DNA of 64,000 bases from Amoebophrya sp. A120 (lineage: Eukaryota > Protista > Dinoflagellata), in contig CAJINV010000016.1 in assembly GCA_905178155.1 (NCBI GenBank), positions 248,001 through 312,000 of the forward strand. Reading direction: 5' to 3'. Made by a program: the position numbers and the translations under genes. The notes under the pieces are model-generated. The model was given only the letters and a program-made list of their open reading frames with translations, had not been told where the DNA came from and made no database searches. Below, piece after piece: positions 1-64,000 of this stretch (positions within the stretch are counted from its first letter, which is position 1; the number at the start of each line of letters is the position of its first letter).

Positions 1-120
1 AGTTACCTCTTGCTTTACTGCTTTTGCACTGTTTTTCCATCTCTCTCTATGCTTTTGTACTTCTAACTTGTTGTAATTGTACTACTAGAGGAGCTCCTGC
101 AAGTACAAGGGAGTCTCATC
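1..120. repeat. End of a copy of the ~1.1-kb degenerate repeat unit also arrayed at 18.7-24.1 kb
   Basis: tgctttactgcttttgcactgtttttccatctctc..gcttttgtactt resembles 21718-21775 (tgctctactgcttttgcaaaggttttccatctctc..gcttttgtactt). Confidence 0.7.
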
Positions 121-198
121 TTCGGTTTTTCTCATCGAAGATAGCTTGCTTGGTAGAGACGAAGAAGTAGACCTGAACCATTGCGAGGATGAAATCGG

Positions 199-1133
199 TT
201 AAAGCGGCCGGTGTCCATCGCCCCTCGAAACAACTTGACGAGATGATATTCCAGCATCTCGGGACCGTTTTTTCCCGCTTCGCGCGAGGGGTTTCATGGC
301 CGCGGACTCGTTGGGCCACCGATTGCTCGGATGCAGGGGGGACGTTTCGTCCTGCACAAATGTCTTGGGTAGATGATGATCTAACCCTTTCAGGCGGCCT
401 CGTAGAAATTTACAACTTTTCGCCAGACTCTCGAAGATGGCAGGATTGGTTTTGCGGATCGCTCCTGCGATTTCGCTTTCGGAAGGGGGGTCTCCTGGTG
501 GTGAAACCAACTTCTCCCTGTACGAGTCGAAAGCGTTGATCGCGTCTTCAGCCTCGCTGATAGCTTTTTTAAGCTCTTCTTCAGCAAGCTCGCATTGAGT
601 TTTTTGAGCATCAGTTAAACTTTGGCTCCCCTCGCGCGCTGCTTCAATAGAGTCTTTCACGTTTATCGCTTGCGCCTTGAGGTCGCGAACATGAACCAGA
701 AGGGCATATTCCGCGGTCAGAATCTCCGACTGCAGTTTTTTTTGAGCCGATTTGAACTCCTCCATGGCACCTCTAAGCTTTTTGTCTGCTTCGGCCAAAT
801 AACGAGCGAAAAATTGGTCCTGCGTAAGCACATCATCTCGCTTTTCATCTGATTCAAAAGAAAATTTGTCAGTCTGCAGCACGTTGATAAGCAATTGAGC
901 TTCCACGAGGTCTTCTTTCGCAGCATCAGCATTCGGAGTGGTCGAGCTAGCCTGATGTGTCGGGCCTGGGTCAGGTCGGTCAACAGCACCTCCAAGCCTG
1001 TCAATAAATTCAATTTAATGATGTCCCAGGCATCCTCGCAAAGCCGAGGTTCGCAGACGGTCAAACGGGCTGCGGCTGCGCCAAGACAATGCAGAAATCC
1101 GAAAATGACGCGAATTAGCCAGATTGGTGCCAA
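199..1133 (-). CDS. Hypothetical helical-domain protein, paralog of the repeats in 37098-40925. The hydrophobic N-terminus is in another frame (frameshift or small intron near 950-1010).
   Basis: ORF 199-906 has LLVHVRDLKAQA..LAKSCKFLRGRLKGLD, matching LLKHAKDLRAQA..LAESCEQLRQVLQGLD. ORF 717-1133 starts with the signal-like IWLIRVIFGFLHCLGAAAA. Confidence 0.6.
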
Positions 1134-1450
1134 GGGATGGCTTGTCTGTTACACGAGCGTACATGTGCGCATCCGCAAAGGACCTGCTTCGATTGTCATG
1201 CACAATACAAATGTTGCGCTGCTTGTTATCCTTGTGTTTGTAAAACTAGGTGCCGAATGCCCCCAATCGCATTAACATCTGGCACAGCATAGAAAAGAAA
1301 CAAAAGGCATGCTTCTGCACCGTGCTCAAGCTCCTGTTGCCGCAGACAAGAATAGGACGCAACCCCTAGAATGGCTTCGCTGCGATCATGTAGACTTACC
1401 AGTACGCTGCCGCGCGAATGGGGTCTATGACTCTCCGGTAAAGCTGCAAA

Positions 1451-2110
1451 CCAGGGACCCTGGGACCAGGGACCCTGGGACCAGGGACCCTGGCCTGCGA
1501 ACCAGGGACCATTGGACCCGGGAACCCCCCGGACCGAGGACCTACGGGCCAGGAACCCTACGGACCAGGTGCGTACTCCGGGAGCCGGGTGCTTGCCCTG
1601 GCTGTGAGCCGGGGGGCCGGTGCTCCGGAGTTTCGCGTGAGGCAGCCAGTCCGGCCTGCCGCCAAAAGGCCAGGCCGGGCGTCAGACGGACAGGCCGAGC
1701 GCAAGACGGCCACACAACATGGCACCAGACGGCCAGAGCGGGCGCCTGTCAGGAGCGAGGCTAGACTGACGGCCCCGGCGCCAGGCGGCCAGACCTGGCG
1801 CCGCACGGCCACACCGGGCGTCAGACGGCCAATGCCAAACTGGGCGTCCTCGGGCGGTTAGATAAAACTGGCGCCAGCCGGCCGGAGGGAGTGCGCGTCA
1901 GGCGGGCAGACCTGGCGCCAAGTGGCCGGGCGGAGTGCGCTGCGGGCGGCCGGAGTCCGCGTCAGGCGCGGTTGCTGGAAGCCCGGTTCGTAGGGCCCTG
2001 GTTCGCGGGGCCCTTGGTGCATAGGGTTGTCGGTCCGTAGGGCGGGCCCTAGGGTCCCTGGTCCGTAGGGTCCCTGGTCTGACGACCAGGGTTCCTGGTC
2101 TACCCGGATA
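1451..2110. repeat. GC-rich foldback-like element with oppositely oriented short-repeat arrays at its two ends
   Basis: ccagggaccct(ggga/acgga) repeats at 1451-1570, their reverse complement (agggtccctggtccgt) at ~1985-2100, and a GC-rich repetitive core. Confidence 0.6.
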
Positions 2111-2447
2111 CCCGATTTTCCGAAGGACACCTCGCCCCCGCCAACCTTCCAATCAGACAACCGACCTCGTCTGGCCTAGCGCTCCTAAGTTTTGCGGACC
2201 TTCCCGCGGCCCCTTCCGATCTTCGTGGAGAAGCCGAGGCCTGCCGCGCGGTTGCCCGGACGCGTGGCATTCCTGAGCAATGAAAGAACCTCGCCAAGTA
2301 CTTAAGTTACGAACAAATTTTTGCTCGCACTGAGCTAAGAACGACCTGTCGCAGAACTTCCTTCGGGCCCCCAGAGTCTGGGGCTGGCGCAGATGCTAGA
2401 AAGAACCACTTCCACCTTTCCCAAAACCAACAAAGGAGCAGGTCTAC

Positions 2448-2772
2448 TTACCCTAGATCTTCTTCACGCAGGTGTGAACCTTGCGCTTGATGTTGTTCCT
2501 CCAGAAATCCGTACTTGTCATCAACATCAGACGACTTTCCAACGTCCTTCCTGTCATCAACATCAGACGACTTTTCCCCGTCCACGGTCGCAATGCTGTC
2601 CGTAGCCTCCGCCTTTTTCCGGCTCCCGCGCAGGTTGCCGTATTTGATCTTTTTGCGCGCCTGCTTTGCTTCTTCGCCAACAACGACTGCCGTCACCGCG
2701 AGTCCCCCCCCGCCCCGTCGTCCCGATGCGCAAGGCGAGGAAGGCCTTTGCCAAGAGCGATAAGCGCGACAT
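2448..2772 (-). pseudogene. Frameshifted copy of the small protein gene at 42842-43270
   Basis: MSRLSLLAKAFLALRIGTT (ATG at 2772) and KYGNLRGSRKKAEATDSIATVDGEKSS lie in different frames, switching at the C-run ~2704-2716. There is also a 36-nt internal tandem duplication (KSSDVDD twice). Confidence 0.5.
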
Positions 2773-3790
2773 TTTATTTTCTCTGCGAGAGATTTTCGAC
2801 TCGTGCAGGAACAACAACAAACCCTGGCTTGACGAAGATGGGTGGCCCTTCGACAGCGTGTGCGAGAGTCTGAATTGAGTCGCTCGAAGCGTCTGATGTC
2901 CTCGTGTCCTCAGTTGTGAATTGTGAATTGAGTTGTACTTTGGGGAAAGTGACGAACTCAGAAGCTCTTCTTTGTATTGGTATTTGTAGTTGCGGTCCTT
3001 GTATATTGTTAGTCGATGATCCTCTTCGACTCGCTTCGTTCTTGGTTATGAAATAGTTTTGAAAGATATGCTGTTCGTTGGGGTTTGTTAGAAAGACAGT
3101 TTTTGTTTTAGCGTTTCCGCTACAGACTGGGAGGGAATGCGAAAAAACGCGGAATTCGAATTATTCAGTTTGACTGTTGTGTTGAGATAATAAAAACGAA
3201 TCATGACTACGATGAAGACTAGACTTTGCCTATCTCCGGCGCAGTGTGCGACAAATTGCGAAAAATGCAGCGGCGTACTCTGTCGCCAAAGCCGCCCTGG
3301 TCGCCACATGTACTGCATCAACTGCCACTAATCGCGCACAGGCCGACAAAATCTATCTTCCCGACGACACCTTCCGGCACATCAAAACACTAACATGGTG
3401 AACGACGTGCTACGTAGGTTGCTCAACTAACGACCGACGAGACCTTCATTTCGGCAACAAGTCGTCGTGTACGGGGAGACTAGAACGATTGGTTACCGAA
3501 ATGAACGGAACTAGGACGCTCTCGACAGTTTCATGAGTACGAACGAACCGACAGCACAATGGACGCGCGAAAGCACGATAAAAACCGAACGGCGCAAGAA
3601 GCGACGACTCCGCCGCAAAGATCCAGCACTTCTACCACACGAACCGAATATGATTTTATCTGCGATGATGACATCGAGTTCGAACGAGAAAAAAGAACCG
3701 ACACAATAAACCTCCGCACTTTCATCCTAAGTCGTTAGAGCAATGCGCAGACGAGCAGTCGCGATCTTTCCTCGCACCGAAACGGATTTG
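2508..3790. repeat. Dispersed ~1.3-kb direct repeat, copy 1
   Basis: Colinear with 43045-44300 from gtacttgtcatcaacat to gaaacggattt, with many substitutions and indels. Confidence 0.9.
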
Positions 3791-4041
3791 TTTGCGTCCA
3801 GGTTCGCAACCTGCAGTTTGAGCGTTTGTGTAGCGAGACGGTGTCATCTTAAACGTTGACGTTTTCGACTCCGTAGTTTACTCGAGAGTTATTCAGACGA
3901 TTTGCGAGAACTATCATCGGGGTGAGCGATTCGGTCACCCTCTCAAGACGCCAGACATGATCTTGCCAAGATCAGGTCCGAATGTCGTGGTGACCGTGAT
4001 GATGCTATAGAAAATTTGAAACGACCAAGCTCGTATTAGTC

Positions 4042-4440
4042 ATCAAGATCGACGCATTTTCGCATATCAGAAGTACCGATCCTTTCATCCAAGAGAGCAA
4101 CCAGTGTAGAAGTACCAACAACATTTTGTGATCCTTACAACGCATGTTCTTGATCCTACTCTTCCAGAAGATGATCTGAATTTTTCCCAGTTCGACGGTT
4201 TTTTGATCCTTCGCTCGAGTTGTGTTGTTGATCTTCAGATGAGTTGTTGTACTTACCGAGGATGTAGTCGAGCTGCACTATTTCCACTCATCTGTTCATG
4301 GGAAACTACGCAGAAGTTACGGCCACATCCACCACATCCGAGCTGTTTGAAACAACAACAAGACGAGCAGCGAGACGGGAAGATAAAAGCGATTCGAAAG
4401 ATGCACAGCTCGGGTTTGCAACATCCAAATGAACACGGCT
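4042..4440. repeat. Dispersed ~0.4-kb direct repeat, copy 1
   Basis: Colinear with 18101-18490 (cgcattttcgcatatcagaa..ttgtgatccttacaacgc..ccagttcgacggttttt..atgaacacg). Confidence 0.85.
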
Positions 4441-5656
4441 ATAACAATCACCGACAAATAAAATTAACGAGGCAATTGCGAGTCCATGCCGAACACCTTG
4501 CGAGTTGTATGGTTCGAATGCCAGTGCCACACATGATTTTGTGGCAAATACGAAGCTGCGCGTCCACTTACCACTCTTGTTGTTTTTTCATCGAAGTCTG
4601 CATGTCATGGAAGTCATCTGTCCAAAAGGCACACAAAAGTAGTCAACAAAGGTGAACGAGGACATCCAGGGCGTTGCTTTCTTCTGCAACATACGGGGAG
4701 GGGGACATCGAAAAAATGCTGTGCGTATCAACTTGTATGATATGCTCTTTCCAAAATTTCTTTTGAGTAGTTATTCCATCTCCACATCTTCACAGCTCTG
4801 CTCCTTATTCCCGCGAAACGGGAAACGAAGAGTTCTCGCAGCGAAAAAGTTGAGATTATCAAGAATTTGCGAACAAGTTGAGGATGTCAAGAAATTTCTA
4901 CCGTTCCGGGGGAAATGAAGTAGCTTGCTCACAATAACTTCTACGTGCAGCTTAGAACTCCATCACAAGAAAAAGCACCAAAACCGTGTGGCTGATCATG
5001 GACCAACCGGATGAAATTCACGCACGTACAGGTGTTACTATACTTGTCTTGTCCCGCAGAAGAAACAAAATCGCAATCCGATTGTGCGGAGAATGTTCCT
5101 TCCCAGGGGGCATCGCCATCTCTAGCTATACCTCCGGGTCCGGGTAAGACAAAATATTATGTTGAAGATAGAATTGAGCGGCGCGAAGAAGTGGCACTAG
5201 CAGAAGAGTCGAATGCTGAAATCAAAATCTGCCCAGGCAGCACAACTTCAAAAAACTACTCCTCTCAAAAGTAAAAACAGCTTCTATAAACCGGGTAGCA
5301 TGAGGAACACGCGAACTTCTTTTCTCGCGTACGCTTGAAGTGTAGTTGTTGGAAGCCCCTTCATCTATGCAAGTTGCTTAAAGATTGAGCATTGTTTTTC
5401 GATGATCGCGAACTGGATACCAATGTGCTGACGAAAGAAGCGATATGAATGAAGGCAAAGTCAAAGACTAAAAGAAGTATAAACACACTACGGTGAAAAG
5501 AGCGATATGGTGGATTGGAGAAGTACAATGACGTGCATGTGCCACTAATGTCATAAAAAACCATCTGAAAACCAAGAGCGAGCATGCGTTTTCGCTTTGC
5601 AACCTGTACTTGGCAGCTGCTCGGCAAAATTTCTTGAAATGCATCTATGCATCTAC

Positions 5657-8600
5657 TTATGGAAACGCTTTCTCCTTACTTTCCTCCGCTCGCCGTGCCT
5701 GCTCCTTTTCGACCAACGCACGTAGTCTTGCGCGCTTCTCTTCGTCCGTCTCAATTCCGCCTTGCGAAGGAGCATTTGTTTCTCTACTTCCTGTTGATAA
5801 AATTTGAATTGGCGACATCATCTCGCTACCCCGTCGATCTCCATCACCGCTCGTTCCCGGAGTTGTCCTAAAACCAGAAGCAGCAACATGACGGGTTGTC
5901 ATACTCGGAGTAGACCCCTTGTAGTCCTTTCGCGCATGGGATCTCATCGTTTTCTGAAACGCGGTGATCAGTGTATTCTCCCTGCGCTTGTAGTGGTAGT
6001 ACTTCGACTTCGCTTCTAAGTAGGCGCGCAGAGCTTCCGGTAAAATTGCTTTTTTCCCCCCATCAATATCTCTCGCGGCTTTATTCGTCCCGTCCGAAGA
6101 GGAAGATACCACATACCTCGACATAGCATTGGCGTCTTGAAAAAGTTCCACGAACTGGAACTCCCATGAGTCCTCACTCGCCATCGCAGCGCGCACCCGG
6201 GCGTCGAAGTCCGACTCTTTTAGCCCAATATCGATGCGAACGTGCGACATCACGGCTGTTACCCAGTCGAAGAGGGAAAAGCCCGTTTCGATTTCGGTCC
6301 TTCTCCCGTCGTGTTGGACAGGAATCACGAGTTTCGGGCAACTTTCTTGCACCGTCTGCACCGCTTGCACCAAACGCGGAGCACGACCGTCAGGGCCTTC
6401 GGCGAGGGTGGTGTAGACGGGTTCTGCTACCTCCCGGTGTAGTTGCTCTCTGGCTTTGCCGCGCCTGCTCTTCTTCGGTTTTTTGTGTACCGCATCCTGT
6501 AGTTGCGACTCAGCCGCGCCGTCCGCTGGGGTCAGCAGTCGTCGGGCTGCTTCTGCTTCGTGCTGCTCTGGATTTTTTAAACGGGTCTCGATTTCCGTCT
6601 CTCTCAGCGCAAGGGCAGGCTCCTGCTTTCCCCTCGTAGTCCCCGGCGTGACAAAATCAATGCTGTAGTTGTCCTTGAACGCAAGAGGAGGTGCGGCGGG
6701 GGCTTCTATCCTGTGTAAAAGTATCGTACTCGTAGTAATCGCAGGCATGCATTACAAATCTCGATCCCAAGGCAAAACAGCATGACAAACTCCATTTCTC
6801 ATTCTAAGTAAATTTGTCATGCGATTTCTACTAGTACGATACTTTTGCAGTTCATAGCTTCCACTGTGCCACAACTTTGAAGACCAGGATACTTCCCCTT
6901 ACGCCCCGCAACTTCGTCCTGTGCGGCCGCCGCGTGTTGGAAGGCTTTCAGGAGGGTTTGTTTATCCAAATTAATGTTCTTCTCCAACTTTTTCCGAAGG
7001 CTTTCTACCGTGCGGAACGCTAACTCGTTTCGGGCTGGACTTGTTCCGGACAGTTGGACGTGGTTCTCCTTTAAGTTCTCTGAGATTTCATCACTAAAAA
7101 CAAGCAAACCGAGCAGCCAGTGGTATTCGGGCAGCCCCAGCCTGTCAAGGTACTCGCGCAACACATAGGACCGAGACGCGTCAAGACTCGCTTCGGCGGT
7201 CAGCGGTTTTGCGGCGCTCGCGACGCAGAAGGCACAAAAGTAGTGGTCGTGGAGATCGTGAGCTGCGCATGCCGCTTCATCTGCTCGAACACCGCTGGGA
7301 GGTCCTCTTTCCTGAGGCACAAACTGGACCACTTTCTTCCCGGTCGCGTCAAACGTGATGCGCTCGGGCGTTCCTCGAACAGGAGTTCTTGCGCCGGGCG
7401 GCGGGTAACTCCTACCGTCTGCGGCCCCGAACTGTTCCCCGGCAGCCGCCTCCTCGCGGAGCATCCCGTCCGCGCCTTCCAGCAGGTGCCGAGCTTCCCG
7501 TCCCCCGCCCGGATTGCTCCGTGCACCAGCGCCGGCAGTGGCTGCTGCTGTTCTCAAACTTTTCTCGTTGCAACAAAAGTAGGGTCGGCCGCAGGGGCAG
7601 GCGCTGCCAAGGGAGCTGCCGTAGTGGAATTTCCATTTGGATCCGGTCTCGGGGTCCGGCTGTTGCAATTTTTTACTACATGTGTACCGCTCCAAACCGC
7701 AGGCGCACAGGTCCGATCCGGTGGGCGTCTGGTTTAGCGCAAGCAGCGCGCTGCGCATACTCCGTTCCTCCGCAGCTCCACTCTGCTCTAGGAGTTTCAA
7801 CATTGCCAAAGCCTGTTGCTGTTCGTGTGCTACCCTCAGGTGATGCGCAGGAGCCGCAGCAGGGTCGCCGCTTGCAGGAGTTGTGAAAGAACGACCCCCG
7901 TGCGGAAGTTGAATCGTGGACGAAGGTCCAGCTGCGGGTACTAGTACAGAAGTCCGACTATTTTTATTCTGAATCATGACGTGGTGCAGCAAATGCCGCA
8001 GTGGGACAGAATAGCCAAAAACGCCACGTCCTCTCCCCGCCGCGGGTAGTTCTTGCTGCTGTTGTGCTGGTCCCGCTGAAGTAGATCCTGCTGGCGACAA
8101 AGCTTCGGCTGCTGTAGTTGACACCGGCAGCATGTCCGGGTGCCACTGGAAATTCAGCATTTCATCCTCATCCTCAACGCGGCCGGAAATAATTCTCCGC
8201 GAACCCTCGTAATATCCTCAGTAAAAACGTCCCCACCCCAGAGTTGTCATGCAAATCTGCATGCCAAAAAGGTTTCTCGTGCGGAGGCCCATGAGAAGCA
8301 TTTTCTAGGGGTGATTTGGAGTCTCTGATGCTCGAATCAGCACGATATGCTAGATCTGTGATGCTGTTGAGCTAGCTAAACAGGATCACACTATGGACCA
8401 AACCTGTCATGCGGAGCAACCAAATCTGGTTGATTTGTCTAGCACATTTCCCATCTTGACTCTGGTGTGGGGACGTTTTTACACAGGATACGTAATGCGC
8501 CATGTTCAGTCGCAAAGACTCCTCGTAGTAGTTTTGGAAGAGAAACGCCTGCTCCAGTAGATCTTCCGGGGGGCTGGAGGATCCACCGGAGGCAAAAAAA

Positions 8601-11600
8601 CTTTGACCTTCTTTACCAACATCTTCTTCCAGGTGGAACGTGGTCACCACCGGCCGCACCGCGTTCAAACAGGCGTCGTAGGAAAGGAAATGTTGAGCAG
8701 GATGACTGCCTGGCACAACTTCTACACCTGTCAGCTGGTCCACTTCGCCGACAAGTCCAAAGGACGTCGTGGTAGATGTTTTTGAGAACAAACCATTAGT
8801 CCTCCAAACGGCCGTAGTTTTGTTGTTTCCTCCACCCTGAAGACCAGCATTTTCCTCCTCGTTCAACAAAGGAACGAACTTGATCCCGAGCACCAGCTCA
8901 AGGGCCTCGGCCACGCTTCTGAGTTTCTGCCGGTTTCGGCTTTCGAAGGTTTCGCCTGCCCCGTGTGTCTTGTACTGCAACCAGTACTCCGTATCGGGGA
9001 AAATGGCAGCTTCCCCGCTGAACCCGTGTTCCGACGTGTAGAGGAGCTGTGTGACCGCAAAATCCACATGGACGCGGTTTGCCTCGATTGCCCGTTGCAA
9101 GCACTCGCGATCCCTTCGCCGGGAGGTAGGCGGTCGTGCAGTTCCAGCTGCGCTCTTCGCCGGTACTAAATTGTTGCGCACTTCTGAATGGTGGAAGTAG
9201 AACTGCTTGTCTGTCTTTGTTGCTGTTCCGTCCTCTGGAGCAGGTGGTCCCGCGAAATCAACCTGGACATCCGCAAGGATAACGTTCCTGCCGCTCAAGT
9301 CAAACGGCGTCCTCCCGTCCGGCGCCACACTTGGTACGTCCGGCACCGCCAGCCACGCCCCCGTGCCGTTCCTCGGGCCGCGGGTCTTTTTGCGGCCTAG
9401 TACGCGCTGCGGTCGTTGTGGAGATGAGGGAGCATGATCGTCGTGCCTGTGGGTTCTCGTTCTTTCCCTGTGGCCGCTGTGGTGCCCCGCCACTTCTTCT
9501 TGCGCTTGATGTTCATCTTCCTCGTATAAAGCACCGAAAAGACTTCGAGACGAGGGGTGGGAAGTGAATAATCCCAGGCCGAGCAGGGCGTGCTGGGCGA
9601 TGCGCTGGTCGATCGAAAGGAGCAATCCGGTTTTTCTGTGGTTTGCTTTCTCCACAAGAACCCTCTCACGGCCACGACCCAAATGGTGCTTTCTTTGTCC
9701 AGCTGAAATAAGCTTTTCCCGTTCTACGTCCGCGGCCTCGCGCTGCACCAGGTAGTCCTGCCGCTTCTTCTCCCAGGTGGTGTACCACTGCGCAGACTTT
9801 TTTGTGAGTTCTTTGGTGCGGCCGATTCTGCCTGACGTGTCAAAAACAACATCAACGTTTTGCTTCAAAACCGCGTTCCACATGTTGTCAAAGCCGAAGA
9901 CAAATTCGGTTGTACTGTCATGTTTCTGTTCGCGAGCTGGATCTCCATCGCCCAACGAGACGAAGTCTGTAGACGCCGGAGCACCAGCTTCTGCGCCGTC
10001 TTGAATCATTCCGTACCCGTCTGGAAAGGTCAAATCCAGAACCCTCGCTTGGCAGTCGGCTGTCAGGAACTGGTACAACGCAGACGGCTTGTATTGCAGT
10101 GGCACGAAGAGGCCGCCATCATGCTGTTCTTCCTTTCCGCGAAGCTCCGAACCGAACGGAGAGGACATAGATTTCACGACCAAATCATCTGGCGTCAAGC
10201 CCTCAGCTGTACGACCACCCCTCGCGGCCTCCACACCGGGAGGTGGGGAAGATGGTACTTCTACGGAAAGGCCGCGAGAACCCGCACTTCGGAAAAAACC
10301 TCTCGTCTCCCACATCTCGGGGCTCAAAAAAAGGTCGTACTCTCCTTTTTCCACAGTAACGGGCAAAAACGGCGCCGACGCTCGATCACGTCCTGGTGAC
10401 GCAGCGGTTCGTGGCGGCTCTACTTGTTTTCCTTCTTTCGCCATATCGATCCCTGCTCTTGATACCCCCTCCGATTGCGCCAAAAGCTGGTCGCGATGTT
10501 TTTCTTGCCACAGAAACGCCTCCTGGAGGGAAAAGCACAATTGCCGGACCAGAATCTCCCGGAGCTCCAGCACGTTGCCATGCTTGCGCTGGTGTGGAGA
10601 GACGATCAAACTTTGCTCCAACGCGAACAGGAAGTGAAGGGCCTTGTCGGTGAGTTTAGAGTCCTCCTTGTAGGTGAGACTCTGCTGCTTTTTTCCCTGT
10701 TGTGGATGTTCTTGCGCAGCTTTCTCCATATCGACAAAAGCATCGAACTGGCCGCGAATCCGGTAGAAGTACCGCTGCAGAACAGATGGAGTTTTGATGG
10801 TATCGTCTTGTTCAAGAAGCGCACTTCTAAACGGTGACGCGCCGGCGCCCTCTCCTGCAGCTGGCTGCGCGGCCGCAGGCACAGGAGCAGCTCTACTAGT
10901 ACCTTCAGGGGACGAACTAGCTGCAAGACCTTGGGTGGATCCTTCACCACCACCTGCGGGAGGTGGACTTCTAGCTTTGTTCCGCACAATCGCCCGCTTT
11001 CCGAAAAATTCCGGCAGCCACTTTTTTAGGAAGAAATGCTGTAACTCCGGGCGACGCAGGTCTGTGGGGATTGGACGCGTGATCGTGCCCTGGTATGACT
11101 GGTCTTCCACGAAATGAAAGGCCCGGTGGTCTCCGGGGACTGACAGGGTTTTGCTCACAGGAAGTGGCGGTCCACCACCACCAGTAACTCCTCCTTGTTG
11201 CGGCCCTCCAAAAATGTCGTGCTCTTCGGCTAGCACGTCGAGTCTTTCGCCTGGTGTTTTGTGCCCCCGTTGCTGCTCGATCGCTTGTTGGATCACCGCA
11301 CTGGTTTTCTTCCAGATCTGCAGGTCCAGCGCGATGGCTGCGCGCAGGCCCTTGAAGGTCTGTTTCAACAGGGCGAAGTAGGCCTGGAACTCGTGAACCT
11401 CCTCGGGTGTCAGAAGCCTGGGGCGCTCTTCGATCTGGAAATGTTCAAGTTTGTTCGGACGAGTGCTTCTACTTCCGCCTTCTGAAGGAGTTCTTGCTCT
11501 GCTACCTTCGGACCGGAGGACATCTTCTGCATCATCGTCGTCTTCCTCGCTCGTTTCGTCTTCGCTGGACGATGATAAGGCAGAAAATCGGTTCTTACCC

Positions 11601-14600
11601 GTAGCAAATTGTTCCCCAAACACTGTAAAACGATCCGGAACCCGGTGACTCCTCATCAATTCCTCTACCGCCTCTGTGGACCATTCTTTTCCCCGCATGG
11701 TGCGCTGGTGCGGCGGCGGTGCAGTCCCTTCGTCTGCTTCGGAGACTGCTTCGTCGGCTTCGGAAAATGTTTCTGCTTCAGCTCCAGCACTTCTGGATAA
11801 AGGTAATGAAGCGGGAGTGGACGAGGGTCGTGGCCCCCGACGTCCACCTCTAGTAGTTCTAGTTTCGCTCGAGGTAGGCACGGCGGCAGCACTAGCACTG
11901 CTAACGTCGTCACCTCGGTCTCGTGCAACACTGTACCTCCCCACAACTTCTGGGTCCCGTACCTGCTCTACCCGGGGACGACTCAGAGAACCCCGAGGAG
12001 GGCTGCCTGGTAGTACTGCAGCCGTGTCTCGTCCGTGGAGTGCACACTCCTCCACGGAGATGGGGTCGTGTTGGTGTCCCTGTTGATAAAAAGAGCGCAC
12101 ATATTCACTTTCACCCTCATCTTCGCCGTCGCTGTCATCATCTGAATCCATCCAATCTGCCCAGGATGGCCTTGTCGACGGAATAGCCGCTAGCCCCAGA
12201 GCAAACGTTGGATTTTCGCCAGGCTCTATTTCGAAATGGTCTGACGCAGGAGCTTCAGGCTCGACTTGATGCCCGCCCACAGGAGCTGCTGATGCTGCAG
12301 GCGCAGCAGGAGCAGCAGCCGGGCCAACATAATCCCCCTTATGATGCACCGCACTGCTGGCCTCCGCCACGTCATCTAGTGTCTTCCAAAGTGCCGCACG
12401 ATTCCTCTTCGAAGAACTTCTTTTGTCGATCGAAGCCTCCGTCCGTCGTCCCCCTGCGCCACCCACAGGAGCGCTGGCGGTGCGCCTTTTGCTTTTAACG
12501 CGCAGCCGACTCTTTGATCGCCGGTCCTTCTCCCTCCCCGTGGTTCGCAGCGGCTGCGCCACAAGAGCTTTACCGCGGGTGGGAGACCTGCCGCGAGGTT
12601 GCGTTGTTCTCGTCTGTGGTCCTTGATGTGTGGATTTACGTCTTTGACCGCCAAGATGAACAGGTGGAGTCTCTACTTGCGGAGGAGCAGCAGGCGAGCT
12701 GCTCCTTCTTCTCCGCCGACTAGCGCGTCGCGGAGCTCCGCCGCCTTCTGAGGAGGCTGCGCGAGTAGCTTTACCGGTAGAAATCGATCTCGATTCCCTA
12801 CTTGTTGCCGATGATCGGTCTTCACCACTCCGGAAATAGCTTCGCGCGCCCTCCGAATTTCGATGCTGCGTCGCGGACGCGGTCGTGGCAGCTGCTGGTA
12901 GATCATTTTTTTCAACATCAGATGCCTCACTCGCACCATCTTCCATATCGCACGACGCTGTTGACCTCCGAAAGAATTTGCTGTCCCATTCCCCAAAGGG
13001 GCGAAACGTGGGCGGGATGCTGCTTGCCGCGACCCCAGTGGAGATTCCTCCGGAAGGATCCCACCCGTGCCTCGTCCGAGAATGCTCGGCCTGCCACTCC
13101 GGCCTCAGCGGCTGCGAAATTGGATAGTGCGGTAGATGTTGATGTTGAAGGGGCGCCTGCATAACTTCTCCAGTACTACTGGTAGCCATAGCATCGTCCC
13201 TACTTGTGTTGACCAACCACACAAACTGCCGCCATGGCATATAATCGGCCGCGTGGTCGGGACCAACTTCTGTTGGTCGGGAGCAACTGGCGCACGAACC
13301 CGCGGCCGAAAACGCTGGCGTGGTGGTGCCTGCAGGGGGCGCAGTAGGTGCAGCTCGCCCGGGACTGTATGGCACCTCTTCACCTGCTGCCCCTGCGGCG
13401 CTAGCAGCGGTCCTTCTTCGCAGCTTCAACTCCGTGTCATACCGCCCCGAAAACTCCTCCAGAACACTTTCTCGCACCTTCGTCATTTCCGCCGCCGCGC
13501 GCGGCCACAGTTTTTGTAACAACAGCCCCGTCTCCCACCTGGAAACCCGGGGAAGGAAAGTTCGCGCAAGTTGCTTCACCACTTTTGACCCACCAGTCTC
13601 GCCCCCGGCTCCCAGGGGCAGTACTTCTCCGCGCGGCGTCTGCATGGCTCCGTGAATAACGCCACTGACCGTGATGGAGTGGAGTAAAGCGGTTTTTTCT
13701 CGGGTGGTGCTCGCAAATAGCAATGGTTCCAGGACAAACGCGAAGAAGAGCTGCAGCAGGGCAGAAGTAGCGGCACTCTGCAAAATCGACTCACTCGACC
13801 ACCACGAGGGTGCGTGTGTGGCAGTCGGGGGCTGAGGAACTGTTTTGGGTCTGTGGCGATCGCGGAGAAATAGCAACATTTTTTGCACAACTTCTTCCCG
13901 GCCTGCTCGAGTCGTGTAGTCGCCCTCTAGAAGTCCACCTCCTCCCTCCACTCGCATTCCTGGCTGCGGCGTGGCTCCTGCTGCTGCGCTAGTTGAACAA
14001 GAACTTGTACCTGCGGGTGCAAGATATTTCTCGTAGAATCCGTGGATAAGGAGCAAAAGCTCAAAGGATTCTGGCGATGCTGTTCTTGCCACCATCAACC
14101 CAGAAGTAGTAGCCCTAGTCTGTGCAGCAATATTTGCCCTGCTGCGACGAGACGACGTAACTCTCTTTGGCTTTCTGTGTTCAAACAAGAACAACACTCC
14201 GTATTGGGAAAGCCACGTCCGCGCAGCGACGTACAGCTCTGCTAGGAGTCTGTGGTATCAAATGCAAAAATGTCTGGATCTGGAAGATTCCGGGATTTGT
14301 GATGCATATTTTGTGTGATCCATGACGCATGTAATGCATGGTCTAGCATCACAGATTTTTAGAGGGCTTCCTGATGCCTATTCCAATTCCGCATGAGAAA
14401 TGCCCTGTCCGCGTAACATAAACTGGAGTCCTGTTGTTGGTCATGCAATACAGATTTTTTCGGAATCCAAAGACAGCATGACAAGTTCTAATCTTCCAGA
14501 CCCAGACATTTTTGCATTTGATATGCGGCGGTTCGGAACGACGATATGCGGAGGAGCTACAGGAGTGGGAGTATCATGATGCGCAGTAGTACTAGCAGCT

Positions 14601-17243
14601 CTTTGTGTAGTACTAGCAGCGGCTGCACCTGCAGCATGCTCTTCGCTGTCGCCAGCATTCGACACGTTTGGAACAAAAGAAAGCGCTCCATCCTTCCAAG
14701 CAGGGTGCGTGAGGAAGAAATTCTCGAAGTTCTCGGCTGCAACAAATTTTGACTGGTCCGCCAGCTGCTGCTCCAGAACAGTTTCGCCTTGCACACGACC
14801 CTGCTGCGTCGAAGGAGCTAAGTCACCCCCTCTAGTACTTCTACTCCGCTCGATCGCATGCAGAGACAAAACTACTTCGTACTTCCTCAGTTGCCTGCTC
14901 CGCAACTTCGCGGGGACGAAATGCTTGGAGTAGCTATCCAGAAATGCACAGCCTTTGTGGTCCCGCAACTGCCCCAGTTTCTTCAGCATCCGCCGACGGA
15001 TGGAGGACTCGGTGGAGAGAGGGTCGACGACGGCTTTAGTGCCGATTATATCTTGCTTAAACACCGTGTAGATTAAGTGTGACACGTAGCTGTGCGCGGA
15101 TTTCCTGATCTTTTTTGGTCTCCTCAACATCCGGTCTCGATCTTCCATTTTTGGTGGCTGGCGTGTCAGAATTTCCTCCAAAGCGAAAACAAAGTCTCCG
15201 CTGTCAGTGTAGTAGCCAGTGACGGACCGTTTCAAAATTTCAGTAACCTTGGAGATTCGTCCAGATTCAGCAGCAGCAGCTCCCAGATTCAGCCAGGAGG
15301 GGAACGCTCCTGCCACCGGAGCGTGCTGTCGTTGCACCCGTTGGCGTTGCGATTGCGAAGCAGCAACACTATAATCTTCGTCTGCACCTCTTACAAGAAC
15401 CCCATTCTTGTCCACCGCAGCGCGCAAAGAGTCCAAAAACTTGAGAAACGATGCTTGCATGAGAAAGATCCGGGGGTCTAATTTCAGGTGGATCTTGTTC
15501 GTGTTTTCGTCCAGCTTGAGAGACTCCAAGATCGAGTCTGAGCGCTGCCGCCCCGCTTTTACCAAAACGGAGTGAAGTTTGTCCAACAGCTGGTAAATCC
15601 GGTGTTGTACGTGTCGAAGCTTCGACGCCGTGGTCCTCCCAGATGACTTTTTAGACCTTCGGGTGGAAATAAATACCTGCGCGGCCGCTCCCCGAACAGA
15701 CCGCCCCGCGCCGCCCCTTCGCATGTTCAGCATGTCGTTGGTGCTGGGCATCCGGGCGACAACGCTGGTGGCGTCAACACTAACACTTCTGGGAGCAGTA
15801 GAAGTCGAAGCACGCATGGCCTCGTACAACGCTGTCAGAACATCGGTCTTCTCTGTCTCGTGCTGCGCACCTCCAGGTCTACTTCCCACAGGACCACCTT
15901 GCGCCGCTCCATGATAACTGCTCGCTGCAGATGAAGATCCAACACCTGGTTGAAAACCCCCCGAGTAGAAGCTCTGCGCTGCTTCCCTTCCATCCGCGAC
16001 GACGTGGCTGAAAATTTCTTTATTCTCCAGATTCAGTTGCATGAAGATTTCGGAATCCATATCCTGAGTAAAAACGTCCCCACCCCATAGTCAAGATGGG
16101 GATTTTGCAACACAAACCTGGAAGTTTTGGGACTCATGCATCACAAGTTGCAGTCCGTAGTGTAGTGCAGGTTAGCAAGGGCAAACGCATCAAAAATCCA
16201 TCTGATTATCCTGGTTGCAGCATTACAAATGCCAAAACACGACTAGAAATTCCTCTCATGGAGATGCCCATTACAACTGTTCCTGTCATTGCAAATCTGC
16301 ATGACAACTCGGGGATGGGACGTTTTTACAAATGATAATCCAGGGCAGCCGAAACGGAAGTCGAGCTAGAAATCGTCATATTCTTCGGATCAGCCAAGTG
16401 CCCAAATTCCGCCTTGTGTTCGCGGAAGATATGGAAGCGTCAGGTTTGAAATCCTCAAAGTTGAAATAATCTGTAATGCATAAAATGCATGACCCGAGGT
16501 ATGTGTGTTGCAGAGCAGGCAAGTGAGGCCGATTGTAAGCCTGTTTGGGGTTACAGCTCGAGCTGCTAAAGTAACACGAGAAAATCACTCTTCTTTGCCT
16601 AAACAGCATGACAAACTGGATTTAGGGACCGCCGAAATTTGTCATGCCCCACTTGGAAACTGGGTTCCAACTGGCGTCCACTTTATGCATGACAAATTAT
16701 TTCAACTTTGTCGATTTCAACTACTCTGACACATCCATAGAAGAGCCAGGTGACGTAGAGCTCGATCAAGCCCTGCAGATCCTGGTCCGCCTGGGTTGGC
16801 AAAATCGCGGCTTCCACCTCGTCAACCGACCAGAGCGGAATCTTATTTCTCGGTGCATCTTGATCTTGCTGCTGGAGGTACTGTGCTGCTTCTACTTGTC
16901 GTGCTCCTGGTCCACCTTCACCGGGTTCGGACGAGGCCGGTGCTGGGGCACGACCACGCTGATCAACATGGGAAGACGCCTTTTTTTTTGATGTAAAACT
17001 ACCTCCCACACCAGCGGGCGGTCCCGTAGCGGGTAGGGGAACGCCGATCCGAGCCGCGGAGGCCGCAGCGGCGGCATACGTCGCTGGACGTCGGGGTGGA
17101 GACCTTCTTGCTGCTGCACTTGGAGATCGTGCAAAAGCTCCCGCACCTGCGGCCGCAGCCCCGAAGATGGGTACGTGGGGGAAGAAGGATGTCAGGAGCA
17201 AAACGGAAAATGTAAAGAGCAGCTGCACCATCACGCTGCACAT
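5657..17243 (-). CDS. Giant (~3,425 aa) low-complexity protein with a signal-peptide-like N-terminus; 6 exons split by 5 introners
   Basis: Removing 315, 283, 273, 283 and 155 nt (element plus one DR) joins ORFs 16683-17261, a short exon, 14441-16060, 8372-14197, 6817-8160 and 5657-6748 in frame. Junctions: TWLF|REHK, AALD|SEIF, NRR|RLLA, MAHY|EGSR, VEA|PAAP. Starts MCSVMVQLLFTFSVLLLTSFF. Confidence 0.85.
6707..6856. mobile_element. Introner family A (non-canonical intron)
   Basis: TIR tatNNNNtgyaaaagtatcgtact; DR gcttc/gcttc; removing 155 nt restores frame. Confidence 0.92.
8213..8490. mobile_element. Introner family C
   Basis: TIR tatcctNNgtaaaaacgtccccac; DR cgtaa/cgtaa; removing 283 nt restores frame. 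Confidence 0.92.
14256..14523. mobile_element. Introner family B
   Basis: TIR tatcaaatgcaaaaatgtctggRtctggaagatt; DR tgtgg/tgcgg; 273 nt, in frame. Confidence 0.92.
16060..16337. mobile_element. Introner family C (opposite orientation to 8213)
   Basis: TIR tatc..gtaaaaacgtccc; DR atcca/atcca; 283 nt, restores frame. Confidence 0.92.
16430..16739. mobile_element. Introner family D
   Basis: TIR tatgga..gtcag..ttgaaatc..caaagttgaaataat; DR gaaga/gaaga; 315 nt, in frame. Confidence 0.92.
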
Positions 17244-18100
17244 GTTGCGTCTCTGCAACAACTACGCAAGAGCTCCTTGATCCCGTCTTTATGTATGTTC
17301 TCTAGTTATTCTCGCGATTGATAAATATGCTAAATTAAGTAAGGAGATTGCGTCGTGTAGGGGTCGAAATGAGAATTGACGAATTTATAATCGGTAACAC
17401 CACAACTAGGAGTATCTCTTGTCCGACAATGTAATAAAGGCACAATGATTACATGAGTGGGCGAAAACGAAATAAACAGACAGACATGAACGACGGCACT
17501 AACCATCAACTTGAACTTTTTCTGTACAACTCAGATAGTGGCCGAGACTGTCAAATACTGGCATAGCACGAACAGTTTAGGTTTTGCAAGTTTGAATTTG
17601 GATTTAAAAAACTCTTCGAATAATTCGTAAGTGCGTACACTTGCCGTCGTTTTTTATTTCTCTACCGCTACGAATCAACTAGAAGCGATGTTAAAATTTG
17701 CTTTGTCGCGGATCAAAAACGCTTTACAATTACATACAGATACAAGTCATGAAAGCATCACAGGTTGCGTTTTCTCACCAAAGCTCAAGCATCAATCGTC
17801 CACGGACTCGTCGACACTGCTGGAAGGTCAATTAGAAGAAACTCAATAAAGGGCCGGCATGCTCATGATACAACAACTCGGGCACTTAAAGAACTTACTT
17901 TGTCGACAACGGACGGATCGATTTGGAAGATCGTTCGGCGGTAGCAAGCTGGCTCCGTTTCATCTGTTCTTCTTGTTCACGATGACTTGACTTGACGACA
18001 TAATGCCTATTTATTACATAATACATTCATCGGATTTCGATCGTCTTCTTCTTCCTTCCTGCGTACTCTTTTACTCGTATGTCCGAATCAAAATGGATGA

Positions 18101-18490
18101 TCAAGATCGCATTTTCGCATATCAGAAATACCGATCTTTCATCCAAGACAAGAACCAGGGTGGTAAAAACAACATAATTTTGTGATCCTTACAACGCTCG
18201 TTCTTGATCCTCCTCTTCCAGAAGATCTGACTTTTTTCCAGTTCGACGGTTTTTCAATCCTCGTTCGAGTTGTGATCTTCAGATGAGGATGCAGTTCTAC
18301 TATACCGATGTCGAGCAGTTGTATTTTCACTTTATCTGTTCACGGGGGAGGCAGCAGCTGGACTTGTGGCCACATCTACAAAATCAAAATCCGAGCTGTT
18401 TGGAACAATAAGAAAGTGGGCGAGAATGGAGGATAAATGCGATTCGAAAGATAAACAGATTGGGTTTGCAAGATCCAGATGAACACGAGG
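18101..18490. repeat. Dispersed ~0.4-kb direct repeat, copy 2
   Basis: Colinear with 4042-4440. Confidence 0.85.
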
Positions 18491-18719
18491 ACTGCGACGA
18501 CCAACGAAACTGCCCACGTTGCCGAGTTGTCACCCGCAACGACATTTTTGAAGGCGTATATACCTTTTGACAATTACAAACATGATGGTGATACAGGGGA
18601 AATCATAATTCTTGATGTCCATGTCCTCGTCTTTCAAATTCATACACCTGCGGCGTACAAATATTACAGCCGGAAAATTTCTTCTATTCTATAGCTCTTC
18701 CGAAAAGAAGCAACTGACT

Positions 18720-21700
18720 GAGCCCAGACCTCTTGTAAAAACAAATTGTCATGCGCAACAAGCCCGAGACTTTTCTTCGAGAAGAGGCACAGACGAGACA
18801 CGAACGCGATGCTTACGGAAAAGTTCGAATTTAGTTAATTGTAAAAAAAGAATGAAAAAAAATAAAAATCGGTGATGACACTTACAAGAAAAACCTAAAT
18901 CAGGGGACAACGCAAATTCTTCGTTCACAACTGGGGTACAGCCGATACCTGGAAAACCCAAGAAGCGTGAGCTTGATCTTCGCTTAGACAAGACATTGTG
19001 GCTCTGGCTTTGCGTCTCCTTATCGCTATAGGAAATGTTGAGGAAAGCTAAAGTTTGCAAACTTAAATCTTCAGAGATGTCATAGTCTATCTCCGAGCTG
19101 AGTTTTGTCCGGAAAAAGATTGTCGCACTGGATAAATTCGAGTACGACGACAACAAGTCGGCTGTAAAAAAACGCTTCTCGGAAGATAGAAAACCTCTAC
19201 TACGGCGCTTCTCCGATAATTCCTGTTTCGTACTTGATGTTCGCTTCTCCCCATTTCTGCTTCTCTCCTTTCGGACAGGCAAAGACGGCTACAGACTGCT
19301 ACAACATCATGCGAAGGGGGATACCCATTCTCACAAACGTCGCAACTGATGTCTGGTCTCGCTGTTTTCGTAGTTAAACTAGCAAATAGAAATAGTGCTT
19401 CTACCTCTTGTTCTACTCCTGTTGGTTTTGCTCGAATTTTCAATCTCTCTCTTCCTTGCGACCACCGTGCTTCTACTACAGCTGCAAGATGAAGGGATCG
19501 AAAGACAAATAAAGCTACTGCTACGTCGAGGTTGTGACGTTGTTGAAGCTTTCAAGTTTTAAAACACTAAATCTAGCGTATCAAAACCGCGAAGAAAAAG
19601 AAAGAGACGCCAAGGATCTCCTGGAAACCCAAGGCAATGCTCTCCATTCACTTTCTTAAGCAGTCCAGGCACAAAAAAATAAAACATAACATGATAAATT
19701 AAAATTACTTGGTCGAGATACAATTATGCTTCTTTGCTTTGTTGAAAATGGAATGCAGATAAATATTGCCAGTGAGTTCTTTTTGTTTCTGATTAATTTT
19801 GACGAACAAATTTATGAAAATCACAAAGTATAGTCCTTTTCTCAACGTGAGAAAAAGCCCCTAAGTGCGCGCAACCTTGCAAAAACAAGTCAAGCGCAAG
19901 CCAGAGGTTTTTCTCCGAAATAGTGCGAGGACGAGAAAACGATTGAAATGAATACAGAAAAATTAAAATTCGACTTAGAAACTACTTAATCATAAAAGAT
20001 AACGAACTGAAATAAAATCAAAGGAAATATAAAAAAAAATGTAAATCACGGGACAATACAAGGACTTAACAACTGGGGCACAGCCGCTGCCTGAACAACC
20101 CAAGAAACGTGAGCTTGATCGGCGCTAAGACAAGACGTTGTGGCTCTGGCTTCAGATCTCCTTATCGGTGAGAAAAAGGTGTTGATGGGACTTCGAAGTT
20201 CGCAAATGTAATAAAGCTTCGGAGGGCTCCTCATAGTGCGCTGTCTTTGAACTGGCATTTGTGCGCAGAAAAAGAATTCAGAACTAGAATGCCAATACAA
20301 CGACAATAAGTCGGCTTGATTACACCAATGCAAACGCTTCTTGGAAGATAGAAGACGACAAAGTTGTCAATATTCCTACAGCGCCTCTTCAAAAAATATT
20401 GCTACTTCGTACTTCATCCACTTAGTTTTTCCCTATTTCTCGCCTCCTCGCCCCCTTTCTGCCTGGCCAGCGCTACAGACTGATACATCATGCGAAAGGG
20501 GGATACCCATTCACACGCGACAGATATCTTGCCTTGGCGTTTTCATTAAACTAGTAAGTAGGACCACTTCTAAACCCTCTTTCGCCACTCCTTCCACGCT
20601 GTTTTTCCATCTCTTCTCCCTTGCTTTTGTGATGAAAATACAGCTACGGTTGGCGACTTTGGAGATTTCAAGTTTCGAGGTGGTCTAGCTTTAGAAACCA
20701 CGACAAGCGAGAAAGAGACGCCAAGGGCTTCTCAAAAACCCAAGGCAATGCTCTCTATTCACATTCTCAAGCAATACAGACACAAAAGAATAAATTAATA
20801 CATTGAAAACACAAAAGAATAAATACATGACGATACAAAACTTTTTTGGATGGATTGATGAAGATATGGAGATAAGTAGTGACTTCTTTTTGTTTCTGAT
20901 TGTTTAATTTTGACGAACAACAAAAAATTCTGATAAACGAAAAATGGTGCGTTGTGAGAAAAAGCATCTAACCAAGCGCCGATTTGCAAAAACAAGTCAA
21001 GCGCAAGCCAGAGCTTTCTTTTCGAGAGGTGGCACAGACACGACACGAACACGGCGAAAATGGGGGGATTCGACGTCTACTCAGTTGAAAAAGAAAAAGA
21101 ATGGAAAAATGATCGACGATGATATGGAGGAACTTTAAAAAAAATAATAAATGTAAATCAGGGGACAACACACAAACATAGTACTCGGGGCCCAGCAATT
21201 GCCTGACCGAGCCGAGGAACATCGGCTCGATCTGCGCAAAAGCATTTTGTGGCTTTGGCTTTGCGTCCTTGTATCGGTGAGGAAATGCTGCGGAGGGTTT
21301 GAAGTTCGCAAATAGAAATCTTCGCCGGAGAGGTCATAGTTTTCGAACTGAGTCTTGTGAAGATTGTAGCCCAAGCACTGGAATACCCGTACAACAAGTC
21401 GGTTTGATAGAAATAACGCAAGCGATCGGAAGATACAGATAGCAGAGCTGGACGAAGACGAACGCAAAAATATTTTTGATGCGCCGCCTTATTTTCAATC
21501 TTTCTACTTTGTGACAGTGACTCCTCTTAGTTTTCCCTCATTTCCCGTCCCCTTTCTGTTGGCCAATGCTACAGACTGCTACAATATGCAAAGGGGGGCG
21601 CCCGTGTTCGCCAACGTCGCAGTGGATGTCTTGTCTTGATGTTTTCGTTAAAGTAGTATGTATCTCGAACGGGCGTGCGCAGACATCTAGTATATAGCAG

Positions 21701-24060
21701 CTACAACTCGCACCTTTTGCTCTACTGCTTTTGCAAAGGTTTTCCATCTCTCATCTACTCTTGCTTTTGTACTTGTACCTACTGCAGCCGCAGAAGGCGA
21801 CCAAAATACAGCAACGCTGAGAAGGGTTGGCGAAATTGAAAATTCAAAGTTTGTTTCATGTAGTGCTTGCTATACTAGATCTAGCTATCGAAACCGCGAA
21901 GAAAAAGAAAGAGGCGCCCGGGGCTTCTTAAACACGCGCGGCAATGCTCGTCTCCGTTGACGCCCTCAGGACATCAGCCCAGGCACAAAAAAAATAAAAT
22001 ATGACTTTGTCGAGATACAATATTTTTTTGACTTAATGGAATGAGGGTCGATGAAGAATGCTTACTTCTTTTTGTTTCTGATTAATTTTGACGAACAAAT
22101 TGCGAAAACCGAAAAAAGCGCTCGCCTTCTCGAGGAGGAAAGAAGGAAAAGCGACTGACCGAGCGCCCACTTGCAAAAACAAGTCAAGCGCAAGGCAGAG
22201 CTGTTTCTTCGAGATGAGGCACAGACAGGACACGAGCGCCATGAATACGGAAAAACCCGAAAAAATTACTTAAATAATATATTGATTGTAAAGGACAAAG
22301 TGGAAAAATAGAGTTGCAAAAAAAGCAAAAAAAAACTAAATGTATAAAATCAGGAGACAACTTAAATACTTAACAACTGAGGCGCAGCTGTTGCCTGGAG
22401 AACCCGAGAAGCGTGCGCTTGGTCTCCGCCTAGACAAAACATTGTGGCTTTGGCTTTCCCTCTCTTTGTCGACGCTGAGAAAATGTTGCGGAAAGCTTAC
22501 GTTCGCAAATCCAAATCTTCGGAGAGGCAGGTCATGCTTTATCGTTGAGCTGGCCTTTGTGCGCAAAAAGATTGCAGCACTAAAACGACAGCAGCACAAC
22601 GACGACAAGTCGGCTTGATTACAAAAATGCGACCGCTTGCTGGAAGACAGAAGGCGGCGAAGGTGTCACTAGTTTTTCAGCGCCTCTTCGACTATTCTTA
22701 CTCCGTACTTCATCTCAACACTTCCTCATTTCTCGTCTCCTTTCTGAGTGAATGGCCAGCGCTACAGACTGCGACTTCATGCGAAGGGAGATACCCATGC
22801 GCGCAAACGTCGCAGCGAATGTCTTCTTGCCTTGGTGTTCTCGGCGGAATTGAAACAGTACTACGTAAAAAGCAGCGCTCTAATTATATACGCCTTGCTC
22901 TGCTACTTCTGGTTCTAGTACACTTGACACTGTTATAATAATATCTCTCTCTTGCCTCTGTTCAACTTACTTGATGTTCCTTATTGAACCACTACGGCAC
23001 CCGCAAGAAGAGATCAAAATCTTTGGTTGGGTTGGTGGCGTTGAAGATTTCAGTTTTTTTCATAGTAGTAAATCCAGCTATCGAAACCGCGAAGAAAAAG
23101 AAAGAGACGCCAAGGATTCCTTGAAAACTCAAGGCAGTGCTCTCCATTCACGTTCTCGAGCAGTCCAGGTAAAAGAAAACATGACTATTCGGTCGAGATA
23201 CAACACTTCTACGCTTTGAAAATGCACTTCAGATAAAGGTTGCCACTACGAATAGTGCACTCTTTTTGTTTCTGATTAATTTTGATGAAAAAATTTCGAA
23301 AAACGAAAAACGCAGTTGTTCTTTCGGGATGAAACATAGAAACTAACGGAGCGCCGAATGGCAAAAACAAGTCAAGCGCAAGTCAGAGAATTTTCCTCGG
23401 CACGACGCACAGAGGCTCATGGGGCGAGTTCATCATGAAAATAAAAATAAAAATTAAAAAAAGCGAAAAAGTAATGACAGAGATATGTGAAAACGGACAC
23501 CAAAACTGCTTCACGACTGGCGCACTGCCGTTGCCTGAAGAATCCGGACAGCGTGAGTTTGATCTGCGCTGTGACAAGAAATCGGTGTGGCTTTGGCTTT
23601 GCATCTTTTCGTCGCTGAGAAAATGTTGAAAAAAAGTCGCAAACCCAAACTGTGCCTTTCGGAGAGCTTTTAGGTTTCGGAGTCACTGTTGCGCAAGGGC
23701 AAGCCCAAGACAAAATTGACTGTAGCAGTAGGAGTAGCAATTATAAAATACTACTACAACGTGCTCCGCGGCTTGAATAGAGTCGGAAATTGGCAGTATG
23801 TGGATGTCTATATCAGAATACGCAGATTGCATGAAATCAAGCAAAGTCTGATTTGAGAAAGAAAAACAAGGCGCCAATCTGATACATACGCTCGTACGAA
23901 AAAACAAATCGAACTCTCCGCGCCCGCGGCTTGAGTAAAATAATAGCAGCGCGCTGCCCCTTCAGCCGAAGCGGGGCGCCCATGCTCGCGGGCGTCGCAC
24001 TGGATGCTCGCAAGCGTGAGCATCTACTTGTTGGTGCTTATTTCGTTGCATTAGCTCTAG
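18720..24060. repeat. Degenerate tandem array of five ~1.1-1.2-kb units (possibly a decayed gene family)
   Basis: Anchor aaaacaagtcaagcgcaag at ~19882, ~20987, ~22175 and ~23363 (diverged at ~18737). Anchor aaaccgcgaagaaaaagaaagag(a/g)cgcc at ~19584, ~21891 and ~23084 (diverged at ~20695). Confidence 0.9.
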
Positions 24061-24147
24061 CTGTTGGACCGAATACCCGAACAAGAAAACGCATCAGAAA
24101 TTCGCCTCTGTAGGGTCGCCGACGCCGCCAGCGCCAGCGTTTGCTTT

Positions 24148-24726
24148 TTATAACTTGTGCCAAAATTCCTGGATTTGTTCGGCACTGTATTCGAGCGCCT
24201 GCAAAGCTGCTACCCGTCTCCGATCATCACTAGCAGACTGAGCACGCTCATCATGGACATCGACTACCCACGAGAAGGCAGAGTCGCCGCCGCTTTGAAA
24301 CTGGTCAAACGCTGCGCGAAGTTGAGCATGTTCAGGACCCGGCGCGCCCTCCTCTGATCCGCCCTTCTGTAAGCCGCTGCAGAAAGTTTTCTTGAGGAAT
24401 TTCGCCGCGTCTACAAGCACTCTCCGAAGCGCTTGCTTTTCGGCAGGCGCAGGCGAGTCGGTGATGGCGCTCCGTGCCATAGCAATGAAAGCGCGACGCT
24501 CCTTCGCCGCCGTCTCGCTAATCTTCTCCAGCACAGTTTGGGAGATTTTTTGTTCGACGAAGTTTAATACGTCGCGCGCCTGCCCATCCAATGTGCGGCG
24601 CACGACAATGAACGGGGCTACCCCTTGTTCTGTGGAGCTCCTGGAGGACACAGGCCCGCTGTCGGTTGTTAGCAATTCTTTTTTGGGCTGTCCAACTAAA
24701 ACTCCAGCTGCCGCGAACTTCTCCAA
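24148..24726 (-). CDS. Hypothetical helical protein, paralogous to the N-terminal part of 25726-29322
   Basis: LRRVLVDAAKFLK vs LRKVLVDAAHFLK; GDSAFSWVV vs GDSVYSRVV; VAALQALEYSA vs VEALQELEGSA. Start codon uncertain. Confidence 0.7.
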   Translation of the reverse strand: MEKFAAAGVLVGQPKKELLTTDSGPVSSRSSTEQGVAPFIVVRRTLDGQARDVLNFVEQKISQTVLEKISETAAKERRAFIAMARSAITDSPAPAEKQALRRVLVDAAKFLKKTFCSGLQKGGSEEGAPGPEHAQLRAAFDQFQSGGDSAFSWVVDVHDERAQSASDDRRRVAALQALEYSAEQIQEFWHKL

Positions 24727-25725
24727 CTTTGTATGCGCGGGAAACCGGGAAACGCTTCACCCCTGCGACCGACGAGACTGACAACACAGACTGACAGCCA
24801 ATCTCGACGGTGGGTTCACTGAGATGAGAAACGAACGCCGCGCATGGCCCCTGCGAGCCCGCCATGTCTGGGGCGGGGCTGCGCCGGCCGTCGGCGCGCA
24901 CCGCCGGCGCCCGCGCACCTTCCTGAAGCTGGCGCGCAATGGCGCCCCCCGCGCCCCCCTAATAGTTACGGGCCCGGGCGCGGGCCCCACGGGGCCCAAC
25001 TGGGCTCGTTGTTGTCCCATGGTTCGGGCCGCCCGTTGTCATCATTCCAAACCCAAAAAACCGCGGGCCCTTCGGGGGCACGCGCCTGTGAAGGCGGCTG
25101 CGCTTTCAGACACGCACGAAAGCCGAGGCCGTTGGCTATACCATGGCCCAGGCCCCCGCGTGCGCGTTGCGTGCAACGTCCTTCGCAGGTTGCCCGGGCT
25201 TTCTTCACTTTAGTCGCCGCGCGCGGCCCCCGCCGTCGAGCGATAGATAGGCCCGGGCGGCCCTCTATCCCAGGGCGGTCCGTCGATAGATAGTTCCGGC
25301 GGGCCATGGGCGTCGGGGGCGTGCATGGCCAATCTAGGGCCGGCCGCTGCCCCTTCCGTCTATCATTGATGGCTGGGCAAACAACGAAGGCCGCGGGCCT
25401 GCCAGAGCAGGCCGCGGCACGTCCTTTGTTTGCCATACACAAGCCGCGAAAATAAGAGTGACACAAGACAGGGGGGCGCGTTGTTCTCTTCTTGCTAGGC
25501 TTTCTGCCGTAAGGCGGCACCATAAGCGGTGCGCGGGCCCAACTGCCTTCCAAAATCCGGCACCAGTTTTTTTCTCATGCATTTTTTGAAAACCGGCGGG
25601 CGGCCAGCCGATCCGGCCGGGCGGCCATGTGCCAAAAAAGCCGCAAGCAGATCAAAAGAACAAGCCGCCCAGAAGCGTCCGGAGCCGAGTGCGTGGGGAA
25701 ATCGCGGGGCGGCGGCGCCACGGCA

Positions 25726-28700
25726 CTACAACGGCAGGCGCCACGGCGTTGCCCCTCGACGGCCCGCTGAAGACTTCCCGGGGGGCCCGGCTAGGCATTT
25801 CCGGGGAAAACTGCTGGGGGGCTTCGGCGAGGCCCCTTGAATGGGTTGGCGTGCTGCTACGTAGGTTGGTAATCTGCCAGAAAACCCTGCGCGAGCCCCC
25901 AGGAAGGCGCGGCGCCTAAGGCTTCCTTCCATCCCGGGCGGTGGAAGTTTGGGCGCGCGCGCGCCGCCCCTCGGGGTGACCACATAACAGAGCATGCAAA
26001 ATCCGGCGCGAGGCCGCCCTTTGTGGATTGCCTTGGCTTCGTTGCCCTTTTTGTTTCGGGGGCAGCTGAGGAGAGCTCCACGGCTAGCCTCCGCCAGACA
26101 GCAAGCCCAACCATGCGGCGGGCGTGCTTGCTCATGGCCTGTTCTGCTTCGGAAGCGTTTCCGGGGCGTCGCCTCCCATCCATAGTTGTCCAACTTCCAA
26201 CCACACAAAGCTTCCCGAGCTTGCGGCCAATGGTCCGTCGCCACGACCCCATCGGCGCAATACGCTCGGGCATACTCCAGGATCGCCTGCGCCCGCTGGG
26301 TTCCGAGCTGCCCGACAACCGAAGCGCCCCCTGCATTCTCGTCTTCCGCAACAAGTTCCAGAACCAACAGGGCCACAGCGTCCTCGAGGTTTTCAACGGG
26401 TCGCAAATGCACGCCGCCCTCGTCTTCGCTCGCCAATAGCTTGGCGGAGTCTGCCGGCCGCGCTTCTAACATGTGGGGGCCCGCCCGCTCCTTCAGCTGG
26501 TGCGCCGCGGCACTGACCTCCCAGGCGTATAGCTGGATCGCCAGAGGTATGCCGAGGGCGCGCTTGTCCGCCCGCCCAGACGCGGCAAGATCTTCAAGGT
26601 CCTCTGCCTGAGACAAAGCCTGCTGCCGCCTAGCGTCAACCCAAGCGGGTATGGTGGGGGCGAGAGGCATGTATGAGTTTTGCGATGTATTGGCGGAAAT
26701 ACATCGCAAAACTCATACATCATACATGGAAGATTTGAGGAGAGCGCGACGGTTCCCATGTACAATGTATGAGGTGCAATACATCAATGCGTCATACATT
26801 GTACATCGTACATTGTACATGGTCCAGTGTATGACGTACGATGTATGACACATTGCACATTGGTGCATTGTGCATTATGTACATTGATGTATTGGACATT
26901 GGACATTGGACATTGTACATTGTACATCGTACATTGTAGGTCGTCGAGCTGTTCGAGCAGCTCGACATCCGGGCCCATGTCGAGCCGTTGTCGAGCTGTT
27001 CCAACAGCTCGATATCCGGGTGGGTCCATGTCGAGCTGGTGGGGCAGCCGTGTCGAGCTGTTGCAACAGCTCGACATCCGGGCCTCTGCCGAGCTGTTGC
27101 CGAGCTGTTGAAACAGCTCGACATCCGGGCCCATGTTGAGCTGTTGTCGAGCTGTTCAAACAGCTCTACATCCGAGCCCGTGTCGAGCTGTTGTCGAGCT
27201 GCTCGAACAGCTCGACATCCGGGTCCATGTCGAGCTGTCGACATCCGGGTCCATCATGTCGAGCCGTTGTCGAGCTGTTCCAACAGCTCGACATCCGGGT
27301 CCATGTCGAGCTGTTGTCGAGCTGTTCAAACAGCTCGACAAGCGAGGCCATGTCAAGCTGTTGGAGCAGCCGCGTCGAGCTGTTGCAACAGCTCGACGTC
27401 CGGGCCTCTGCCGAGCTGTGGTCGATGCACGATGTACAATGTACAATGTACCAAGCAGGATGCACCATGTACAATGTATGTTGTATGATGTTCAATGTAT
27501 GAGGTACCCAGAGCGGAGAACTTGCGATGTATGATGTATGAGGTACCTACAGCGGAGAATTTGCGATGTATGATGTATGATGTATGAGGTACCTACAGCG
27601 GAGAATTTGCGATGTATGATNTGTATGATGTATGAGGTACCTACAGCGGAGAATTTGCGATGTATGATGTATGATGTATGAGGTACCTACAGCGGAGAAT
27701 TTGCGATGTATGATGTACAATGTATGATGTATAATGTACGAAAGTGAGGCCGTTCTCCTCAAATCTTCCATGTATGATGTATGAGTTTTGCGATGTATTT
27801 CCGCCAATACATCGCAAAACTCATACATGCCTCTCGACCCCACCATATTGACCCAAGCGCCAACACTGGCGAGGAAAGCCTGCAGAAAGGTTTTGGGCGC
27901 GCCGCGCATCTGCCGCAGAAGTTTTTCTTCACCGCCCTTTAGCAAAACAGGCGGCGCGTTTTTGATGGCGGAGGCGAGGCACCTCTCCAGAAGCACCGGC
28001 GCAGCCTTGTCAGGCGCGTGCTCGGGTTCTTGCCTGGCCATCGGGGCCGAGCCTGGGCTGTCTCCTGCCTCCCCCCGATCTGCATGCGGAGCCGCCTCCT
28101 GGCGCGCGGGTGCTTTTGTTTCTTTGAAGACCTCGCCAGCAGAAAAGCCGGCCGGCAGCGGCTCGCCCGGCGCCCAGAATAGCGCCGCGTAATACTGTGC
28201 GCGCAGGCCGCTCTCCGCATAAGAGAAAAGCTCACGCGCCCGGGCGAGCTCCTCGCGGCCACCGAGCACGCCGGGGGCCGCGGCGGTTATTTCTTGGTAA
28301 GCCGTGTACAGGTTCGTCTCGGCCTCGCTTTGAAATCCCGCCGCGCGCAGCGCCTGCCTTTCTGCTTCGCTTAGCAGGCTGCCATCGCCCTGCAGCGCTG
28401 GCCCCACGATTTCGATAGCGCCGCTCAACCTGCTTTCCACATTGCGAAGCGAGCACAGGAAATCTTCTTGCCACCGGGTGCCCTGCGGAGCTCCTGCGGG
28501 GCCAGGGACGGTCTCCTGCCCTGCAGACTTGCCGGGCGCCTGCGTGCCCTGGAACTGGGAAAAGCCTTCGAGCAACTCTTTGACCGTTTCGGCGGTCCGC
28601 TCTCGTGCGGCAAAAACATCCGCAGCAAGCTGCTCGCCCACAAAAAGCCCCGCAAGCTTTTGGGGCGGAGTAGGTGGCGCGAGAAATGCGCCAATGTGGA

Positions 28701-29322
28701 GCGTCCGCAGAAATGTGGCACTGCCCTCGAGTTCCTGCAAAGCTTCGACCCAGGCCTGGCCATCGCCACCAGAGTGGCGCGCGCCACTGACGACCCGCGA
28801 ATAAACGGAGTCGCCGGCCTCTTCAAATTTTTCCAAAGCGGCTAAAAGCTGCGCGGCGCGCTGTCCCTCTGCGTCTGGACGTAGCCCAGGAGGCACATAC
28901 CCCGGCATCTTTCTCAGAGTCTCCGCCAGGGGGGCGGGCCGTGGGGCAGACGCTTTTGTGAGAAATTTGAGAAAATGCGCCGCGTCGACCAGCACTTTAC
29001 GAAGCAACGTCGTTCGCTCTTGTCCGGCAGTGCGAGAGGCCGCGAAATCACGCCGGGCCTGCGCGACGAAATCAAGGCGGCGCCTCCGCCCATTCGCCGG
29101 AGTAATCCGGTCCAGGTAGTCCTCGGGGACCTTTTCGGCGTACTCTATTAGGTGGAGGGCCATGCCGCGCAACGTGTTCCGGCGAATGGTGGCGAAAGGG
29201 CTCCCCCCGGCTTGTGCGTTGCCTCTCGGGCTCGAAGGCAATGCAGCTGCAGGCCTGTCGAAATGTTTGGCGCAATGCAATCGGGAGCGCGGGGCGCGAT
29301 GCCGCCGGGCCAGCGAAGCCAT
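25726..29322 (-). CDS. Hypothetical helical multi-domain protein (~790 aa) interrupted by a 1.2-kb foldback element
   Basis: ORFs on both sides of the element share a duplicated AWV (..ASVGAWV|DARRQQ..). N-terminal domain shared with 24148, C-terminal domain shared with 33445, 34067 and 37098. Termini uncertain. Confidence 0.65.
26650..27847. mobile_element. 1.2-kb foldback-type element with 97-bp TIRs (TAT...ATA), probably an intron
   Basis: TIRs at 26650-26746 and 27751-27847, each containing a perfect 23-bp hairpin. Internal cattgta/tacaatg arrays are inverted; palindromic gtcgagctg..cagctcgac units; tandem units of ~40-55 nt. 9-nt DR acccaagcg at 26639-26647 and 27851-27859. One N at 27621. 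Confidence 0.85.
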
Positions 29323-31068
29323 ATAAATACTGACAAGCAAAATCCCAAAGAAAGGGGGGCCTGAACAAAAGCACAGAAACGGAGCAGGCTGAACAATAAC
29401 TCTAGAGCGCCCCACAGAAAAGCCATATACTAAATCACTAACTGGAAGCCAAAAGAAGGCGGCAAGCCGGACCGCACGAAGACAACACCGGGCGAGGGGC
29501 GGGCGGGTGAATACATGGAGGCCGAATACGAGGCGAAAAACCCCAACGGGCCGAGCCAAAATAGAAGCAGGCGCGGCGCCTCCGGTGGCCGCCCAATCAA
29601 CGAACCAAAGTAAGAACAGGCATCGCCCGCCGGCCCCCCATACCTGTCTAGGATGCCTGCCTGGCCAGGCTGGCAGGCGCCAAGGCGCCCGGCCCCCTTT
29701 TCTACCTTTGGCCCCTTTCGGCTTTCCCGAGGGACCGGGCCACACAAAGCCGCCGCCCCACGAGAAGGGCTGGGCGCCCGGGGGTCCGGAGCAATATGGG
29801 GGGGCCCTGCCTTAGCAACCGAGAGCAGAGAAGAGGCCCCCACCCGAGCACGGCGAACGCCCATCGCACGCTCCCTGTCTCTCTGGCCCTGCGTGTCTGA
29901 GGGCCGGGGGGCGGCGCGCGCGAGGGGGTGCTCGACGGCCCGCGGGGCCGTCAAGCCCCGCGGGCCGTCAACTCGCTGCGCGCAATGCATGCCCTTGAGC
30001 CCAACGCCATGCATCCATCCCGACTGGAGTCGGCCTGAAGCACTCACGCGCCACGCTAAGGCAACATTCAAAAGCCGCGGCCAAAACACCACGGCCCCGC
30101 CCCCCCCGGACCTCGCAGAGGCTTTCCGGGTTTCTTGCGCTGGAATGGCGGGCCAACTAGTTTCTGGCCCTCAAAACCACGCGCGCCGGATAAAAGCAGG
30201 CGGCCCACCGACTTTGGTTGGCGGCCTCTTTTGGGGCCTCCGAAGGTTTGGGGGGGCGCGGGCCGATGTGGCGCTCACGCCCTTCCTGCATAGATACCAT
30301 GCGGCGCCCTTTGCCCTTCGGCTAGCCGCCTCTTTGGTGGCCCGCTCCTTTCGGGCACCCAAGGCCGCCAAGTAATAGCCAAAGCGGCTGGCGAGCGCCT
30401 CAGAAGGTCGGCCGCCATACCGGCTTCGCTGCGCTGGCCGATTCATCAGGGAGGCGGCAGGCGGCACAAGCCAGTCGGATTGCGTCCGTGCTTGGAAACG
30501 AAGCCCCGGCCGCCTGGGGGGCGCGCGCCTTTTTTTATCTTTCTGCCAAAACCCTGCTGGCCGCCTGAGGCCTTTCCATAATATTGCGCGGGGGGCAGCG
30601 CGCGCCTTGCCTTGCTGCAGCGCTCGCCACCTCGCGGCAAGCCAATTCCCTGCCTAAGGAGCTGCGCTGGCCTAACTGAATTCCGCCCCGCGGCGGCGCC
30701 CGAGGTGTAGGCGCCGAGGACAATCAACGCGGCGCAAGTTAGTTGACGCCCTGGCCGTCGGGCCCCGCAATCAAAAGTGGTGGCCTGCGGTCATGTTGCA
30801 GGCCTGCGATAATAGCCCCCGCGCGGGTGCTTTTGCAAAACACGCTGCGCCCTCTCAACGCCTTGCAACCGGACGACAGGCCCGCGCGCGGCTGCGTGCC
30901 TGCCCTCCCCTGGTTTGGCATTAAGGCGGAAAACACAGCCCCCCCTTCTCTGGCCCCCTTCTCCGAACAAGACGGGCCCCCAATGCCAGGCCCCAAGCAA
31001 TCTATCTCGCCGCGGCCATTTTCTTAATTCTCGAACGCATCATGACAAGGCAACAAACGAGCACTATC

Positions 31069-31785
31069 TTACCCAGCTCCCAGGCCGCCGCGCCACCACC
31101 AAAGAGAGGGATGGCCCACCTCCGCGTCTTTCCATTCGCTGCCGCCTTCCGTTTGCTGCAAAGTGACAACCCCGAGACACTCGACCTCCGCCTCTGTACG
31201 CTCCTTGCCCACGGCCAGCGAGGTGAGCGCGGCAAGACGCGAGCCCCCCGAAGGCTTTGGCCCTCCTGGTCGGCGACGTACGCGGGCCGTTATTTCCAAA
31301 TCCCTTGGAACGCCAACCCAACGAGCCGCCTTGCCGCTGCTTTTGTCCAACTTCTGGACGGCGTCGATTGCGTAATAGAAGGCGCCCTTTTTGTATCCAC
31401 CTTTTCGGCGCGCCGTTCTGAAAATGACAGGGGCGCGGCCGTTCTGGCTTTCCAACTCCCAGTCTTGCGTGCCCTCTGGCTCGCCGCCTGCCTTTTCTCT
31501 TTTTTTCCAGATGGCGCGCGCGTTCGATATTCGCCGAATGGAGGGCCTGAGCCACTCAAGCTTCGCCGCCTCCTGCAGTTTTGTATGCCCAGAAAAACCC
31601 CGGGGGGATTTCACTGTTGGGGCCCGGCAACACGAGCGGCCGCGCGTGATGGTGGGCAACCTGGGCGAGTGCGGTGGCAACTGGCTCCCGCCCCAACATA
31701 TCACCGGCGCACCGCAGCCAGGGTGTTTAGCGACGAGAGGCGGCTTGCTTGGTTTGGGCCGGCCTCTAAACAAAGCTGGCCCCAC
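31069..31785 (-). CDS. Possible hypothetical protein or decayed ORF in the GC-rich island
   Basis: 238-aa ORF on the gene-bearing strand with non-repetitive composition; no recognisable motif. Confidence 0.25.
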   Translation of the reverse strand: MGPALFRGRPKPSKPPLVAKHPGCGAPVICWGGSQLPPHSPRLPTITRGRSCCRAPTVKSPRGFSGHTKLQEAAKLEWLRPSIRRISNARAIWKKREKAGGEPEGTQDWELESQNGRAPVIFRTARRKGGYKKGAFYYAIDAVQKLDKSSGKAARWVGVPRDLEITARVRRRPGGPKPSGGSRLAALTSLAVGKERTEAEVECLGVVTLQQTEGGSEWKDAEVGHPSLWWWRGGLGAG

Positions 31786-33444
31786 CCCCTGCTTGCTGCC
31801 TCTCTACTTCCACCACCTAGGTAGTCTCTATCGCCTCGCGCGCGGCAAACATCCTCTGGCCCGCCCTCTGGTCTTACCGGTAGCGCCCGCCTCTGCGTGC
31901 TTTGTCTTACTTATGAAGGCCCTACGCCGGTACCTTTTGCGCGCGCGGCAATTTGAAAACACTTTCTGGGGCCTTTTACAGTTGCCACCGAGCGCGCTGG
32001 CAAAGAAAACCACGCCACCCTGGCAACGTTAACTAGAACAAGAAACGAGCCCGGAGGGCCGAGAGCGAAAGTGGGGGCGGACGCTTTCGGGCCCCGCCGC
32101 CTTGACAAATCGCGCCCCAGGGCCCCAGCTACCATCTCGGTGCCATCGGGCAGGAGCGCAGACGCCATCCCGCGCACAAATGTGCAAAATCACCGGGCGC
32201 CGTATCTCGCTCAATTACACGCAGGCGTCCTCGCTTTTGTTCGCTGGCTGGCTGGGGCGCGAAGGCGCGGCGCACCGCCCCGCGGTCGCGTCTACTGCGT
32301 TTTTAATTTTATAAGACAGGCAGCGCCGCACCGTACCGGCCGGGCGGTTCGGCTTCTGCCCCGGGCGGCCAACAACAAAACGGCACACCCCGCCCGTCCG
32401 CTTCCGCGAATAAAACGGCCTGGGCCAATTGGTAGGCTACCGCAAGAAAAGGCCCCGGGCTTTTAAATTTTCAAACGGGCCCAAAGAACATCCCGAGGCG
32501 GAGCAAGAAAGACAAAAAAAAACAAAAGAAGGGCTGCGGCCAATACACAAAAAAAACGGCGGGGGGAGGGGCGCCGGGGCCCCGGCGCCGTGTCCATCCC
32601 GTTTCCCGCCAAACGTTCCGGGGGCGGGTACTGCGTTGCGTGCTGCATGCTGCCCGAGAAAAATAAAATCGCCGCGGGGCGACGGCCTCGGCGCCCGGGG
32701 TTTTGCAAGTCCCCGACGGGTTCGCCAGATTTTAGAAAAACAGCCCGCCCAAGGTTCGTCCGCCTGAACCAATCAGCCTCCGCGGGGCGGCAACCTCGCC
32801 GCGCTGTTTCCCGCCCGGCGCGCGTACGCCGGCCCGCGCTGCTTCGCTCGCATCCTCGGAAAAGAAGAAAGAGGGGCGGGGCCACCCAGCAGAGGCCACA
32901 AGACCAATCAAATTGCCGCCGCCCGGTCGCCCACAAGAGAGGGCAGGCCCTGGCTGCGCCTGTTCTGTTGGCGCCGCCTTCCTACCCCACAAGCCGGCCG
33001 GGCCCTATCTGCTGGCCTGCTTGCAAAATCCAAACCTGGCTGGGCCCTGGACGAAGGGCGCCGCACTGACTAAAGTGCCCGGCCAAGCGCGGACAAACCG
33101 AGGGCGGGCGCCAGCTCAGGCTCGGCGAACACGCTGCCACCCACCCTTGCGAGGGCCCCCCAGAGCCGAACGGGGCCCGCCTCCGGGCTTTACGAAAATG
33201 CGATCCGGTGCGCGTGCGCCTGCCTTGTTCTTAAATACACAACCGACGCCGCTTCAGGCGCGTCCGACAGATCTTGCTGCGCGCGAGAAATTAGGAAAAC
33301 AACGCCGGCCGCGCCATAACAACGTCAGGGCGGCACACCCGCCCAACCTGCCTGCTTATTTGAATGCATGGACGAACACGGGCGGCCGCGTCGGTTACTA
33401 AAGGTTCTGCGAGTGGGCCCCCCAAAGACTTTCGCTTTCCGCCC

Positions 33445-33888
33445 CTACTTTTCTTGTTTTGCTTTTGTCTTCTCCCACTCCCTGCTCGGCTCCTTCAGTG
33501 GGTTGCGGCGCTTCTCCACCTTGTCGACGTACGCCGTGGCATACTCCGCGAGCGTTTGCACGGCCTCAGAGCCGAGGCGCCCAATGGCCAATCCGTCGAG
33601 AACTTTCTCACCTTCAGAAACAAACGCCAGAGCCAATCGGGCCGCAGCGTCTTCGAGAGTCCTGACGGCGCCAAGAGACATACCACCCTCCTCGTCCGCC
33701 TCCTTATCCAGCTGGGCTTCGGCGGCAGTAACCCTGTCCCAGAGGTCATGCACATCCGGGCCCTCCTCGTCGCTCGCCCAGCCAGCTTCATCGTTGGCCA
33801 ACTTTTCTAGACCCTTTGCCTGGGCCACAACCTTCTCCAACCTACGAGCAAACACAACATCAAGAGGCGCTATCGAGTGCTGACCCAT
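33445..33888 (-). CDS. Hypothetical helical protein with the LExxxARLxxxFV..LG..QTLxEY domain
   Basis: LEDAAARLALAFVSEGEKVLDGLAIGRLGSEAVQTLAEYATAY; probable ATG at 33888 within ORF 33445-34299. Confidence 0.6.
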   Translation of the reverse strand: MGQHSIAPLDVVFARRLEKVVAQAKGLEKLANDEAGWASDEEGPDVHDLWDRVTAAEAQLDKEADEEGGMSLGAVRTLEDAAARLALAFVSEGEKVLDGLAIGRLGSEAVQTLAEYATAYVDKVEKRRNPLKEPSREWEKTKAKQEK

Positions 33889-34066
33889 CTCCCCATGCCT
33901 CGCTTTCCCGCTTCGGGGCAGTGGCTTCTCACTCGAGTGACGGCGAAAGGCAAAAGCCGGGCGCCCGTTCCCCGGCCCGAAGGCGCCGTCTGTGGGCGCA
34001 CGCGCGCACCCTTCCAACTTTTCGCGCCAGGCGCGCCAGTAGCAATACATAAACGGGGCACAAAAT

Positions 34067-35143
34067 TCAAGCGCGCCACATTGTGGCGGGGCGGGTGCTC
34101 GCAATGGGGCGCCGGGTATGCAACAGGGCGGCCGGGGGGACCCGGCTAGCCAGGGCGGGGGGGGGCTGCAGCAGTAGGCGAGGAAGCAAACGGGGGGCGG
34201 CGCCCGGGGCGCGGTGCAGAGGGAGCAGGGGTGGCAAGGCGCAAGCCAGCCCCCGAGGGCAAAAAACCAGCGCGGCTGGGGAGGCGGCGCGGGGGGCACT
34301 CAGCCAGCTGACAATGCCGAAACAGGCGCCCCGCCGCCGGTTCCATGCCCCCAGCCGCTGCGGCCGTGCCGAGGCAGTCGGCGCCGGGAGGCTACAAAAC
34401 AAATGGCGCCGCGGGCTAGCGGTGCCTGCAAAGCGGGGCCGCGTGGAGATGGGGAAAGGATTCAGCCTCCTACCATCAAGCTTCGTGCACTTTCCTGCAA
34501 GCGACCTCAAGATGTTCGGCGTGATCGCGTCTTCTAAGTCGCGCCGCACGCTATCGAGGGCCCCCTGTGCGATACTTCCGGGAGGCACATGCCGTACGGC
34601 GGTGCCTCTTCTGACCAAGCTCTCGGCATGCGCTGCGACGTACTCCATAAGCGTTTGCACCTTTTGGTGGCCGAGCTTGCTGATCGCCCAAAGGGCGCCA
34701 TCGTTGTAATCGTGAAAGCCAACAAACAACATAGTCAGCCGGGCAACATGGTGCTCAAGGTCTTGCGCTTCGGCAGCATTTGTATAAGAGGGGGCCCTGA
34801 CACGCTCAGGCCTAACTAAACTCCCGAAACAAGGAGGTGCGTGGGCTCCAATAGTAATACTTCTTGATCGCGGGGAATGGGGATAGGAAAAAAAGGCACG
34901 CGCCGGCGCGTCCAGAACACCAACTAACACGCTTGCTGCTGGCCAGGCGAACCGCCTCCCCGGGTGGGCTTCGCCCCGCGGAAGATTCCGTGTTCCCGGA
35001 GAATCGGGGCCCCCTGCTACCTGGGGGTCCCTGCAAGGCCCCGCCTTTCCCAATGTCTCCTCGGGGCTCTTCGGCCTCCCGGGCGGCCTCCGTGACTCTT
35101 CTCGCGCCCCCGGTGTGGCTTTCTGCGGTCGGGGACGTGCCAC
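34067..35143 (-). CDS. Hypothetical protein or fragment with the same domain (credible part ~34450-34830)
   Basis: LEHHVARLTMLFVGFHDYNDGALWAISKLGHQKVQTLMEYVAAH. Confidence 0.45.
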   Translation of the reverse strand: MARPRPQKATPGAREESRRPPGRPKSPEETLGKAGPCRDPQVAGGPDSPGTRNLPRGEAHPGRRFAWPAASVLVGVLDAPARAFFSYPHSPRSRSITIGAHAPPCFGSLVRPERVRAPSYTNAAEAQDLEHHVARLTMLFVGFHDYNDGALWAISKLGHQKVQTLMEYVAAHAESLVRRGTAVRHVPPGSIAQGALDSVRRDLEDAITPNILRSLAGKCTKLDGRRLNPFPISTRPRFAGTASPRRHLFCSLPAPTASARPQRLGAWNRRRGACFGIVSWLSAPRAASPAALVFCPRGLACALPPLLPLHRAPGAAPRLLPRLLLQPPPALASRVPPAALLHTRRPIASTRPATMWRA

Positions 35144-35722
35144 CGGGCGCCCATCTAGAAAATGAAATCCTCCGCGGCGCCTTTGCCCCCCCTAGTCGGG
35201 CCGCCCCGGCCGCCAGCCTGCCATCCAAGCAAACGCGGCCGGCGCTCGTCAGTTGGAAACCCCGGGGCGGTGGCGGCCGCTAATTTCCAGCTAATTTTTG
35301 CGGGATTTTTTCAAACCCCGACAATCGGGATAATAGTTGAAGGCCCAAACCCGAAAAAGCGACAACCCAAGTTGCCGCGCGCGAGGTCCCAAAACAATCA
35401 CGAGAGGGGCTTCAGGACAAGAAAAAGAAAACAACGAGAAGCAGGCCGCCTCCTACACATGGAGCATGGCAACGCCGGCAATCTCACACAGGATGAATTC
35501 CCGCAAAACAAAACCCCAAATCCCAAAACCGCCCGAGAAGCAAAAGCACCCATCGAACACCCCACCCAGTTACACCCATACGAAACACCCCCCGCGGGCG
35601 GCTATTTTCGCTGCTAATTCTGCGGCTAATTTTGTTTCTATTTTTGGGCTCTATTTTCGTTTCTAATTTTGCTTCTATTTTCGTATTCTAAATCATGTTC
35701 TATTTTCGTATTCTAAATCATG

Positions 35723-36000
35723 TTCTATTTTTGGGTTCTAAATCGTATTCTATTTTGGCTTCTAAATCGTGCTACTATTTTGCTTTCTATTTTTTGCGGG
35801 ATTCGCATGTTCGAGCGGCTGCTTTTCAACTTCTAAATTCGCGCTTTGGAGGATTTCCTTTGGAAATCTCCAGTGTCGCGAAAAATAGAAGTTGAGAAGA
35901 CAGCTGCCGAACACGCGAATCCCGCAGAAAAATAGAAAGCAAAACAGCGAGCACGTTTAGAAGTCCAAAATAGAATACGACTCAGAGCCCAAAAATCGAA
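35723..36000. repeat. ~280-nt imperfect palindrome (long hairpin) preceded by AT-rich short tandem repeats
   Basis: Arms such as tcgtattctattttgg/ccaaaatagaatacga, tgctttctatttt/aaaatagaaagca, gcgggattcgc/gcgaatcccgc and tcaacttcta/tagaagttga pair in nested order around the apex gatttcc-ttt-ggaaatc. Confidence 0.85.
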
Positions 36001-37097
36001 AGCTTTCGAAAAAGCCAGCGACAATGGCTTTGCGAAAGAACGAAACAGGGATAGGGTGCAGGGATTTCAACATTGCCCACACGGCCCAGGTCTTCACAAC
36101 CCAAGCCGAAAACCCGAGGGCCCCCATGAAAACCAGACCACAAGCGCTGCCCTCCACCTTCGGGGCCACCCGGGTACGAAAATACCAAAGAAGCCCCCAG
36201 GGCGTTCGAAATTCCGAATCCCCTGCAAACGGCCGTAATTTTTAAATTTTAATTCCCGTCGTGGCTTTTCATGGAAAAACACACGCGGGACCAGCGGGGG
36301 GATTTGACAAAAACCCGGCCCCCCGGGCGCGGTGGAAAAGGGCGGAACCCTGCGGGCCCGGGAAACTTCAACGCCCGGGGATGAAAACCGCCGCCCACCC
36401 TAAGGGCTTTGGGGAAATCCCGCAAAAATTAGCTGGGGTTTAGTGCCTCCCGCGGCCCGCGGGCTCTCTGACTGACGCTCGTAAGCCAAGCAGGCGGCCT
36501 AATGTGGCGCAGAGGGTCGGTTCCGCCTAGTCTTTGGGACCTCCGGCAGGAGGGCTTGCCGCGCAAACTAGCCTGGGGCACTCACGCCTGGGCCCGCCGG
36601 TATTGGGGGAATCCCGAAAAATTTAGCCATTTTTTTTGTCAGCCGCGGACCGGGGCCTGCTGGTGGAGTGCGGCACCCCATCGGGGCAGCCGCCCGCCCC
36701 CCCGGGGCCCGGCTTCGGCGCGGCCGAGTTTCGGGGGCGGAAGCCTCCGCGCCTGGGGCCCTTTCCAAAACCACCAGGCCCGCCACACATCTGTGCCGGC
36801 CTGTCGGTAACTGAGCACTTATTAACGCAAGGAAGCCGGGCGGGCGCGCTGGCGACGCTTTATTGTGCCGGCAAGTCTACCCTGATTTCCCCGTCATTCA
36901 ATATTTGATGGCAGCTGGGAGCACGAAACCAATGCCCGCAGGCAATGCGGTGTCCCGGCTGTTTGTGATGCGCCATGGCACCACCACGGCGCCCACGAAA
37001 TCAATGGCAGCCTTTGCGCCGATTCAGCGGAAAACCATTTTGGGCCATGCCTGTTATTTTCAGGAGCGCAGCCACGCAATTTCTAGGCCTGACAGCG

Positions 37098-49000: not shown

Positions 49001-52000
49001 AAGTTCAGATTTGAAGATAACGCCGAGGAGGTGTTAGATCGTGCTCTAGTCGTGCCCCTACTTCGAGAGGGAGATAAAGACAACAAACTGGTACTAGACC
49101 GGGAGAGAAGACTGTTGGACTGCGCCAAAAGGTCATCTTCTTCTCCATCGGAGATGTGAGCATCGTTCTGACCGGCGCTTACTATTTCGTCCAGTCCAGT
49201 ACGATCATCTTCCATCTCCGCAACGTCTGACGAATCCTGCTGATCCGCTTCGCTCGCTGAATTCATCTCATCAGAGGGCGATGTAAGAATGTGCGTATCC
49301 AGCACCGCACCACGGTCTTCTGGTCTTTCAGACGGTGGAGTGAAGGAAGGCAGGCGGTGTAGCACTGCGTCATTGTCGTGTAGTAGTTCCATATTAGCAA
49401 GAGCTTCGTGCTCATCGTCGCCTAGAAGTGCGATTTCTTCAAACCCGGTCGCATCATCAGCTCCTGATGTCCGCAGAACATAATCGTACTCGTGGTCTCC
49501 GTCTCGCTGTGCTCGACGTGCATCGTTATAGTTCATCCGGACACCAGCGCCAACGTCTCCCATTTCCACGTCGCCCTCCTCCTGTTCCCCGACAGGCGAC
49601 GCTGACGGTGTTTCCCCGATTTCCGTTGTGCCCCTGCTCTCGGAGGTCGTCGCGGCAGGAGTCGTGGGCTTCGCGATCCTTGGCAGTAGTTGACCTTCAT
49701 CTTGCAGTAACTGTTCACTTTCTCCTTCTTGTTCCTCCTGCAGATCGTGCAGACGCGGTTGCTGGACTTCTACGTTGGAAAAATCAGCTGGTGAACAACT
49801 TCGGTGGTCCAGGTGGTCACAGTTTTCTCGCACAAGCACACTCTCTGTAGGAGGACCGAGCCGACCTGTGCTTGACGCGGCACCGCCGATAGAACGACCG
49901 GCAGCCATCTCCACATCGCCTGCTAGTTCAACTCGACGCGTACTATCTGGATAATTCTGCTCCTCGCCGTGTGGTTGTACTATGCTCCGTGGAACGTCAG
50001 TAGTCCAAAACCGCATTTCTTGCATCGCCGGAGCCGCACCTGCACTTACAGACGGAAGGGAGGAACCACCTGCCCCGGCAGCACCTGAACTAGTTCTGCC
50101 TGAGCCCCGACTTGATGTTCTGCCACTTGTCGCGCTGCAATCGTGCAGCCGCAAGTCCCCGCTGTTTTTCACCAAGAGGTAGAACAGCAGCGCAGCCGTC
50201 TCCTATGCAAAAACGTCCCCGTAATGCAAATCTGCATGCCGAAGATATCTCTCATGCGGAGCCCCATGGGAAGCATATCCATTTTCTAGCTGTGACGTTT
50301 CGAAATTTGTGATGCCCCAATCAGCGCGATGCGCTACGTCTGTGATGCTACTGCACTAGCTGAAGAGGATTACACTACGAGGCCAAGCTTGTCATGCGTA
50401 ATAGCCAAAGCGTGTTGATTTGTCTTGCAGATTTCCCAACTTGACGATGGGGTGGGGACGTTTTTACATATGATAAACCGCCGCCTCCTCCCCGATCGTG
50501 GAGACCAGGTCCATAATCGCCCGGTGCTGCACAAACGCCGCCACTGTCGACGTCGAGGGTTGCTTCGTAGTGCTTACAGTAGAAGTTCCACCAGCATTCA
50601 TTGTCATTGTGTTCGGAGCATTAGAAACGTTATTTGTCGTCGTGCTCGACGCGCTAGCTCCATTCCCGGCACTGTTCGGCGAAGCAGAACTACTTGCTGA
50701 CGCGTCTGTCGTTCTCCTTCCACGCCACGATTGCCTCCTCCTCCCAGGACCAGCAGCAGCAGCCCCAGCACTACCTCTGTTGTTCGCAGCCCTGTTTACA
50801 CCCCCACGAAGAAACCTCGGGACGACGGAAGGCGGAACCTCCATCCCATCGGCGTTCGCGAGTGTTCGCAGGTAGTCCAGCGTTATTCGATCATGGTCGG
50901 GGTCGAACCCGACGTACCGTTCTGCTTCGTGGTTTCGGCGGCGCAGACGCTGAATCCGGTTGCTCAGACGAGAAATCCGGGCACGCGGGGCACTGGTCGG
51001 TATCGGTTGCTGTGTAGATGAGGGGGTGTTGATCGGTTCTTCTACTTCATCTGTGGCTGTCGTACTAGGAAATAATGGTGGTGCAGCGTTTGGAGCACCT
51101 CCAGTGGGAGAAGCTGCAAGTGGTACTGCTTCGGATGCTGTCATTTCTTCGTCAACGAGCGGGAACAAAACAGCAGCGCGGTCTTGCAATTCGTGTGCGG
51201 TAGAAAAATCATGGTTGATTTCATCATGTTCGAGAGCTGCTGCTGCTCCAGAAGGAGCTGCCAGCAGCGTCTCGCTTTCAGCATCTGCCACGTCGAGAGT
51301 TTGAGTTGATCTGCTTGACGCGGCTTGTCCTTGTTCCGCAGCAGTTCGTAAAAATTCCTGCGGTACTAGGCCTATCCCAAACGGGGCTTCTGATTCTGTG
51401 GCGGGTGGCAGCACGTCGTGGTCATGTGAAGCAGCAACACCTGCTGCAACTCCAGCTACTCCACCACGACCCGGGCTCTGGTCCAGCGAAAGCCCCCGCA
51501 AGGCTGCGGCGGCAGACATGGGGGAGCAGGTGCTGTTTTCATCCAGAGCAAACAGAGACGACGTGGAAGACTTGTTACAGCGTATGCATTGCACAAGTAT
51601 CGTACTCGCACGAATGACAATCATGCATGACAAATTCCATTCCGAAAGAAAAATCAGCATGGCAGACTCCATTTTCGTTCTTGAAAAAATTTGCAATGCC
51701 ATTCATACTAGAACTAGTACGATACTTTTGCAATGCATACAGCGCAAGGTCGAGCAACTGCTCCCCGGTGTAGCTGTGCTGGCGCTGTCCGATACGGGGC
51801 TGGCAGCTGCAAAATCGTGATTTATGATGGAACTGGAGCTGCTACCACTAGAAGTCATTATCTTAGCTCCTGTGGTCCCATCTTCGCCAACAAGGTCGTC
51901 GTTTGAAATCTTCGAGTCGCTTTCTGTCTTCGCAGCACCTACAGCAGAAACATCCTCCAAACAACTGCCGGCCACTGTGCTGTTTTCATCGCGAGGTGCC

Positions 52001-55000
52001 TCGGGTTCTTCTTGTTGCGGCGACGTATCGGTACCTAAGTAGGAGGTTGCAGCAGCAGCACCATCAGCAACAGTAGCACCAGTAGAACTACAGGCAGCAG
52101 CTCCACCTGCAGCGAAAAGTCCGCTCCCACCAGAGATCCCCGACGAGGAAGCGCTGGCACTAGTACCAGCAGTACTACTCCCAGTACTGCCCTGCCGGTG
52201 GAAGTTGGTCTTCTGCAACAGTAGCCACGTCTGAAATTCCTGGTCTACGTGGTTTTTCAGGTTGTTCCAAAGAGATTCGCGCTCCCGTGGCGTGAAGGAT
52301 ATCGTGCGAGGACCACGATGATTGTGACTTTGAAGATTTCCGTCGTTTTCATGAAACAGTGCCAGCAAAGTGTCGATTTTCCGAATGTTCTATCAACAGA
52401 AAAAAAACCAATCCACTTTTTGCATGACAAACATAGAACTTGGTACGTGCTTTGCATGACAAATTGCATGTGGATGGGTGCTTTTTCCTGGATATGCTCA
52501 TCGGATTTTCCAAGAAGCACTGTCGCGGGCAAAGTTCCTGGTGCGTGCGCCACTCGCGGAGGGTCCACGAACAGGCCGCCGGTTTGGCTTGTGCTTGCGC
52601 TTTCGAGGCTGGCGGAAAGAGCTCGGCGGAAGGGGAGGGTGCAGCAGCTGCGTTGGAACCTGATTTTTACTGCGATCATTGCGAGTAGGAACGTAAAAAC
52701 CACACTCTATGGATCAGACGCAGATATCATGCGGCGAAGCCCTCGTCGAGCGGAAATCAGACAACTCAACGCAGAAGCCTCGTGTATGTTCATCTTCTGC
52801 AAAGCAGCAGCAGCAAAAAACCATATTTCAGTACCTCCTGGTCGCGCCACAGAAGAAGAAGAAGAAGCAGAAGAGGCTTCGCCCTGCTGCGGTCCACCCC
52901 CGTCGAAAGCCACTCCGTCTTCCGGCAGTCCTAACTCGAGAACTTCCTCCAATTTCAGCCATGTCCTGAGCTCAAACAGGCTCGGGAAAACCTCGCTTTT
53001 CGACCCGGTGCGGCAAAAGGGACAGCCGGTCTTCAACCCCCTGCCGCGGTCCTCATGGCTCGCGGCGCAGACGTTACAGAGGAAGTGGCCACAGGGGTAA
53101 ATGGCAACCTTTGGGACATCAAGGTCCGACACATTATGCTCAGCAGACTTGCTGCGACGATCGTAGTAGTTTATCCAGGAAAAAACACCCATCCCCATCC
53201 AATTTGTCATGCAAAACATGTATAAATTCCTTTGTTTGTCATGCAAAAAATGGATGGGGATGGGTGTTTTTTCCTGGATATAGTTTTTGTCTTTACTAGA
53301 CAGCGCATCAGTATTTTTGGACGACGACGTAGCAGCTCCGGTAGGAGTGCGACCTCCGGTGTTCGCTGCGCGACCATCTGCGTCTCGCTGTTCCACTACA
53401 TCGTCGCCGGCACAGGACGACAAACAGATTTGGCACTCAGTTTTCGCTTCAGTATGCACAGGAAATTTCCCGCACACGTACAAAAACAAAGAAATGCGGT
53501 CCCCGCATGACAAAACTGGACTTCGAATCTAGTGTAGCATGCCTAGTGTTACACTTCGAATAAGTGAAATTTGTGATGCATTTTGTACATGTACGGGAAA
53601 TTTGTCTTGCATATTCAGCCAACACAGACTCCCCATTGTAATCCATCCATTTCAGGGCGAAAAACAGCCGCAGCTCGTGCGACCGGAGCGGCCGATGAGG
53701 TGTGGTGCGGATATGCACTGCAAAAGCATCGTACTTGTACTAATCGCATTTATGCATTACAAATTTTTCTGTCAACGTCAAGTTAAATCCGCATTACAAA
53801 TTTCATTTCTCATGCTGAGGGAATTTGTCATGCGATTTATACTAGTACGATTATACTTTTGCAGTGCATAGCGGATTTTTCTCAGCCATCTCCTACTTCC
53901 TCTGTTTGGTTCTTGTTTGATCGCTGGTGTCAACATCCTTGTTCCTTTGATGTTCTCTGTCGTGCGTGAAAACCGCCTTTTTGAGTCGGGCTTTCGTCGT
54001 GGTTTTTTCTTGTCTCGTCTTGTGCAACTGCCATCGTCAACGTCGGGAACAAATCCCTGCAGCTGACTCACCCGAGAGGTGGACGACGGTGCATTTGTTG
54101 TTCCCCTCAGCGAAAGAACCTTGCTCTTCATGCCATCGACGGCGGAAGCTGCAGACGAGCATGAGGCTGGACAACCGCGTTGTGTCTGGCCCTGCAAGAT
54201 GGACGACGTTCCGCCTGCGGCACTGTCCATTGTGAGCTGCGTCGGGGCCCGTGCGAGGGTAGAGGACGAGGAGGAACTGGCTGTAGTGGGCAGCCCGTTT
54301 GAGGTTGACATCCCGCCCGACGACCTTCGGGGAAGCACGAGCCCATGTTCTGCATGATCGCCCGCGTCCCGTGGTGCAGCAGCATGACTGGCACCAGCAG
54401 GTCCCGATGATCCCGTTGCACAGCTGCCTAAGAGAGGCTCGTCTGTTATGGATCTGTCAGGATTGAAATCGTCAAGGTTGAAATGATTGGTCATGCATAA
54501 AATGCATAACGCGAAATACGTGTGTTGCAGAGCAGGCAAGGGAGGCCGATTGTAAGCCTGTTTGGAGTTAGAGCTCGAGCTGCTAAAGTAGCATGAGAAG
54601 AGCAGTCATCTTTGCCTAAACAGCATGACAAACTGTATCTAGGTATCACCAAAATTTGTCATGCGCCACTTGCAAACTGGGTTCTAACTGGCATCCATTT
54701 TATGCATCACAAACTATTTCAACTTTGACGATTTCAATCCTGACGCTTCCATATCTGCGGCAGTTACAGTAGAGGACAACAGTGGAACCGCAGCCGACGA
54801 GCAGCTACTGACGATACCACCCTTTCTCGCATCATTGTCCCGGTGCGAAGTAGAAGTAGACCTTGTTCCCGTCGTTCCACTCAAGAAATCGATGGATCGC
54901 GCCCCTGCTTCGTCAGCACTTTCGGATGCTTTTGCTGTTGACCTGCGAGCGTTACTTCCGGGCGAGGAGGGAAGAAAAGATGATCGGGAAGGCAGGGGTA

Positions 55001-55304
55001 GCAGCACTCGAGCTCGGCTAGATGAAGATGAGGGTTCTAGCGTCGGCCCGTTGTCCTGGTCTTCGATATTCAGGTAGGAGGCGGAGGCTGCACTAAAAGG
55101 GGCAAAATTGAAATAAATGACGGGGCTTATTGCGAACAAGCTGTGGAGCAAAAAGAGCAGAAGCTTGCCAGCTCGGGTTCGTCGTGGTCGAGGATGTGAG
55201 GTAGAAGTTGAAGGGTGTTTACCTTTAGGCAGGCTGGAGGGGACGAGCATGACAAAACTGGAACGGGAAAACAAAACCGAAAAAGGAACGGGCAGGTGGG
55301 CCAT
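46044..55304 (-). CDS. ~2,390-aa putative membrane RING-finger (C3HC4-type) protein; 9 introners plus one inferred GT-AG intron
   Basis: Removing 312, 164, 166, 114, 175, 109, 162, 282, 267 and 328 nt gives one frame. CQIC...PCGHFLCNVC...CPFCR is a RING-HC pattern. Hydrophobic N-terminal segment (LLLFLLHSLFAISPVIYF) and Cys-rich hydrophobic segments near the C-terminus. Confidence 0.8.
46185..46507. mobile_element. Introner family D (opposite orientation to 16430 and 54447)
   Basis: TIR tatgggagtgtcagga.cgaaatcg.caaagttga; DR tggtc/cggtc; 328 nt, restores frame. Confidence 0.92.
47176..47437. mobile_element. Introner family B (opposite orientation to 14256 and 58399)
   Basis: TIR tat....tgyaaaaatgtctgggtctggaaga; DR gcgat/gcgat; 267 nt, in frame. 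Confidence 0.92.
50199..50475. mobile_element. Introner family C (left terminus TCT instead of TAT)
   Basis: tctcctatgcaaaaacgtcccc ... ggggacgtttttacatatgata; DR agccg/aaccg; 282 nt, in frame. Confidence 0.85.
51583..51739. mobile_element. Introner family A
   Basis: TIR tatgcattgca.aagtatcgtact; DR cagcg/cagcg; 162 nt, in frame. Confidence 0.92.
52391..52494. mobile_element. Introner family E (opposite orientation to 53172)
   Basis: tatcaacagaaaaaaaaccaatccac ... gtggatgggtgctttttcctggata; DR tgttc/tgctc; 109 nt, gives ENPMS|IRKID. Confidence 0.85.
52660..52834 (-). other. Probable canonical GT-AG intron (175 nt)
   Basis: AG|GTACTG ... AAAATCAG|GT. It removes the in-frame TAG at 52707-52709 and supplies the needed frame change (RPGG|SNAAAAP). 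Confidence 0.6.
53172..53280. mobile_element. Introner family E; 3n and stop-free, inside the RING loop
   Basis: Perfect TIR of about 30 bp tatccaggaaaaaacacccatccccatcca; DR tagtt/tagtt; 114 nt. Confidence 0.92.
53453..53613. mobile_element. Introner family G
   Basis: tatgcacaggaaatttcccgcacacgtacaaaa ... ttttgtacatgtacgggaaatttgtcttgcata; DR ttcag/ttcag; 166 nt, restores frame. Confidence 0.92.
53712..53870. mobile_element. Introner family A
   Basis: TIR tatgcactgcaaaag..tcgtact.gta; DR gcgga/gcgga; 164 nt, restores frame. Confidence 0.92.
54447..54753. mobile_element. Introner family D
   Basis: TIR tatgga...gtcaggattgaaatcgtcaa.gttgaaat; DR tctgt/tctgc; 312 nt, in frame. Confidence 0.92.
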
Positions 55305-55786
55305 ATCTTTCTCTTCCTTATTCAGGTGGCCCTGGCCTCGCAGATGATGATGGACGATTAGGATCACGAGATGAAAATAGAGGACACATCGTGAACAAAA
55401 ATGCCGCTACTTCGTGTGGTATACCAACTATCATCGCTGAAGAACCGGTAACCCAGCTGTTGCCGGCCGCTTTCGCTTAAACACTGGTTTACAAAACAGG
55501 GCTACGTCGTCCTTCGCTCTCCCGCCAAAACACGAGGACGAGAGCAATCGAAATAAAATCAAAACCCCTCGGAGCTGCGGCTGACTCCGTTCAAAGATCA
55601 TGGTCGCGGGGCCAGCGAGTATAGAAGGACGCCGCCTGGCCGGGTATTAAGAGCGTAAGCTTAATGATGTCTTTTGGTATCAACTGTATCTGAGCATGTT
55701 TCATCAGTTCTTCATATCGTGTGTCTCGCGTTCCGTCGGAAAGAATTTCCTTCTGTCTTGTTCAGTGCTTCTGCTTCGACCAATCG

Positions 55787-58700
55787 TCACATACTGACCA
55801 ACCCCGGTCCCCGCATTCGCTTCTCCTCCTCTTCCTCAAACACAACTTTACAATCGCCAAACTTGCGTCGCAAATTTGCTACCCGTAGCATAGAATCTCC
55901 GCACAGACGTCGTGATTCTTGCAAGTGCAATGAGAGAAGTGAACCGTCAGAATAGCCAGTTGCACCATCATCTTGCGGTTCTCCACTCTGCGAGGCAGGG
56001 TTTGGACGACCACCAGGAACAGCACCTCGTTTTGTATCCGGCAGTAGCACGACCTCCGTTCCATCGAAATCCCGGCAATACCGCAACTGTTCCTCTTCCG
56101 GAATGATGATCACGTGTTCAGGCACAGAGGGTGCAACTACAGATGCAGTGCCTGCTCTACTTGGTGACCACACGGCATCCTCTTCCGCTCCTCGCCCCAC
56201 AGGTCTCGTCTCATTCACAGGCCTGCCGTCGCTGGCGCTTGCTGCAATTTGTTTGTTCTTCCCAGACGACCTGGTCACCCGATCAGAAACTACATCAGCG
56301 CCGCCCAACATTCCCAATTTCTTATACCGCTGCTCTGCTTTTTTCTTCGAGCAGAATCTTATTCCGCTCCTGTTCATCTGTGTTCTTGATGAAGATGACT
56401 TATGTCCCCAATAATTTGGTGCAACTGCCCCGTCTTTGTGCTTCTCACTATCAATGCCACCCTCAGTGGCATCTGCTGGAGTAAAGTTATGTTGTCGAAG
56501 ATGCGCAGGAGCACTAGTACCCGTTGCGGTGTTGAATGAGCACTTAGCAACAATGCCGCTTGTTCTATGCATCCGGGCAAAGTTCCCAACTCCGCCATAC
56601 CGCTCGACTATCCTCCGTATTCGCGCCCGAACCAAATGCCTAATTGTGGTTGCTACCGGATCTGTGTTGCCATGAAGATCCTGCGAAGATGCGTTAGAAG
56701 TTCTCGCACTTAGCACCCTCCCGCTCACCGGATCTGCGAAAACCTCCCTCGACAAAAAGGACCCCTGACTCAGCAACGCGTGCCTGCGAGTCCGCAGCAT
56801 GCGTGCTTTCGCGGCAGCAGATGGGCCGGTGGAAAAAACCGCTTCCACGTCTTCCGCAGAGGCGATGACAGGGGCGGATTGGAGACTACTTGTCGTCAAG
56901 TTTGCAGTTGATTTACTGCCTGTGCCTGCTGTAGTTCCTGTTGCTGACATTAATACCCCTGCGCCGTTGGTCGTGGTCGTGTTCAGCCGCGCTTCCAACT
57001 TCTTGGCTTGGATTTCTCGGTCGGACTTCGCCTGTCTCCTCTATCCAAGAAAAAAACAAAAAGTGTGTACGTGTAACGGTATAGGAAAGGCAGCATCACA
57101 AATAATTCGCTTTGCATTTTTTACAGAAAAAAGCTGTCATGCATAGCTACGCGCATGAAAACACGTATGAAACGTGGCTATGACGCACTTCACGCATGAC
57201 AGGCGTAAAAACGGTATTTTTGCATTTTTTGCATCACAAACTTCCAATTTACACAGTTCTTTTGTCTTGGATATCTTCAGCTGTTCGATCAACGCTTTTC
57301 GGGATTGTACCATGTACTGGGAATTGTTTAATGGATTAGGATATCAAATGTAAAAATGTCTGGGTCTGGAAGAATTCATGTTTGTCATGCTTGTCCGGCA
57401 TGACTGTTAAATCTGTCATGCACGTTACCCAAGAGCTCCGCTTTTCTGTGATGCAGTAGTAGTAGTGACCATTTGACTCCTGGCGGGTTGGCGTTAGAAC
57501 AGATCTAGCCTCTGCCAATACCTGGGCGTTAGAACAGATGTAGCCTCTGCCAATACCCCTAGGTGGATACCCGATCCACTTCCTAACTGCAGAAGCGCAG
57601 TTTGTCATGCAGAATAGGCAACACCTAGGAGCTCAGAAACTTGTCATGCTGAGCCAGCATTTGTAGCCTCATCATGAGACGCCACCCAGCATCACAGGCT
57701 TCCAGACCCAGACATATTTGCATTTGATATAGGATTTGAAGATGAACTACCACTGTTAAAATCCGCACCAGATGAAGCAGCAAGACCTGCTCCTGTCGTC
57801 CCTTGTTCAACAGAAGATCCATCGTGAGATATTGTGAGGAAAAATCCCTCCTCCCCACATTGAAAACGCATCCGTCTGAAAATCTGTGATGCGGATTTGT
57901 GCCCACAAATCCTGTCTGTCTTGCACGCAGGCAAATCCAGAGGATCCGCCGCACTATGCAGGCGGTTTGTGATGCTGTTGGGCCTACACTATCGACGTTT
58001 TTCACGCTAGGAGCCTACGCCAAAACATCGCGGCTCAAGCTTGGCATATACCTGCAGTTTCCTCTACTGCAAGACAAATGTGATTTGTGTACTGAAATCC
58101 AGCATCAGAAACTTCTTTTTGATATGGGGTGGGGAGATTTTTCCTTTTGATATGAGAAAGCTCCCCCTCGTCCCCATCAAATTCCTTCCCCGAGAACGGG
58201 TTCGGGGAATCGCAATCGTGCGTCAGAAACGCCTCCAGTTTCTTCCCCAATAAGTCTTTCGTCTCTCGCCATTTCTCGATGCCAAAATGCGTCCGCAAGC
58301 AGCTCTGGATGTGGTTCTCTCGGAAGGGCGTGCCGGCTTCGTACTTGGTTGCCGCGAGAAATTTCACGTACTTCTTCACTTGGTTCTCCCGCTTCTCCTA
58401 TCAACTGTAAAAATGTCTGGGTCTGGAAGATTGCCGGGTTTGTCATGCACATTTTGCATGACTCCTCAAGTCTGTGATGCATGCCCTAGCATCACAGATT
58501 TTTAGAGGGCTTCCTGATGCCTATTCCGCATGACAAATGCTCTTTCCGTGTTGCAAAATTTGGACTCTCTGTGCTGCTCATGCAATACAGATTTTTTTAG
58601 AATCCAAAATCAGCATGACAAGTTGGATTCTTCCAGACCCAGACATTTTTACATTTGATATCTCCCGGTCCGAAGGGGTCAGGTCGGCGAGCTTTTGTTT

Positions 58701-61700
58701 CATGGAGACATTTATCCTGTGCAAAAGTATCGTACTCGTATAAATGCTGGTCTTGCATTACAAATTTCATTGTCAAGGCAAATCAGCATTACAAATTTTA
58801 TTTCTCATGCTGAGAAAATAATTTGTAATGCATTTATACGAGTACGATACTTTTGCAGTTCATAACATTGCTCGTCGGTGTACTACTAGGACCGTTGTCT
58901 TTGTCTCGCAGCTGCTGGTCCTTTCGCGCACCTCCACGACGTGTCTGGCGGTGGTTTTTCGCCGTTCTTGGCGATGGTACGTTACTGAAGATATCTTCAT
59001 TCTCGTGCTCTTCGCTGCTTTCACAATTTTCGGCAGAAATCGAAGGTTTTTCTGTGCCCGTTGCTGTCATCATCATCTGCTCGGTCGAATCATAATCCTT
59101 CGTCTCCGCCCGGGCGGCCAGAGACACGGCAGACAATTCCTCTGCCGCAGTTAATTTTTCAGTTTTTGCAGATCCACCTCCTCCGCTCATCAACAACTTC
59201 CTCGTCACATCCCCGCTCAAACTCGCGACCTTGACTTTCCTATGAAAGCCTCAGAATGGAAATCCTCAAAGTGGAAAAGGAAATAATTTGTGATGCATGA
59301 AATGCAAGGCAAAAAAGACTGTATTGCAAAGGACACATCAATGGAGGCCGACTATTGTCCTGCTAGGGGTGAAGAATTGGGCTGCTAATTAGCACGACAG
59401 AAGGGCACCCCTTTGCCTAACTAGCATAACAGACACGTTTTGAGTGCCCGGGAAATTTGTCATGCGCCGACTACAAATGACGCTTCAACTGGAGTCGTTT
59501 TTTTGCATTACAAATTACCAGCCATGCTCCGGCTACCGCCGGAGCGCAAGGCTGTTGGGCCGGGGCAAGACCGTGCGCCGATTGGACCACAACACCACGG
59601 GCCTGCGGACAACGCAACATGTTGGAGTCCTGCCGCCTGTTTGCGCCGCGCCAACCCGCAGGACCACTTGCGCGCCTCCCGCGCCTTTGGGCGCTCTGCG
59701 CAGGGAGCAGCTGCAAAGAACACCGTGGGCGAACAGAAGCCGCCCGGCGCGAGAGGGTAGCGCGAGAGGGTGGCGCGAGAGGGTGGCGCGAGGGGGTGCG
59801 CGAGAGGGTGGCACGGAAAGACGCCGAACAAAACAAGTCCGTAAGGGCCTGCAGTGCGAGATATGTGTAGCGTCATGCGGATGCGCGCCTATTTCTTTCT
59901 GTTTTTACCTCCTCGCAGACCTCTCGCAGACCCTCCTTTTGACCTCTTTTGGGGGTCCCTGCTAATAGTCCGGCTATACTCGCGGGTAGAGGTCGACCGA
60001 GGTGGCCGAGAGGTGGCCAAGAGGGTCCGCGGGAGGTCGCCCCTTATTCGCGCAACCTCTCGGCACCTCTGTCCACCTCTCGCCTGCCCTCTTTTCTACC
60101 TCTCGGCACCCTCCGAGGCGCTTAGCGGCCCTAAAGGGCGAGCGGTTCGGCGGGCTATACTCGCGCCACCTCTCGCGCACCCTCTCGAACTGCCTCCCGC
60201 GCCACCTCTCCACCTCTGTCGACCTCTTTTTGACCTCTTTTGACCTCTTTTTTACCTCCCGGCCACCTCTCGTCTACCCTCTCTAGACCAATATTTTCGC
60301 ATGAATATAATTTAGACCGGAAAAACGGCCGGAGTACATGTTTTGTCGCGCTTCGCCACTGTCTGGCATTGCTTTTGTTTCGCTTTGGGGGCTGCCCGGG
60401 GCCCGACTAAGATGCCCGGCCCAGGGACCGCGCCGCGCCAGGCGCCGGGCTGCGCGTTCTTTGTTGCCAAGGGTCCGGGATAGATTTCCCGGCCCGGATG
60501 TCGCCCACGGGGGGAAGGCAACGATAGTCCGCGGGGTCTTCCCTTTCCGGCTGCTATCGGCGCGGGGCCCCGCGACGGCATGGGGTGCGGCAGCCGCGCA
60601 TGCATTTGCGCGCCCCTGCGCCGAATATGGTCGCGGGGGCGCAGAAAAAGGAGCGCCCGGCTTCGGCACTTTCGGGGGCGAGGGCCCTCCCCCCGCGAGA
60701 GGGGGCCAAAATGGGGGCCCGAAGTTGGCCCAATTCGGGCCACTTCTTGGGGAGGGGGTAAAATGGGCTCAATCTGGGCCATTTTGCCCCCCCCCTGTAG
60801 CATCGGGGGAAGGCCATTTTTTGCCCCCCCCTAAAAAAGAGGCCGAATTGGCCCAACTTTTGCCTTCTTTTTACCCCCCCCCGGAGGGGGGGTGGTAGGT
60901 TGCCCCCAAGAGGGATTCTTCACGGCCCCTGCCTCAATCCCCCTGAAGAGGCCAGGCCCCCCAGGAAATCTCGCGGCCGGGCTGCTGGTTGCAGTTGTGC
61001 GGGCTCCGAGGTTGGCGCTCCACCACCATGCCGTGCCTGCCGCACGCCCCCGGTGCGAACCATGGCCGGGGGGGCCCAGCGAGGCGCGACCGCCTTGCCG
61101 CCCCTTCCCTCTTCCGGGCGGGCGCCGCCCGCCTGCGGTCATTGAAGCACATAGCAGCAGGCGGCTACCCGCCGGATGACTTGCCCCATCGCCCGGCCGC
61201 ACCATCGCGCCCCCCCTAGTCGCTATGCCCGCGACCCGCGTGCCAACTGGTTGCACGAAAAAACATGTACTTCGGCCGTTTTTCTGGTCTAAATAATAGA
61301 TAGTAATTTCCACTTTGAGGATTTCCAACCTGAGGCTTTCATATTTCCCCGGCCGGGTTTTCAGCGCTTTCTCGGCCACCCACCGGTTGTACCCGTTTCT
61401 TTCCAAGTACACTGCGAGGTCGGCGTTTTTGAAAAGGTTCAAAAAATCAGTACTGTCTATGTCGATATGAACCGCAGATCTCCCGTGTTTGTTCTGCTCC
61501 TCACAGTGTTTCGAAAACTGCTCTACCAGGGAGGCAACCTTCTCCCGATCTTCTTCCGTCACCGGTTGTTCTTCGAAGTCGTAGCGGATAAACGCTTGCA
61601 ACCGCTTCCCCAGAATCTGTTTGATTTCCGTGTGCTTGTGCAGTTTAAACTTTTTCCCCAGCTGCTGCTCGACCTCTCGGACGGTGGCGCGGGACCCGCC

Positions 61701-64000
61701 AAGCTGTTCAATCACCTTGCGAATCATGTCTTTCCGAGTGTCGTTTTTCAAGGTTGGTCTGGGTTCGTCTCGAGGTCGTGCGGTTGTGGCTTTTAACATC
61801 GCGAAATTGTGAGTGTTGTTGCTGCTGCCGTTCTGGTCTTCTTCCGGATCTTCATCTCCTTCTGGAGTTTTTGGTGTACCTGGGCTGCTCGTCGTTGAAG
61901 AGAACATGCGGGCCTGTTGAGACAATCCGGTGCCTGCTGGCGATGTCGCGGCCATGGCTCTAGTACCCGAGTTCGTTCTTGCGGCGCGGCTGCTGTTCCT
62001 ATTCGTTTCAATTTCATCCCGTACAAAGAGCCTCCGTTCTGCGGCTGAAGTAGATGCACCGTCACTCACTTCTGCATCTTCATCCTCCAGGGCAGGTTTT
62101 GTTCCACCACTATTCCGCAGGAGAAGTCTCGACTTGCTCTTCAATTCCGATGAAATGCTGGGTGTAGCGGCCAACATGTGGAGTTCGTTGTGATTATCAG
62201 CTTGTCCCACCTCCTGAATATGATCAATATTCGCAACTTCTTCTGCAGCTGCTGTTTTCTCCTGGTTCTCGTGCCCGGATAGGAACAAGGTGCGCGTGCT
62301 GCTTGACGCGGTTCTTGCAGTGTCAGGCCCGAAAACAAGCAGTCGCTGTTTGGCACGAGAAGTTGTTTCCGCTGCGTTGCGATCAATTTCATCCTCCTCG
62401 TAATTCTCGTGCGGGAAAGCTTCATCGTGTCCCAAAGGTGTTCGTAGTTGCTCTGAAGTAGCCGCGTAATTTTCCAAATTTTCCTTGCTCGTCACCCGTA
62501 GCAGTCGCTTATTGAACTCTTCTTCCTTCAATTCTTCTGCCAGTAGCACCTTGTACCAATTCTGACACAAATAAGGACTCCCTTGCCGGTCCAGCTGTTC
62601 CGCGATCTTTTCTAAGCTCGTCGGTCTTCTTGATGGTTGTACAGAAGAAAGAGCGACGACGCGCTCCTGTACCTTCCCATGCAACGACCCAGCACCACCA
62701 CCGGAGCCCCAATTCAAAAAAACACTTTCCCGCAGCTTTTCATCCCGATTTCTCTCGTGTTCCAGCCAGGCTGGTAGAAAACAGTCGTGTAAACAACTCG
62801 TGAGGTGTGACGTTCCAGCAGCCCCACTGTGCGGCTGTAGTGGGTCCTGCGTTAGCCATTCCGCAAGCCAGTGCGGAGCTGCAGAAGTAGACCACGATTG
62901 ATGTTGTGTCGAATTCGAACCATTGCTCGAACAAGCACTTATGCTTTGGTAGTACAGTTCCACTACCTTCCGCTTTTGCGAATTCGTGAAATCAAACAAA
63001 TTCCTCGCTTCTTTCTGCCTGAGGAGCTGTACACCTGCTGTCGTGGTACTAGTCTTAGCGTTGGCCCCACCAACGCCGCTGCCCGAGATAGAAGTCCTCG
63101 TTCCTGCCAAAATCTGCCACTTCCGGTATATCAGCTGTAGCTTCGCCCACACGAGCTTCGTCGCAGTCACAGGGTACTGGTTCAGGGTAGTTGACAAGTA
63201 GTGCAGAATCTCTAACTGTTCGCAGAGTTTCAGAGTTTGAAACAACGACCTGAAAGTTGTAGACCTCGTGGCAGTTTTGTCAGCGGTGGTTTGACTAGAA
63301 GATGTTGGTCGGCGGTGTAGTTGTTCCACAGAAACGAAGAAATTCGCTATTTGCTCCGCTTCCTCATTCGCTTTCGCCCGGTAACCCAGTGTAAACAAGT
63401 CCCGGGCCAGCTGGGCGAGGGGGAAGTAAGTGTGAGGGTCAGGGTGGACTGGCTCCACGTTATTCTTCCGGCCACTGCTGTTTCCAGTCTGCGACTCAAA
63501 AGTTTGGTTTGTTCCAACATACAATTCTTGCTGGTGCTGTTTTTGCATCCTCGCCTTGGCTCGCCTCCTCGACGAACAGTGTGGTCGGTTGGCTTTTGTA
63601 ACTACGGCACAACCTGTTTTTGCAAGTCGAAGTCCTTCGTCTTGCTCGCGTTTGTTCTGCACAGGCTGACCACCCTGCTGCTGGGTGGTCGTCCTCTCGT
63701 TTATTGCACAACTAGTACTGCTCTGCGTTGAAGCAAAAATTTTTAGCAACATTCCCTCCAGCAGCTTGCTGTCGCAAACCCGGAGCCTTGCCATATGGTG
63801 AATAATATCACACATCTGCCTTCTCGCAAGAACATGATGCTTGTAGTCGTGTTCCTGATTCCTGTGGTCTGTTCCTGCAAACCGGTCCTCCTCGTCTCGC
63901 TGCTTCACATCCTGACCCGAAGAAAACACGAGTTTTCCCGTCCCGTCGAGTAACGCCTGCAACAAAAACCGCTTGTGCCAGTCCAAGCTCGCCGCAACTT
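55787..64000 (-). CDS. >1,570-aa protein (5' end outside the window), putative RAP/FASTK-like RNA-binding protein with two LOTUS-like repeats; 6 introners
   Basis: Removing 2108, 157, 267, 328, 393 and 237 nt joins all exons in frame (RPGK|VKVA, SNV|SMKQ, DRE|KREN, ELSH|DGSS, SNP|NPLN, QLK|RQAK). C-terminal LCGDSMLRVANLRRKFGDCKVV resembles the RAP pattern LxGxxxLKxRxLxxxGxxVV. The gene structure is firm; the domain calls are by eye. Confidence 0.75.
57042..57273. mobile_element. Introner family H
   Basis: tatccaagaaaaaaacaaaaagtgtgta ... tacacagttcttttgtcttggata; DR tcctc/tcttc; 237 nt, in frame. Confidence 0.88.
57342..57729. mobile_element. Introner family B-like with an internal 35-nt tandem duplication (57490-57557)
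   Basis: TIR tatcaaatgyaaa.atgtctgggtctggaag; DR tagga/tagga; 393 nt, in frame. Confidence 0.92.
57830..58152. mobile_element. Introner, family C-related TIR
   Basis: tattgtgaggaaaaatccctcctcccca ... tggggtggggagatttttccttttgata; DR tgaga/tgaga; 328 nt, restores frame. Confidence 0.9.
58399..58660. mobile_element. Introner family B (close relative of 14256)
   Basis: TIR tatcaa.tgtaaaaatgtctgggtctggaaga; DR tctcc/tctcc; 267 nt, in frame. Confidence 0.92.
58713..58864. mobile_element. Introner family A
   Basis: TIR tat....tgcaaaagtatcgtactcgtataaatgc; DR acatt/acatt; 157 nt, restores frame. Confidence 0.92.
59241..61343. mobile_element. Introner family D expanded to 2.1 kb by nested GC-rich insertions
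   Basis: TIR tatgaaagcctcag..tggaaatcctcaaagtggaaa; DR tttcc/tttcc; 2108 nt restores frame; D-type interior runs to ~59517. Confidence 0.88.
60306..61298. mobile_element. Nested 993-bp GC-rich TIR element (TAT...ATA)
   Basis: ~46-bp TIR tat(a/t)atttagacc(g/a)gaaaaacggccg(g/a)agtacatgtttt; no clear 5-nt DR. Confidence 0.8.

What the first reader, a model, noticed from the sequence alone, without database searches (positions are those of the whole stretch)
6707..61343. Scarless 'transposon-introns': TAT...ATA TIR elements with arbitrary 5-nt direct repeats that must be removed without GT-AG
Seen: 26 elements of at least 8 TIR families. For all 23 in coding regions, deleting the element plus exactly 5 nt gives a continuous frame, and 10 of those lengths are not multiples of 3. 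The DRs share no consensus (gcttc, cgtaa, atcca, gaaga, gtggc, gcgat, cagcg, tagtt, ttcag, gcgga, tagga, tgaga, tctcc, acatt, tttcc...), so no fixed splice dinucleotide exists; e.g. the 6707 junction offers no GT-AG or GC-AG placement. Known: Amoebophrya genomes carry IR+DR non-canonical introners, so the class is described, but to my knowledge its removal machinery is unresolved. Inference: removal regenerates the pre-insertion sequence, either by RNA splicing guided by the TIR stem and DR, or by DNA excision like ciliate IES elimination.
Basis: partly seen in the sequence, partly recalled or inferred. Interest (0 to 1): 0.9.

Follow-up and report, generated by a model that had tools for sequence, protein, structure and literature searches.

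The report
Hairpin-ruler splicing of Amoebophrya transposon introns
In the marine parasite Amoebophrya, already-published transposon-like introns without normal splice signals are missing from messenger RNA, and all 17 junctions that could be checked fit one cut, one base before and four bases after the predicted hairpin, even where no flanking repeat exists, which likely means a machine measures from the hairpin ends.

Summary
Confirmed: 26 TAT...ATA inverted-repeat elements, 23 in reading frames, none with a GT-AG or GC-AG placement. The window is Amoebophrya A120 (a public A120 protein maps onto it), whose non-canonical introners are published (Farhat 2021), so the class is known; this scan also noted similar introns on other DNA. 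Removal is at the RNA level: mRNA-type contigs skip element+5 nt at 10 of 11 elements as listed joints and also skip a canonical intron, while a genomic-type run keeps both. New here is the cut: one offset, 1 nt upstream of TAT and 4 nt downstream of ATA, fits 10 of 10 RNA joints and 7 of 7 non-canonical introns of the transcript-based A120 gene model. So the repeat does not guide the cut; removal is scarless because 1+4 equals the 5-nt target duplication. The paper called the cut position variable or unknown. The machinery is untested: hairpin-measuring nuclease plus ligase (about 0.5) or an altered spliceosome (about 0.4). DNA excision is unlikely. All checked genes lie on one strand.

The parts
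6707..6856 (-). TIR element, perfect 5-nt repeat, in the 3431-codon frame
   Evidence: no RNA laid
8213..8490 (-). TIR element, perfect repeat
   Evidence: no RNA laid
14256..14523 (-). TIR element, repeat mismatched at transcript position 3
   Evidence: no RNA laid
16060..16337 (-). TIR element, perfect repeat
   Evidence: no RNA laid
16430..16739 (-). TIR element, perfect repeat
   Evidence: no RNA laid
24728..26185 (-).
   Evidence: one of 3 allowed placements
31580..33448 (-). 1869-nt non-canonical intron, N-TAG...ATA-NNNN, weak end pairing
   Evidence: one of 6 allowed placements
34779..37116 (-). 2338-nt non-canonical intron, N-TAC...ATA-NNNN, no 5-nt repeat
   Evidence: one of 2 allowed placements
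38781..39132 (-). TIR element whose flanks match at 1 of 5; removed as element+5 in model P0121
39618..39852 (-). TIR element in a tandem duplication; its 3' end closes a 1107-nt intron in the model
40485..40719 (-). TIR element, repeat mismatched at position 2; its 5' end opens the 1107-nt intron in the model
40942..41182 (-). TIR element inside a canonical intron (40865-41622) of the model
45273..45598 (-). TIR element, skipped +5 in 4 of 4 RNA-type runs; no long frame here
45656..45960 (-). TIR element, mismatch at position 1, upstream letter kept; 4 of 4 runs; no long frame here
46185..46507 (-). TIR element, mismatch at position 5, downstream letter kept: bounds the cut on one side; 4 of 4 runs
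47176..47437 (-). TIR element, skipped +5 in 4 of 4 runs
50199..50475 (-). TIR element with a changed 3' triplet; mismatch at position 4, upstream letter kept: bounds the cut on the other side; 2 of 4 runs
51583..51739 (-). TIR element, skipped +5 in 2 of 4 runs
52391..52494 (-). TIR element, mismatch at position 3, upstream letter kept; 1 of 4 runs
52660..52834 (-). 175-nt canonical GT-AG intron; control showing that the skipping contigs are spliced RNA
   Evidence: 387 genomic vs 212 contig letters in X3 record 3
53172..53280 (-). TIR element, skipped +5 in 1 of 4 runs
53453..53613 (-). TIR element, skipped +5 in 1 of 4 runs
53712..53870 (-). TIR element; no listed joint, but a 14-nt loose end equals the far flank, which implies +5
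   Evidence: table 7, read
54447..54753 (-). TIR element, mismatch at position 1, upstream letter kept; 2 of 4 runs
57042..57273 (-). TIR element, mismatch at position 3; one of five removed in sum
   Evidence: 446 letters left of 1828
57342..57729 (-). TIR element; one of five removed in sum
57830..58152 (-). TIR element; one of five removed in sum
58399..58660 (-). TIR element; one of five removed in sum
58713..58864 (-). TIR element; one of five removed in sum
   Evidence: (X4 record 19)
24151..43270 (-). Host gene of public protein P0121 (Amoebophrya sp. A120, 2085 aa): 11 exact-match exons, 3 canonical and 7 non-canonical introns
46044..55406 (-). Host frame of 2427 codons with a RING finger, 9 TIR elements and one canonical intron

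Best explanation
These are the transposon-like non-canonical introns of Amoebophrya A120; they are missing from mRNA-type contigs, every checked junction fits a cut 1 nt upstream of the 5' TA(T) and 4 nt downstream of the 3' ATA, and the cut is likely made by a machine that measures from the ends of the predicted hairpin, more likely a nuclease plus RNA ligase than the spliceosome. Step 1 (inferred, about 0.9): a transposase or integrase inserts the element and duplicates 5 bases of any target. Step 2 (predicted by folding): in pre-mRNA the inverted repeats pair and bring the ends together. Step 3 (shown for 16 elements at element+5, and bounded to one offset by 17 junctions if the offset is fixed; about 0.85): the RNA loses N-TAT...ATA-NNNN. 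Because 1+4 equals the 5-nt duplication, any insertion is silent whatever its target; the direct repeat is a by-product and is not read. Step 4 (inferred, about 0.5): a staggered cut that leaves a net 3-nt 3' overhang, then exon ligation, outside the spliceosome, as proposed for euglenozoan non-conventional introns.
For: RNA-type runs X3-X6 (one sample) give 10 joints, all element+5; the only offset common to all is -1. One X3 contig skips three elements and a 175-nt GT-AG intron. Genomic-type run X1 keeps elements and that intron on junction-bridging contigs at flat depth 22-33. Five more elements are removed in sum, 446 = 446. Model P0121, from a transcript-based pipeline (PMC7789003 section 25), has 7 non-canonical introns, all 7 compatible with offset -1, 2 of them with that placement alone; offset 0 fits 4 of 7. 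Four not preselected all have TA at +2/+3 and ATA at -7..-5 in one placement, chance per intron under 0.001. Six of 7 have 1-3 of 5 matching flank letters. All 9 predominant non-canonical end pairs listed for A120 have T second and any first letter (Table S4). Against spliceosome chemistry: in 176 oriented elements no excess of G at +1 (59), A at -2 (48) or G at -1 (65) over flank background, 55 different end combinations, no +1/-1 coupling (p 0.61, 152 elements), and the 5' end prefers C to G at +5 (46 vs 21 discordant, p 0.003). Euglena's spacers are 3 and 5-6 nt, a net overhang of 2-3 (PMC12501133).
Against: No enzyme, intermediate or excised RNA was seen. The RNA bound on the offset rests on two junctions (46185 in 4 runs, 50199 in 2 runs, one sample); the gene model is not raw reads and may share data with those runs. 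All 17 junctions are in minus-strand genes. For the spliceosome: U at +2 is invariant at 5' ends (176 of 176) but not at 3' ends (171 of 176; 5:0, p 0.06); N-TA resembles a GTA donor; stem positions +5 to +8 are often unpaired (39-76% complementary); A120 has nearly all spliceosomal proteins. The terminal pairs are predicted open in several elements that are still removed exactly (45656, 50199), and the ends of 31580-33448 pair no better than controls, so sequence as well as pairing may be read. The T-second pattern of Table S4 may partly reflect aligner preference for donor-like sites (recalled). The paper reports cut sites as variable relative to the hairpin.
Confidence: 0.5

Rival explanations
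1. Same introns and same 1/4 geometry, but cut by an altered U2/U5/U6 spliceosome that reads N-UA as donor, has lost the AG requirement, and sets the 3' cut at a fixed distance from the AUA, whose A might serve as branch point.
For: +2 U in 176 of 176 5' ends; TA at +2/+3 and 3' ATA kept in long introns where +4 has changed; A25 ends are TT-NN with TTA-purine-purine repeats; spliceosome nearly complete, U1 RNA not found but U1 proteins listed; a target NNAGG gives a canonical GT-AG intron in this geometry (7 of 152); precedent in Fritillaria (PMC13326754 abstract; PMC11282704 section 6, which reads Amoebophrya this way).
Against: No preference at +1, -1 or -2 and no +1/-1 coupling; C favoured over G at +5; canonical end pairs no more frequent than background suggests; the donor would lie inside a stem. 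That known spliceosomal introns keep A at -2 is recalled.
Confidence: 0.38
2. The hairpin or the shared internal motif is a ribozyme that splices itself.
For: Stable predicted stems; a motif GCATNACA or its complement in 149 of 152 oriented elements.
Against: No Rfam family at gathering score in the window; elements as short as 104 nt; no such motif in four of the five long introns and one copy in the fifth.
Confidence: 0.04
3. The direct repeats align the two exon ends and set the cut, so removal always restores the pre-insertion sequence.
For: 245 of 338 elements in related loci have a perfect 5-nt repeat; repeat mismatches are rarer next to the cut (14, 10, 6, 3, 4 by position).
Against: That gradient is not significant for single mismatches (13 vs 6, p 0.17); mismatches at positions 1, 3, 4 and 5 are spliced through; six model introns without a repeat fit the same offset and two leave scars.
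Confidence: 0.04
4. The elements are cut out of the DNA during the life cycle, like ciliate IESs, and mRNA is made from the cleaned template.
For: TIR plus target-duplication anatomy; X1's joint table was cut to 15 rows and contigs drop rare variants, so rare empty sites are not excluded.
Against: X1 contigs run unbroken from element through exon into the next element; RNA-type contigs and raw RNA reads of X9 hold element ends joined to other flanks; the 1/4 cut is not two-fold symmetric; element orientation is biased by predicted transcript direction on both strands (17:7 and 26:12); the published introns rest on RNA-seq mapped to the genome.
Confidence: 0.03

Closest known systems
Introner elements among the non-canonical introns of Amoebophrya A120 (Farhat et al. 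2021, PMC7789003)
   Same: Same organism, same TAT + 7 variable + A-run repeat, 5-nt direct repeats, RNA-supported removal, many families.
   Different: The paper leaves the cut position variable or unknown (Fig. 3 legend) and treats the direct repeat as part of the definition. Here one offset fits 17 of 17 junctions, and repeat-less introns of 0.6-2.3 kb follow it; four of them exceed the paper's 40-1000 nt analysis window.
Euglenid non-conventional introns (PMC12501133; PMC11282704 section 6)
   Same: No GT-AG, paired ends, fixed spacers between stem and cut, net 3' overhang of 2-3 nt, proposed MITE origin, unknown machinery.
   Different: Signature CDG/CHG with spacers 3 and 5-6 there; TA(T)/ATA with 1 and 4 here. 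No clear purine preference at exon +1 here (108 of 176, p 0.15). Circular excised RNA is reported there and untested here. Distant lineages.
Fritillaria borealis non-canonical introns (PMC13326754 abstract; PMC11282704 section 6)
   Same: Transposon-derived, TIR and TSD, most introns break GT-AG.
   Different: They keep a few fixed end pairs (AG-AC, AG-AT) and are handled by an altered U2 spliceosome; here 55 end combinations occur in 176 elements.
Hemistasiid diplonemid non-canonical introns (PMC12621601, passages)
   Same: Base-paired ends, no conserved dinucleotides; RNase III- or tRNA-splicing-like removal is proposed there.
   Different: Short G/C-rich ends; no cut rule is given in the passages seen.
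Micromonas- and Polarella-type introners (PMC11282704, PMC12130899 passages)
   Same: MITE-like elements that become introns on insertion.
   Different: They borrow GT/GC or AG from element or target duplication; these need neither.

Membership tests
Amoebophrya A120 introner elements | Host is Amoebophrya A120 | tested here: met
   P0121, named A120 by its source, maps in 11 exact-match segments to 24151-43270
Amoebophrya A120 introner elements | Inverted repeat beginning TAT, seven variable letters, then an A run | tested here: met
   Position counts; definition
Amoebophrya A120 introner elements | 3-5 nt direct repeat at the boundaries | tested here: met
   25 of 26 elements match at 4 or 5 of 5; the five long introns do not
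Amoebophrya A120 introner elements | Removed from RNA with non-GT-AG ends | tested here: met
   10 joints, none with a GT-AG or GC-AG placement
Amoebophrya A120 introner elements | Repeated families | tested here: met
   10 clusters in the window; 24 of the 27 listed elements have matches in related loci, none listed for 26650, 38781 and 45273
MITE (non-autonomous TIR transposon) | TIR, fixed-length target duplication, short, non-coding, multi-copy | tested here: met
   245 of 338 perfect 5-nt repeats; at most 5 for lengths 3, 4 and 6-10
MITE (non-autonomous TIR transposon) | Autonomous partner encoding a transposase with the same ends | tested here: inconclusive
   No transposase family in 14 window frames or 109 of 158 locus frames; three long TIR pairs with at most 151 open codons; no whole genome held
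U2 spliceosomal intron | GT/GC...AG ends | tested here: not met
   0 of 27 in the window; 13 of 152 in loci under any placement
U2 spliceosomal intron | Branch point and lariat intermediate | not testable with these tools
   Only assembled contigs cover the locus
U12 spliceosomal intron | AT-AC ends and a minor spliceosome | tested here: not met
   AT-AC placement in 2 of 27; minor snRNAs reported absent
Euglenid non-conventional intron | Paired ends at fixed spacing from the cuts | tested here: met
   spacing 1 and 4 instead of 3 and 5-6
Euglenid non-conventional intron | CDG at +4..+6 and CHG before the 3' spacer | tested here: not met
   +4 is T in 172 of 176
Euglenid non-conventional intron | Excised as full-length circular RNA | not testable with these tools
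   No back-joint among the 10 joints, which is uninformative for such contigs
Ciliate IES | Absent from the expressed genome's DNA | tested here: not met
   X1 contigs bridge element-exon junctions; rare empty sites not excluded
Group I/II self-splicing intron | Conserved catalytic core | tested here: not met
   0 Rfam matches at gathering score

The most novel reading that the evidence does not exclude
Amoebophrya A120 runs a second, non-spliceosomal nuclear mRNA splicing pathway for most of its introns: a nuclease measures from a UA(U)/AUA-closed hairpin, cuts 1 nt before and 4 nt after it with no regard to exon sequence, and a ligase joins the exons. The stagger matches the transposon's 5-nt target duplication, which makes every insertion silent, and it converges on the geometry of Euglena's non-conventional introns.
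Probability: 0.45. Interest if true: 0.88.

Novelty: already known. Interest (0 to 1): 0.64.

Why it matters
More than 60% of A120 introns are non-canonical and their removal is an open question (PMC7789003). A single cut rule turns hundreds of apparent splice-site pairs into one code (N-TA...ATA-NNNN), explains how tens of thousands of insertions could be tolerated in exons, corrects gene models where the repeat is missing, and gives exact ends for experiments that separate a lariat pathway from cut-and-ligate. If the machinery is not the spliceosome, it would be an exon-sequence-independent way to remove any hairpin-bounded insert from mRNA.

Tried and rejected
No whole genome is held. The TIR pattern found nothing in viral contigs. 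Two host frames found no relatives in the word-indexed protein search. Raw RNA run X9 does not cover the exons and matched only TIR pieces, so it says nothing on these junctions. The frame test cannot fix the removed length beyond modulo 3. A stop-codon test of the offset on 24 mismatched elements in loci was uninformative (one stop each at offsets 0, -1, -2, -4; two of the three elements involved have doubtful ends). The mismatch gradient along the repeat is not significant for single mismatches. My idea that N-TATG is a GTATG-like donor is only partly supported: G at +5 is disfavoured and not linked to G at +1. The internal GCATNACA motif (79 in 6508 element bases vs 6 in 57492 outside) was considered as branch point or splice enhancer and set aside: it is symmetric in orientation and absent from four of the five long introns; a subterminal transposase site is my guess. 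I first took 26650-27847 for an unrelated 9-nt-repeat transposon; the gene model shows that it is cut by the same rule. No autonomous element was found. The protein atlas gave no answer.

Full report
Observation. A scan of the window for TAT...ATA ends with at least 14 of 20 complementary letters gave 64 pairs, 23 of them with a five-base direct repeat matching at 4 or 5 letters; 30 block-wise shuffles gave 4 such pairs in all, none perfect. They form 10 similarity clusters. 23 lie in long minus-strand frames, and 10 of the 22 with a repeat have element+5 lengths not divisible by 3. None of 27 elements examined has a GT-AG or GC-AG placement. The frame test only fixes the extra length modulo 3.

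Organism and prior work. A search with the frame at 37101-38774 returned one protein, P0121, which its source names as an Amoebophrya sp. A120 gene model and which maps in 11 exact-match segments to 24151-43270. Farhat et al. 2021 (PMC7789003; I read the abstract, sections 10, 11, 12, 16, 25 and 32, and parts 2 and 3 of 5 of the supplement plus keyword passages; figures are not held) describe these elements: repeats beginning TAT, seven variable letters and an A run, with 3-5 nt direct repeats. [quoted passage not shown] The class is therefore known in this very genome. Figures 3, 4 and S19-S23, which I could not see, may hold more on the cut position than their legends do.

RNA or DNA. Four runs of one sample, X3-X6, laid on 45100-55500 at 98% likeness, gave 10 joints for the 11 elements there, each skipping element+5; the eleventh shows as a 14-letter loose end equal to the far flank (read). 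These runs are not on record as RNA, but one X3 contig that skips three elements is also 175 letters short exactly where a 175-nt GT-AG intron lies, so they are spliced RNA. Another contig keeps 446 letters across 57037-58864, which is 1828 minus five elements at +5 each. Run X1, not on record as DNA, has flat depth and contigs that hold both the elements and the canonical intron. Its joint table was cut to 15 rows and contigs drop rare variants, so rare empty sites are not excluded. Nine elements (6707-16739 and 38781-41182) had no reads laid, and 59241 only on one side. Two removed elements, 45273 and 45656, lie outside any long frame, so exact removal is not only what selection on a frame lets through.

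Where the cut lies. In transcript orientation, mismatches at repeat positions 1, 1, 3 and 4 keep the upstream letter and the mismatch at position 5 keeps the downstream letter; 57042 (position 3) agrees if the piece end is the leftmost placement. The only offset shared by all 10 joints is -1: the intron is N-TAT...ATA-NNNN. X1 contigs confirm the genomic letters at 46508 and at both copies of the 50199 repeat. On RNA alone this rests on two junctions. A second line comes from P0121, built by a transcript-based pipeline: it has 3 canonical and 7 non-canonical introns, all 7 allow offset -1, two allow nothing else (26646-27848, 33867-34473), and offset 0 fits 4 of 7. The model may share data with the runs, and it is not raw reads. 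In the paper's Table S4 all 9 predominant non-canonical end pairs of A120 have T second and any first letter, as this rule predicts, though aligner preference could add to that (recalled). All 17 junctions are in minus-strand genes.

The direct repeat is not the guide. Six of the seven model introns match at only 1-3 of 5 flank letters. Two of them, 26646-27848 and 24728-26185, sit between offset 8-9 letter repeats and leave 9 extra letters in frame. Removal is thus scarless only when the duplication is 5 nt, because the cut takes 1+4 letters beyond the element.

More copies. A 22-letter TIR pattern fetched 139 loci from metagenome contigs, none at window sites. An RNA polymerase II subunit in one of them is closest to an Amoebophrya AT5.2 protein at 74%. 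They hold 338 distinct elements, 245 with a perfect 5-nt repeat and at most 5 at lengths 3, 4 and 6-10. In a strict set of 64 oriented by a codon model, 46 of the 50 with a 4/5 or 5/5 repeat keep the frame at +5. A looser set of 152 of the 338 (at least 3 of 5 matching, inside a predicted frame; the rest dropped) was pooled with 24 window elements. T at +2 is invariant at 5' ends (176 of 176) and not quite at 3' ends (171 of 176; p 0.06). There is no excess of G at +1, A at -2 or G at -1, and 55 end combinations occur. Elements with one TATC and one TATG end put TATC at the 5' side 46 times against 21 (p 0.003, on both strands); copies are related, so this p is optimistic. Folding predicts end-to-end stems in all 25 elements folded, with terminal pairs open in several that are still removed exactly; 6 of 7 model introns pair their ends from +2 to -5 in the predicted duplex, 5 of them better than nearly all controls, and 31580-33448 does not.

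Mechanism. Insertion by a transposase with a 5-nt staggered cut is inferred from anatomy; no autonomous element was found, though an A120 TIR family with integrase-like frames is reported (PMC12130899, passages). Removal from pre-mRNA at a fixed distance from the TA(T) and ATA ends is the best-supported step (about 0.85). The enzyme is untested. I put a nuclease plus ligase slightly ahead (about 0.5), because neither cut shows any base preference and the released hairpin would carry a net 3-nt 3' overhang, close to the 2-3 of Euglena's non-conventional introns (PMC12501133, abstract and sections 8 and 12), which are reported to leave as circles (PMC11282704, passages and section 6) and for whose diplonemid counterparts RNase III- or tRNA-splicing-like routes are proposed (PMC12621601, passages). 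An altered spliceosome is close behind (about 0.4): N-TA looks like a donor, A120 keeps nearly all spliceosomal proteins, and Fritillaria is a precedent (PMC13326754, abstract). A strain with canonical introns has U1 RNA (PMC12005148, passages). DNA excision, repeat guidance and self-splicing (no Rfam match) are each under 0.05.

Novelty. The elements are already known. I found no statement of the fixed 1/4 cut or of the repeat being dispensable in seven searches of the held library or in the passages of a 2024 review (PMC11453091); subscription journals are not held. Earlier notes of this scan report similar hairpin introns on other DNA (not checked here); look-ups by place, by sequence and by the cut rule found nothing. 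Interest 0.64: a known class, with a new, exact and testable rule on an open question.

Noticed in passing
window 59517-61305: GC-rich insert of about 1.8 kb nested in the 59241 element, with its own TAT...ATA inverted repeat (60306-61298, 46 nt); part of it matches L013 (664 nt, 79%). Possibly an intron within an intron.
   Followed up: partly
window 39138-40798: Tandem duplication (797 nt, 95%) that copied an element with its exon. Model P0121 joins the 5' end of one copy to the 3' end of the other and skips the exon between: either re-pairing of near-identical TIRs (exon skipping) or a collapsed transcript.
   Followed up: partly
window elements and loci L001-L139: Motif GCATNACA or its complement in 149 of 152 oriented elements across unrelated TIR families, mostly 30-50 nt inside the ends; about 100-fold enriched in window elements. 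Role unknown.
   Followed up: partly
oriented elements in loci: Elements with unlike ends lie more often with TATC at the transcript 5' side than TATG (46 vs 21). Unexplained.
   Followed up: partly
window 24000-37200: GC-rich stretch made largely of long non-canonical and canonical introns of one gene; three of the long introns end in the same seven letters, and inner inverted and tandem repeats are common (26650-27847, 35260-36463).
   Followed up: partly
window 2552-3795 and 43051-44307: Duplicated segment (82%) covering the start of the P0121 gene and a paralogous start.
   Followed up: no
window 18700-23400: AT-rich array of degenerate units of about 1.1 kb (64-72% alike), without long frames.
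   Followed up: no
window 1479-2100: GC-rich segment bounded by a 58-nt imperfect inverted repeat built of short repeated units.
   Followed up: no
L055, L010, L027: The same elements lie in or beside conserved genes: RNA polymerase II largest subunit, a SNF2 helicase and KIN17.
   Followed up: partly
run X9 on window 58612-58662 and 59241-59277: Raw RNA reads under the same species label miss the exons but carry these TIRs at 90-95% joined to other flanks: the families seem to exist in another strain and occur unspliced in an RNA library.
   Followed up: no
window 52710-53525: C3HC4 RING finger in the 2427-codon host gene; the other 13 window frames scanned have no Pfam match.
   Followed up: no

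Follow-up and report, generated by a model that had tools for sequence, protein, structure and literature searches.

Introner Elements in the Window

The window, i.e., the whole 64,000-nt stretch of DNA that was analyzed, contains 26 elements with terminal inverted repeats (TIRs), numbered W1 to W26. Motif sites are given below as positions within the element, with > and < for the strand of the motif. Group A includes W1 (6707..6856, 150 bp), which has the target duplication (TSD) gcttc and sites 43> 74> 107< (31 bp direct, 33 bp convergent), W15 (51583..51739, 157 bp), W19 (53712..53870, 159 bp; 43> 80> 95< 113<, with distances of 37, 15, and 18 bp), and W25 (58713..58864, 152 bp; 43> 74> 89< 110<). 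Group B includes W2 (8213..8490, 278 bp) with looser sites only (31< 110< 143< 191<), W4 (16060..16337, 278 bp; 48> 79> 161> 240>), and W14 (50199..50475, 277 bp), whose left end is TCT, not TAT; W23 (57830..58152, 323 bp) belongs to group B2. Group C is represented by W3 (14256..14523, 268 bp; 41< 91> 136> 190> 221>), W9 (40942..41182, 241 bp; 70< 104< 163<), W11 (45656..45960, 305 bp), W13 (47176..47437, 262 bp), W22 (57342..57729, 388 bp; 40< 71< 104< 260< 299< 348>), and W24 (58399..58660, 262 bp), which lies in the orientation opposite to W13. Two further elements are C-like, W6 (38781..39132, 352 bp; 44< 144< 313>), which is without a clean TSD, and W10 (45273..45598, 326 bp) with the single site 267>. 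Group D includes W5 (16430..16739, 310 bp; 41< 177> 209< 258>), W12 (46185..46507, 323 bp), W20 (54447..54753, 307 bp; 41< 145> 177> 209< 258>), and the 1.1-kb W26 (59241..61343), in which all motifs fall within the first 280 bp and another TIR element of about 1 kb, free of motifs, is nested. W7 of group E (39618..39852, 235 bp; 91> 139< 186>) has a same-site duplicate, W8 (40485..40719), which arose via a gene-segment duplication and is not an independent insertion. The remaining elements are W16 (52391..52494, 104 bp) and W17 (53172..53280, 109 bp) of group F, W18 of group G (53453..53613, 161 bp; 53> 118< 149<, the last of which lies in the TIR, at its position 4, with its neighbor 31 bp away), and W21 of group H (57042..57273, 232 bp). 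A canonical GT-AG intron of 175 bp on the minus strand (52660..52834) has no motif.

The elements end in TAT...ATA and are flanked by 5-bp TSDs, matching the published introners of Amoebophrya A120. An outside set of 355 further elements was taken from a public assembly. The TIRs, described in the earlier note as unrelated, share their outer part: all begin with TAT[GC], usually with AAA at positions 11–13 (A in 0.86, 0.91, and 0.94 of 710 ends, the TAT being preset in the element calling). Groups D and E depart from the TAT + 7 nt + AAA pattern, and the differences between groups sit at about positions 15–25. An exact direct repeat, which was not required, was 5 bp long in 201 of 258 TIR pairs, 4 bp in two, and at least 6 bp in none. 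Empty paralogous sites, each with one TSD copy, were found for four of 345 elements, a count that excludes one self-hit (L025). With their TIRs, fixed TSD, empty sites, many copies, and lack of coding capacity, the elements correspond to MITEs, or non-autonomous TIR elements. No target sequence preference was found. No transposase or integrase (Pfam) was identified among 24 ORFs of the window and 71 locus ORFs, i.e., in well under 1% of the genome of published size, and none of four long candidates was an autonomous element. The searches of Rfam, and of a viral contig database with the C-group TIR, gave no matches. Eight viral-contig matches to the 31–32-bp motif pair were taken as chance, none of them lying within a TAT..ATA element with a TSD.

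An Internal Motif Shared by the TIR Groups

Three definitions of the motif were used: strict GCAT[GCT]ACAAA, looser GCAT[GCT]ACA, and wider GCATBACARRT. The strict motif has 50 matches in the window (29 on the plus and 21 on the minus strand) against 0.49 ± 0.76 in 100 shuffles, an enrichment over background. Of these copies, 48 lie inside the 26 elements (8,297 bp; 5.79 per kb) and two in the remaining 55.7 kb (0.036 per kb). This corresponds to an enrichment of about 160-fold in the window. The looser form is present in 26 of 26 elements; the claim of several copies in each holds for 16 elements with at least two strict copies, while eight have one and two have none. Among short elements, 374 of 375 have a site of the wider pattern. 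The smallest elements, W16 and W17, indeed consist of the TIR and two motifs. That the motif simply duplicates TIR positions 4–13 is only a partial explanation. At the best of 21 inward offsets, these positions match at 6–8 of 10 bases in groups A, C, and G, and at 3–4.4 in D, E, B2, N2, and N3, compared with 3.5 in flanks. They change at 0.75 times the interior rate.

The four same-strand pairs from which a 31–32-bp spacing was first proposed (6749/6780, 58755/58786, 52422/52454, and 53203/53235) were all found at these coordinates. They represent two families (the first two and the last two, respectively) and four of the 12 strict same-strand pairs in 25 short window elements, and a sister copy has a spacing of 37 bp (53754/53791). 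The window by itself is insufficient, and the proof of the spacing comes from the outside set. The direct peak is at 31 bp (weight 35.4 vs. 2.4 expected; 13 of 23 TIR groups), and direct distances of 31–32 bp exceed twice the expectation in eight of nine coarse TIR groups. The convergent peak is at 33 bp (25.3 vs. 1.4), with a further convergent distance of 15 bp. Neither the direct nor the convergent peak was reached in any of 500 shuffles, under either weighting. The divergent peak at 49 bp (12.9 vs. 1.2) was without significance under group weighting (p = 0.136). The suggested helical phasing was retained in part. The distance from the element end to the first outward site is 31–33 bp in 102 ends and 39–44 bp in 306, with only 19 ends at 34–38 bp, i.e., a step of one helical turn. 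On the other hand, the motif-to-motif distance forms no series: a check for 10.5-bp periodicity gave the single value of 31–32 bp and no partners at 21 or 42 bp. The periodogram was driven by single peaks and fitted equally by 16 bp, and a general periodicity was therefore rejected. Element length modulo 10.5 gave no signal, and a rule of the 12/23 kind linking one end to the other was discarded because symmetric and asymmetric elements both exist.

Splicing of the Elements

Thirteen elements (W10–W17 and W21–W25) were skipped together with 5 bp at non-GT-AG ends in RNA-like contigs, i.e., assembled contigs from one sample whose RNA nature is presumed. All 13 joints fit a single splice register, N|TAT...ATA + 4 nt, bounded below by the mismatched TSD of W12 and above by the TCT end of W14. 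This register predicts the N-T start of all nine predominant A120 splice pairs listed in Table S4 of the genome paper (PMC7789003). In MFE folds of eight elements, 21–25 of the first 25 nt pair with the far end in every case. The raw RNA runs X9–X11 matched element copies only and no exons, and so were uninformative.

The contig that skips W16 and W17 also skips the canonical intron, which fixes the gene strand there. W17 has two minus-strand sites 32 bp apart, which are sense in the mRNA. The two sites of W16, also 32 bp apart, are on the plus strand and thus antisense to the mRNA, and the best sense-strand motif score is –9.3 vs. 16–20 on the other strand. W16 was skipped in the RNA-like contig and retained in a DNA-like run. 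An RNA splicing signal, either a branch point or a splicing-factor site, would agree with an A-rich motif confined to spliced elements and present on both strands in 103 of 125 oriented elements. We nevertheless consider it extremely improbable, because W16 is spliced without a sense-strand site, and 11 of the 125 oriented elements are antisense-only. Sense and antisense sites number 229 and 283, the distance to the 3′ splice site has no fixed value, and the canonical intron is without the motif. The motif therefore has neither the sense-strand placement nor the proximity to the 3′ splice site of a branch point, and the earlier note was right to disfavor this function. It is likely that splicing is guided by the element ends and not by the motif.

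Conservation of the Motif

In all 16 alignments, the motif columns change more slowly than the interior, at 0.31–0.66 of its rate. For the core, three large families give rates of 0.11× on internal and 0.35× on terminal branches (p of about 1e-7 in a Fisher test). Conservation is thus strongest in the lineages that propagated, and it shows the excess over common descent that had been sought. Common descent of the cassette contributes too, since the spacer sequence of the 31-bp cassette is similar across groups (for 12 of 13 groups held out for testing, a profile built from the others scores above shuffles, p < 0.05). The groups are thus not independent inventions. The inner TIR (positions 15–25) is as constrained as the motif (0.08× internal), yet group-specific.

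These results bear on whether the motifs are hairpin arms, in RNA or single-stranded DNA, or a relic left passively by a single ancestral element. Base pairing is conceivable for the inverted copies at 15, 33, and 49 bp, and the shared spacer profile points to shared cassettes. However, the strongest spacing peak is a direct repeat, and the fifth-base agreement within inverted pairs is 0.49 vs. 0.41, 0.53 vs. 0.43, and 0.40 vs. 0.46 expected. The outer flanks pair at 0.27–0.34, near chance. In this informal comparison, inverted copies gave no indication of hairpin covariation. A passive relic is refuted by motif columns conserved well beyond their neighbors. Taken together, hairpin arms or a relic are very unlikely.

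A host DNA- or chromatin-binding factor could also read the array, mark the element, and license its co-transcriptional excision, alone or besides mobility. The same strand symmetry and helical geometry would be expected of it, elements in both orientations are spliced, and U1 snRNA is undetected in the genus Amoebophrya. The motif/interior ratio remains at 0.54–0.59 in nearest-neighbor pairs of at least 95% identity (15/570 motif vs. 67/1379 interior changes in 10 pairs), and the same-site duplicates W7 and W8 differ at 0/30 motif and 5/155 interior positions, which is not significant. The reduced change in the closest pairs, together with the depletion of core singletons in small families (29 vs. 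64.4), also fits selection after insertion. Against such a factor, core changes are tolerated three times more on terminal than on internal branches, at 0.022–0.028 per site per copy, which is near the TSD decay of 0.027–0.042. Large families show no depletion of core singletons (45 vs. 40.7), and W10 is spliced with one site, although the redundancy of three to six sites could mask weak selection. A host marking role thus seems unlikely.

Discussion

By comparing these lines of evidence, we conclude that the motif is a strand-indifferent, distance-constrained repeat and probably the dsDNA binding site of one transposition protein serving all families. It is repeated, conserved, and placed relative to the ends, as subterminal repeats are. 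Strand symmetry and conservation thus support the shared dsDNA code proposed at the outset; the single factor is what we infer, and helical phasing holds in part, its one-turn step being seen at the ends. The elements themselves, non-coding DNA transposons with TIRs and 5-bp TSDs, are removed from the mRNA as introns. We hypothesize that site pairs 31–32 bp apart are occupied, on one helix face, by a multimeric transposase or by a DNA-binding protein accessory to it. The pairs would be anchored at 31–33 or 39–44 bp from the element end, cassettes of 33/15/18/49 bp would follow further inward, and the bound protein would bring the TAT ends together. Copies losing sites would cease spreading and remain spliced, since splicing would be guided by the TIR stem, the donor-like start N|TATS, and the cut 4 nt past ATA. 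From the TA..TA ends and the 5-bp duplication, the enzyme is likely of the IS3/IS481/integrase-like DDE clan. The inner TIR constraint, which differs by group, could reflect several group-specific enzymes and counts against a single protein.

Farhat et al. (2021) described A120 introners with the same inverted repeat (TAT + 7 variable nt + AAA), direct repeats of 3–5 nt, a length of about 240 nt, and non-canonical ends. Their account of introner structure mentions no internal motif or spacing and leaves open where splicing occurs with respect to the hairpin; they found no transposase in A120 and argue against transposase mobilization (PMC7789003). A120 family 38 of Gozashti et al. (2025) is likewise a TIR element acting as an intron, with a 5-bp TSD and TA/TA termini; compared by description only, it differs in its length of about 810 bp and Copia/Gypsy-like coding remnants, and most of the other A120 TIR families compared are classed there as 'Unknown' (PMC12130899). 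The Lemi1/Emigrant MITE (PMC1636448) and the hAT element Herves (PMC3143072) also have short internal repeats besides the TIR. Their transposases bind these repeats, cooperatively for Lemi1, and subterminal repeats were proposed to limit cross-mobilization (PMC1636448, PMC3143072). In those systems the motif belongs to one family, whereas one motif and distance set spans at least nine TIR groups of introners, where binding is inferred. Subterminal repeats are therefore of a known kind, and a cross-family motif and distance code was not found in the published literature. Among integrase-like DNA transposons, IS3EU/GingerRoot shares the TA..TA termini and has a 6-bp TSD instead of 5 bp (PMC10045372, PMC6839031, PMC2836005). 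The TNT..AYA termini of IS481EU fit, with a TSD of about 4, 15, or 25 bp vs. 5 bp here (2–10 bp examined). Ginger1 and Ginger2/TDD have TGTNR termini vs. TAT[GC], while the 5-bp TSD of TDD-4/5 is shared. IS3EU/GingerRoot, IS481EU, and Ginger2/TDD resemble introners in having no target sequence preference; as far as their published descriptions go, none joins TAT..ATA with a 5-bp TSD, and a subterminal motif is not described (PMC10045372, PMC6839031, PMC2836005). SOS splicing also excises a TIR transposon from mRNA, triggered by terminal-repeat pairing, but it is an animal system and apparently spliceosome-independent (PMC12779559).

The introner invasion of Amoebophrya ranks among the largest known, and the genome paper left the mobilizer and the splicing route open (PMC7789003). 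The motif and geometry common to the families speak for a shared trans-acting protein, and they unite 1,954 families in what is likely a single superfamily. The 109-bp element, as wild type and as motif or spacing mutants, is a defined bait for the mobilizing protein, and the fixed register would account for the splice sites described as 'variable' and allow the annotation of introns to be corrected. A bolder and rather unlikely possibility is that one host-kept DNA-binding machine, and not the family transposases, reads the code, mobilizes introners in trans, and flags them for fixed-register excision. It would mean that a single system both makes and removes introns, acting on tens of thousands of introners with differing inner TIRs in a lineage where U1 is undetected.

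Motif content of the elements

The motif GCAT[GCT]ACAAA matched the window 50 times (0.49 expected), and 48 of these matches lay inside the 26 elements with TAT...ATA ends (W1–W26), which make up 13% of the window, an enrichment of about 160-fold. The other two strict matches, at 36962 and 55247, had no TIR seen around them. The earlier note stated that all TIR families carry several copies; this holds in part, as the looser GCAT[GCT]ACA was found in all 26, but the strict 10-mer occurs at least twice in only 16. The four motif pairs quoted there are present at their coordinates and derive from two families. A group C TIR scan of the contigs of one public assembly gave at least 158 loci (704 kb, partly overlapping), and 355 further elements were found among the loci listed, against none in shuffled sequence; 343 of them contain GCATBACA. 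To offset the deliberate over-sampling of group C (189 of 380 elements), a weight by family or group was applied in all counts. Full-length best matches were obtained for 21 window elements, and for 18 of them the match lay in the outside set, at 70–95% identity. The site consensus in the enlarged set is GCA[T/a]BA[C/g]ARRT, and position 5 avoids A.

Three features of the window, a palindromic element, a foldback and a nested TIR element, lack the motif. A 1.2-kb palindromic element at 26641–27860, inside an ORF, has TIRs of ~95 bp, internal tandem repeats and an apparent 8-bp flanking repeat, and appears Mutator-like by its anatomy (the label of row fam65 in the published A120 table). An AT-rich foldback at 35591–36020 has arms of ~290 bp, 84% identical, and short tandem repeats. 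A nested motif-free TIR element (~60306–61298) lies in the window copy (W26, 59241–61343) of a 1.1-kb group D subfamily, which recurs in an outside locus (L022, 505–1608) at 81% identity and whose GC-rich, repetitive interior contains no real ORF. The region 24000–38000 is GC-rich (58–65%) and nearly element-free, with many ORFs of 200–750 aa, for which no Pfam match was found. C-5 cytosine DNA methylase domains are encoded at 2625–6080 of locus L019 in the related assembly; element CpG contexts are only mildly more variable.

Element ends, target duplication and splicing

The window elements were defined by a TAT start, an ATA end and mostly a flanking 5-bp direct repeat; W6, W11 and W14 were included by hand on TIR shape and RNA joints. 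Their ends match the published signature of A120 introners (PMC7789003), in which short direct repeats accompany TAT + 7 nt + AAA; this anatomy suggests an Amoebophrya host. The 5-bp repeat is a true target duplication, since paralogous empty sites, found for 4 of 345 elements, each hold one copy of the 5 bp, and exactly 5 bp are repeated at 201 of 258 TIR pairs found without requiring any repeat. The duplication shows no sequence preference. TIR positions 4–10 vary freely in all groups and are often mismatched between arms (0.75x on internal branches), while positions 15–25 are nearly frozen inside a group and different between groups (0.08x).

In contigs of the RNA-like runs X3 and X4, which are one sample and whose RNA nature is conjectural, at least 13 elements in 45268–58864 are skipped, each with exactly 5 bp more. 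W16 and W17 are both missing from one such contig, together with a canonical minus-strand GT-AG intron, whereas W16 is retained in the DNA-like run X1. A single register fits all 13 joints, the intron running from 1 nt before TAT to 4 nt after ATA (N|TAT...ATA+NNNN). It was read from TSDs with non-identical copies: two joints (W12, 46185–46507; W14, 50199–50475) pin it and three (W11, W16, W21) narrow it. It is independent of dinucleotides. N-TATS resembles a donor of the GTATG type in which the first base is free, so the element ends alone may be sufficient for splicing. The alternative would be TIR-triggered excision, as in SOS splicing (PMC12779559). W14, whose terminal triplet is mutated at the mRNA 3' end, is still precisely excised. 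The register predicts free acceptors and N-T donors, the latter in agreement with Table S4 of PMC7789003, where all nine predominant A120 splice pairs start N-T.

A probable DNA-level signal with fixed spacing

Open frames allowed the host strand to be inferred for 125 of 380 elements. In these, 229 sites have the sense and 283 the antisense orientation; 11 elements carry sense sites only, and another 11 antisense sites only. W16, a 104-bp group F element (52391–52494), lacks even weak sites on the mRNA strand and is spliced. Covariation within inverted pairs is slight, and no stem extends outward from them. Thus, a branch-point or hairpin role for the motif is unlikely, as the earlier note held for the branch point. 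The host gene of W16–W18 (52710–53528) codes for a RING finger (PF13920, E 2.7e-06).

Site-to-site distances cluster at a few sharp values. Direct sites are preferentially 31 bp (weight 35.4 vs 2.4 expected; seen in 13 of the 23 fine TIR groups), 32 or 18 bp apart, convergent sites 33, 15, 64 or 46 bp, and divergent sites 49, 17–18 or 60 bp. These distances are cassettes because the values sum (15+18=33, 18+31=49, 33+31=64). Direct 31–32 bp exceeded twice the expectation in eight of nine coarse groups, 52–53 in one, and 20–22 and 41–43 in none. Of the proposed ~10.5-bp helical periodicity there remains one fixed three-turn distance, not a periodic series. Sites are nearly absent less than 30 bp from the element end; the first outward site lies at 31–33 bp at 102 ends, 39–44 at 306 and 34–38 at 19. 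The group-level R of this distance at 10.5 bp was 0.56 (p 0.005, n = 23), resting on two peaks only, with values collapsed per side of 37. The 31-bp spacer profile predicted held-out groups in 12 of 13 cases; it is therefore probable that the groups share a homologous cassette or that its footprint is longer.

Selection on the motif

Divergence in motif columns was 0.31–0.66 of the interior in all 16 alignments, of which 11 were of families and 5 of overlapping groups. Phylogenies of 109, 52 and 52 copies, each from a large family, show the five core positions changing at 0.11 times the interior on internal branches and 0.35 times on terminal branches, which bears out conservation beyond common descent. 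Core changes of 0.022–0.028 per site per copy, computed from tree counts, are close to TSD decay (from 0.027, where mismatches occur in 26 of 213 copies, up to 0.042). In the large families, core singletons were not depleted (45 vs 40.7) and shared alleles were (18 vs 94.7). This fits the pattern that would be expected if spreading needs intact sites but persistence does not. However, core singletons are depleted in small families (29 vs 64.4) and the closest pairs still have a motif/interior ratio of 0.54, both of which count against spread-only selection. They can reflect unsampled relatives, yet leave room for host-level selection. The main rival, in which a host factor would mark the element for excision, is in our view improbable.

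Possible function

We hypothesize that the motif array is a binding platform for a shared transposition protein, which we consider fairly likely. It would work like the subterminal repeats of the Emigrant MITE, bound by Lemi1 proteins (PMC1636448), and of Herves, bound by its own transposase (PMC3143072). IS3EU/GingerRoot, IS481EU and TDD (PMC10045372, PMC6839031, PMC2836005) are nearest to TA..TA ends with a 5-bp duplication, although the elements depart from each in one defining feature. No such enzyme was found among 24 ORFs of the window and 71 of the outside loci or in four long elements. Among published A120 families, family 38 likewise combines TA/TA ends with a 5-bp TSD, and it contains Copia/Gypsy-like remnants (PMC12130899). 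No description of the motif or its spacing was found in the literature searched on these elements, including the PMC12130899 supplements; this covers text and supplements, and the figures of PMC7789003 and PMC12130899 and Roy et al. 2023 could bear on novelty. The elements themselves, and subterminal repeats as a kind, are already known; what is new is a motif and a geometry common to nine or more TIR groups among elements that form introns.

Follow-up and report, generated by a model that had tools for sequence, protein, structure and literature searches.

A 1.2-kb foldback element that interrupts a protein-coding gene of Amoebophrya sp. A120 is spliced out of the host transcript as a non-canonical intron, and the cut can be placed to the base. 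The removed segment (26646..27848, minus strand, 1203 nt; all positions are those of the window, that is, the entire 64-kb stretch of DNA analysed here) has AT..CG ends and extends from 1 nt before the TAT to 4 nt after the ATA that delimit the inverted repeats of the element. The element is probably a non-autonomous transposon of the Mutator/Foldback type that is removed by the stem-guided splicing that also serves the small introners, with a -1/+4 cut that leaves 9 nt in the message, in frame.

The element is flanked by two 97-nt terminal inverted repeats (TIRs), of which the left one (26650..26746, plus strand) starts with TAT and the right one (27751..27847, plus strand) ends with ATA. In an inverted-repeat comparison, the two arms are 98% complementary, with a single outer mismatch at 26660, and each contains a perfect 23-bp stem with a 6-nt loop (26669-26720 and 27777-27828). 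Next to the left TIR lies a subterminal array of 7-nt modules (26747..26938, plus strand) that reappear in inverted orientation on the right (27426..27494, plus strand): all five copies of CATTGTA inside the element are located in its left half, whereas TACAATG is present once in the left half and four times in the right half. The center is occupied by an array of palindromic units (26939..27425, assigned to neither strand) that is 487 nt long, with a period of ~47 nt and a GC content of 0.61; within 26943-27397, this array contains 12 copies of GTCGAGCTG and 7 copies of CAGCTCGAC. The right modules are followed by a tandem 46-nt array (27495..27750, plus strand) with end motifs common to the TIR hairpin arm and four copies of a 25-nt motif spaced by 46-48 nt. 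The only N in the window, at 27621, falls within this tandem array, so that the length of the element is uncertain but its ends are not. All this is in full agreement with the initial annotation, which had described the hairpin-bearing TIRs with TAT..ATA ends, the inverted 7-mer arrays, the palindromic run of ~480 nt and the tandem array, and had noted the lack of one motif, GCATGACAAA, of which we found no copies inside the element and 28 outside, counting both strands. The ends of the element read TATGGTGGGG-G/T-CGA and do not conform to the A120-type introner pattern of TAT followed by 7 nt and a run of at least three A.

Comparison of the element with the whole window yielded no other matches; there was no Rfam match in 24000-32000, and no Pfam family was detected in two of the longest frames of the element. 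The possibility that the element encodes a protein was rejected, the frames being read-throughs of repeats; an origin from tandem repeats or from assembly only was rejected on the evidence of read contigs.

Splicing is documented by a 4016-nt contig recovered in two runs, X3 (depth 79) and X4 (depth 83), which come from one sample, are labelled RNA by guess and are represented by contigs rather than raw reads. This contig contains a single exact joint, from 26645 to 27849, with zero letters of ambiguity or microhomology. Two further introns are missing from the same contig, the loose ends of which fall at 31074 and 24727: a canonical GT-AG intron of 1818 nt (29255..31072, minus strand) and a second TAT..ATA intron of 1458 nt (24728..26185, minus strand). 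The contig thus represents a spliced message. The RNA-like depth is ~80 in the exons compared to 0-6 in these two introns and 0 in the central array of the element. In contrast, in the DNA-like run X1, both flanks run into the TIRs, and the joint is absent. Thus, the suggestion that the element acts as an intron is borne out by the spliced joint in both X3 and X4. The joint is not the one that had been envisaged, however. Joining at the 9-nt direct repeat that flanks the element would skip 1212 nt, whereas the RNA skips 1203 nt and so retains 9 extra nucleotides. Instead of the GT/GC..AG ends of canonical U2 introns, the single possible register yields AT..CG.

The host gene is encoded on the minus strand, with the exons 27849..29254, upstream of the element, and 26186..26645, downstream of it. 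The frame that is open across the joint encompasses 621 codons; without splicing, it stops at 27549. An additional upstream exon (31073..31582, minus strand) has an upper limit that is assumed from the length of the 4016-nt contig rather than seen, and the last coding part (24151..24727, minus strand) repeats a domain of the exon 27849-29254 with 34% identity. The four exons together form an open frame of 984 aa, with the outer limits assumed from the size of the 4016-nt contig. The earlier claim that the joint fuses two paralog-supported domains does not hold: the supposed paralog, 24151-24756, belongs to the same transcript as its next exon, and the junction is not spanned by any paralog. 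Two profile searches, with 15 and 6 frames, assigned the host protein to no Pfam family; none of the 6585 candidate homologs passed, and there was no usable Atlas match. Likewise, none of the 337 candidate stretches from metagenome contigs was confirmed as containing the host exon. Further copies of the short domain from the exon 26186-26645 were detected at 33529-33699 (42% identity) and 34628-34765 (35% identity); these may represent additional exons of this repeat-built gene, located farther upstream. At 31580-31586, the expected start of the 4016-nt contig provided that it is contiguous, ATA is found together with the same four bases as at the 3' end of the intron 24728-26185, possibly, another non-canonical acceptor.

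The window holds many smaller elements, 109-388 nt long, that start with TAT, end with ATA and are bounded by a flush 5-nt repeat; these match the motif that Farhat et al. 2021 (PMC7789003) describe for A120 introners. The repeat is perfect in 16 of the 22 small introners listed, a list that was partly selected for a 4-of-5 repeat and most of which was recovered by an unfiltered scan. For a flush 5-nt repeat, the -1/+4 cut is scarless, and the perfect repeats of the small introners mask its position. The flanks of the 1.2-kb element do not match, which is why its cut can be localized, so that the element likely exposes where this poorly understood splicing cuts. Read on the transcript strand, the joint of the element is compatible with a single register, with the cuts 1 nt ahead of TAT and 4 nt beyond ATA. 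Among the joints listed, the core plus 5 nt is lost at all four TAT..ATA joints that could be reconstructed, that is, those of the element, the intron 24728-26185, and the small introners 45656-45960 and 45273-45598, the latter two lying on either side of a 52-nt middle exon in one X4 contig. The three other joints allow 3, 5 and 6 registers in all (-1/+4, -2/+3 and -3/+2 in the case of the intron 24728-26185), and each set includes -1/+4, which is the sole register common to the four joints and is fixed by one of these alone, that of the element.

Usable RNA pieces were available for 3 of the 14 catalogued small introners, among the pieces listed for 44000-63900. At the introner 47176-47437, two RNA contigs (depth ~3) end their match at 47168, at an AG, which is 7 nt short of the scarless joint and 7-8 nt past the ATA; had the join been scarless, 920 + 257 codons would lie in one open frame. 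The stop at 47168 could reflect an alternative acceptor or an enclosing intron, and this joint counts against a strict -1/+4 rule. The identical loss of the core plus 5 nt from the element and from the small introners fits one removal pathway. The GC-rich intron 24728-26185 has TAT..ATA ends but only a weak stem and neither a long TIR nor a 5-nt repeat, and still loses the core plus 5 nt, which suggests that old introners keep the same signal.

With respect to the enzyme involved, a U1-less spliceosome that would keep the U at intron position 2 while relaxing the terminal G's is our favored candidate, and this is the least-tested step of the scheme. The -1 cut would place the T of TAT at position 2, and U is conserved at this position of spliceosomal donors. 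In A120, U1 has not been detected, whereas U2, U4, U5, U6 and nearly all spliceosomal proteins are present. The published boundaries, which are annotated ones, with aligners favoring GT/AT/CT where the repeat is perfect, lean toward the same register: all nine of the predominant A120 non-canonical motifs start with N-T (Farhat 2021, Table S4, PMC7789003), and in the three fully counted A120 families, N-T starts account for 892 of 1322, 383 of 540 and 6681 of 9716 introns (68-71%), compared to ~4% for TA starts (PMC12130899). In fam2, the less aligner-biased part of the starts consists of 744 TT against 392 TA, 85 TC and 68 TG, and A-N forms the 3' end in 6598 of 9716 cases, as summed by hand (PMC12130899). 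The element intron ends in CG, unlike the A-N of most annotated A120 ends. An unlikely alternative, although the strongest one, is that the removal and the register are the same but are effected by a structure-reading endonuclease and an RNA ligase, as proposed for the nonconventional introns of euglenids. The AT..CG ends with no fixed terminal dinucleotides, the strong terminal stem and the undetected U1 are all compatible with such an enzyme pair, and the euglenid introns, too, have paired motifs, placed at a constant distance from each end. However, the dominance of N-T starts and A-N ends among the annotated A120 introns, which resemble relaxed GT-AG, and the near-complete set of spliceosomal parts are better explained by a spliceosome.

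The 9-nt direct repeat, identified by pattern search of the whole window, occurs only at 26639..26647 and 27851..27859 (both plus strand), 2 nt outside the TAT and 3 nt outside the ATA, and is likely a target-site duplication of 8-9 nt. In draws from the flanking exons, a 9-nt repeat located no more than 5 nt from both ends was obtained in 72 of 200,000 cases (0.00036). Other copies of the element help define its true ends. At the right end, two copies with differing flanks (X3 and X1) align through 27850, the contig with the unique right flank in X1 starting at 27821, 30 nt inside that position; at the left end, another copy aligns from 26647 (X3 and X4). Hence the TTG that follows ATA beyond the inverted repeat (27848..27850, plus strand) and the GG that precedes TAT (26648..26649, plus strand; possibly, including the G at 26647) likely belong to the element. 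Given that these bases are shared by other copies, the repeat, which the initial annotation described as offset by 2-3 nt from the termini, is probably flush with asymmetric true ends; the spacing from TAT and ATA stands as described. Because G is the first base of each of the two foreign right flanks and the foreign left flank contains GGG, the ends are uncertain by 1-2 nt, and the duplication would be 8 or 9 nt long. With either length, 14 nt lie outside the core and 9 nt remain, provided that the empty site held a single copy of the repeat.

The contigs that bear the TIR carry three different foreign flanks, none of which is present in the window; the element is repeated elsewhere in the genome. 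The contig depth is 58-82 in the inner part of the element and 21-24 in the flanks, which hints at about three near-identical copies, a figure that we do not use as a count. The exact 21-nt TIR pattern had no matches in metagenome contigs, and neither the sequencing-run contigs nor the metagenome contigs contained a copy with both flanks or an empty site, so that the duplication length is that of one locus. Additionally, a 1740-nt RNA-like contig (X4, depth 35) carries a ~65-nt variant TIR end, unspliced in mid-contig, and a different inner array, and is possibly a related, single-ended family member.

The second alternative, which we consider less plausible still than the endonuclease and ligase, is that the element is a larger ordinary introner with a decayed 5-nt duplication, the 9-nt repeat being an older exon duplication, so that the RNA would restore the original sequence with no scar. 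The TAT..ATA ends and the removal of the core plus 5 nt do match the small introners, and no homolog was found against which the three extra residues could be checked. However, the 5-mers flush with TAT and ATA agree at only one of five positions, so that no 3-5-nt boundary repeat is recognizable and four of the five places would have diverged while the TIRs stayed 98% matched. Furthermore, unrelated copies share the bases outside TAT and ATA, and the chance of a 9-nt repeat so close to the ends is ~0.0004. Finally, it is highly improbable that the skipping contig is DNA of an allele with an imprecise element loss, or an assembly artefact, with the gene simply disrupted: even though the runs are RNA by guess, come as contigs from one sample, and long hairpins can provoke template switching, the same contig skips two other introns that are nearly devoid of coverage, the joint lacks the microhomology that template switching would favor, such as the 9-nt repeat, and X1 shows no joint.

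The A120 introners described by Farhat et al. 2021 (PMC7789003), like this element, have TAT-starting inverted ends and non-canonical splice sites near the terminal stem, and are non-coding. The element shares the non-canonical removal (AT..CG), the TAT-starting inverted repeats and the presence of copies elsewhere. The described introners have inverted repeats of 8-20 nt and direct repeats of 3-5 nt, with introns of up to 1 kb analysed (PMC7789003), whereas the element is 1.2 kb long, has 97-nt hairpin TIRs that lack the A-run at positions 11-13, is flanked by an 8-9-nt repeat and leaves a scar. The splice sites are characterized in the same source as 'variable' relative to the hairpin. Thus, the element works like an A120 introner but departs from the described small elements in two features that define them.

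A Mutator-type introner class with an 8-9-bp duplication is, in fact, already listed for A120 in the 2025 dataset, so that the earlier proposal that a second element class may use the same removal pathway fits the loss of the core plus 5 nt and the lack of window matches and of a flush 5-nt repeat, but does not introduce a new class. The listed family, fam65 (Gozashti et al. 2025, PMC12130899, supplementary file 8), is the only 'Mutator' row among the 58 of 58 A120 rows covered in that file and includes four copies of ~627 bp with GG/CC termini. The family resembles the element in its duplication of 8-9 bp, its GG-type terminus, the use of gt or at as 5' sites together with 3' sites that are non-canonical, and the small number of copies; it differs in the ~627 bp length, TIRs of 42-46 bp, GG/CC termini and similarity to MuDR (PMC12130899). 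With its ~1200 bp, 97-bp TIRs and GG/TTG ends, the element does not fit the fam65 description, which was the basis of the comparison. The A120 rows in file 8 include no clear counterpart of a 1.2-kb element with 97-bp TIRs, and none of six element motifs was found in 13 of the 14 supplement files of PMC12130899. The legend to Fig. S8 of that paper mentions that some introners add amino acids. No printed statement of a fixed -1/+4 register and an in-frame scar was found, subscription papers and figures lying outside the search.

The affinity with Mutator/Foldback elements that was proposed initially fits the anatomy, but no transposase was found. The element has the long, composite, module-bearing TIRs of Foldback-type Mutator/MULE elements; the 9-nt repeat at this one locus falls in the 8-10 bp range of their duplications, and the termini, GG on one side and TTG on the opposite one, with an uncertainty of 1-2 nt, show an asymmetry similar to that of Tm1. 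This Mutator/Foldback element of root-knot nematodes (PMC3169594) likewise has composite module-built TIRs, a duplication that is 9 bp long in most cases, short asymmetric motifs that lie beyond the inverted repeat, and non-coding members of ~1 kb; Tm1 differs in having transposase-coding members and empty sites that have been shown, and the likeness is one of anatomy, not sequence. The passages of PMC3169594 that deal with Tm1 do not describe it as an intron. Other parallels include the nonconventional introns of euglenids and the non-canonical introns of Fritillaria (PMC11282704), which are transposon-derived, have ends that are drawn together by pairing and lack GT-AG borders, but their motifs and offsets, CAG/CTG at +4..6 and -8..-6 in euglenids and AG-AN in Fritillaria, are unlike those of the element. 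The introners of Polarella and Symbiodinium (bioRxiv 10.1101/2020.10.14.339549) show 3-8-nt duplications in one genome and several intron-making transposon machineries; however, they recruit GT/GC/GA and AG, whereas the cut of the element appears to be set by the distance from TAT and ATA.

These observations suggest the following scenario. The element would have been inserted by a transposase encoded elsewhere, with an 8-9-nt duplication flush with the asymmetric ends, which would put 14 nt in all outside the TAT..ATA core. Pairing of the TIR ends in the pre-mRNA, however the inner hairpins fold, would set the cut by position, and such pairing is predicted both in end-only and in whole-intron folds. 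In one of the folds, a mini-hairpin may form at the 3' cut site; we do not rely on it. The -1/+4 cut would then take 5 of the 14 outside nucleotides, and the gene would survive with three extra codons, the 9 leftover nucleotides keeping the reading frame open; by symmetry, the opposite orientation would give the same net gain. For a 9-nt duplication and offsets of 0-8, the computed frame is kept only at 2, 5 and 8, so a single surviving exonic copy cannot separate adaptation from survival by lucky geometry. We put forward, tentatively and with considerable doubt, a broader proposition, namely, that a positional ruler tuned to 5-bp duplications has been hijacked by an unrelated Mutator/Foldback lineage that carries TAT..ATA inside its true ends, such that every exonic insertion, in either orientation, adds three codons. 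If true, this would be a transposon through which host proteins acquire short peptide duplications.

Amoebophrya removes tens of thousands of non-canonical introns without a detectable U1. If true, the -1/+4 rule would correct many annotated boundaries, and it predicts which transposons could become harmless introns, namely, those for which the number of extra nucleotides plus the duplication length minus 5 is a multiple of 3. Scars of three codons would offer a concrete explanation for part of the fast protein change that has been reported in the Amoebophrya lineage.

The window contains several other repetitive structures. A foldback-like region of ~1.2 kb (35260-36463) has 60-nt arms with 75% complementarity, together with nested inverted arms and tandem arrays of 24-25 nt. 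A 993-nt segment (60306-61298) starts with TAT and has 46-nt arms (89%) and no flush 5-nt repeat, with no RNA joint among those listed. Five diverged AT-rich tandem units of ~1.1-1.2 kb each occupy 18883-23572, and a tandem duplication with units of 867-873 nt (39099-40719) carries a 235-nt introner in both copies.

What the first reader, a model, noticed from the sequence alone, without database searches (positions are those of the whole stretch)
52391..53280. Orientation-independent removal: the same families sit in both directions in same-strand genes
Seen: family E copies at 52391 and 53172 have reverse-complement interiors within one gene. The same holds for C (8213 vs 16060, one gene), D (46185 vs 54447, one gene) and B (47176 vs 14256/58399). 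Both orientations are frame-compatible. Known: spliceosomal signals (5' splice site, branch point, pyrimidine tract) are directional. Inference: recognition depends on the symmetric TIR stem or on DNA, not on a strand-specific RNA sequence.
Basis: partly seen in the sequence, partly recalled or inferred. Interest (0 to 1): 0.75.

Follow-up and report, generated by a model that had tools for sequence, protein, structure and literature searches.

The report
Flippable transposon introns with directional signals
Small hairpin-shaped mobile elements of a kind already described in the parasitic dinoflagellate Amoebophrya sit in either direction inside genes and are missing to the base from likely-RNA assemblies; which of their end letters can change depends on the gene's direction, so they are likely read by a relaxed splicing machine using a few directional letters, not by symmetry alone.

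Summary
Observation confirmed. The E, C, D and B pairs have reverse-complement interiors. They are TAT...ATA inverted-repeat elements with 5-nt target duplications, matching the published Amoebophrya A120 introner elements (PMC7789003). Likely-RNA contigs (one sample) lack exactly element+5 nt at 8 of 8 listed joints, including both E and both D copies. Orientation relative to the gene is 1:1 (family B 31:31).

The data point to directional reading. One cut register, -1/+4, fits all 8 joints. Of 12 elements with an altered terminal triplet, 5' ends changed only at letter 3 and 3' ends only at the last two (Fisher p=0.0013, pattern found post hoc). The intron then reads N-U-A...A-N6: a GUA-like donor and a candidate branch A at -7. 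Most likely a relaxed spliceosome (inferred, 0.55). Splicing efficiency by orientation could not be measured. The scan noted similar hairpin introns in other genomes.

The parts
52391..52494 (-). E1: 104-nt TAT...ATA inverted-repeat element, imperfect 3' arm; 5-nt duplication with one mismatch; inferred intron 52387-52495
   Evidence: joint 52384>52494 skips 109 nt in run X3, 1 of 4 runs
53172..53280 (-). E2: 109-nt element, interior reversed relative to E1, 30-bp perfect terminal stem; inferred intron 53168-53281
   Evidence: joint 53166>53281 skips 114 nt in X3, same contig as E1
52660..52834 (-). Ordinary GT..AG intron of 175 nt between E2 and E1
   Evidence: piece lengths of the 1349-nt X3 contig add up only with it removed; the joint itself was not listed
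46047..55406 (-). Host gene: one 2427-aa frame after removal of nine elements and the ordinary intron; part of a RING finger lies in the exon after E2
   Evidence: PF13920 E=3.4e-7, profile positions 14-44 of 49
46185..46507 (-). Family D element, reversed relative to 54447; its duplication mismatch puts the cut at -1 or further upstream
   Evidence: joint skips 328 nt in 4 of 4 runs
54447..54753 (-). Family D element
   Evidence: joint skips 312 nt in 2 of 4 runs
47176..47437 (-). Family B element, reversed relative to 14256 and 58399
   Evidence: joint skips 267 nt in 4 of 4 runs
58399..58660 (-). Family B element, other orientation
   Evidence: one X3 contig has 446 nt between 58865 and 57036, equal to the genomic 1828 nt minus five elements+5; single joints not listed
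14256..14523 (-). Family B element, same orientation as 58399
   Evidence: frame restored; not RNA-tested
50199..50475 (-). Family C element whose transcript 3' end is AGA instead of ATA; its duplication mismatch puts the cut at -1 or 0
   Evidence: joint skips 282 nt in 2 of 4 runs
8213..8490 (-). Family C element, same orientation as 50199
   Evidence: not RNA-tested
16060..16337 (-). Family C element, reversed relative to 8213 and 50199
   Evidence: not RNA-tested
16430..16739 (-). Family D element, same orientation as 54447
   Evidence: not RNA-tested
51583..51739 (-). 157-nt element of the short family (with 6707, 53712, 58713)
   Evidence: joint skips 162 nt in 2 of 4 runs
53453..53613 (-). 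161-nt element without a family partner in the window
   Evidence: joint skips 166 nt in 1 of 4 runs
53712..53870 (-). 159-nt element of the short family
   Evidence: a 14-nt loose end at 53871 matches the exon on the far side; no full joint listed

Best explanation
These are non-autonomous inverted-repeat transposon copies (TAT...ATA ends, 5-nt target duplication) that lie in either orientation inside coding exons and are missing, with exactly one duplication's worth of flank, from likely-RNA assemblies; they are likely removed from the pre-mRNA by a relaxed spliceosome that reads a few directional letters which the inverted repeat supplies both ways round. SHOWN: reversed pairs, exact element+5 removal in both orientations for E and D, 1:1 orientation counts, a direction-dependent pattern of terminal variants. 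INFERRED: a single cut register 1 nt before TAT and 4 nt after ATA, so that the intron reads N-U-A-U...A-U-A-N-N-N-N. The U at +2 and A at +3 would act as the GUA-like donor with +1 free; the A at -7 would be the branch nucleotide, with the 3' cut set by distance and no AG needed. The terminal stem would bring the two ends together, standing in for the U1 snRNA that was not found in Amoebophrya. Because TAT at one end is ATA at the other, either orientation offers both signals.
For: Eight of 8 listed joints skip element+5; -1 is the only register compatible with all eight, bracketed by D46185 (-6..-1) and C50199 (-1..0). Among 163 strand-called elements 151 have perfect ends and 12 carry one altered terminal letter: 5 at the transcript 5' end, all at letter 3; 7 at the 3' end, all in the last two letters; none at 5' T-A or at the first A of the 3' ATA (Fisher p=0.0013; 0.003 with two similar copies merged). 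One of these, C50199 ending AGA, is skipped exactly. Three further weakly strand-called variants fit. Table S4 of PMC7789003 lists nine predominant non-canonical sites for A120, all N-T at the 5' end with varied 3' ends, and nine for A25, all T-T, whose repeat starts TTA. That paper finds 83 of 89 spliceosomal proteins and U2, U4, U5, U6 but no U1 in A120. Precedent: the U2 spliceosome removes transposon-derived non-GT/AG introns in Fritillaria. Family B 5' arms are closer to consensus than 3' arms (109 vs 157 mismatches, 60 copies, p=0.007).
Against: No lariat, branch point or spliceosome dependence was observed. The register rests on two bracketing joints and on assuming one register; the paper calls splice sites variable relative to the hairpin and Table S4 may depend on how the aligner placed cuts within the duplication. 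The variant pattern was seen first in 9 cases plus C50199 and then widened on the same data, so it has no independent replicate; 11 of the 12 variant copies have no RNA test. One variant (L001) is ambiguous and the coding model slightly prefers the strand that would contradict the rule (4.2 vs 2.6; p=0.0014 if counted against). Only 5 of 163 elements are GT..AG in this register, +1 shows no G preference, and AG at the 3' end is 19 of 162 against a 6.9% background (p=0.028, one of 17 positions tested). No consensus like a branch-site motif surrounds the -7 A beyond the repeat itself. Other directional hints are weak (p=0.04-0.17). RNA status of X3-X6 is the tool's guess and they are one sample.
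Confidence: 0.55

Rival explanations
1. RNA-level removal by a non-spliceosomal route: a protein endonuclease cuts either side of the stem base with a fixed stagger, reading U-A on the 5' side and A on the 3' side, and a ligase joins the exons, as proposed in outline for euglenid nonconventional introns.
For: Explains exact removal, 1:1 orientation and directional terminal constraint equally well. No GT or AG is needed. Stems are stable: E2 z=-13.3, E1 z=-3.8; mean pairing probability 0.73-0.92 at arm positions 1-3 and 8-13 in 161 elements. Euglenid introns with terminal repeats are released as circles without lariats (review passage).
Against: The protected letters fall where a spliceosome would want them (U+2, A+3, an A close to the 3' end), which this model must treat as coincidence. 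A nearly complete spliceosome is reported and no such enzyme.
Confidence: 0.25
2. One reading: only the symmetric stem matters and no direction-specific letter is read; the cut is measured from the stem base.
For: Families differ in arm sequence yet all pair; family B arms covary at positions 10 (69 paired vs 51 expected) and 14 (88 vs 79) in 103 copies; orientation is 1:1.
Against: Terminal variants segregate by transcript end (p=0.0013). No excess of G-U over A-C arm mismatches in transcript sense (104 vs 129, 172 elements, p=0.12) and no sense-strand stability bias (12 of 22). E1 with a bulged stem and C50199 with a broken terminal pair are still skipped exactly. Covariation is absent at positions 4, 5, 7, 15 and is confounded by subfamily descent and by transposase needs.
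Confidence: 0.12
3. One reading: elements are excised from the DNA (as ciliate internal eliminated sequences are) before transcription.
For: Transposon anatomy; the runs showing joints are only guessed to be RNA; 731 joints were not shown, so a minor excised DNA form is not excluded.
Against: Run X1 contigs pass through E1 (51714-53198, no differences) and through the 57042 element intact (X1 may be the window's own source). The contig lacking E1 and E2 also lacks the ordinary GT..AG intron between them, as an mRNA would. Constraint follows transcript direction. The paper validated such introns by RNA-seq against the genome.
Confidence: 0.04

Closest known systems
Introner elements (IEs) among the non-canonical introns of Amoebophrya sp. 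A120 (Farhat et al. 2021, PMC7789003)
   Same: Terminal inverted repeats starting TAT, seven looser letters, then a run of A; short direct repeats at the borders (5 bp in their example); many families; about 240-260 nt; no GT-AG; removed in RNA; hairpin proposed.
   Different: No difference in the elements was found; they are probably these. Text searches of the paper and its supplement found no statement on element orientation, on a single cut register or on direction-specific letters; its figures (logos, S19-S25) could not be seen.
Either-orientation introners of Polarella glacialis and Aureococcus anophagefferens (Roy et al., bioRxiv 10.1101/2020.10.14.339549)
   Same: Inverted-repeat DNA transposons with target duplications that create introns in either orientation.
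   Different: Those carry or recruit GT/GC/GA and AG sites and the preprint reports a bias to one orientation for the classes named; here neither terminal dinucleotide is needed and counts are 1:1.
Non-GT/AG transposon-derived introns of Fritillaria borealis (as described in bioRxiv 10.1101/2025.08.15.670264 and PMC11282704)
   Same: [quoted passage not shown]
   Different: There the ends are a few fixed dinucleotides (AG-AC, AG-AT); here both terminal dinucleotides would include free letters from the target duplication.
Nonconventional introns of euglenids (review PMC11282704)
   Same: Terminal repeats pairing the ends, duplication-like junction repeats, probable MITE origin.
   Different: Purine/pyrimidine junction consensus and CAG/CTG stem; released as circles; unrelated lineage. 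No junction consensus was seen here.

Membership tests
Amoebophrya A120 introner elements | Inverted repeats of 8-20 nt or more pairing the two intron ends | tested here: met
   367 of 440 terminal-20 positions Watson-Crick paired in 22 window elements; folds
Amoebophrya A120 introner elements | Repeat starts TAT, seven less-conserved letters, then at least three A | tested here: met
   A at positions 11, 12, 13 in 150, 159, 166 of 172 5' arms; TAT itself was required by the finder; family D and the 39618 type have TCA there
Amoebophrya A120 introner elements | Direct repeat of 3-5 nt at the borders | tested here: met
   5 of 5 letters matched in 209 of 253 hits (the finder favours matches); joints skip element+5
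Amoebophrya A120 introner elements | Removed in RNA with non-canonical ends | tested here: met
   8 of 8 joints exact; no slide of any of them gives GT..AG; RNA status of the runs is the tool's guess
Amoebophrya A120 introner elements | Repeated in families across the genome | tested here: met
Amoebophrya A120 introner elements | Host is Amoebophrya A120 | not tested
   Organism names were coded; the assignment rests on the match to the published description
Canonical U2 spliceosomal intron | GT (or GC) at the 5' end and AG at the 3' end | tested here: not met
   5 of 163 in the best register, at most 3 in others
Canonical U2 spliceosomal intron | Lariat branched at an adenosine; dependence on U2/U6 | not testable with these tools
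   Only contigs covered the genes; an invariant A at -7 is a candidate
DNA-eliminated sequences (ciliate IES-like) | Element absent from the expressed DNA | tested here: inconclusive
   X1 contigs carry the elements intact, but most joints were not shown and contigs drop rare forms
Euglenid nonconventional introns | Released as full-length circles without lariat | not testable with these tools
   No raw reads of this strain were available

The most novel reading that the evidence does not exclude
Amoebophrya runs a spliceosome that needs neither G at +1 nor AG at the 3' end: it reads only U-A at +2/+3 and a branch A seven letters from the end, with a transposon's terminal hairpin replacing U1 and setting the 3' cut by distance. 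The palindromic TAT/ATA end encodes donor and branch point in one motif, which lets a transposon insert anywhere, either way round, without scar. Copies with a changed third letter would become one-way elements.
Probability: 0.45. Interest if true: 0.8.

Novelty: already known. Interest (0 to 1): 0.55.

Why it matters
The elements are published, but how tens of thousands of them are spliced without GT-AG or U1 is stated as an open question in that paper. Orientation independence alone does not answer it. The fixed register and the three protected letters turn the question into specific predictions (branch at the -7 A, mutations that should and should not block splicing). If right, it shows how far the spliceosome's terminal-dinucleotide rule can relax and how a DNA transposon can become harmless at any exonic site.

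Tried and rejected
No whole genome is held and the records behind the loci are not held, so no independent replicate set could be fetched; viral contigs had 0 matches to the family B arm. No RNA holder was on record. G-U versus A-C mismatch bias and sense versus antisense folding energy gave no signal. Mutation polarity across duplication positions did not fix the register (37 mismatches); position 1 versus 5 mismatch counts were 11 vs 4, p=0.12. A heuristic hunt for ordinary introns in the loci gave 30 noisy candidates and was not used. A first, stricter strand caller (66 of 238 elements) was replaced by a locus-level one. L005 (415 nt, likely a false element) and L001 (strand unclear) were left out of the variant count. 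Pfam found no transposase in 20 frames tested and only a RING finger in 13 exon pieces. The Aureococcus paper of Huff et al. 2016 was not held. Rejected: reading 1:1 orientation as evidence against directional signals.

Full report
Observation. A scan for TAT...ATA inverted repeats with matching flanks found about two dozen elements of 104-388 nt in the window, each flanked by a 5-nt direct repeat. Removing each element plus 5 nt opens long minus-strand frames. With one ordinary GT..AG intron at 52660-52834 also removed, 55406-46047 becomes a single 2427-aa frame holding E1, E2, both D copies, B47176 and C50199.

Removal. Four runs that the tool guesses to be RNA (one sample, one study, contigs only) show eight joints in 45950-55300, and all eight skip element+5: D46185 (4 of 4 runs), B47176 (4), C50199 (2), 51583 (2), E1 (1), E2 (1), 53453 (1), D54447 (2). 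One 1349-nt contig crosses 51583, E1 and E2, and its pieces add up only if the ordinary intron between E1 and E2 is gone too. For B58399 the evidence is arithmetic: a contig has 446 nt where the genome has 1828, the exact difference for five elements+5. For family C only one orientation was RNA-tested. Contigs of run X1 run through E1 and the 57042 element unchanged; X1 may be the window's own source and most of its joints were not shown. Raw RNA runs X9 and X10 did not cover the genes, so efficiency by orientation is untested.

Orientation counts. A scan with the family B arm gave 143 loci with 253 element hits, against 1 in shuffled sequence. A coding model (16 of 17 held-out window chunks correct, 16 of 16 above the threshold used) gave a strand for 66 of 124 loci, or 150 of 238 unique elements; with 22 window elements this makes 172. 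Forward to reverse counts: B 31:31 (62 of 103 family B copies had a strand), short family 13:10, C 6:5, D 4:3, E 3:2; in open frames only, B 23:25. There is no orientation bias.

In transcript sense, flipped copies share their first and last 25-45 letters, so any signal in the arms reads the same both ways. The Polarella preprint reports several spliceosomal introner classes that create introns in either orientation and cites the same for Aureococcus (passages). Orientation independence therefore cannot separate stem, DNA and directional sequence.

Tests that can separate them. (a) Cut register. Mismatches between the two duplication copies limit where the cut lies. D46185 allows -6 to -1 relative to the T of TAT, C50199 -1 to 0, E1 -2 to +1, D54447 -4 to 0; only -1/+4 fits all eight joints. 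This assumes one register. No slide of any joint gives GT..AG. (b) Terminal variants. A strand-symmetric search allowing one altered terminal letter found 151 perfect and 12 variant elements with a strand call. The five 5' variants are all at letter 3 (TAG, TAG, TAC, TAC, TAA); the seven 3' variants are all in the last two letters (ATC, ATC, ATG, ATG, ACA, ACA, AGA). A symmetric mechanism would spread them evenly; Fisher p=0.0013, 0.003 with the two TAG copies merged. The pattern was noticed and widened on the same data. Of five variants without a strand call, three fit on local re-calling, one (L005) is probably not an element, and L001 is unclear; counted against the rule, p=0.0014. C50199, ending AGA, is skipped exactly. 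(c) Stem. Arms pair well and covary at two of six variable family B positions, but G-U mismatches are not favoured over A-C in transcript sense (104 vs 129), so selection on an RNA stem is not shown apart from the symmetry a transposase needs. (d) Weaker hints: family B 5' arms closer to consensus (109 vs 157, p=0.007, partly a subfamily effect); one arm variant more often at the 3' end (18 of 31 vs 9 of 31, p=0.04); duplication starts at codon position 3 in 63 of 136 (p=0.005), which is phase 0 in this register but also in -4/+1; AG at the 3' end 19 of 162, not significant after correction.

Mechanism. In register -1/+4 the intron reads N-U-A-U...A-U-A-N-N-N-N, and the three letters never seen altered are +2 U, +3 A and -7 A. 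From recalled knowledge, not from a call: +2 U and +3 A are core to the spliceosomal donor read by U6, and a branch A at a short fixed distance from the 3' end occurs in some protists. I infer a spliceosome relaxed at +1 and at the acceptor, with the hairpin joining the ends in place of U1. Table S4 of the Amoebophrya paper fits without having been read this way there: all nine predominant A120 non-canonical sites begin N-T and end variously, and all nine A25 sites begin T-T, where the repeat starts TTA; aligner placement inside the duplication may affect that table. The one ordinary intron examined in the window also has T+2, A+3 and A at -7, in an A-rich end. A nuclease-ligase route reading the same letters is the main rival (0.25); a purely symmetric stem (0.12) and DNA excision (0.04) fit worse.

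Comparison with print. The elements match the A120 introner elements of PMC7789003 in every feature tested; the strain was not tested. Of that paper I read the abstract, sections 10, 11, 12, 16, 32, 36, passages, and supplement parts 2 and 3 of 5 with a term search of the whole file; its figures are pictures and could already show the register. Passages only: PMC12130899, PMC11282704, PMC9860276, PMC12621601, PMC12005148, PMC11453091, and preprints 10.1101/2020.10.14.339549 and 10.1101/2025.08.15.670264; preprint supplements are closed. Huff et al. 2016, Roy et al. 2023 and Henriet et al. 2019 were not read. Eight searches listed no paper that, in the listings and passages seen, reports orientation counts, one register or a branch point for Amoebophrya elements; subscription journals are mostly outside the library.

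Verdict. The feature is real and belongs to an already described system; either-orientation insertion is expected for such elements. Interest 0.55.

Noticed in passing
window 59241-61343: A 2103-nt TAT...ATA element with D-like arms and a perfect 5-nt duplication, holding a nested 993-nt inverted-repeat element (60306-61298). Removing it with five other elements gives one 1573-aa frame; a candidate long intron of the same kind. No Pfam match in three frames inside it.
   Followed up: partly
window 38781-39132: Family B-like element without a matching duplication; removal of element+5 still keeps a 999-aa frame.
   Followed up: partly
window 45656-45960: Decayed family B-like element with no clear duplication, past the end of the host gene's frame.
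   Followed up: no
window 39240-40719: 867-nt tandem duplication (98% over 300 nt) that copied one element (39618 and 40485) together with its exon flanks.
   Followed up: no
window 24000-37000: G+C-rich (60-65%) repeat zone with a 97-nt inverted repeat (26650-27847) around short tandem arrays and nested inverted repeats at 35260-36463; no Pfam match in the frames tested.
   Followed up: partly
window 18883-23628: Five diverged tandem copies of a unit of about 1.1-1.2 kb in A+T-rich DNA.
   Followed up: no
L001: An ABC-transporter-like nucleotide-binding stretch reads on the minus strand while a membrane-like frame crossing three elements reads on the plus strand (recognised by eye): an inversion or a misassembly at a repeat.
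   Followed up: partly
window 58612-58662: Raw RNA reads of run X9, which do not cover the genes, carry a family B-like arm in a different context (70 reads), so a related strain expresses or retains a related element.
   Followed up: no

Follow-up and report, generated by a model that had tools for sequence, protein, structure and literature searches.

Two mobile elements nested inside a 2103-bp introner of Amoebophrya sp. A120

The locus and its three layers

The window, by which we mean the whole 64,000-nt stretch of DNA that was analysed, is eukaryotic in style, with long minus-strand open reading frames split by about two dozen TAT...ATA elements with a 5-bp direct repeat. The 22 introners catalogued in it measure 109–388 bp (median 262), save for a block of 2103 bp at 59241-61343, which lies between two exons of a minus-strand host gene. 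This block is made of three nested layers (314 + 803 + 981 + 5 + 5 = 2108): an introner of family D (layer 1), a GC-rich Helitron-like element within it (layer 2), and a TTA...TAA element within the latter (layer 3). Their parts, in the order of the forward strand, are as follows.

58865-59235, minus strand: downstream exon of the host gene, 371 nt, then further introner-split exons; matched by X3 record 2 with no other letters
59236-59240, no strand: outer target-site duplication TTTCC, left copy
59241-59517, no strand: layer 1 body (left arm, interior, and inner ~20 nt of the right arm), from alignment to relatives in the window
59518-60311, minus strand: layer 2 body, GC-rich, with direct and inverted internal arrays; 803 bp including 61298-61306
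59518-59521, minus strand: 3′ CTGG of layer 2 (fits CTRR), then T; identical in 4/4 copies
59526-59545, minus strand: perfect 8-bp hairpin with a 4-nt loop, ending 8 nt before the layer 2 3′ end
60307-60311, no strand: inner target-site duplication ATAAT, left copy, part of layer 2
60312-61292, no strand: layer 3, 981 bp, 66% GC, TTA...TAA, with ~40-bp inverted repeats at 60312-60351 and 61253-61292
61293-61297, no strand: inner target-site duplication ATAAT, right copy
61298-61306, minus strand: first 9 nt of layer 2, its minus-strand 5′ end, beginning TT and severed by layer 3
61307-61343, no strand: layer 1 right end, the terminal 37 nt of the right arm of family D; intron 5′ end on the coding strand
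61344-61348, no strand: outer target-site duplication TTTCC, right copy
61344-64000, minus strand: upstream exon of the host gene, at least 885 codons, open at the window end and including the TTTCC of 61344-61348; where X3 contigs match it, they show no other letters

The three-layer nest is real. Without its inserts, layer 1 is a 314-bp TAT...ATA element with a 5-bp duplication, TTTCC. Its outer inverted repeat (59241-59277 and 61307-61343) begins with TAT and is complementary at 35 of 37 positions, with TTTCC on both flanks, in agreement with the original prediction that the outer repeats and their duplication are intact. When layer 1 is set against its three relatives in the window (at 16430, 46185 and 54447; about 67%), the alignment ends at 59517 and restarts at 61306. 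Uninterrupted members of the family, in which 59516 is joined to 61306 and 1789 nt are skipped, occur in X1 (6 contigs), X3 and X4; moreover, in 67 X1 contigs the match ends at 61343 and the flanks beyond are unrelated (agreement 0.38). Both positions that had been predicted for the break in family D, about 59517 and about 61306, thus hold, although the break lies in the right arm and not in the interior: family-D arms are ~60 nt long, and 37 nt of the right one remain at the terminus, with ~20 nt stranded at 59498-59517. Analogously, the expected stretching of a ~310-bp family-D element to 2.1 kb is borne out in its sizes (314 bp and 2103 bp), and its cause proves to be three nested layers rather than two inserts side by side. 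The left arm of the 59241 copy also has six additional bases (59278-59283), missing in the three other window copies, which look like an imperfect local duplication.

The limits of layer 2 are defined by its other copies. An exact 28-nt scan of metagenome contigs, which covers exact matches in a small sample, found three loci with layer 2 (L001, L002 and L003); in addition, contigs of X1, X5 and X7 (one sample, behaving as DNA) and of X4 were aligned to 59440-61420. In 4/4 of these runs, other copies pass from 60311 directly into the letters of 61298-61306 and then into other flanks, and the same end is found in L001 and L003 with one letter differing. At all three sites with both ends (the window, L001 and L003), layer 2 is flanked by A and T and there is no target-site duplication; in L002 the left neighbour is likewise an A. 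All three copies that retain the 5′ end begin with TT rather than TC. The hairpin is the only stem of at least 8 bp in the element; among 2000 shuffles, such a stem arose anywhere in 179 and that near the end in 6, and the fold z-scores of three copies range from -3.6 to -4.7. Self-comparison of layer 2 gave no end-to-end inverted repeat. The repeat arrays noted in the original prediction are present (59746-59812 and 60160-60258), within an element that begins at 59518 rather than at 59745, where the GC-rich segment (59745-60285) had been thought to start. Full copies are 83–90% identical to each other. Depth in X1 reaches thousands over most layer 2 bins, compared with 25–28 on unique sequence, a ratio that does not measure copy number; it is far lower in three bins (9, 516 and 623), and there is no X1 cover near 59594-59622.

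The marks of Helitron1 are a 5′ TC, a 3′ CTRR, a hairpin 10–12 nt from the end and an A|T target, as given in the accessible parts of PMC11417382 and PMC5148889. Layer 2 resembles non-autonomous Helitron1 (HLE1) in its A|T target, the lack of a duplication, the 3′ CTRR, a GC-rich hairpin near the 3′ end and the lack of terminal inverted repeats. It differs in its 5′ TT, in a hairpin 8 nt from the end, and in that every copy with visible context lies in introners. Judged by these sequence marks, layer 2 is Helitron-like and is not assigned as a Helitron member; because its 5′ end is TT instead of TC, it is not filed as Helitron1. Other classes fit less well: Helitron2 (Helentron), as layer 2 has no short terminal inverted repeats and a T|T target does not fit the window site; a SINE, which is a weak candidate with no RNA-gene head, no simple tail and no duplication; and a tyrosine-recombinase element, there being no terminal direct repeat beyond one A. 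A variant placing a 5′ TC of layer 2 at 61300, with a TA duplication for the inner element, was refuted by the contig alignments.

Layer 3 sits inside layer 2, 9 nt from its end. The original prediction had drawn here a separate 993-bp TAT...ATA element (60306-61298), which has no flanking direct repeat (1/5 match); the actual unit is 60312-61292, inside the GC-rich element, and the ends had been misdrawn by 6 bp on each side because the AT-rich duplication supplied those letters. Copies elsewhere, to which the original prediction had looked for insert ends and duplications, set in the contig sets the ends of layers 2 and 3 and the ATAAT duplication; layer 2 itself has none. Layer 3 is low in copy number, with X1 depth of 25–53 in most bins, i.e., about the single-copy level; a second, diverged copy is present in record 7, and two X4 contigs exit at 61292, the layer 3 edge. 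No other TTA...TAA element in the window has a duplication. Pfam gave no family for the one layer 3 ORF tested, Rfam gave eight weak matches, all far under gathering scores and none at gathering score for layer 3, and the layer 3 end motif is absent from the viral contigs searched. At 61258-61292, X4 contigs join the layer 3 end repeat to unrelated interiors, and TTA-type ends therefore mark a wider family.

Probable removal of the block from the host transcript

The block is very probably spliced as a single intron. A contig of X3, a run guessed to be RNA, joins 59235 to 61344 with exactly 2108 nt skipped. This contig (record 2, 601 nt, depth 5) comprises four exon pieces that span three introners, and the shorter side of the 2108 joint has 38 nt. 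Its pieces 58249-58393 and 58865-59235 contain no other letters, and a length that fits a 47-nt middle exon plus 38 nt beyond 61344 leads us to take it for a single contig with three joints. It should be noted that the evidence for the 2108-nt splice is this one contig, of depth 5, in one run of guessed RNA nature. Among the 12 X3 joints listed, five remove introners exactly (393, 328, 267, 157 and 2108 nt). X3 depth is zero over 60539-61072, where X1 has single-copy depth. The raw RNA runs X9, X10 and X11 gave 186, 3 and 0 aligned reads, all on repeats only, and X4 has no depth on the exon piece examined.

The reading frame tells a similar story. As originally predicted, removal of 2108 nt leaves an open minus-strand frame with the junction RPGK|VKVA, and the claim that the block is a frame-restoring unit gains from the X3 contig, which skips exactly that length, and from a joined frame that is open for 1573 codons once six introners are removed. 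The frame stops at codon 1055 when unspliced, at codon 909 with layer 3 alone taken out, and at codon 912 with a bare layer 1 left in. None of the 20 window ORFs or exon pieces tried matched Pfam, so no transposase was found. Protein searches with the host exon gave no match, itself weak evidence; hence there is no outside proof that the two exons belong to one protein, which counts against the splice.

The most likely reading, which we hold with moderate confidence, is that all 2108 nt would be removed in one step, guided by the predicted 37-bp outer stem. The introner inserted in a coding gene with a 5-bp duplication; a Helitron-like element next entered the right arm of the introner at an A|T target and left no duplication; and a terminal-inverted-repeat element then inserted 9 nt from the layer 2 end, with a 5-bp duplication. 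Empty sites and duplications reveal this order. In the pre-mRNA, the outer 37 nt of both arms would pair and the two TTTCC copies would thereby come to lie side by side, the non-canonical splicing of the organism would unite the exons with one TTTCC copy left, and the cargo would fold by itself without interference. Insertions that spare the outer stem and the duplication could then be removed free, and introners would therefore shelter elements that are not themselves spliceable from exons.

An equilibrium prediction for the 2.2-kb pre-mRNA is consistent with such pairing: the mean pair probability is 0.96 over the 37 pairs of the outer stem and 0.92 for the inner one, with both present together, and the predicted duplexes have -60 and -57 kcal/mol within pairs, compared with -8 to -12 across pairs. 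The inner repeat pair, presented in the original prediction as a competitor of the outer, is predicted not to act as one, the across-pair duplexes being weak and both stems being predicted jointly; in the absence of competition, no order of removal would be needed. That end pairing works over 2 kb is still something we infer, and as likely only, because the 2108 joint can also be read GA-AG and thus needs no pairing itself.

This ambiguity gives rise to the strongest alternative, in which the duplication, together with the A that ends the repeat, supplies a GA donor and an AG acceptor at which the spliceosome cuts; the stem would be incidental, and long introners would persist mainly near such sites. 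According to the accessible parts of PMC7789003, most spliceosome parts are present and 2.95% of A120 introns are GC/GA-AG. GA-AG is one of six possible registers at the 2108 joint. Against this alternative, only 3 of the 22 catalogued introners offer a GT/GC/GA-AG register and 13 lack an AG register, and three of the five exact introner joints in X3, at neighbouring introners, skip elements with no register ending AG at all. The composites of layer 2 with other introners divide on this point. When the 1045-bp composite of L001 and two neighbouring introners are removed exactly, 467 codons without a stop result, in silico only, and this composite has no AG register. In the calpain gene of L003 (best named match a dinoflagellate protein, 54%), exact removal of the 1095-nt composite at 1469-2563 breaks the frame, which survives if the cut is extended by 1 nt, giving GT-AG, or shortened by 2 nt; this result counts against a pure end-pairing rule. 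On balance, we regard spliceosomal cutting at GA-AG with an incidental stem as rather unlikely.

Stepwise removal, suggested in the original prediction, would take layer 3 out first through its own repeats and duplication, in the manner of a twintron, and the rest afterwards. Layer 3 does have the build of an introner: it carries inverted repeats and a 5-bp duplication, it opens with TTA and two purines in the manner of A25-type motifs, and the predicted fold gives its stem a mean pair probability of 0.92. We nevertheless consider this course very unlikely. The inner-only joint (60311 to 61298) is absent among the 12 X3 joints listed, in depth-5 contigs that a short-lived intermediate might escape; layer 2 has neither inverted repeats nor a duplication, so that at least 1122 nt would still leave in one step; and in the fold the outer stem forms with no need to remove layer 3. 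Finally, it is highly improbable that the joint is no splice at all, with X3 being DNA that comes from an allele or strain free of the insertions, or with a misassembly of the window at this point: the nature of X3 is a guess, and no DNA contig among those listed bridges the internal junctions of the block, yet the five introners that X3 skips exactly belong to several families, and its exon pieces, over more than 2.7 kb, are free of other letters, so that a strain lacking all five is unlikely, and both nested junctions equal the empty sites of other copies base for base, which would hardly be expected of a chimeric assembly.

Recurrence of layer 2 in introners

In 3/3 of the metagenome loci, layer 2 starts at the identical base, 32 nt inside an introner of a different, ~155-bp family. 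L001 and L003 have full-length layer 2, no layer 3 and intact host duplications (2/2 of the loci with both ends); L002 ends at the contig edge and also holds one more family-D copy. The notion of the original prediction that introners serve as safe havens for other elements gains support from these further copies, all of which lie inside introners, and introners therefore likely shelter other transposons.

How layer 2 came to recur there may be explained in two ways. The first, to which we give an even chance, is that one old insertion was copied together with its ~155-bp host and that loss from exons and a preference for A|T in AT-rich DNA did the rest, with no active targeting. The common base and common family of the three other copies fit this explanation, as do the introners tested, which have 32–48% GC compared with 52% in exons, and two right flanks (in X1 and X4) in which no introner sequence was recognised by eye. 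Against it, the L001 and L003 hosts are identical at 116/150 positions, a level that they also reach with empty copies (109–124 of 149–151), with inserts identical at 741/826; a tree of the hosts groups L003 with empty copies (bootstrap 80); the window copy of layer 2 lies in another family at another site; and one X7 flank has the same target letters at the end, followed by a motif of other introner families. A Fisher test of host against insert identity, based on the two full composites, gives p 5e-6, but we do not rely on it because insert identity between L001 and L003 is a mosaic (67/93 in the first block and 99/100 near the other end); homogenisation of this kind could mask a shared origin.

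The second explanation, possible and offered tentatively, is that layer 2 is a rolling-circle hyperparasite of introners, which would insert at chosen sites and be spliced free as the removal route reads only the ~37-bp terminal stem and the 5-bp duplication; TTA-type elements, regarded as specific to another strain, would also be mobile in this TAT-type genome. If layer 2 does target introners, it would be a transposon in transposon-made introns, which would explain how repeats spread in a gene-dense genome.

Comparison with known systems and other elements of the window

Introners of this kind are already known; a 2103-bp introner with two nested elements is a new variation. Layer 1 resembles the A120-type introner described, with the A25 type, in the accessible parts of Farhat et al. 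(2021; PMC7789003), in its TAT start, terminal inverted repeats, 5-bp direct repeats and membership of a repeated family. The window introners share with that type their non-canonical joints, and their median of 262 bp may be set beside a mean of 240 nt given there for non-canonical A120 introns. In contrast, the block differs from the A120 type in its 2103 bp and its two nested elements, and family D departs from the A120 motif (TAT, seven variable bases, at least three A) in a longer repeat with TCA at positions 11–13; several other window introner families do carry the A-run of this motif. Layer 3 is like an A25-type introner in having an inverted repeat that starts with TTA and two purines, and a 5-bp direct repeat, and unlike it in being 981 bp long, GC-rich, low in copy and located in a TAT-type genome; its own splicing is putative. 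The accessible parts of PMC7789003 call introner families strain-specific, analyse introns of 40–1000 bp with a support bar of 3 reads, list A120 introns of up to 35 kb in a table, and use neither "nested" nor "helitron" in text or supplement. Diverse introners in A120, both terminal-inverted-repeat and retro-derived, are reported by Gozashti et al. (2025; PMC12130899), the accessible text of which does not use "nested", although its datasets may list these families. Titles and the starts of abstracts in the literature searched yielded nothing on nested Amoebophrya introners or on Helitrons in the genus.

Looser parallels exist outside the genus. Nonconventional introns of euglenids, up to several thousand nucleotides long, resemble the block in that their ends are joined by terminal repeats and that duplication-like repeats occur at the joint; they differ in lineage and end motifs, and nested mobile elements are unmentioned in the accessible part of the source (PMC11282704). 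As far as the available descriptions go, stwintrons and twintrons share with the block an intron-like unit within an intron, but in them the inner intron leaves first, obligatorily, a step neither seen here (depth 5) nor needed (fold). Some transposons insert in other repeats, as Tx1L does in Tx1D. Layer 2 is like Tx1L in Tx1D and like Dada in recurring at one position of another repeat, with the difference that these are a LINE and a DDE transposon, respectively, for which the available accounts give demonstrated specificity, whereas targeting by layer 2 is only putative and its host is an intron-forming element.

That transposons nest in introns is well known. What distinguishes this locus is, in our opinion, that it constitutes a natural experiment, in which the right arm was cut to 37 nt, 1.8 kb of GC-rich cargo was added, and removal is apparently still exact. 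A broken arm combined with exact removal leaves three candidates for the splice signal, namely the duplication, the GA/AG letters and the outer stem, and thereby bears on how the non-canonical introns of Amoebophrya are spliced. Introners longer than 1 kb, which fall outside the range of the founding study, can be sorted genome-wide by near-canonical sites, and this makes the splicing question computationally testable. The broken arm as a test of splicing signals and the recurrence of a Helitron-like element in introners are the chief leads from this work.

The window contains further elements of several kinds. At 26647-27850 there is a 1204-bp element that has inverted repeats of ~97 bp, tandem arrays in its interior and a target duplication of 8 bp (ACCCAAGC). 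It is of a class distinct from the 5-bp TAT introners and contains the sole N of the window, at 27621. It lies in a 13-kb block (24500-37500), mostly of 58–70% GC, with many ORFs and more inverted-repeat structures (35260-36463); none of the six ORFs tested in this block matches Pfam, and the block is possibly a pile of mobile elements. Another GC-rich stretch, at 1450-2100, has short tandem arrays that are inverted at its two ends, with no clear duplication. Very long minus-strand exons are found at 8372-14257 and 47368-50202 (1961 and 944 codons, no Pfam family). The elements at 50204-50475 and 38781-39132 have introner-type ends with no matching 5-bp duplication at the TAT/ATA edge, and may differ in their splice rule. 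Two near-identical 235-bp introners, at 39618-39852 and 40485-40719, stand 867 bp apart with duplications GTGGC and GTGGC/GTGAC, and this pair probably arose by tandem duplication of an exon together with its intron.
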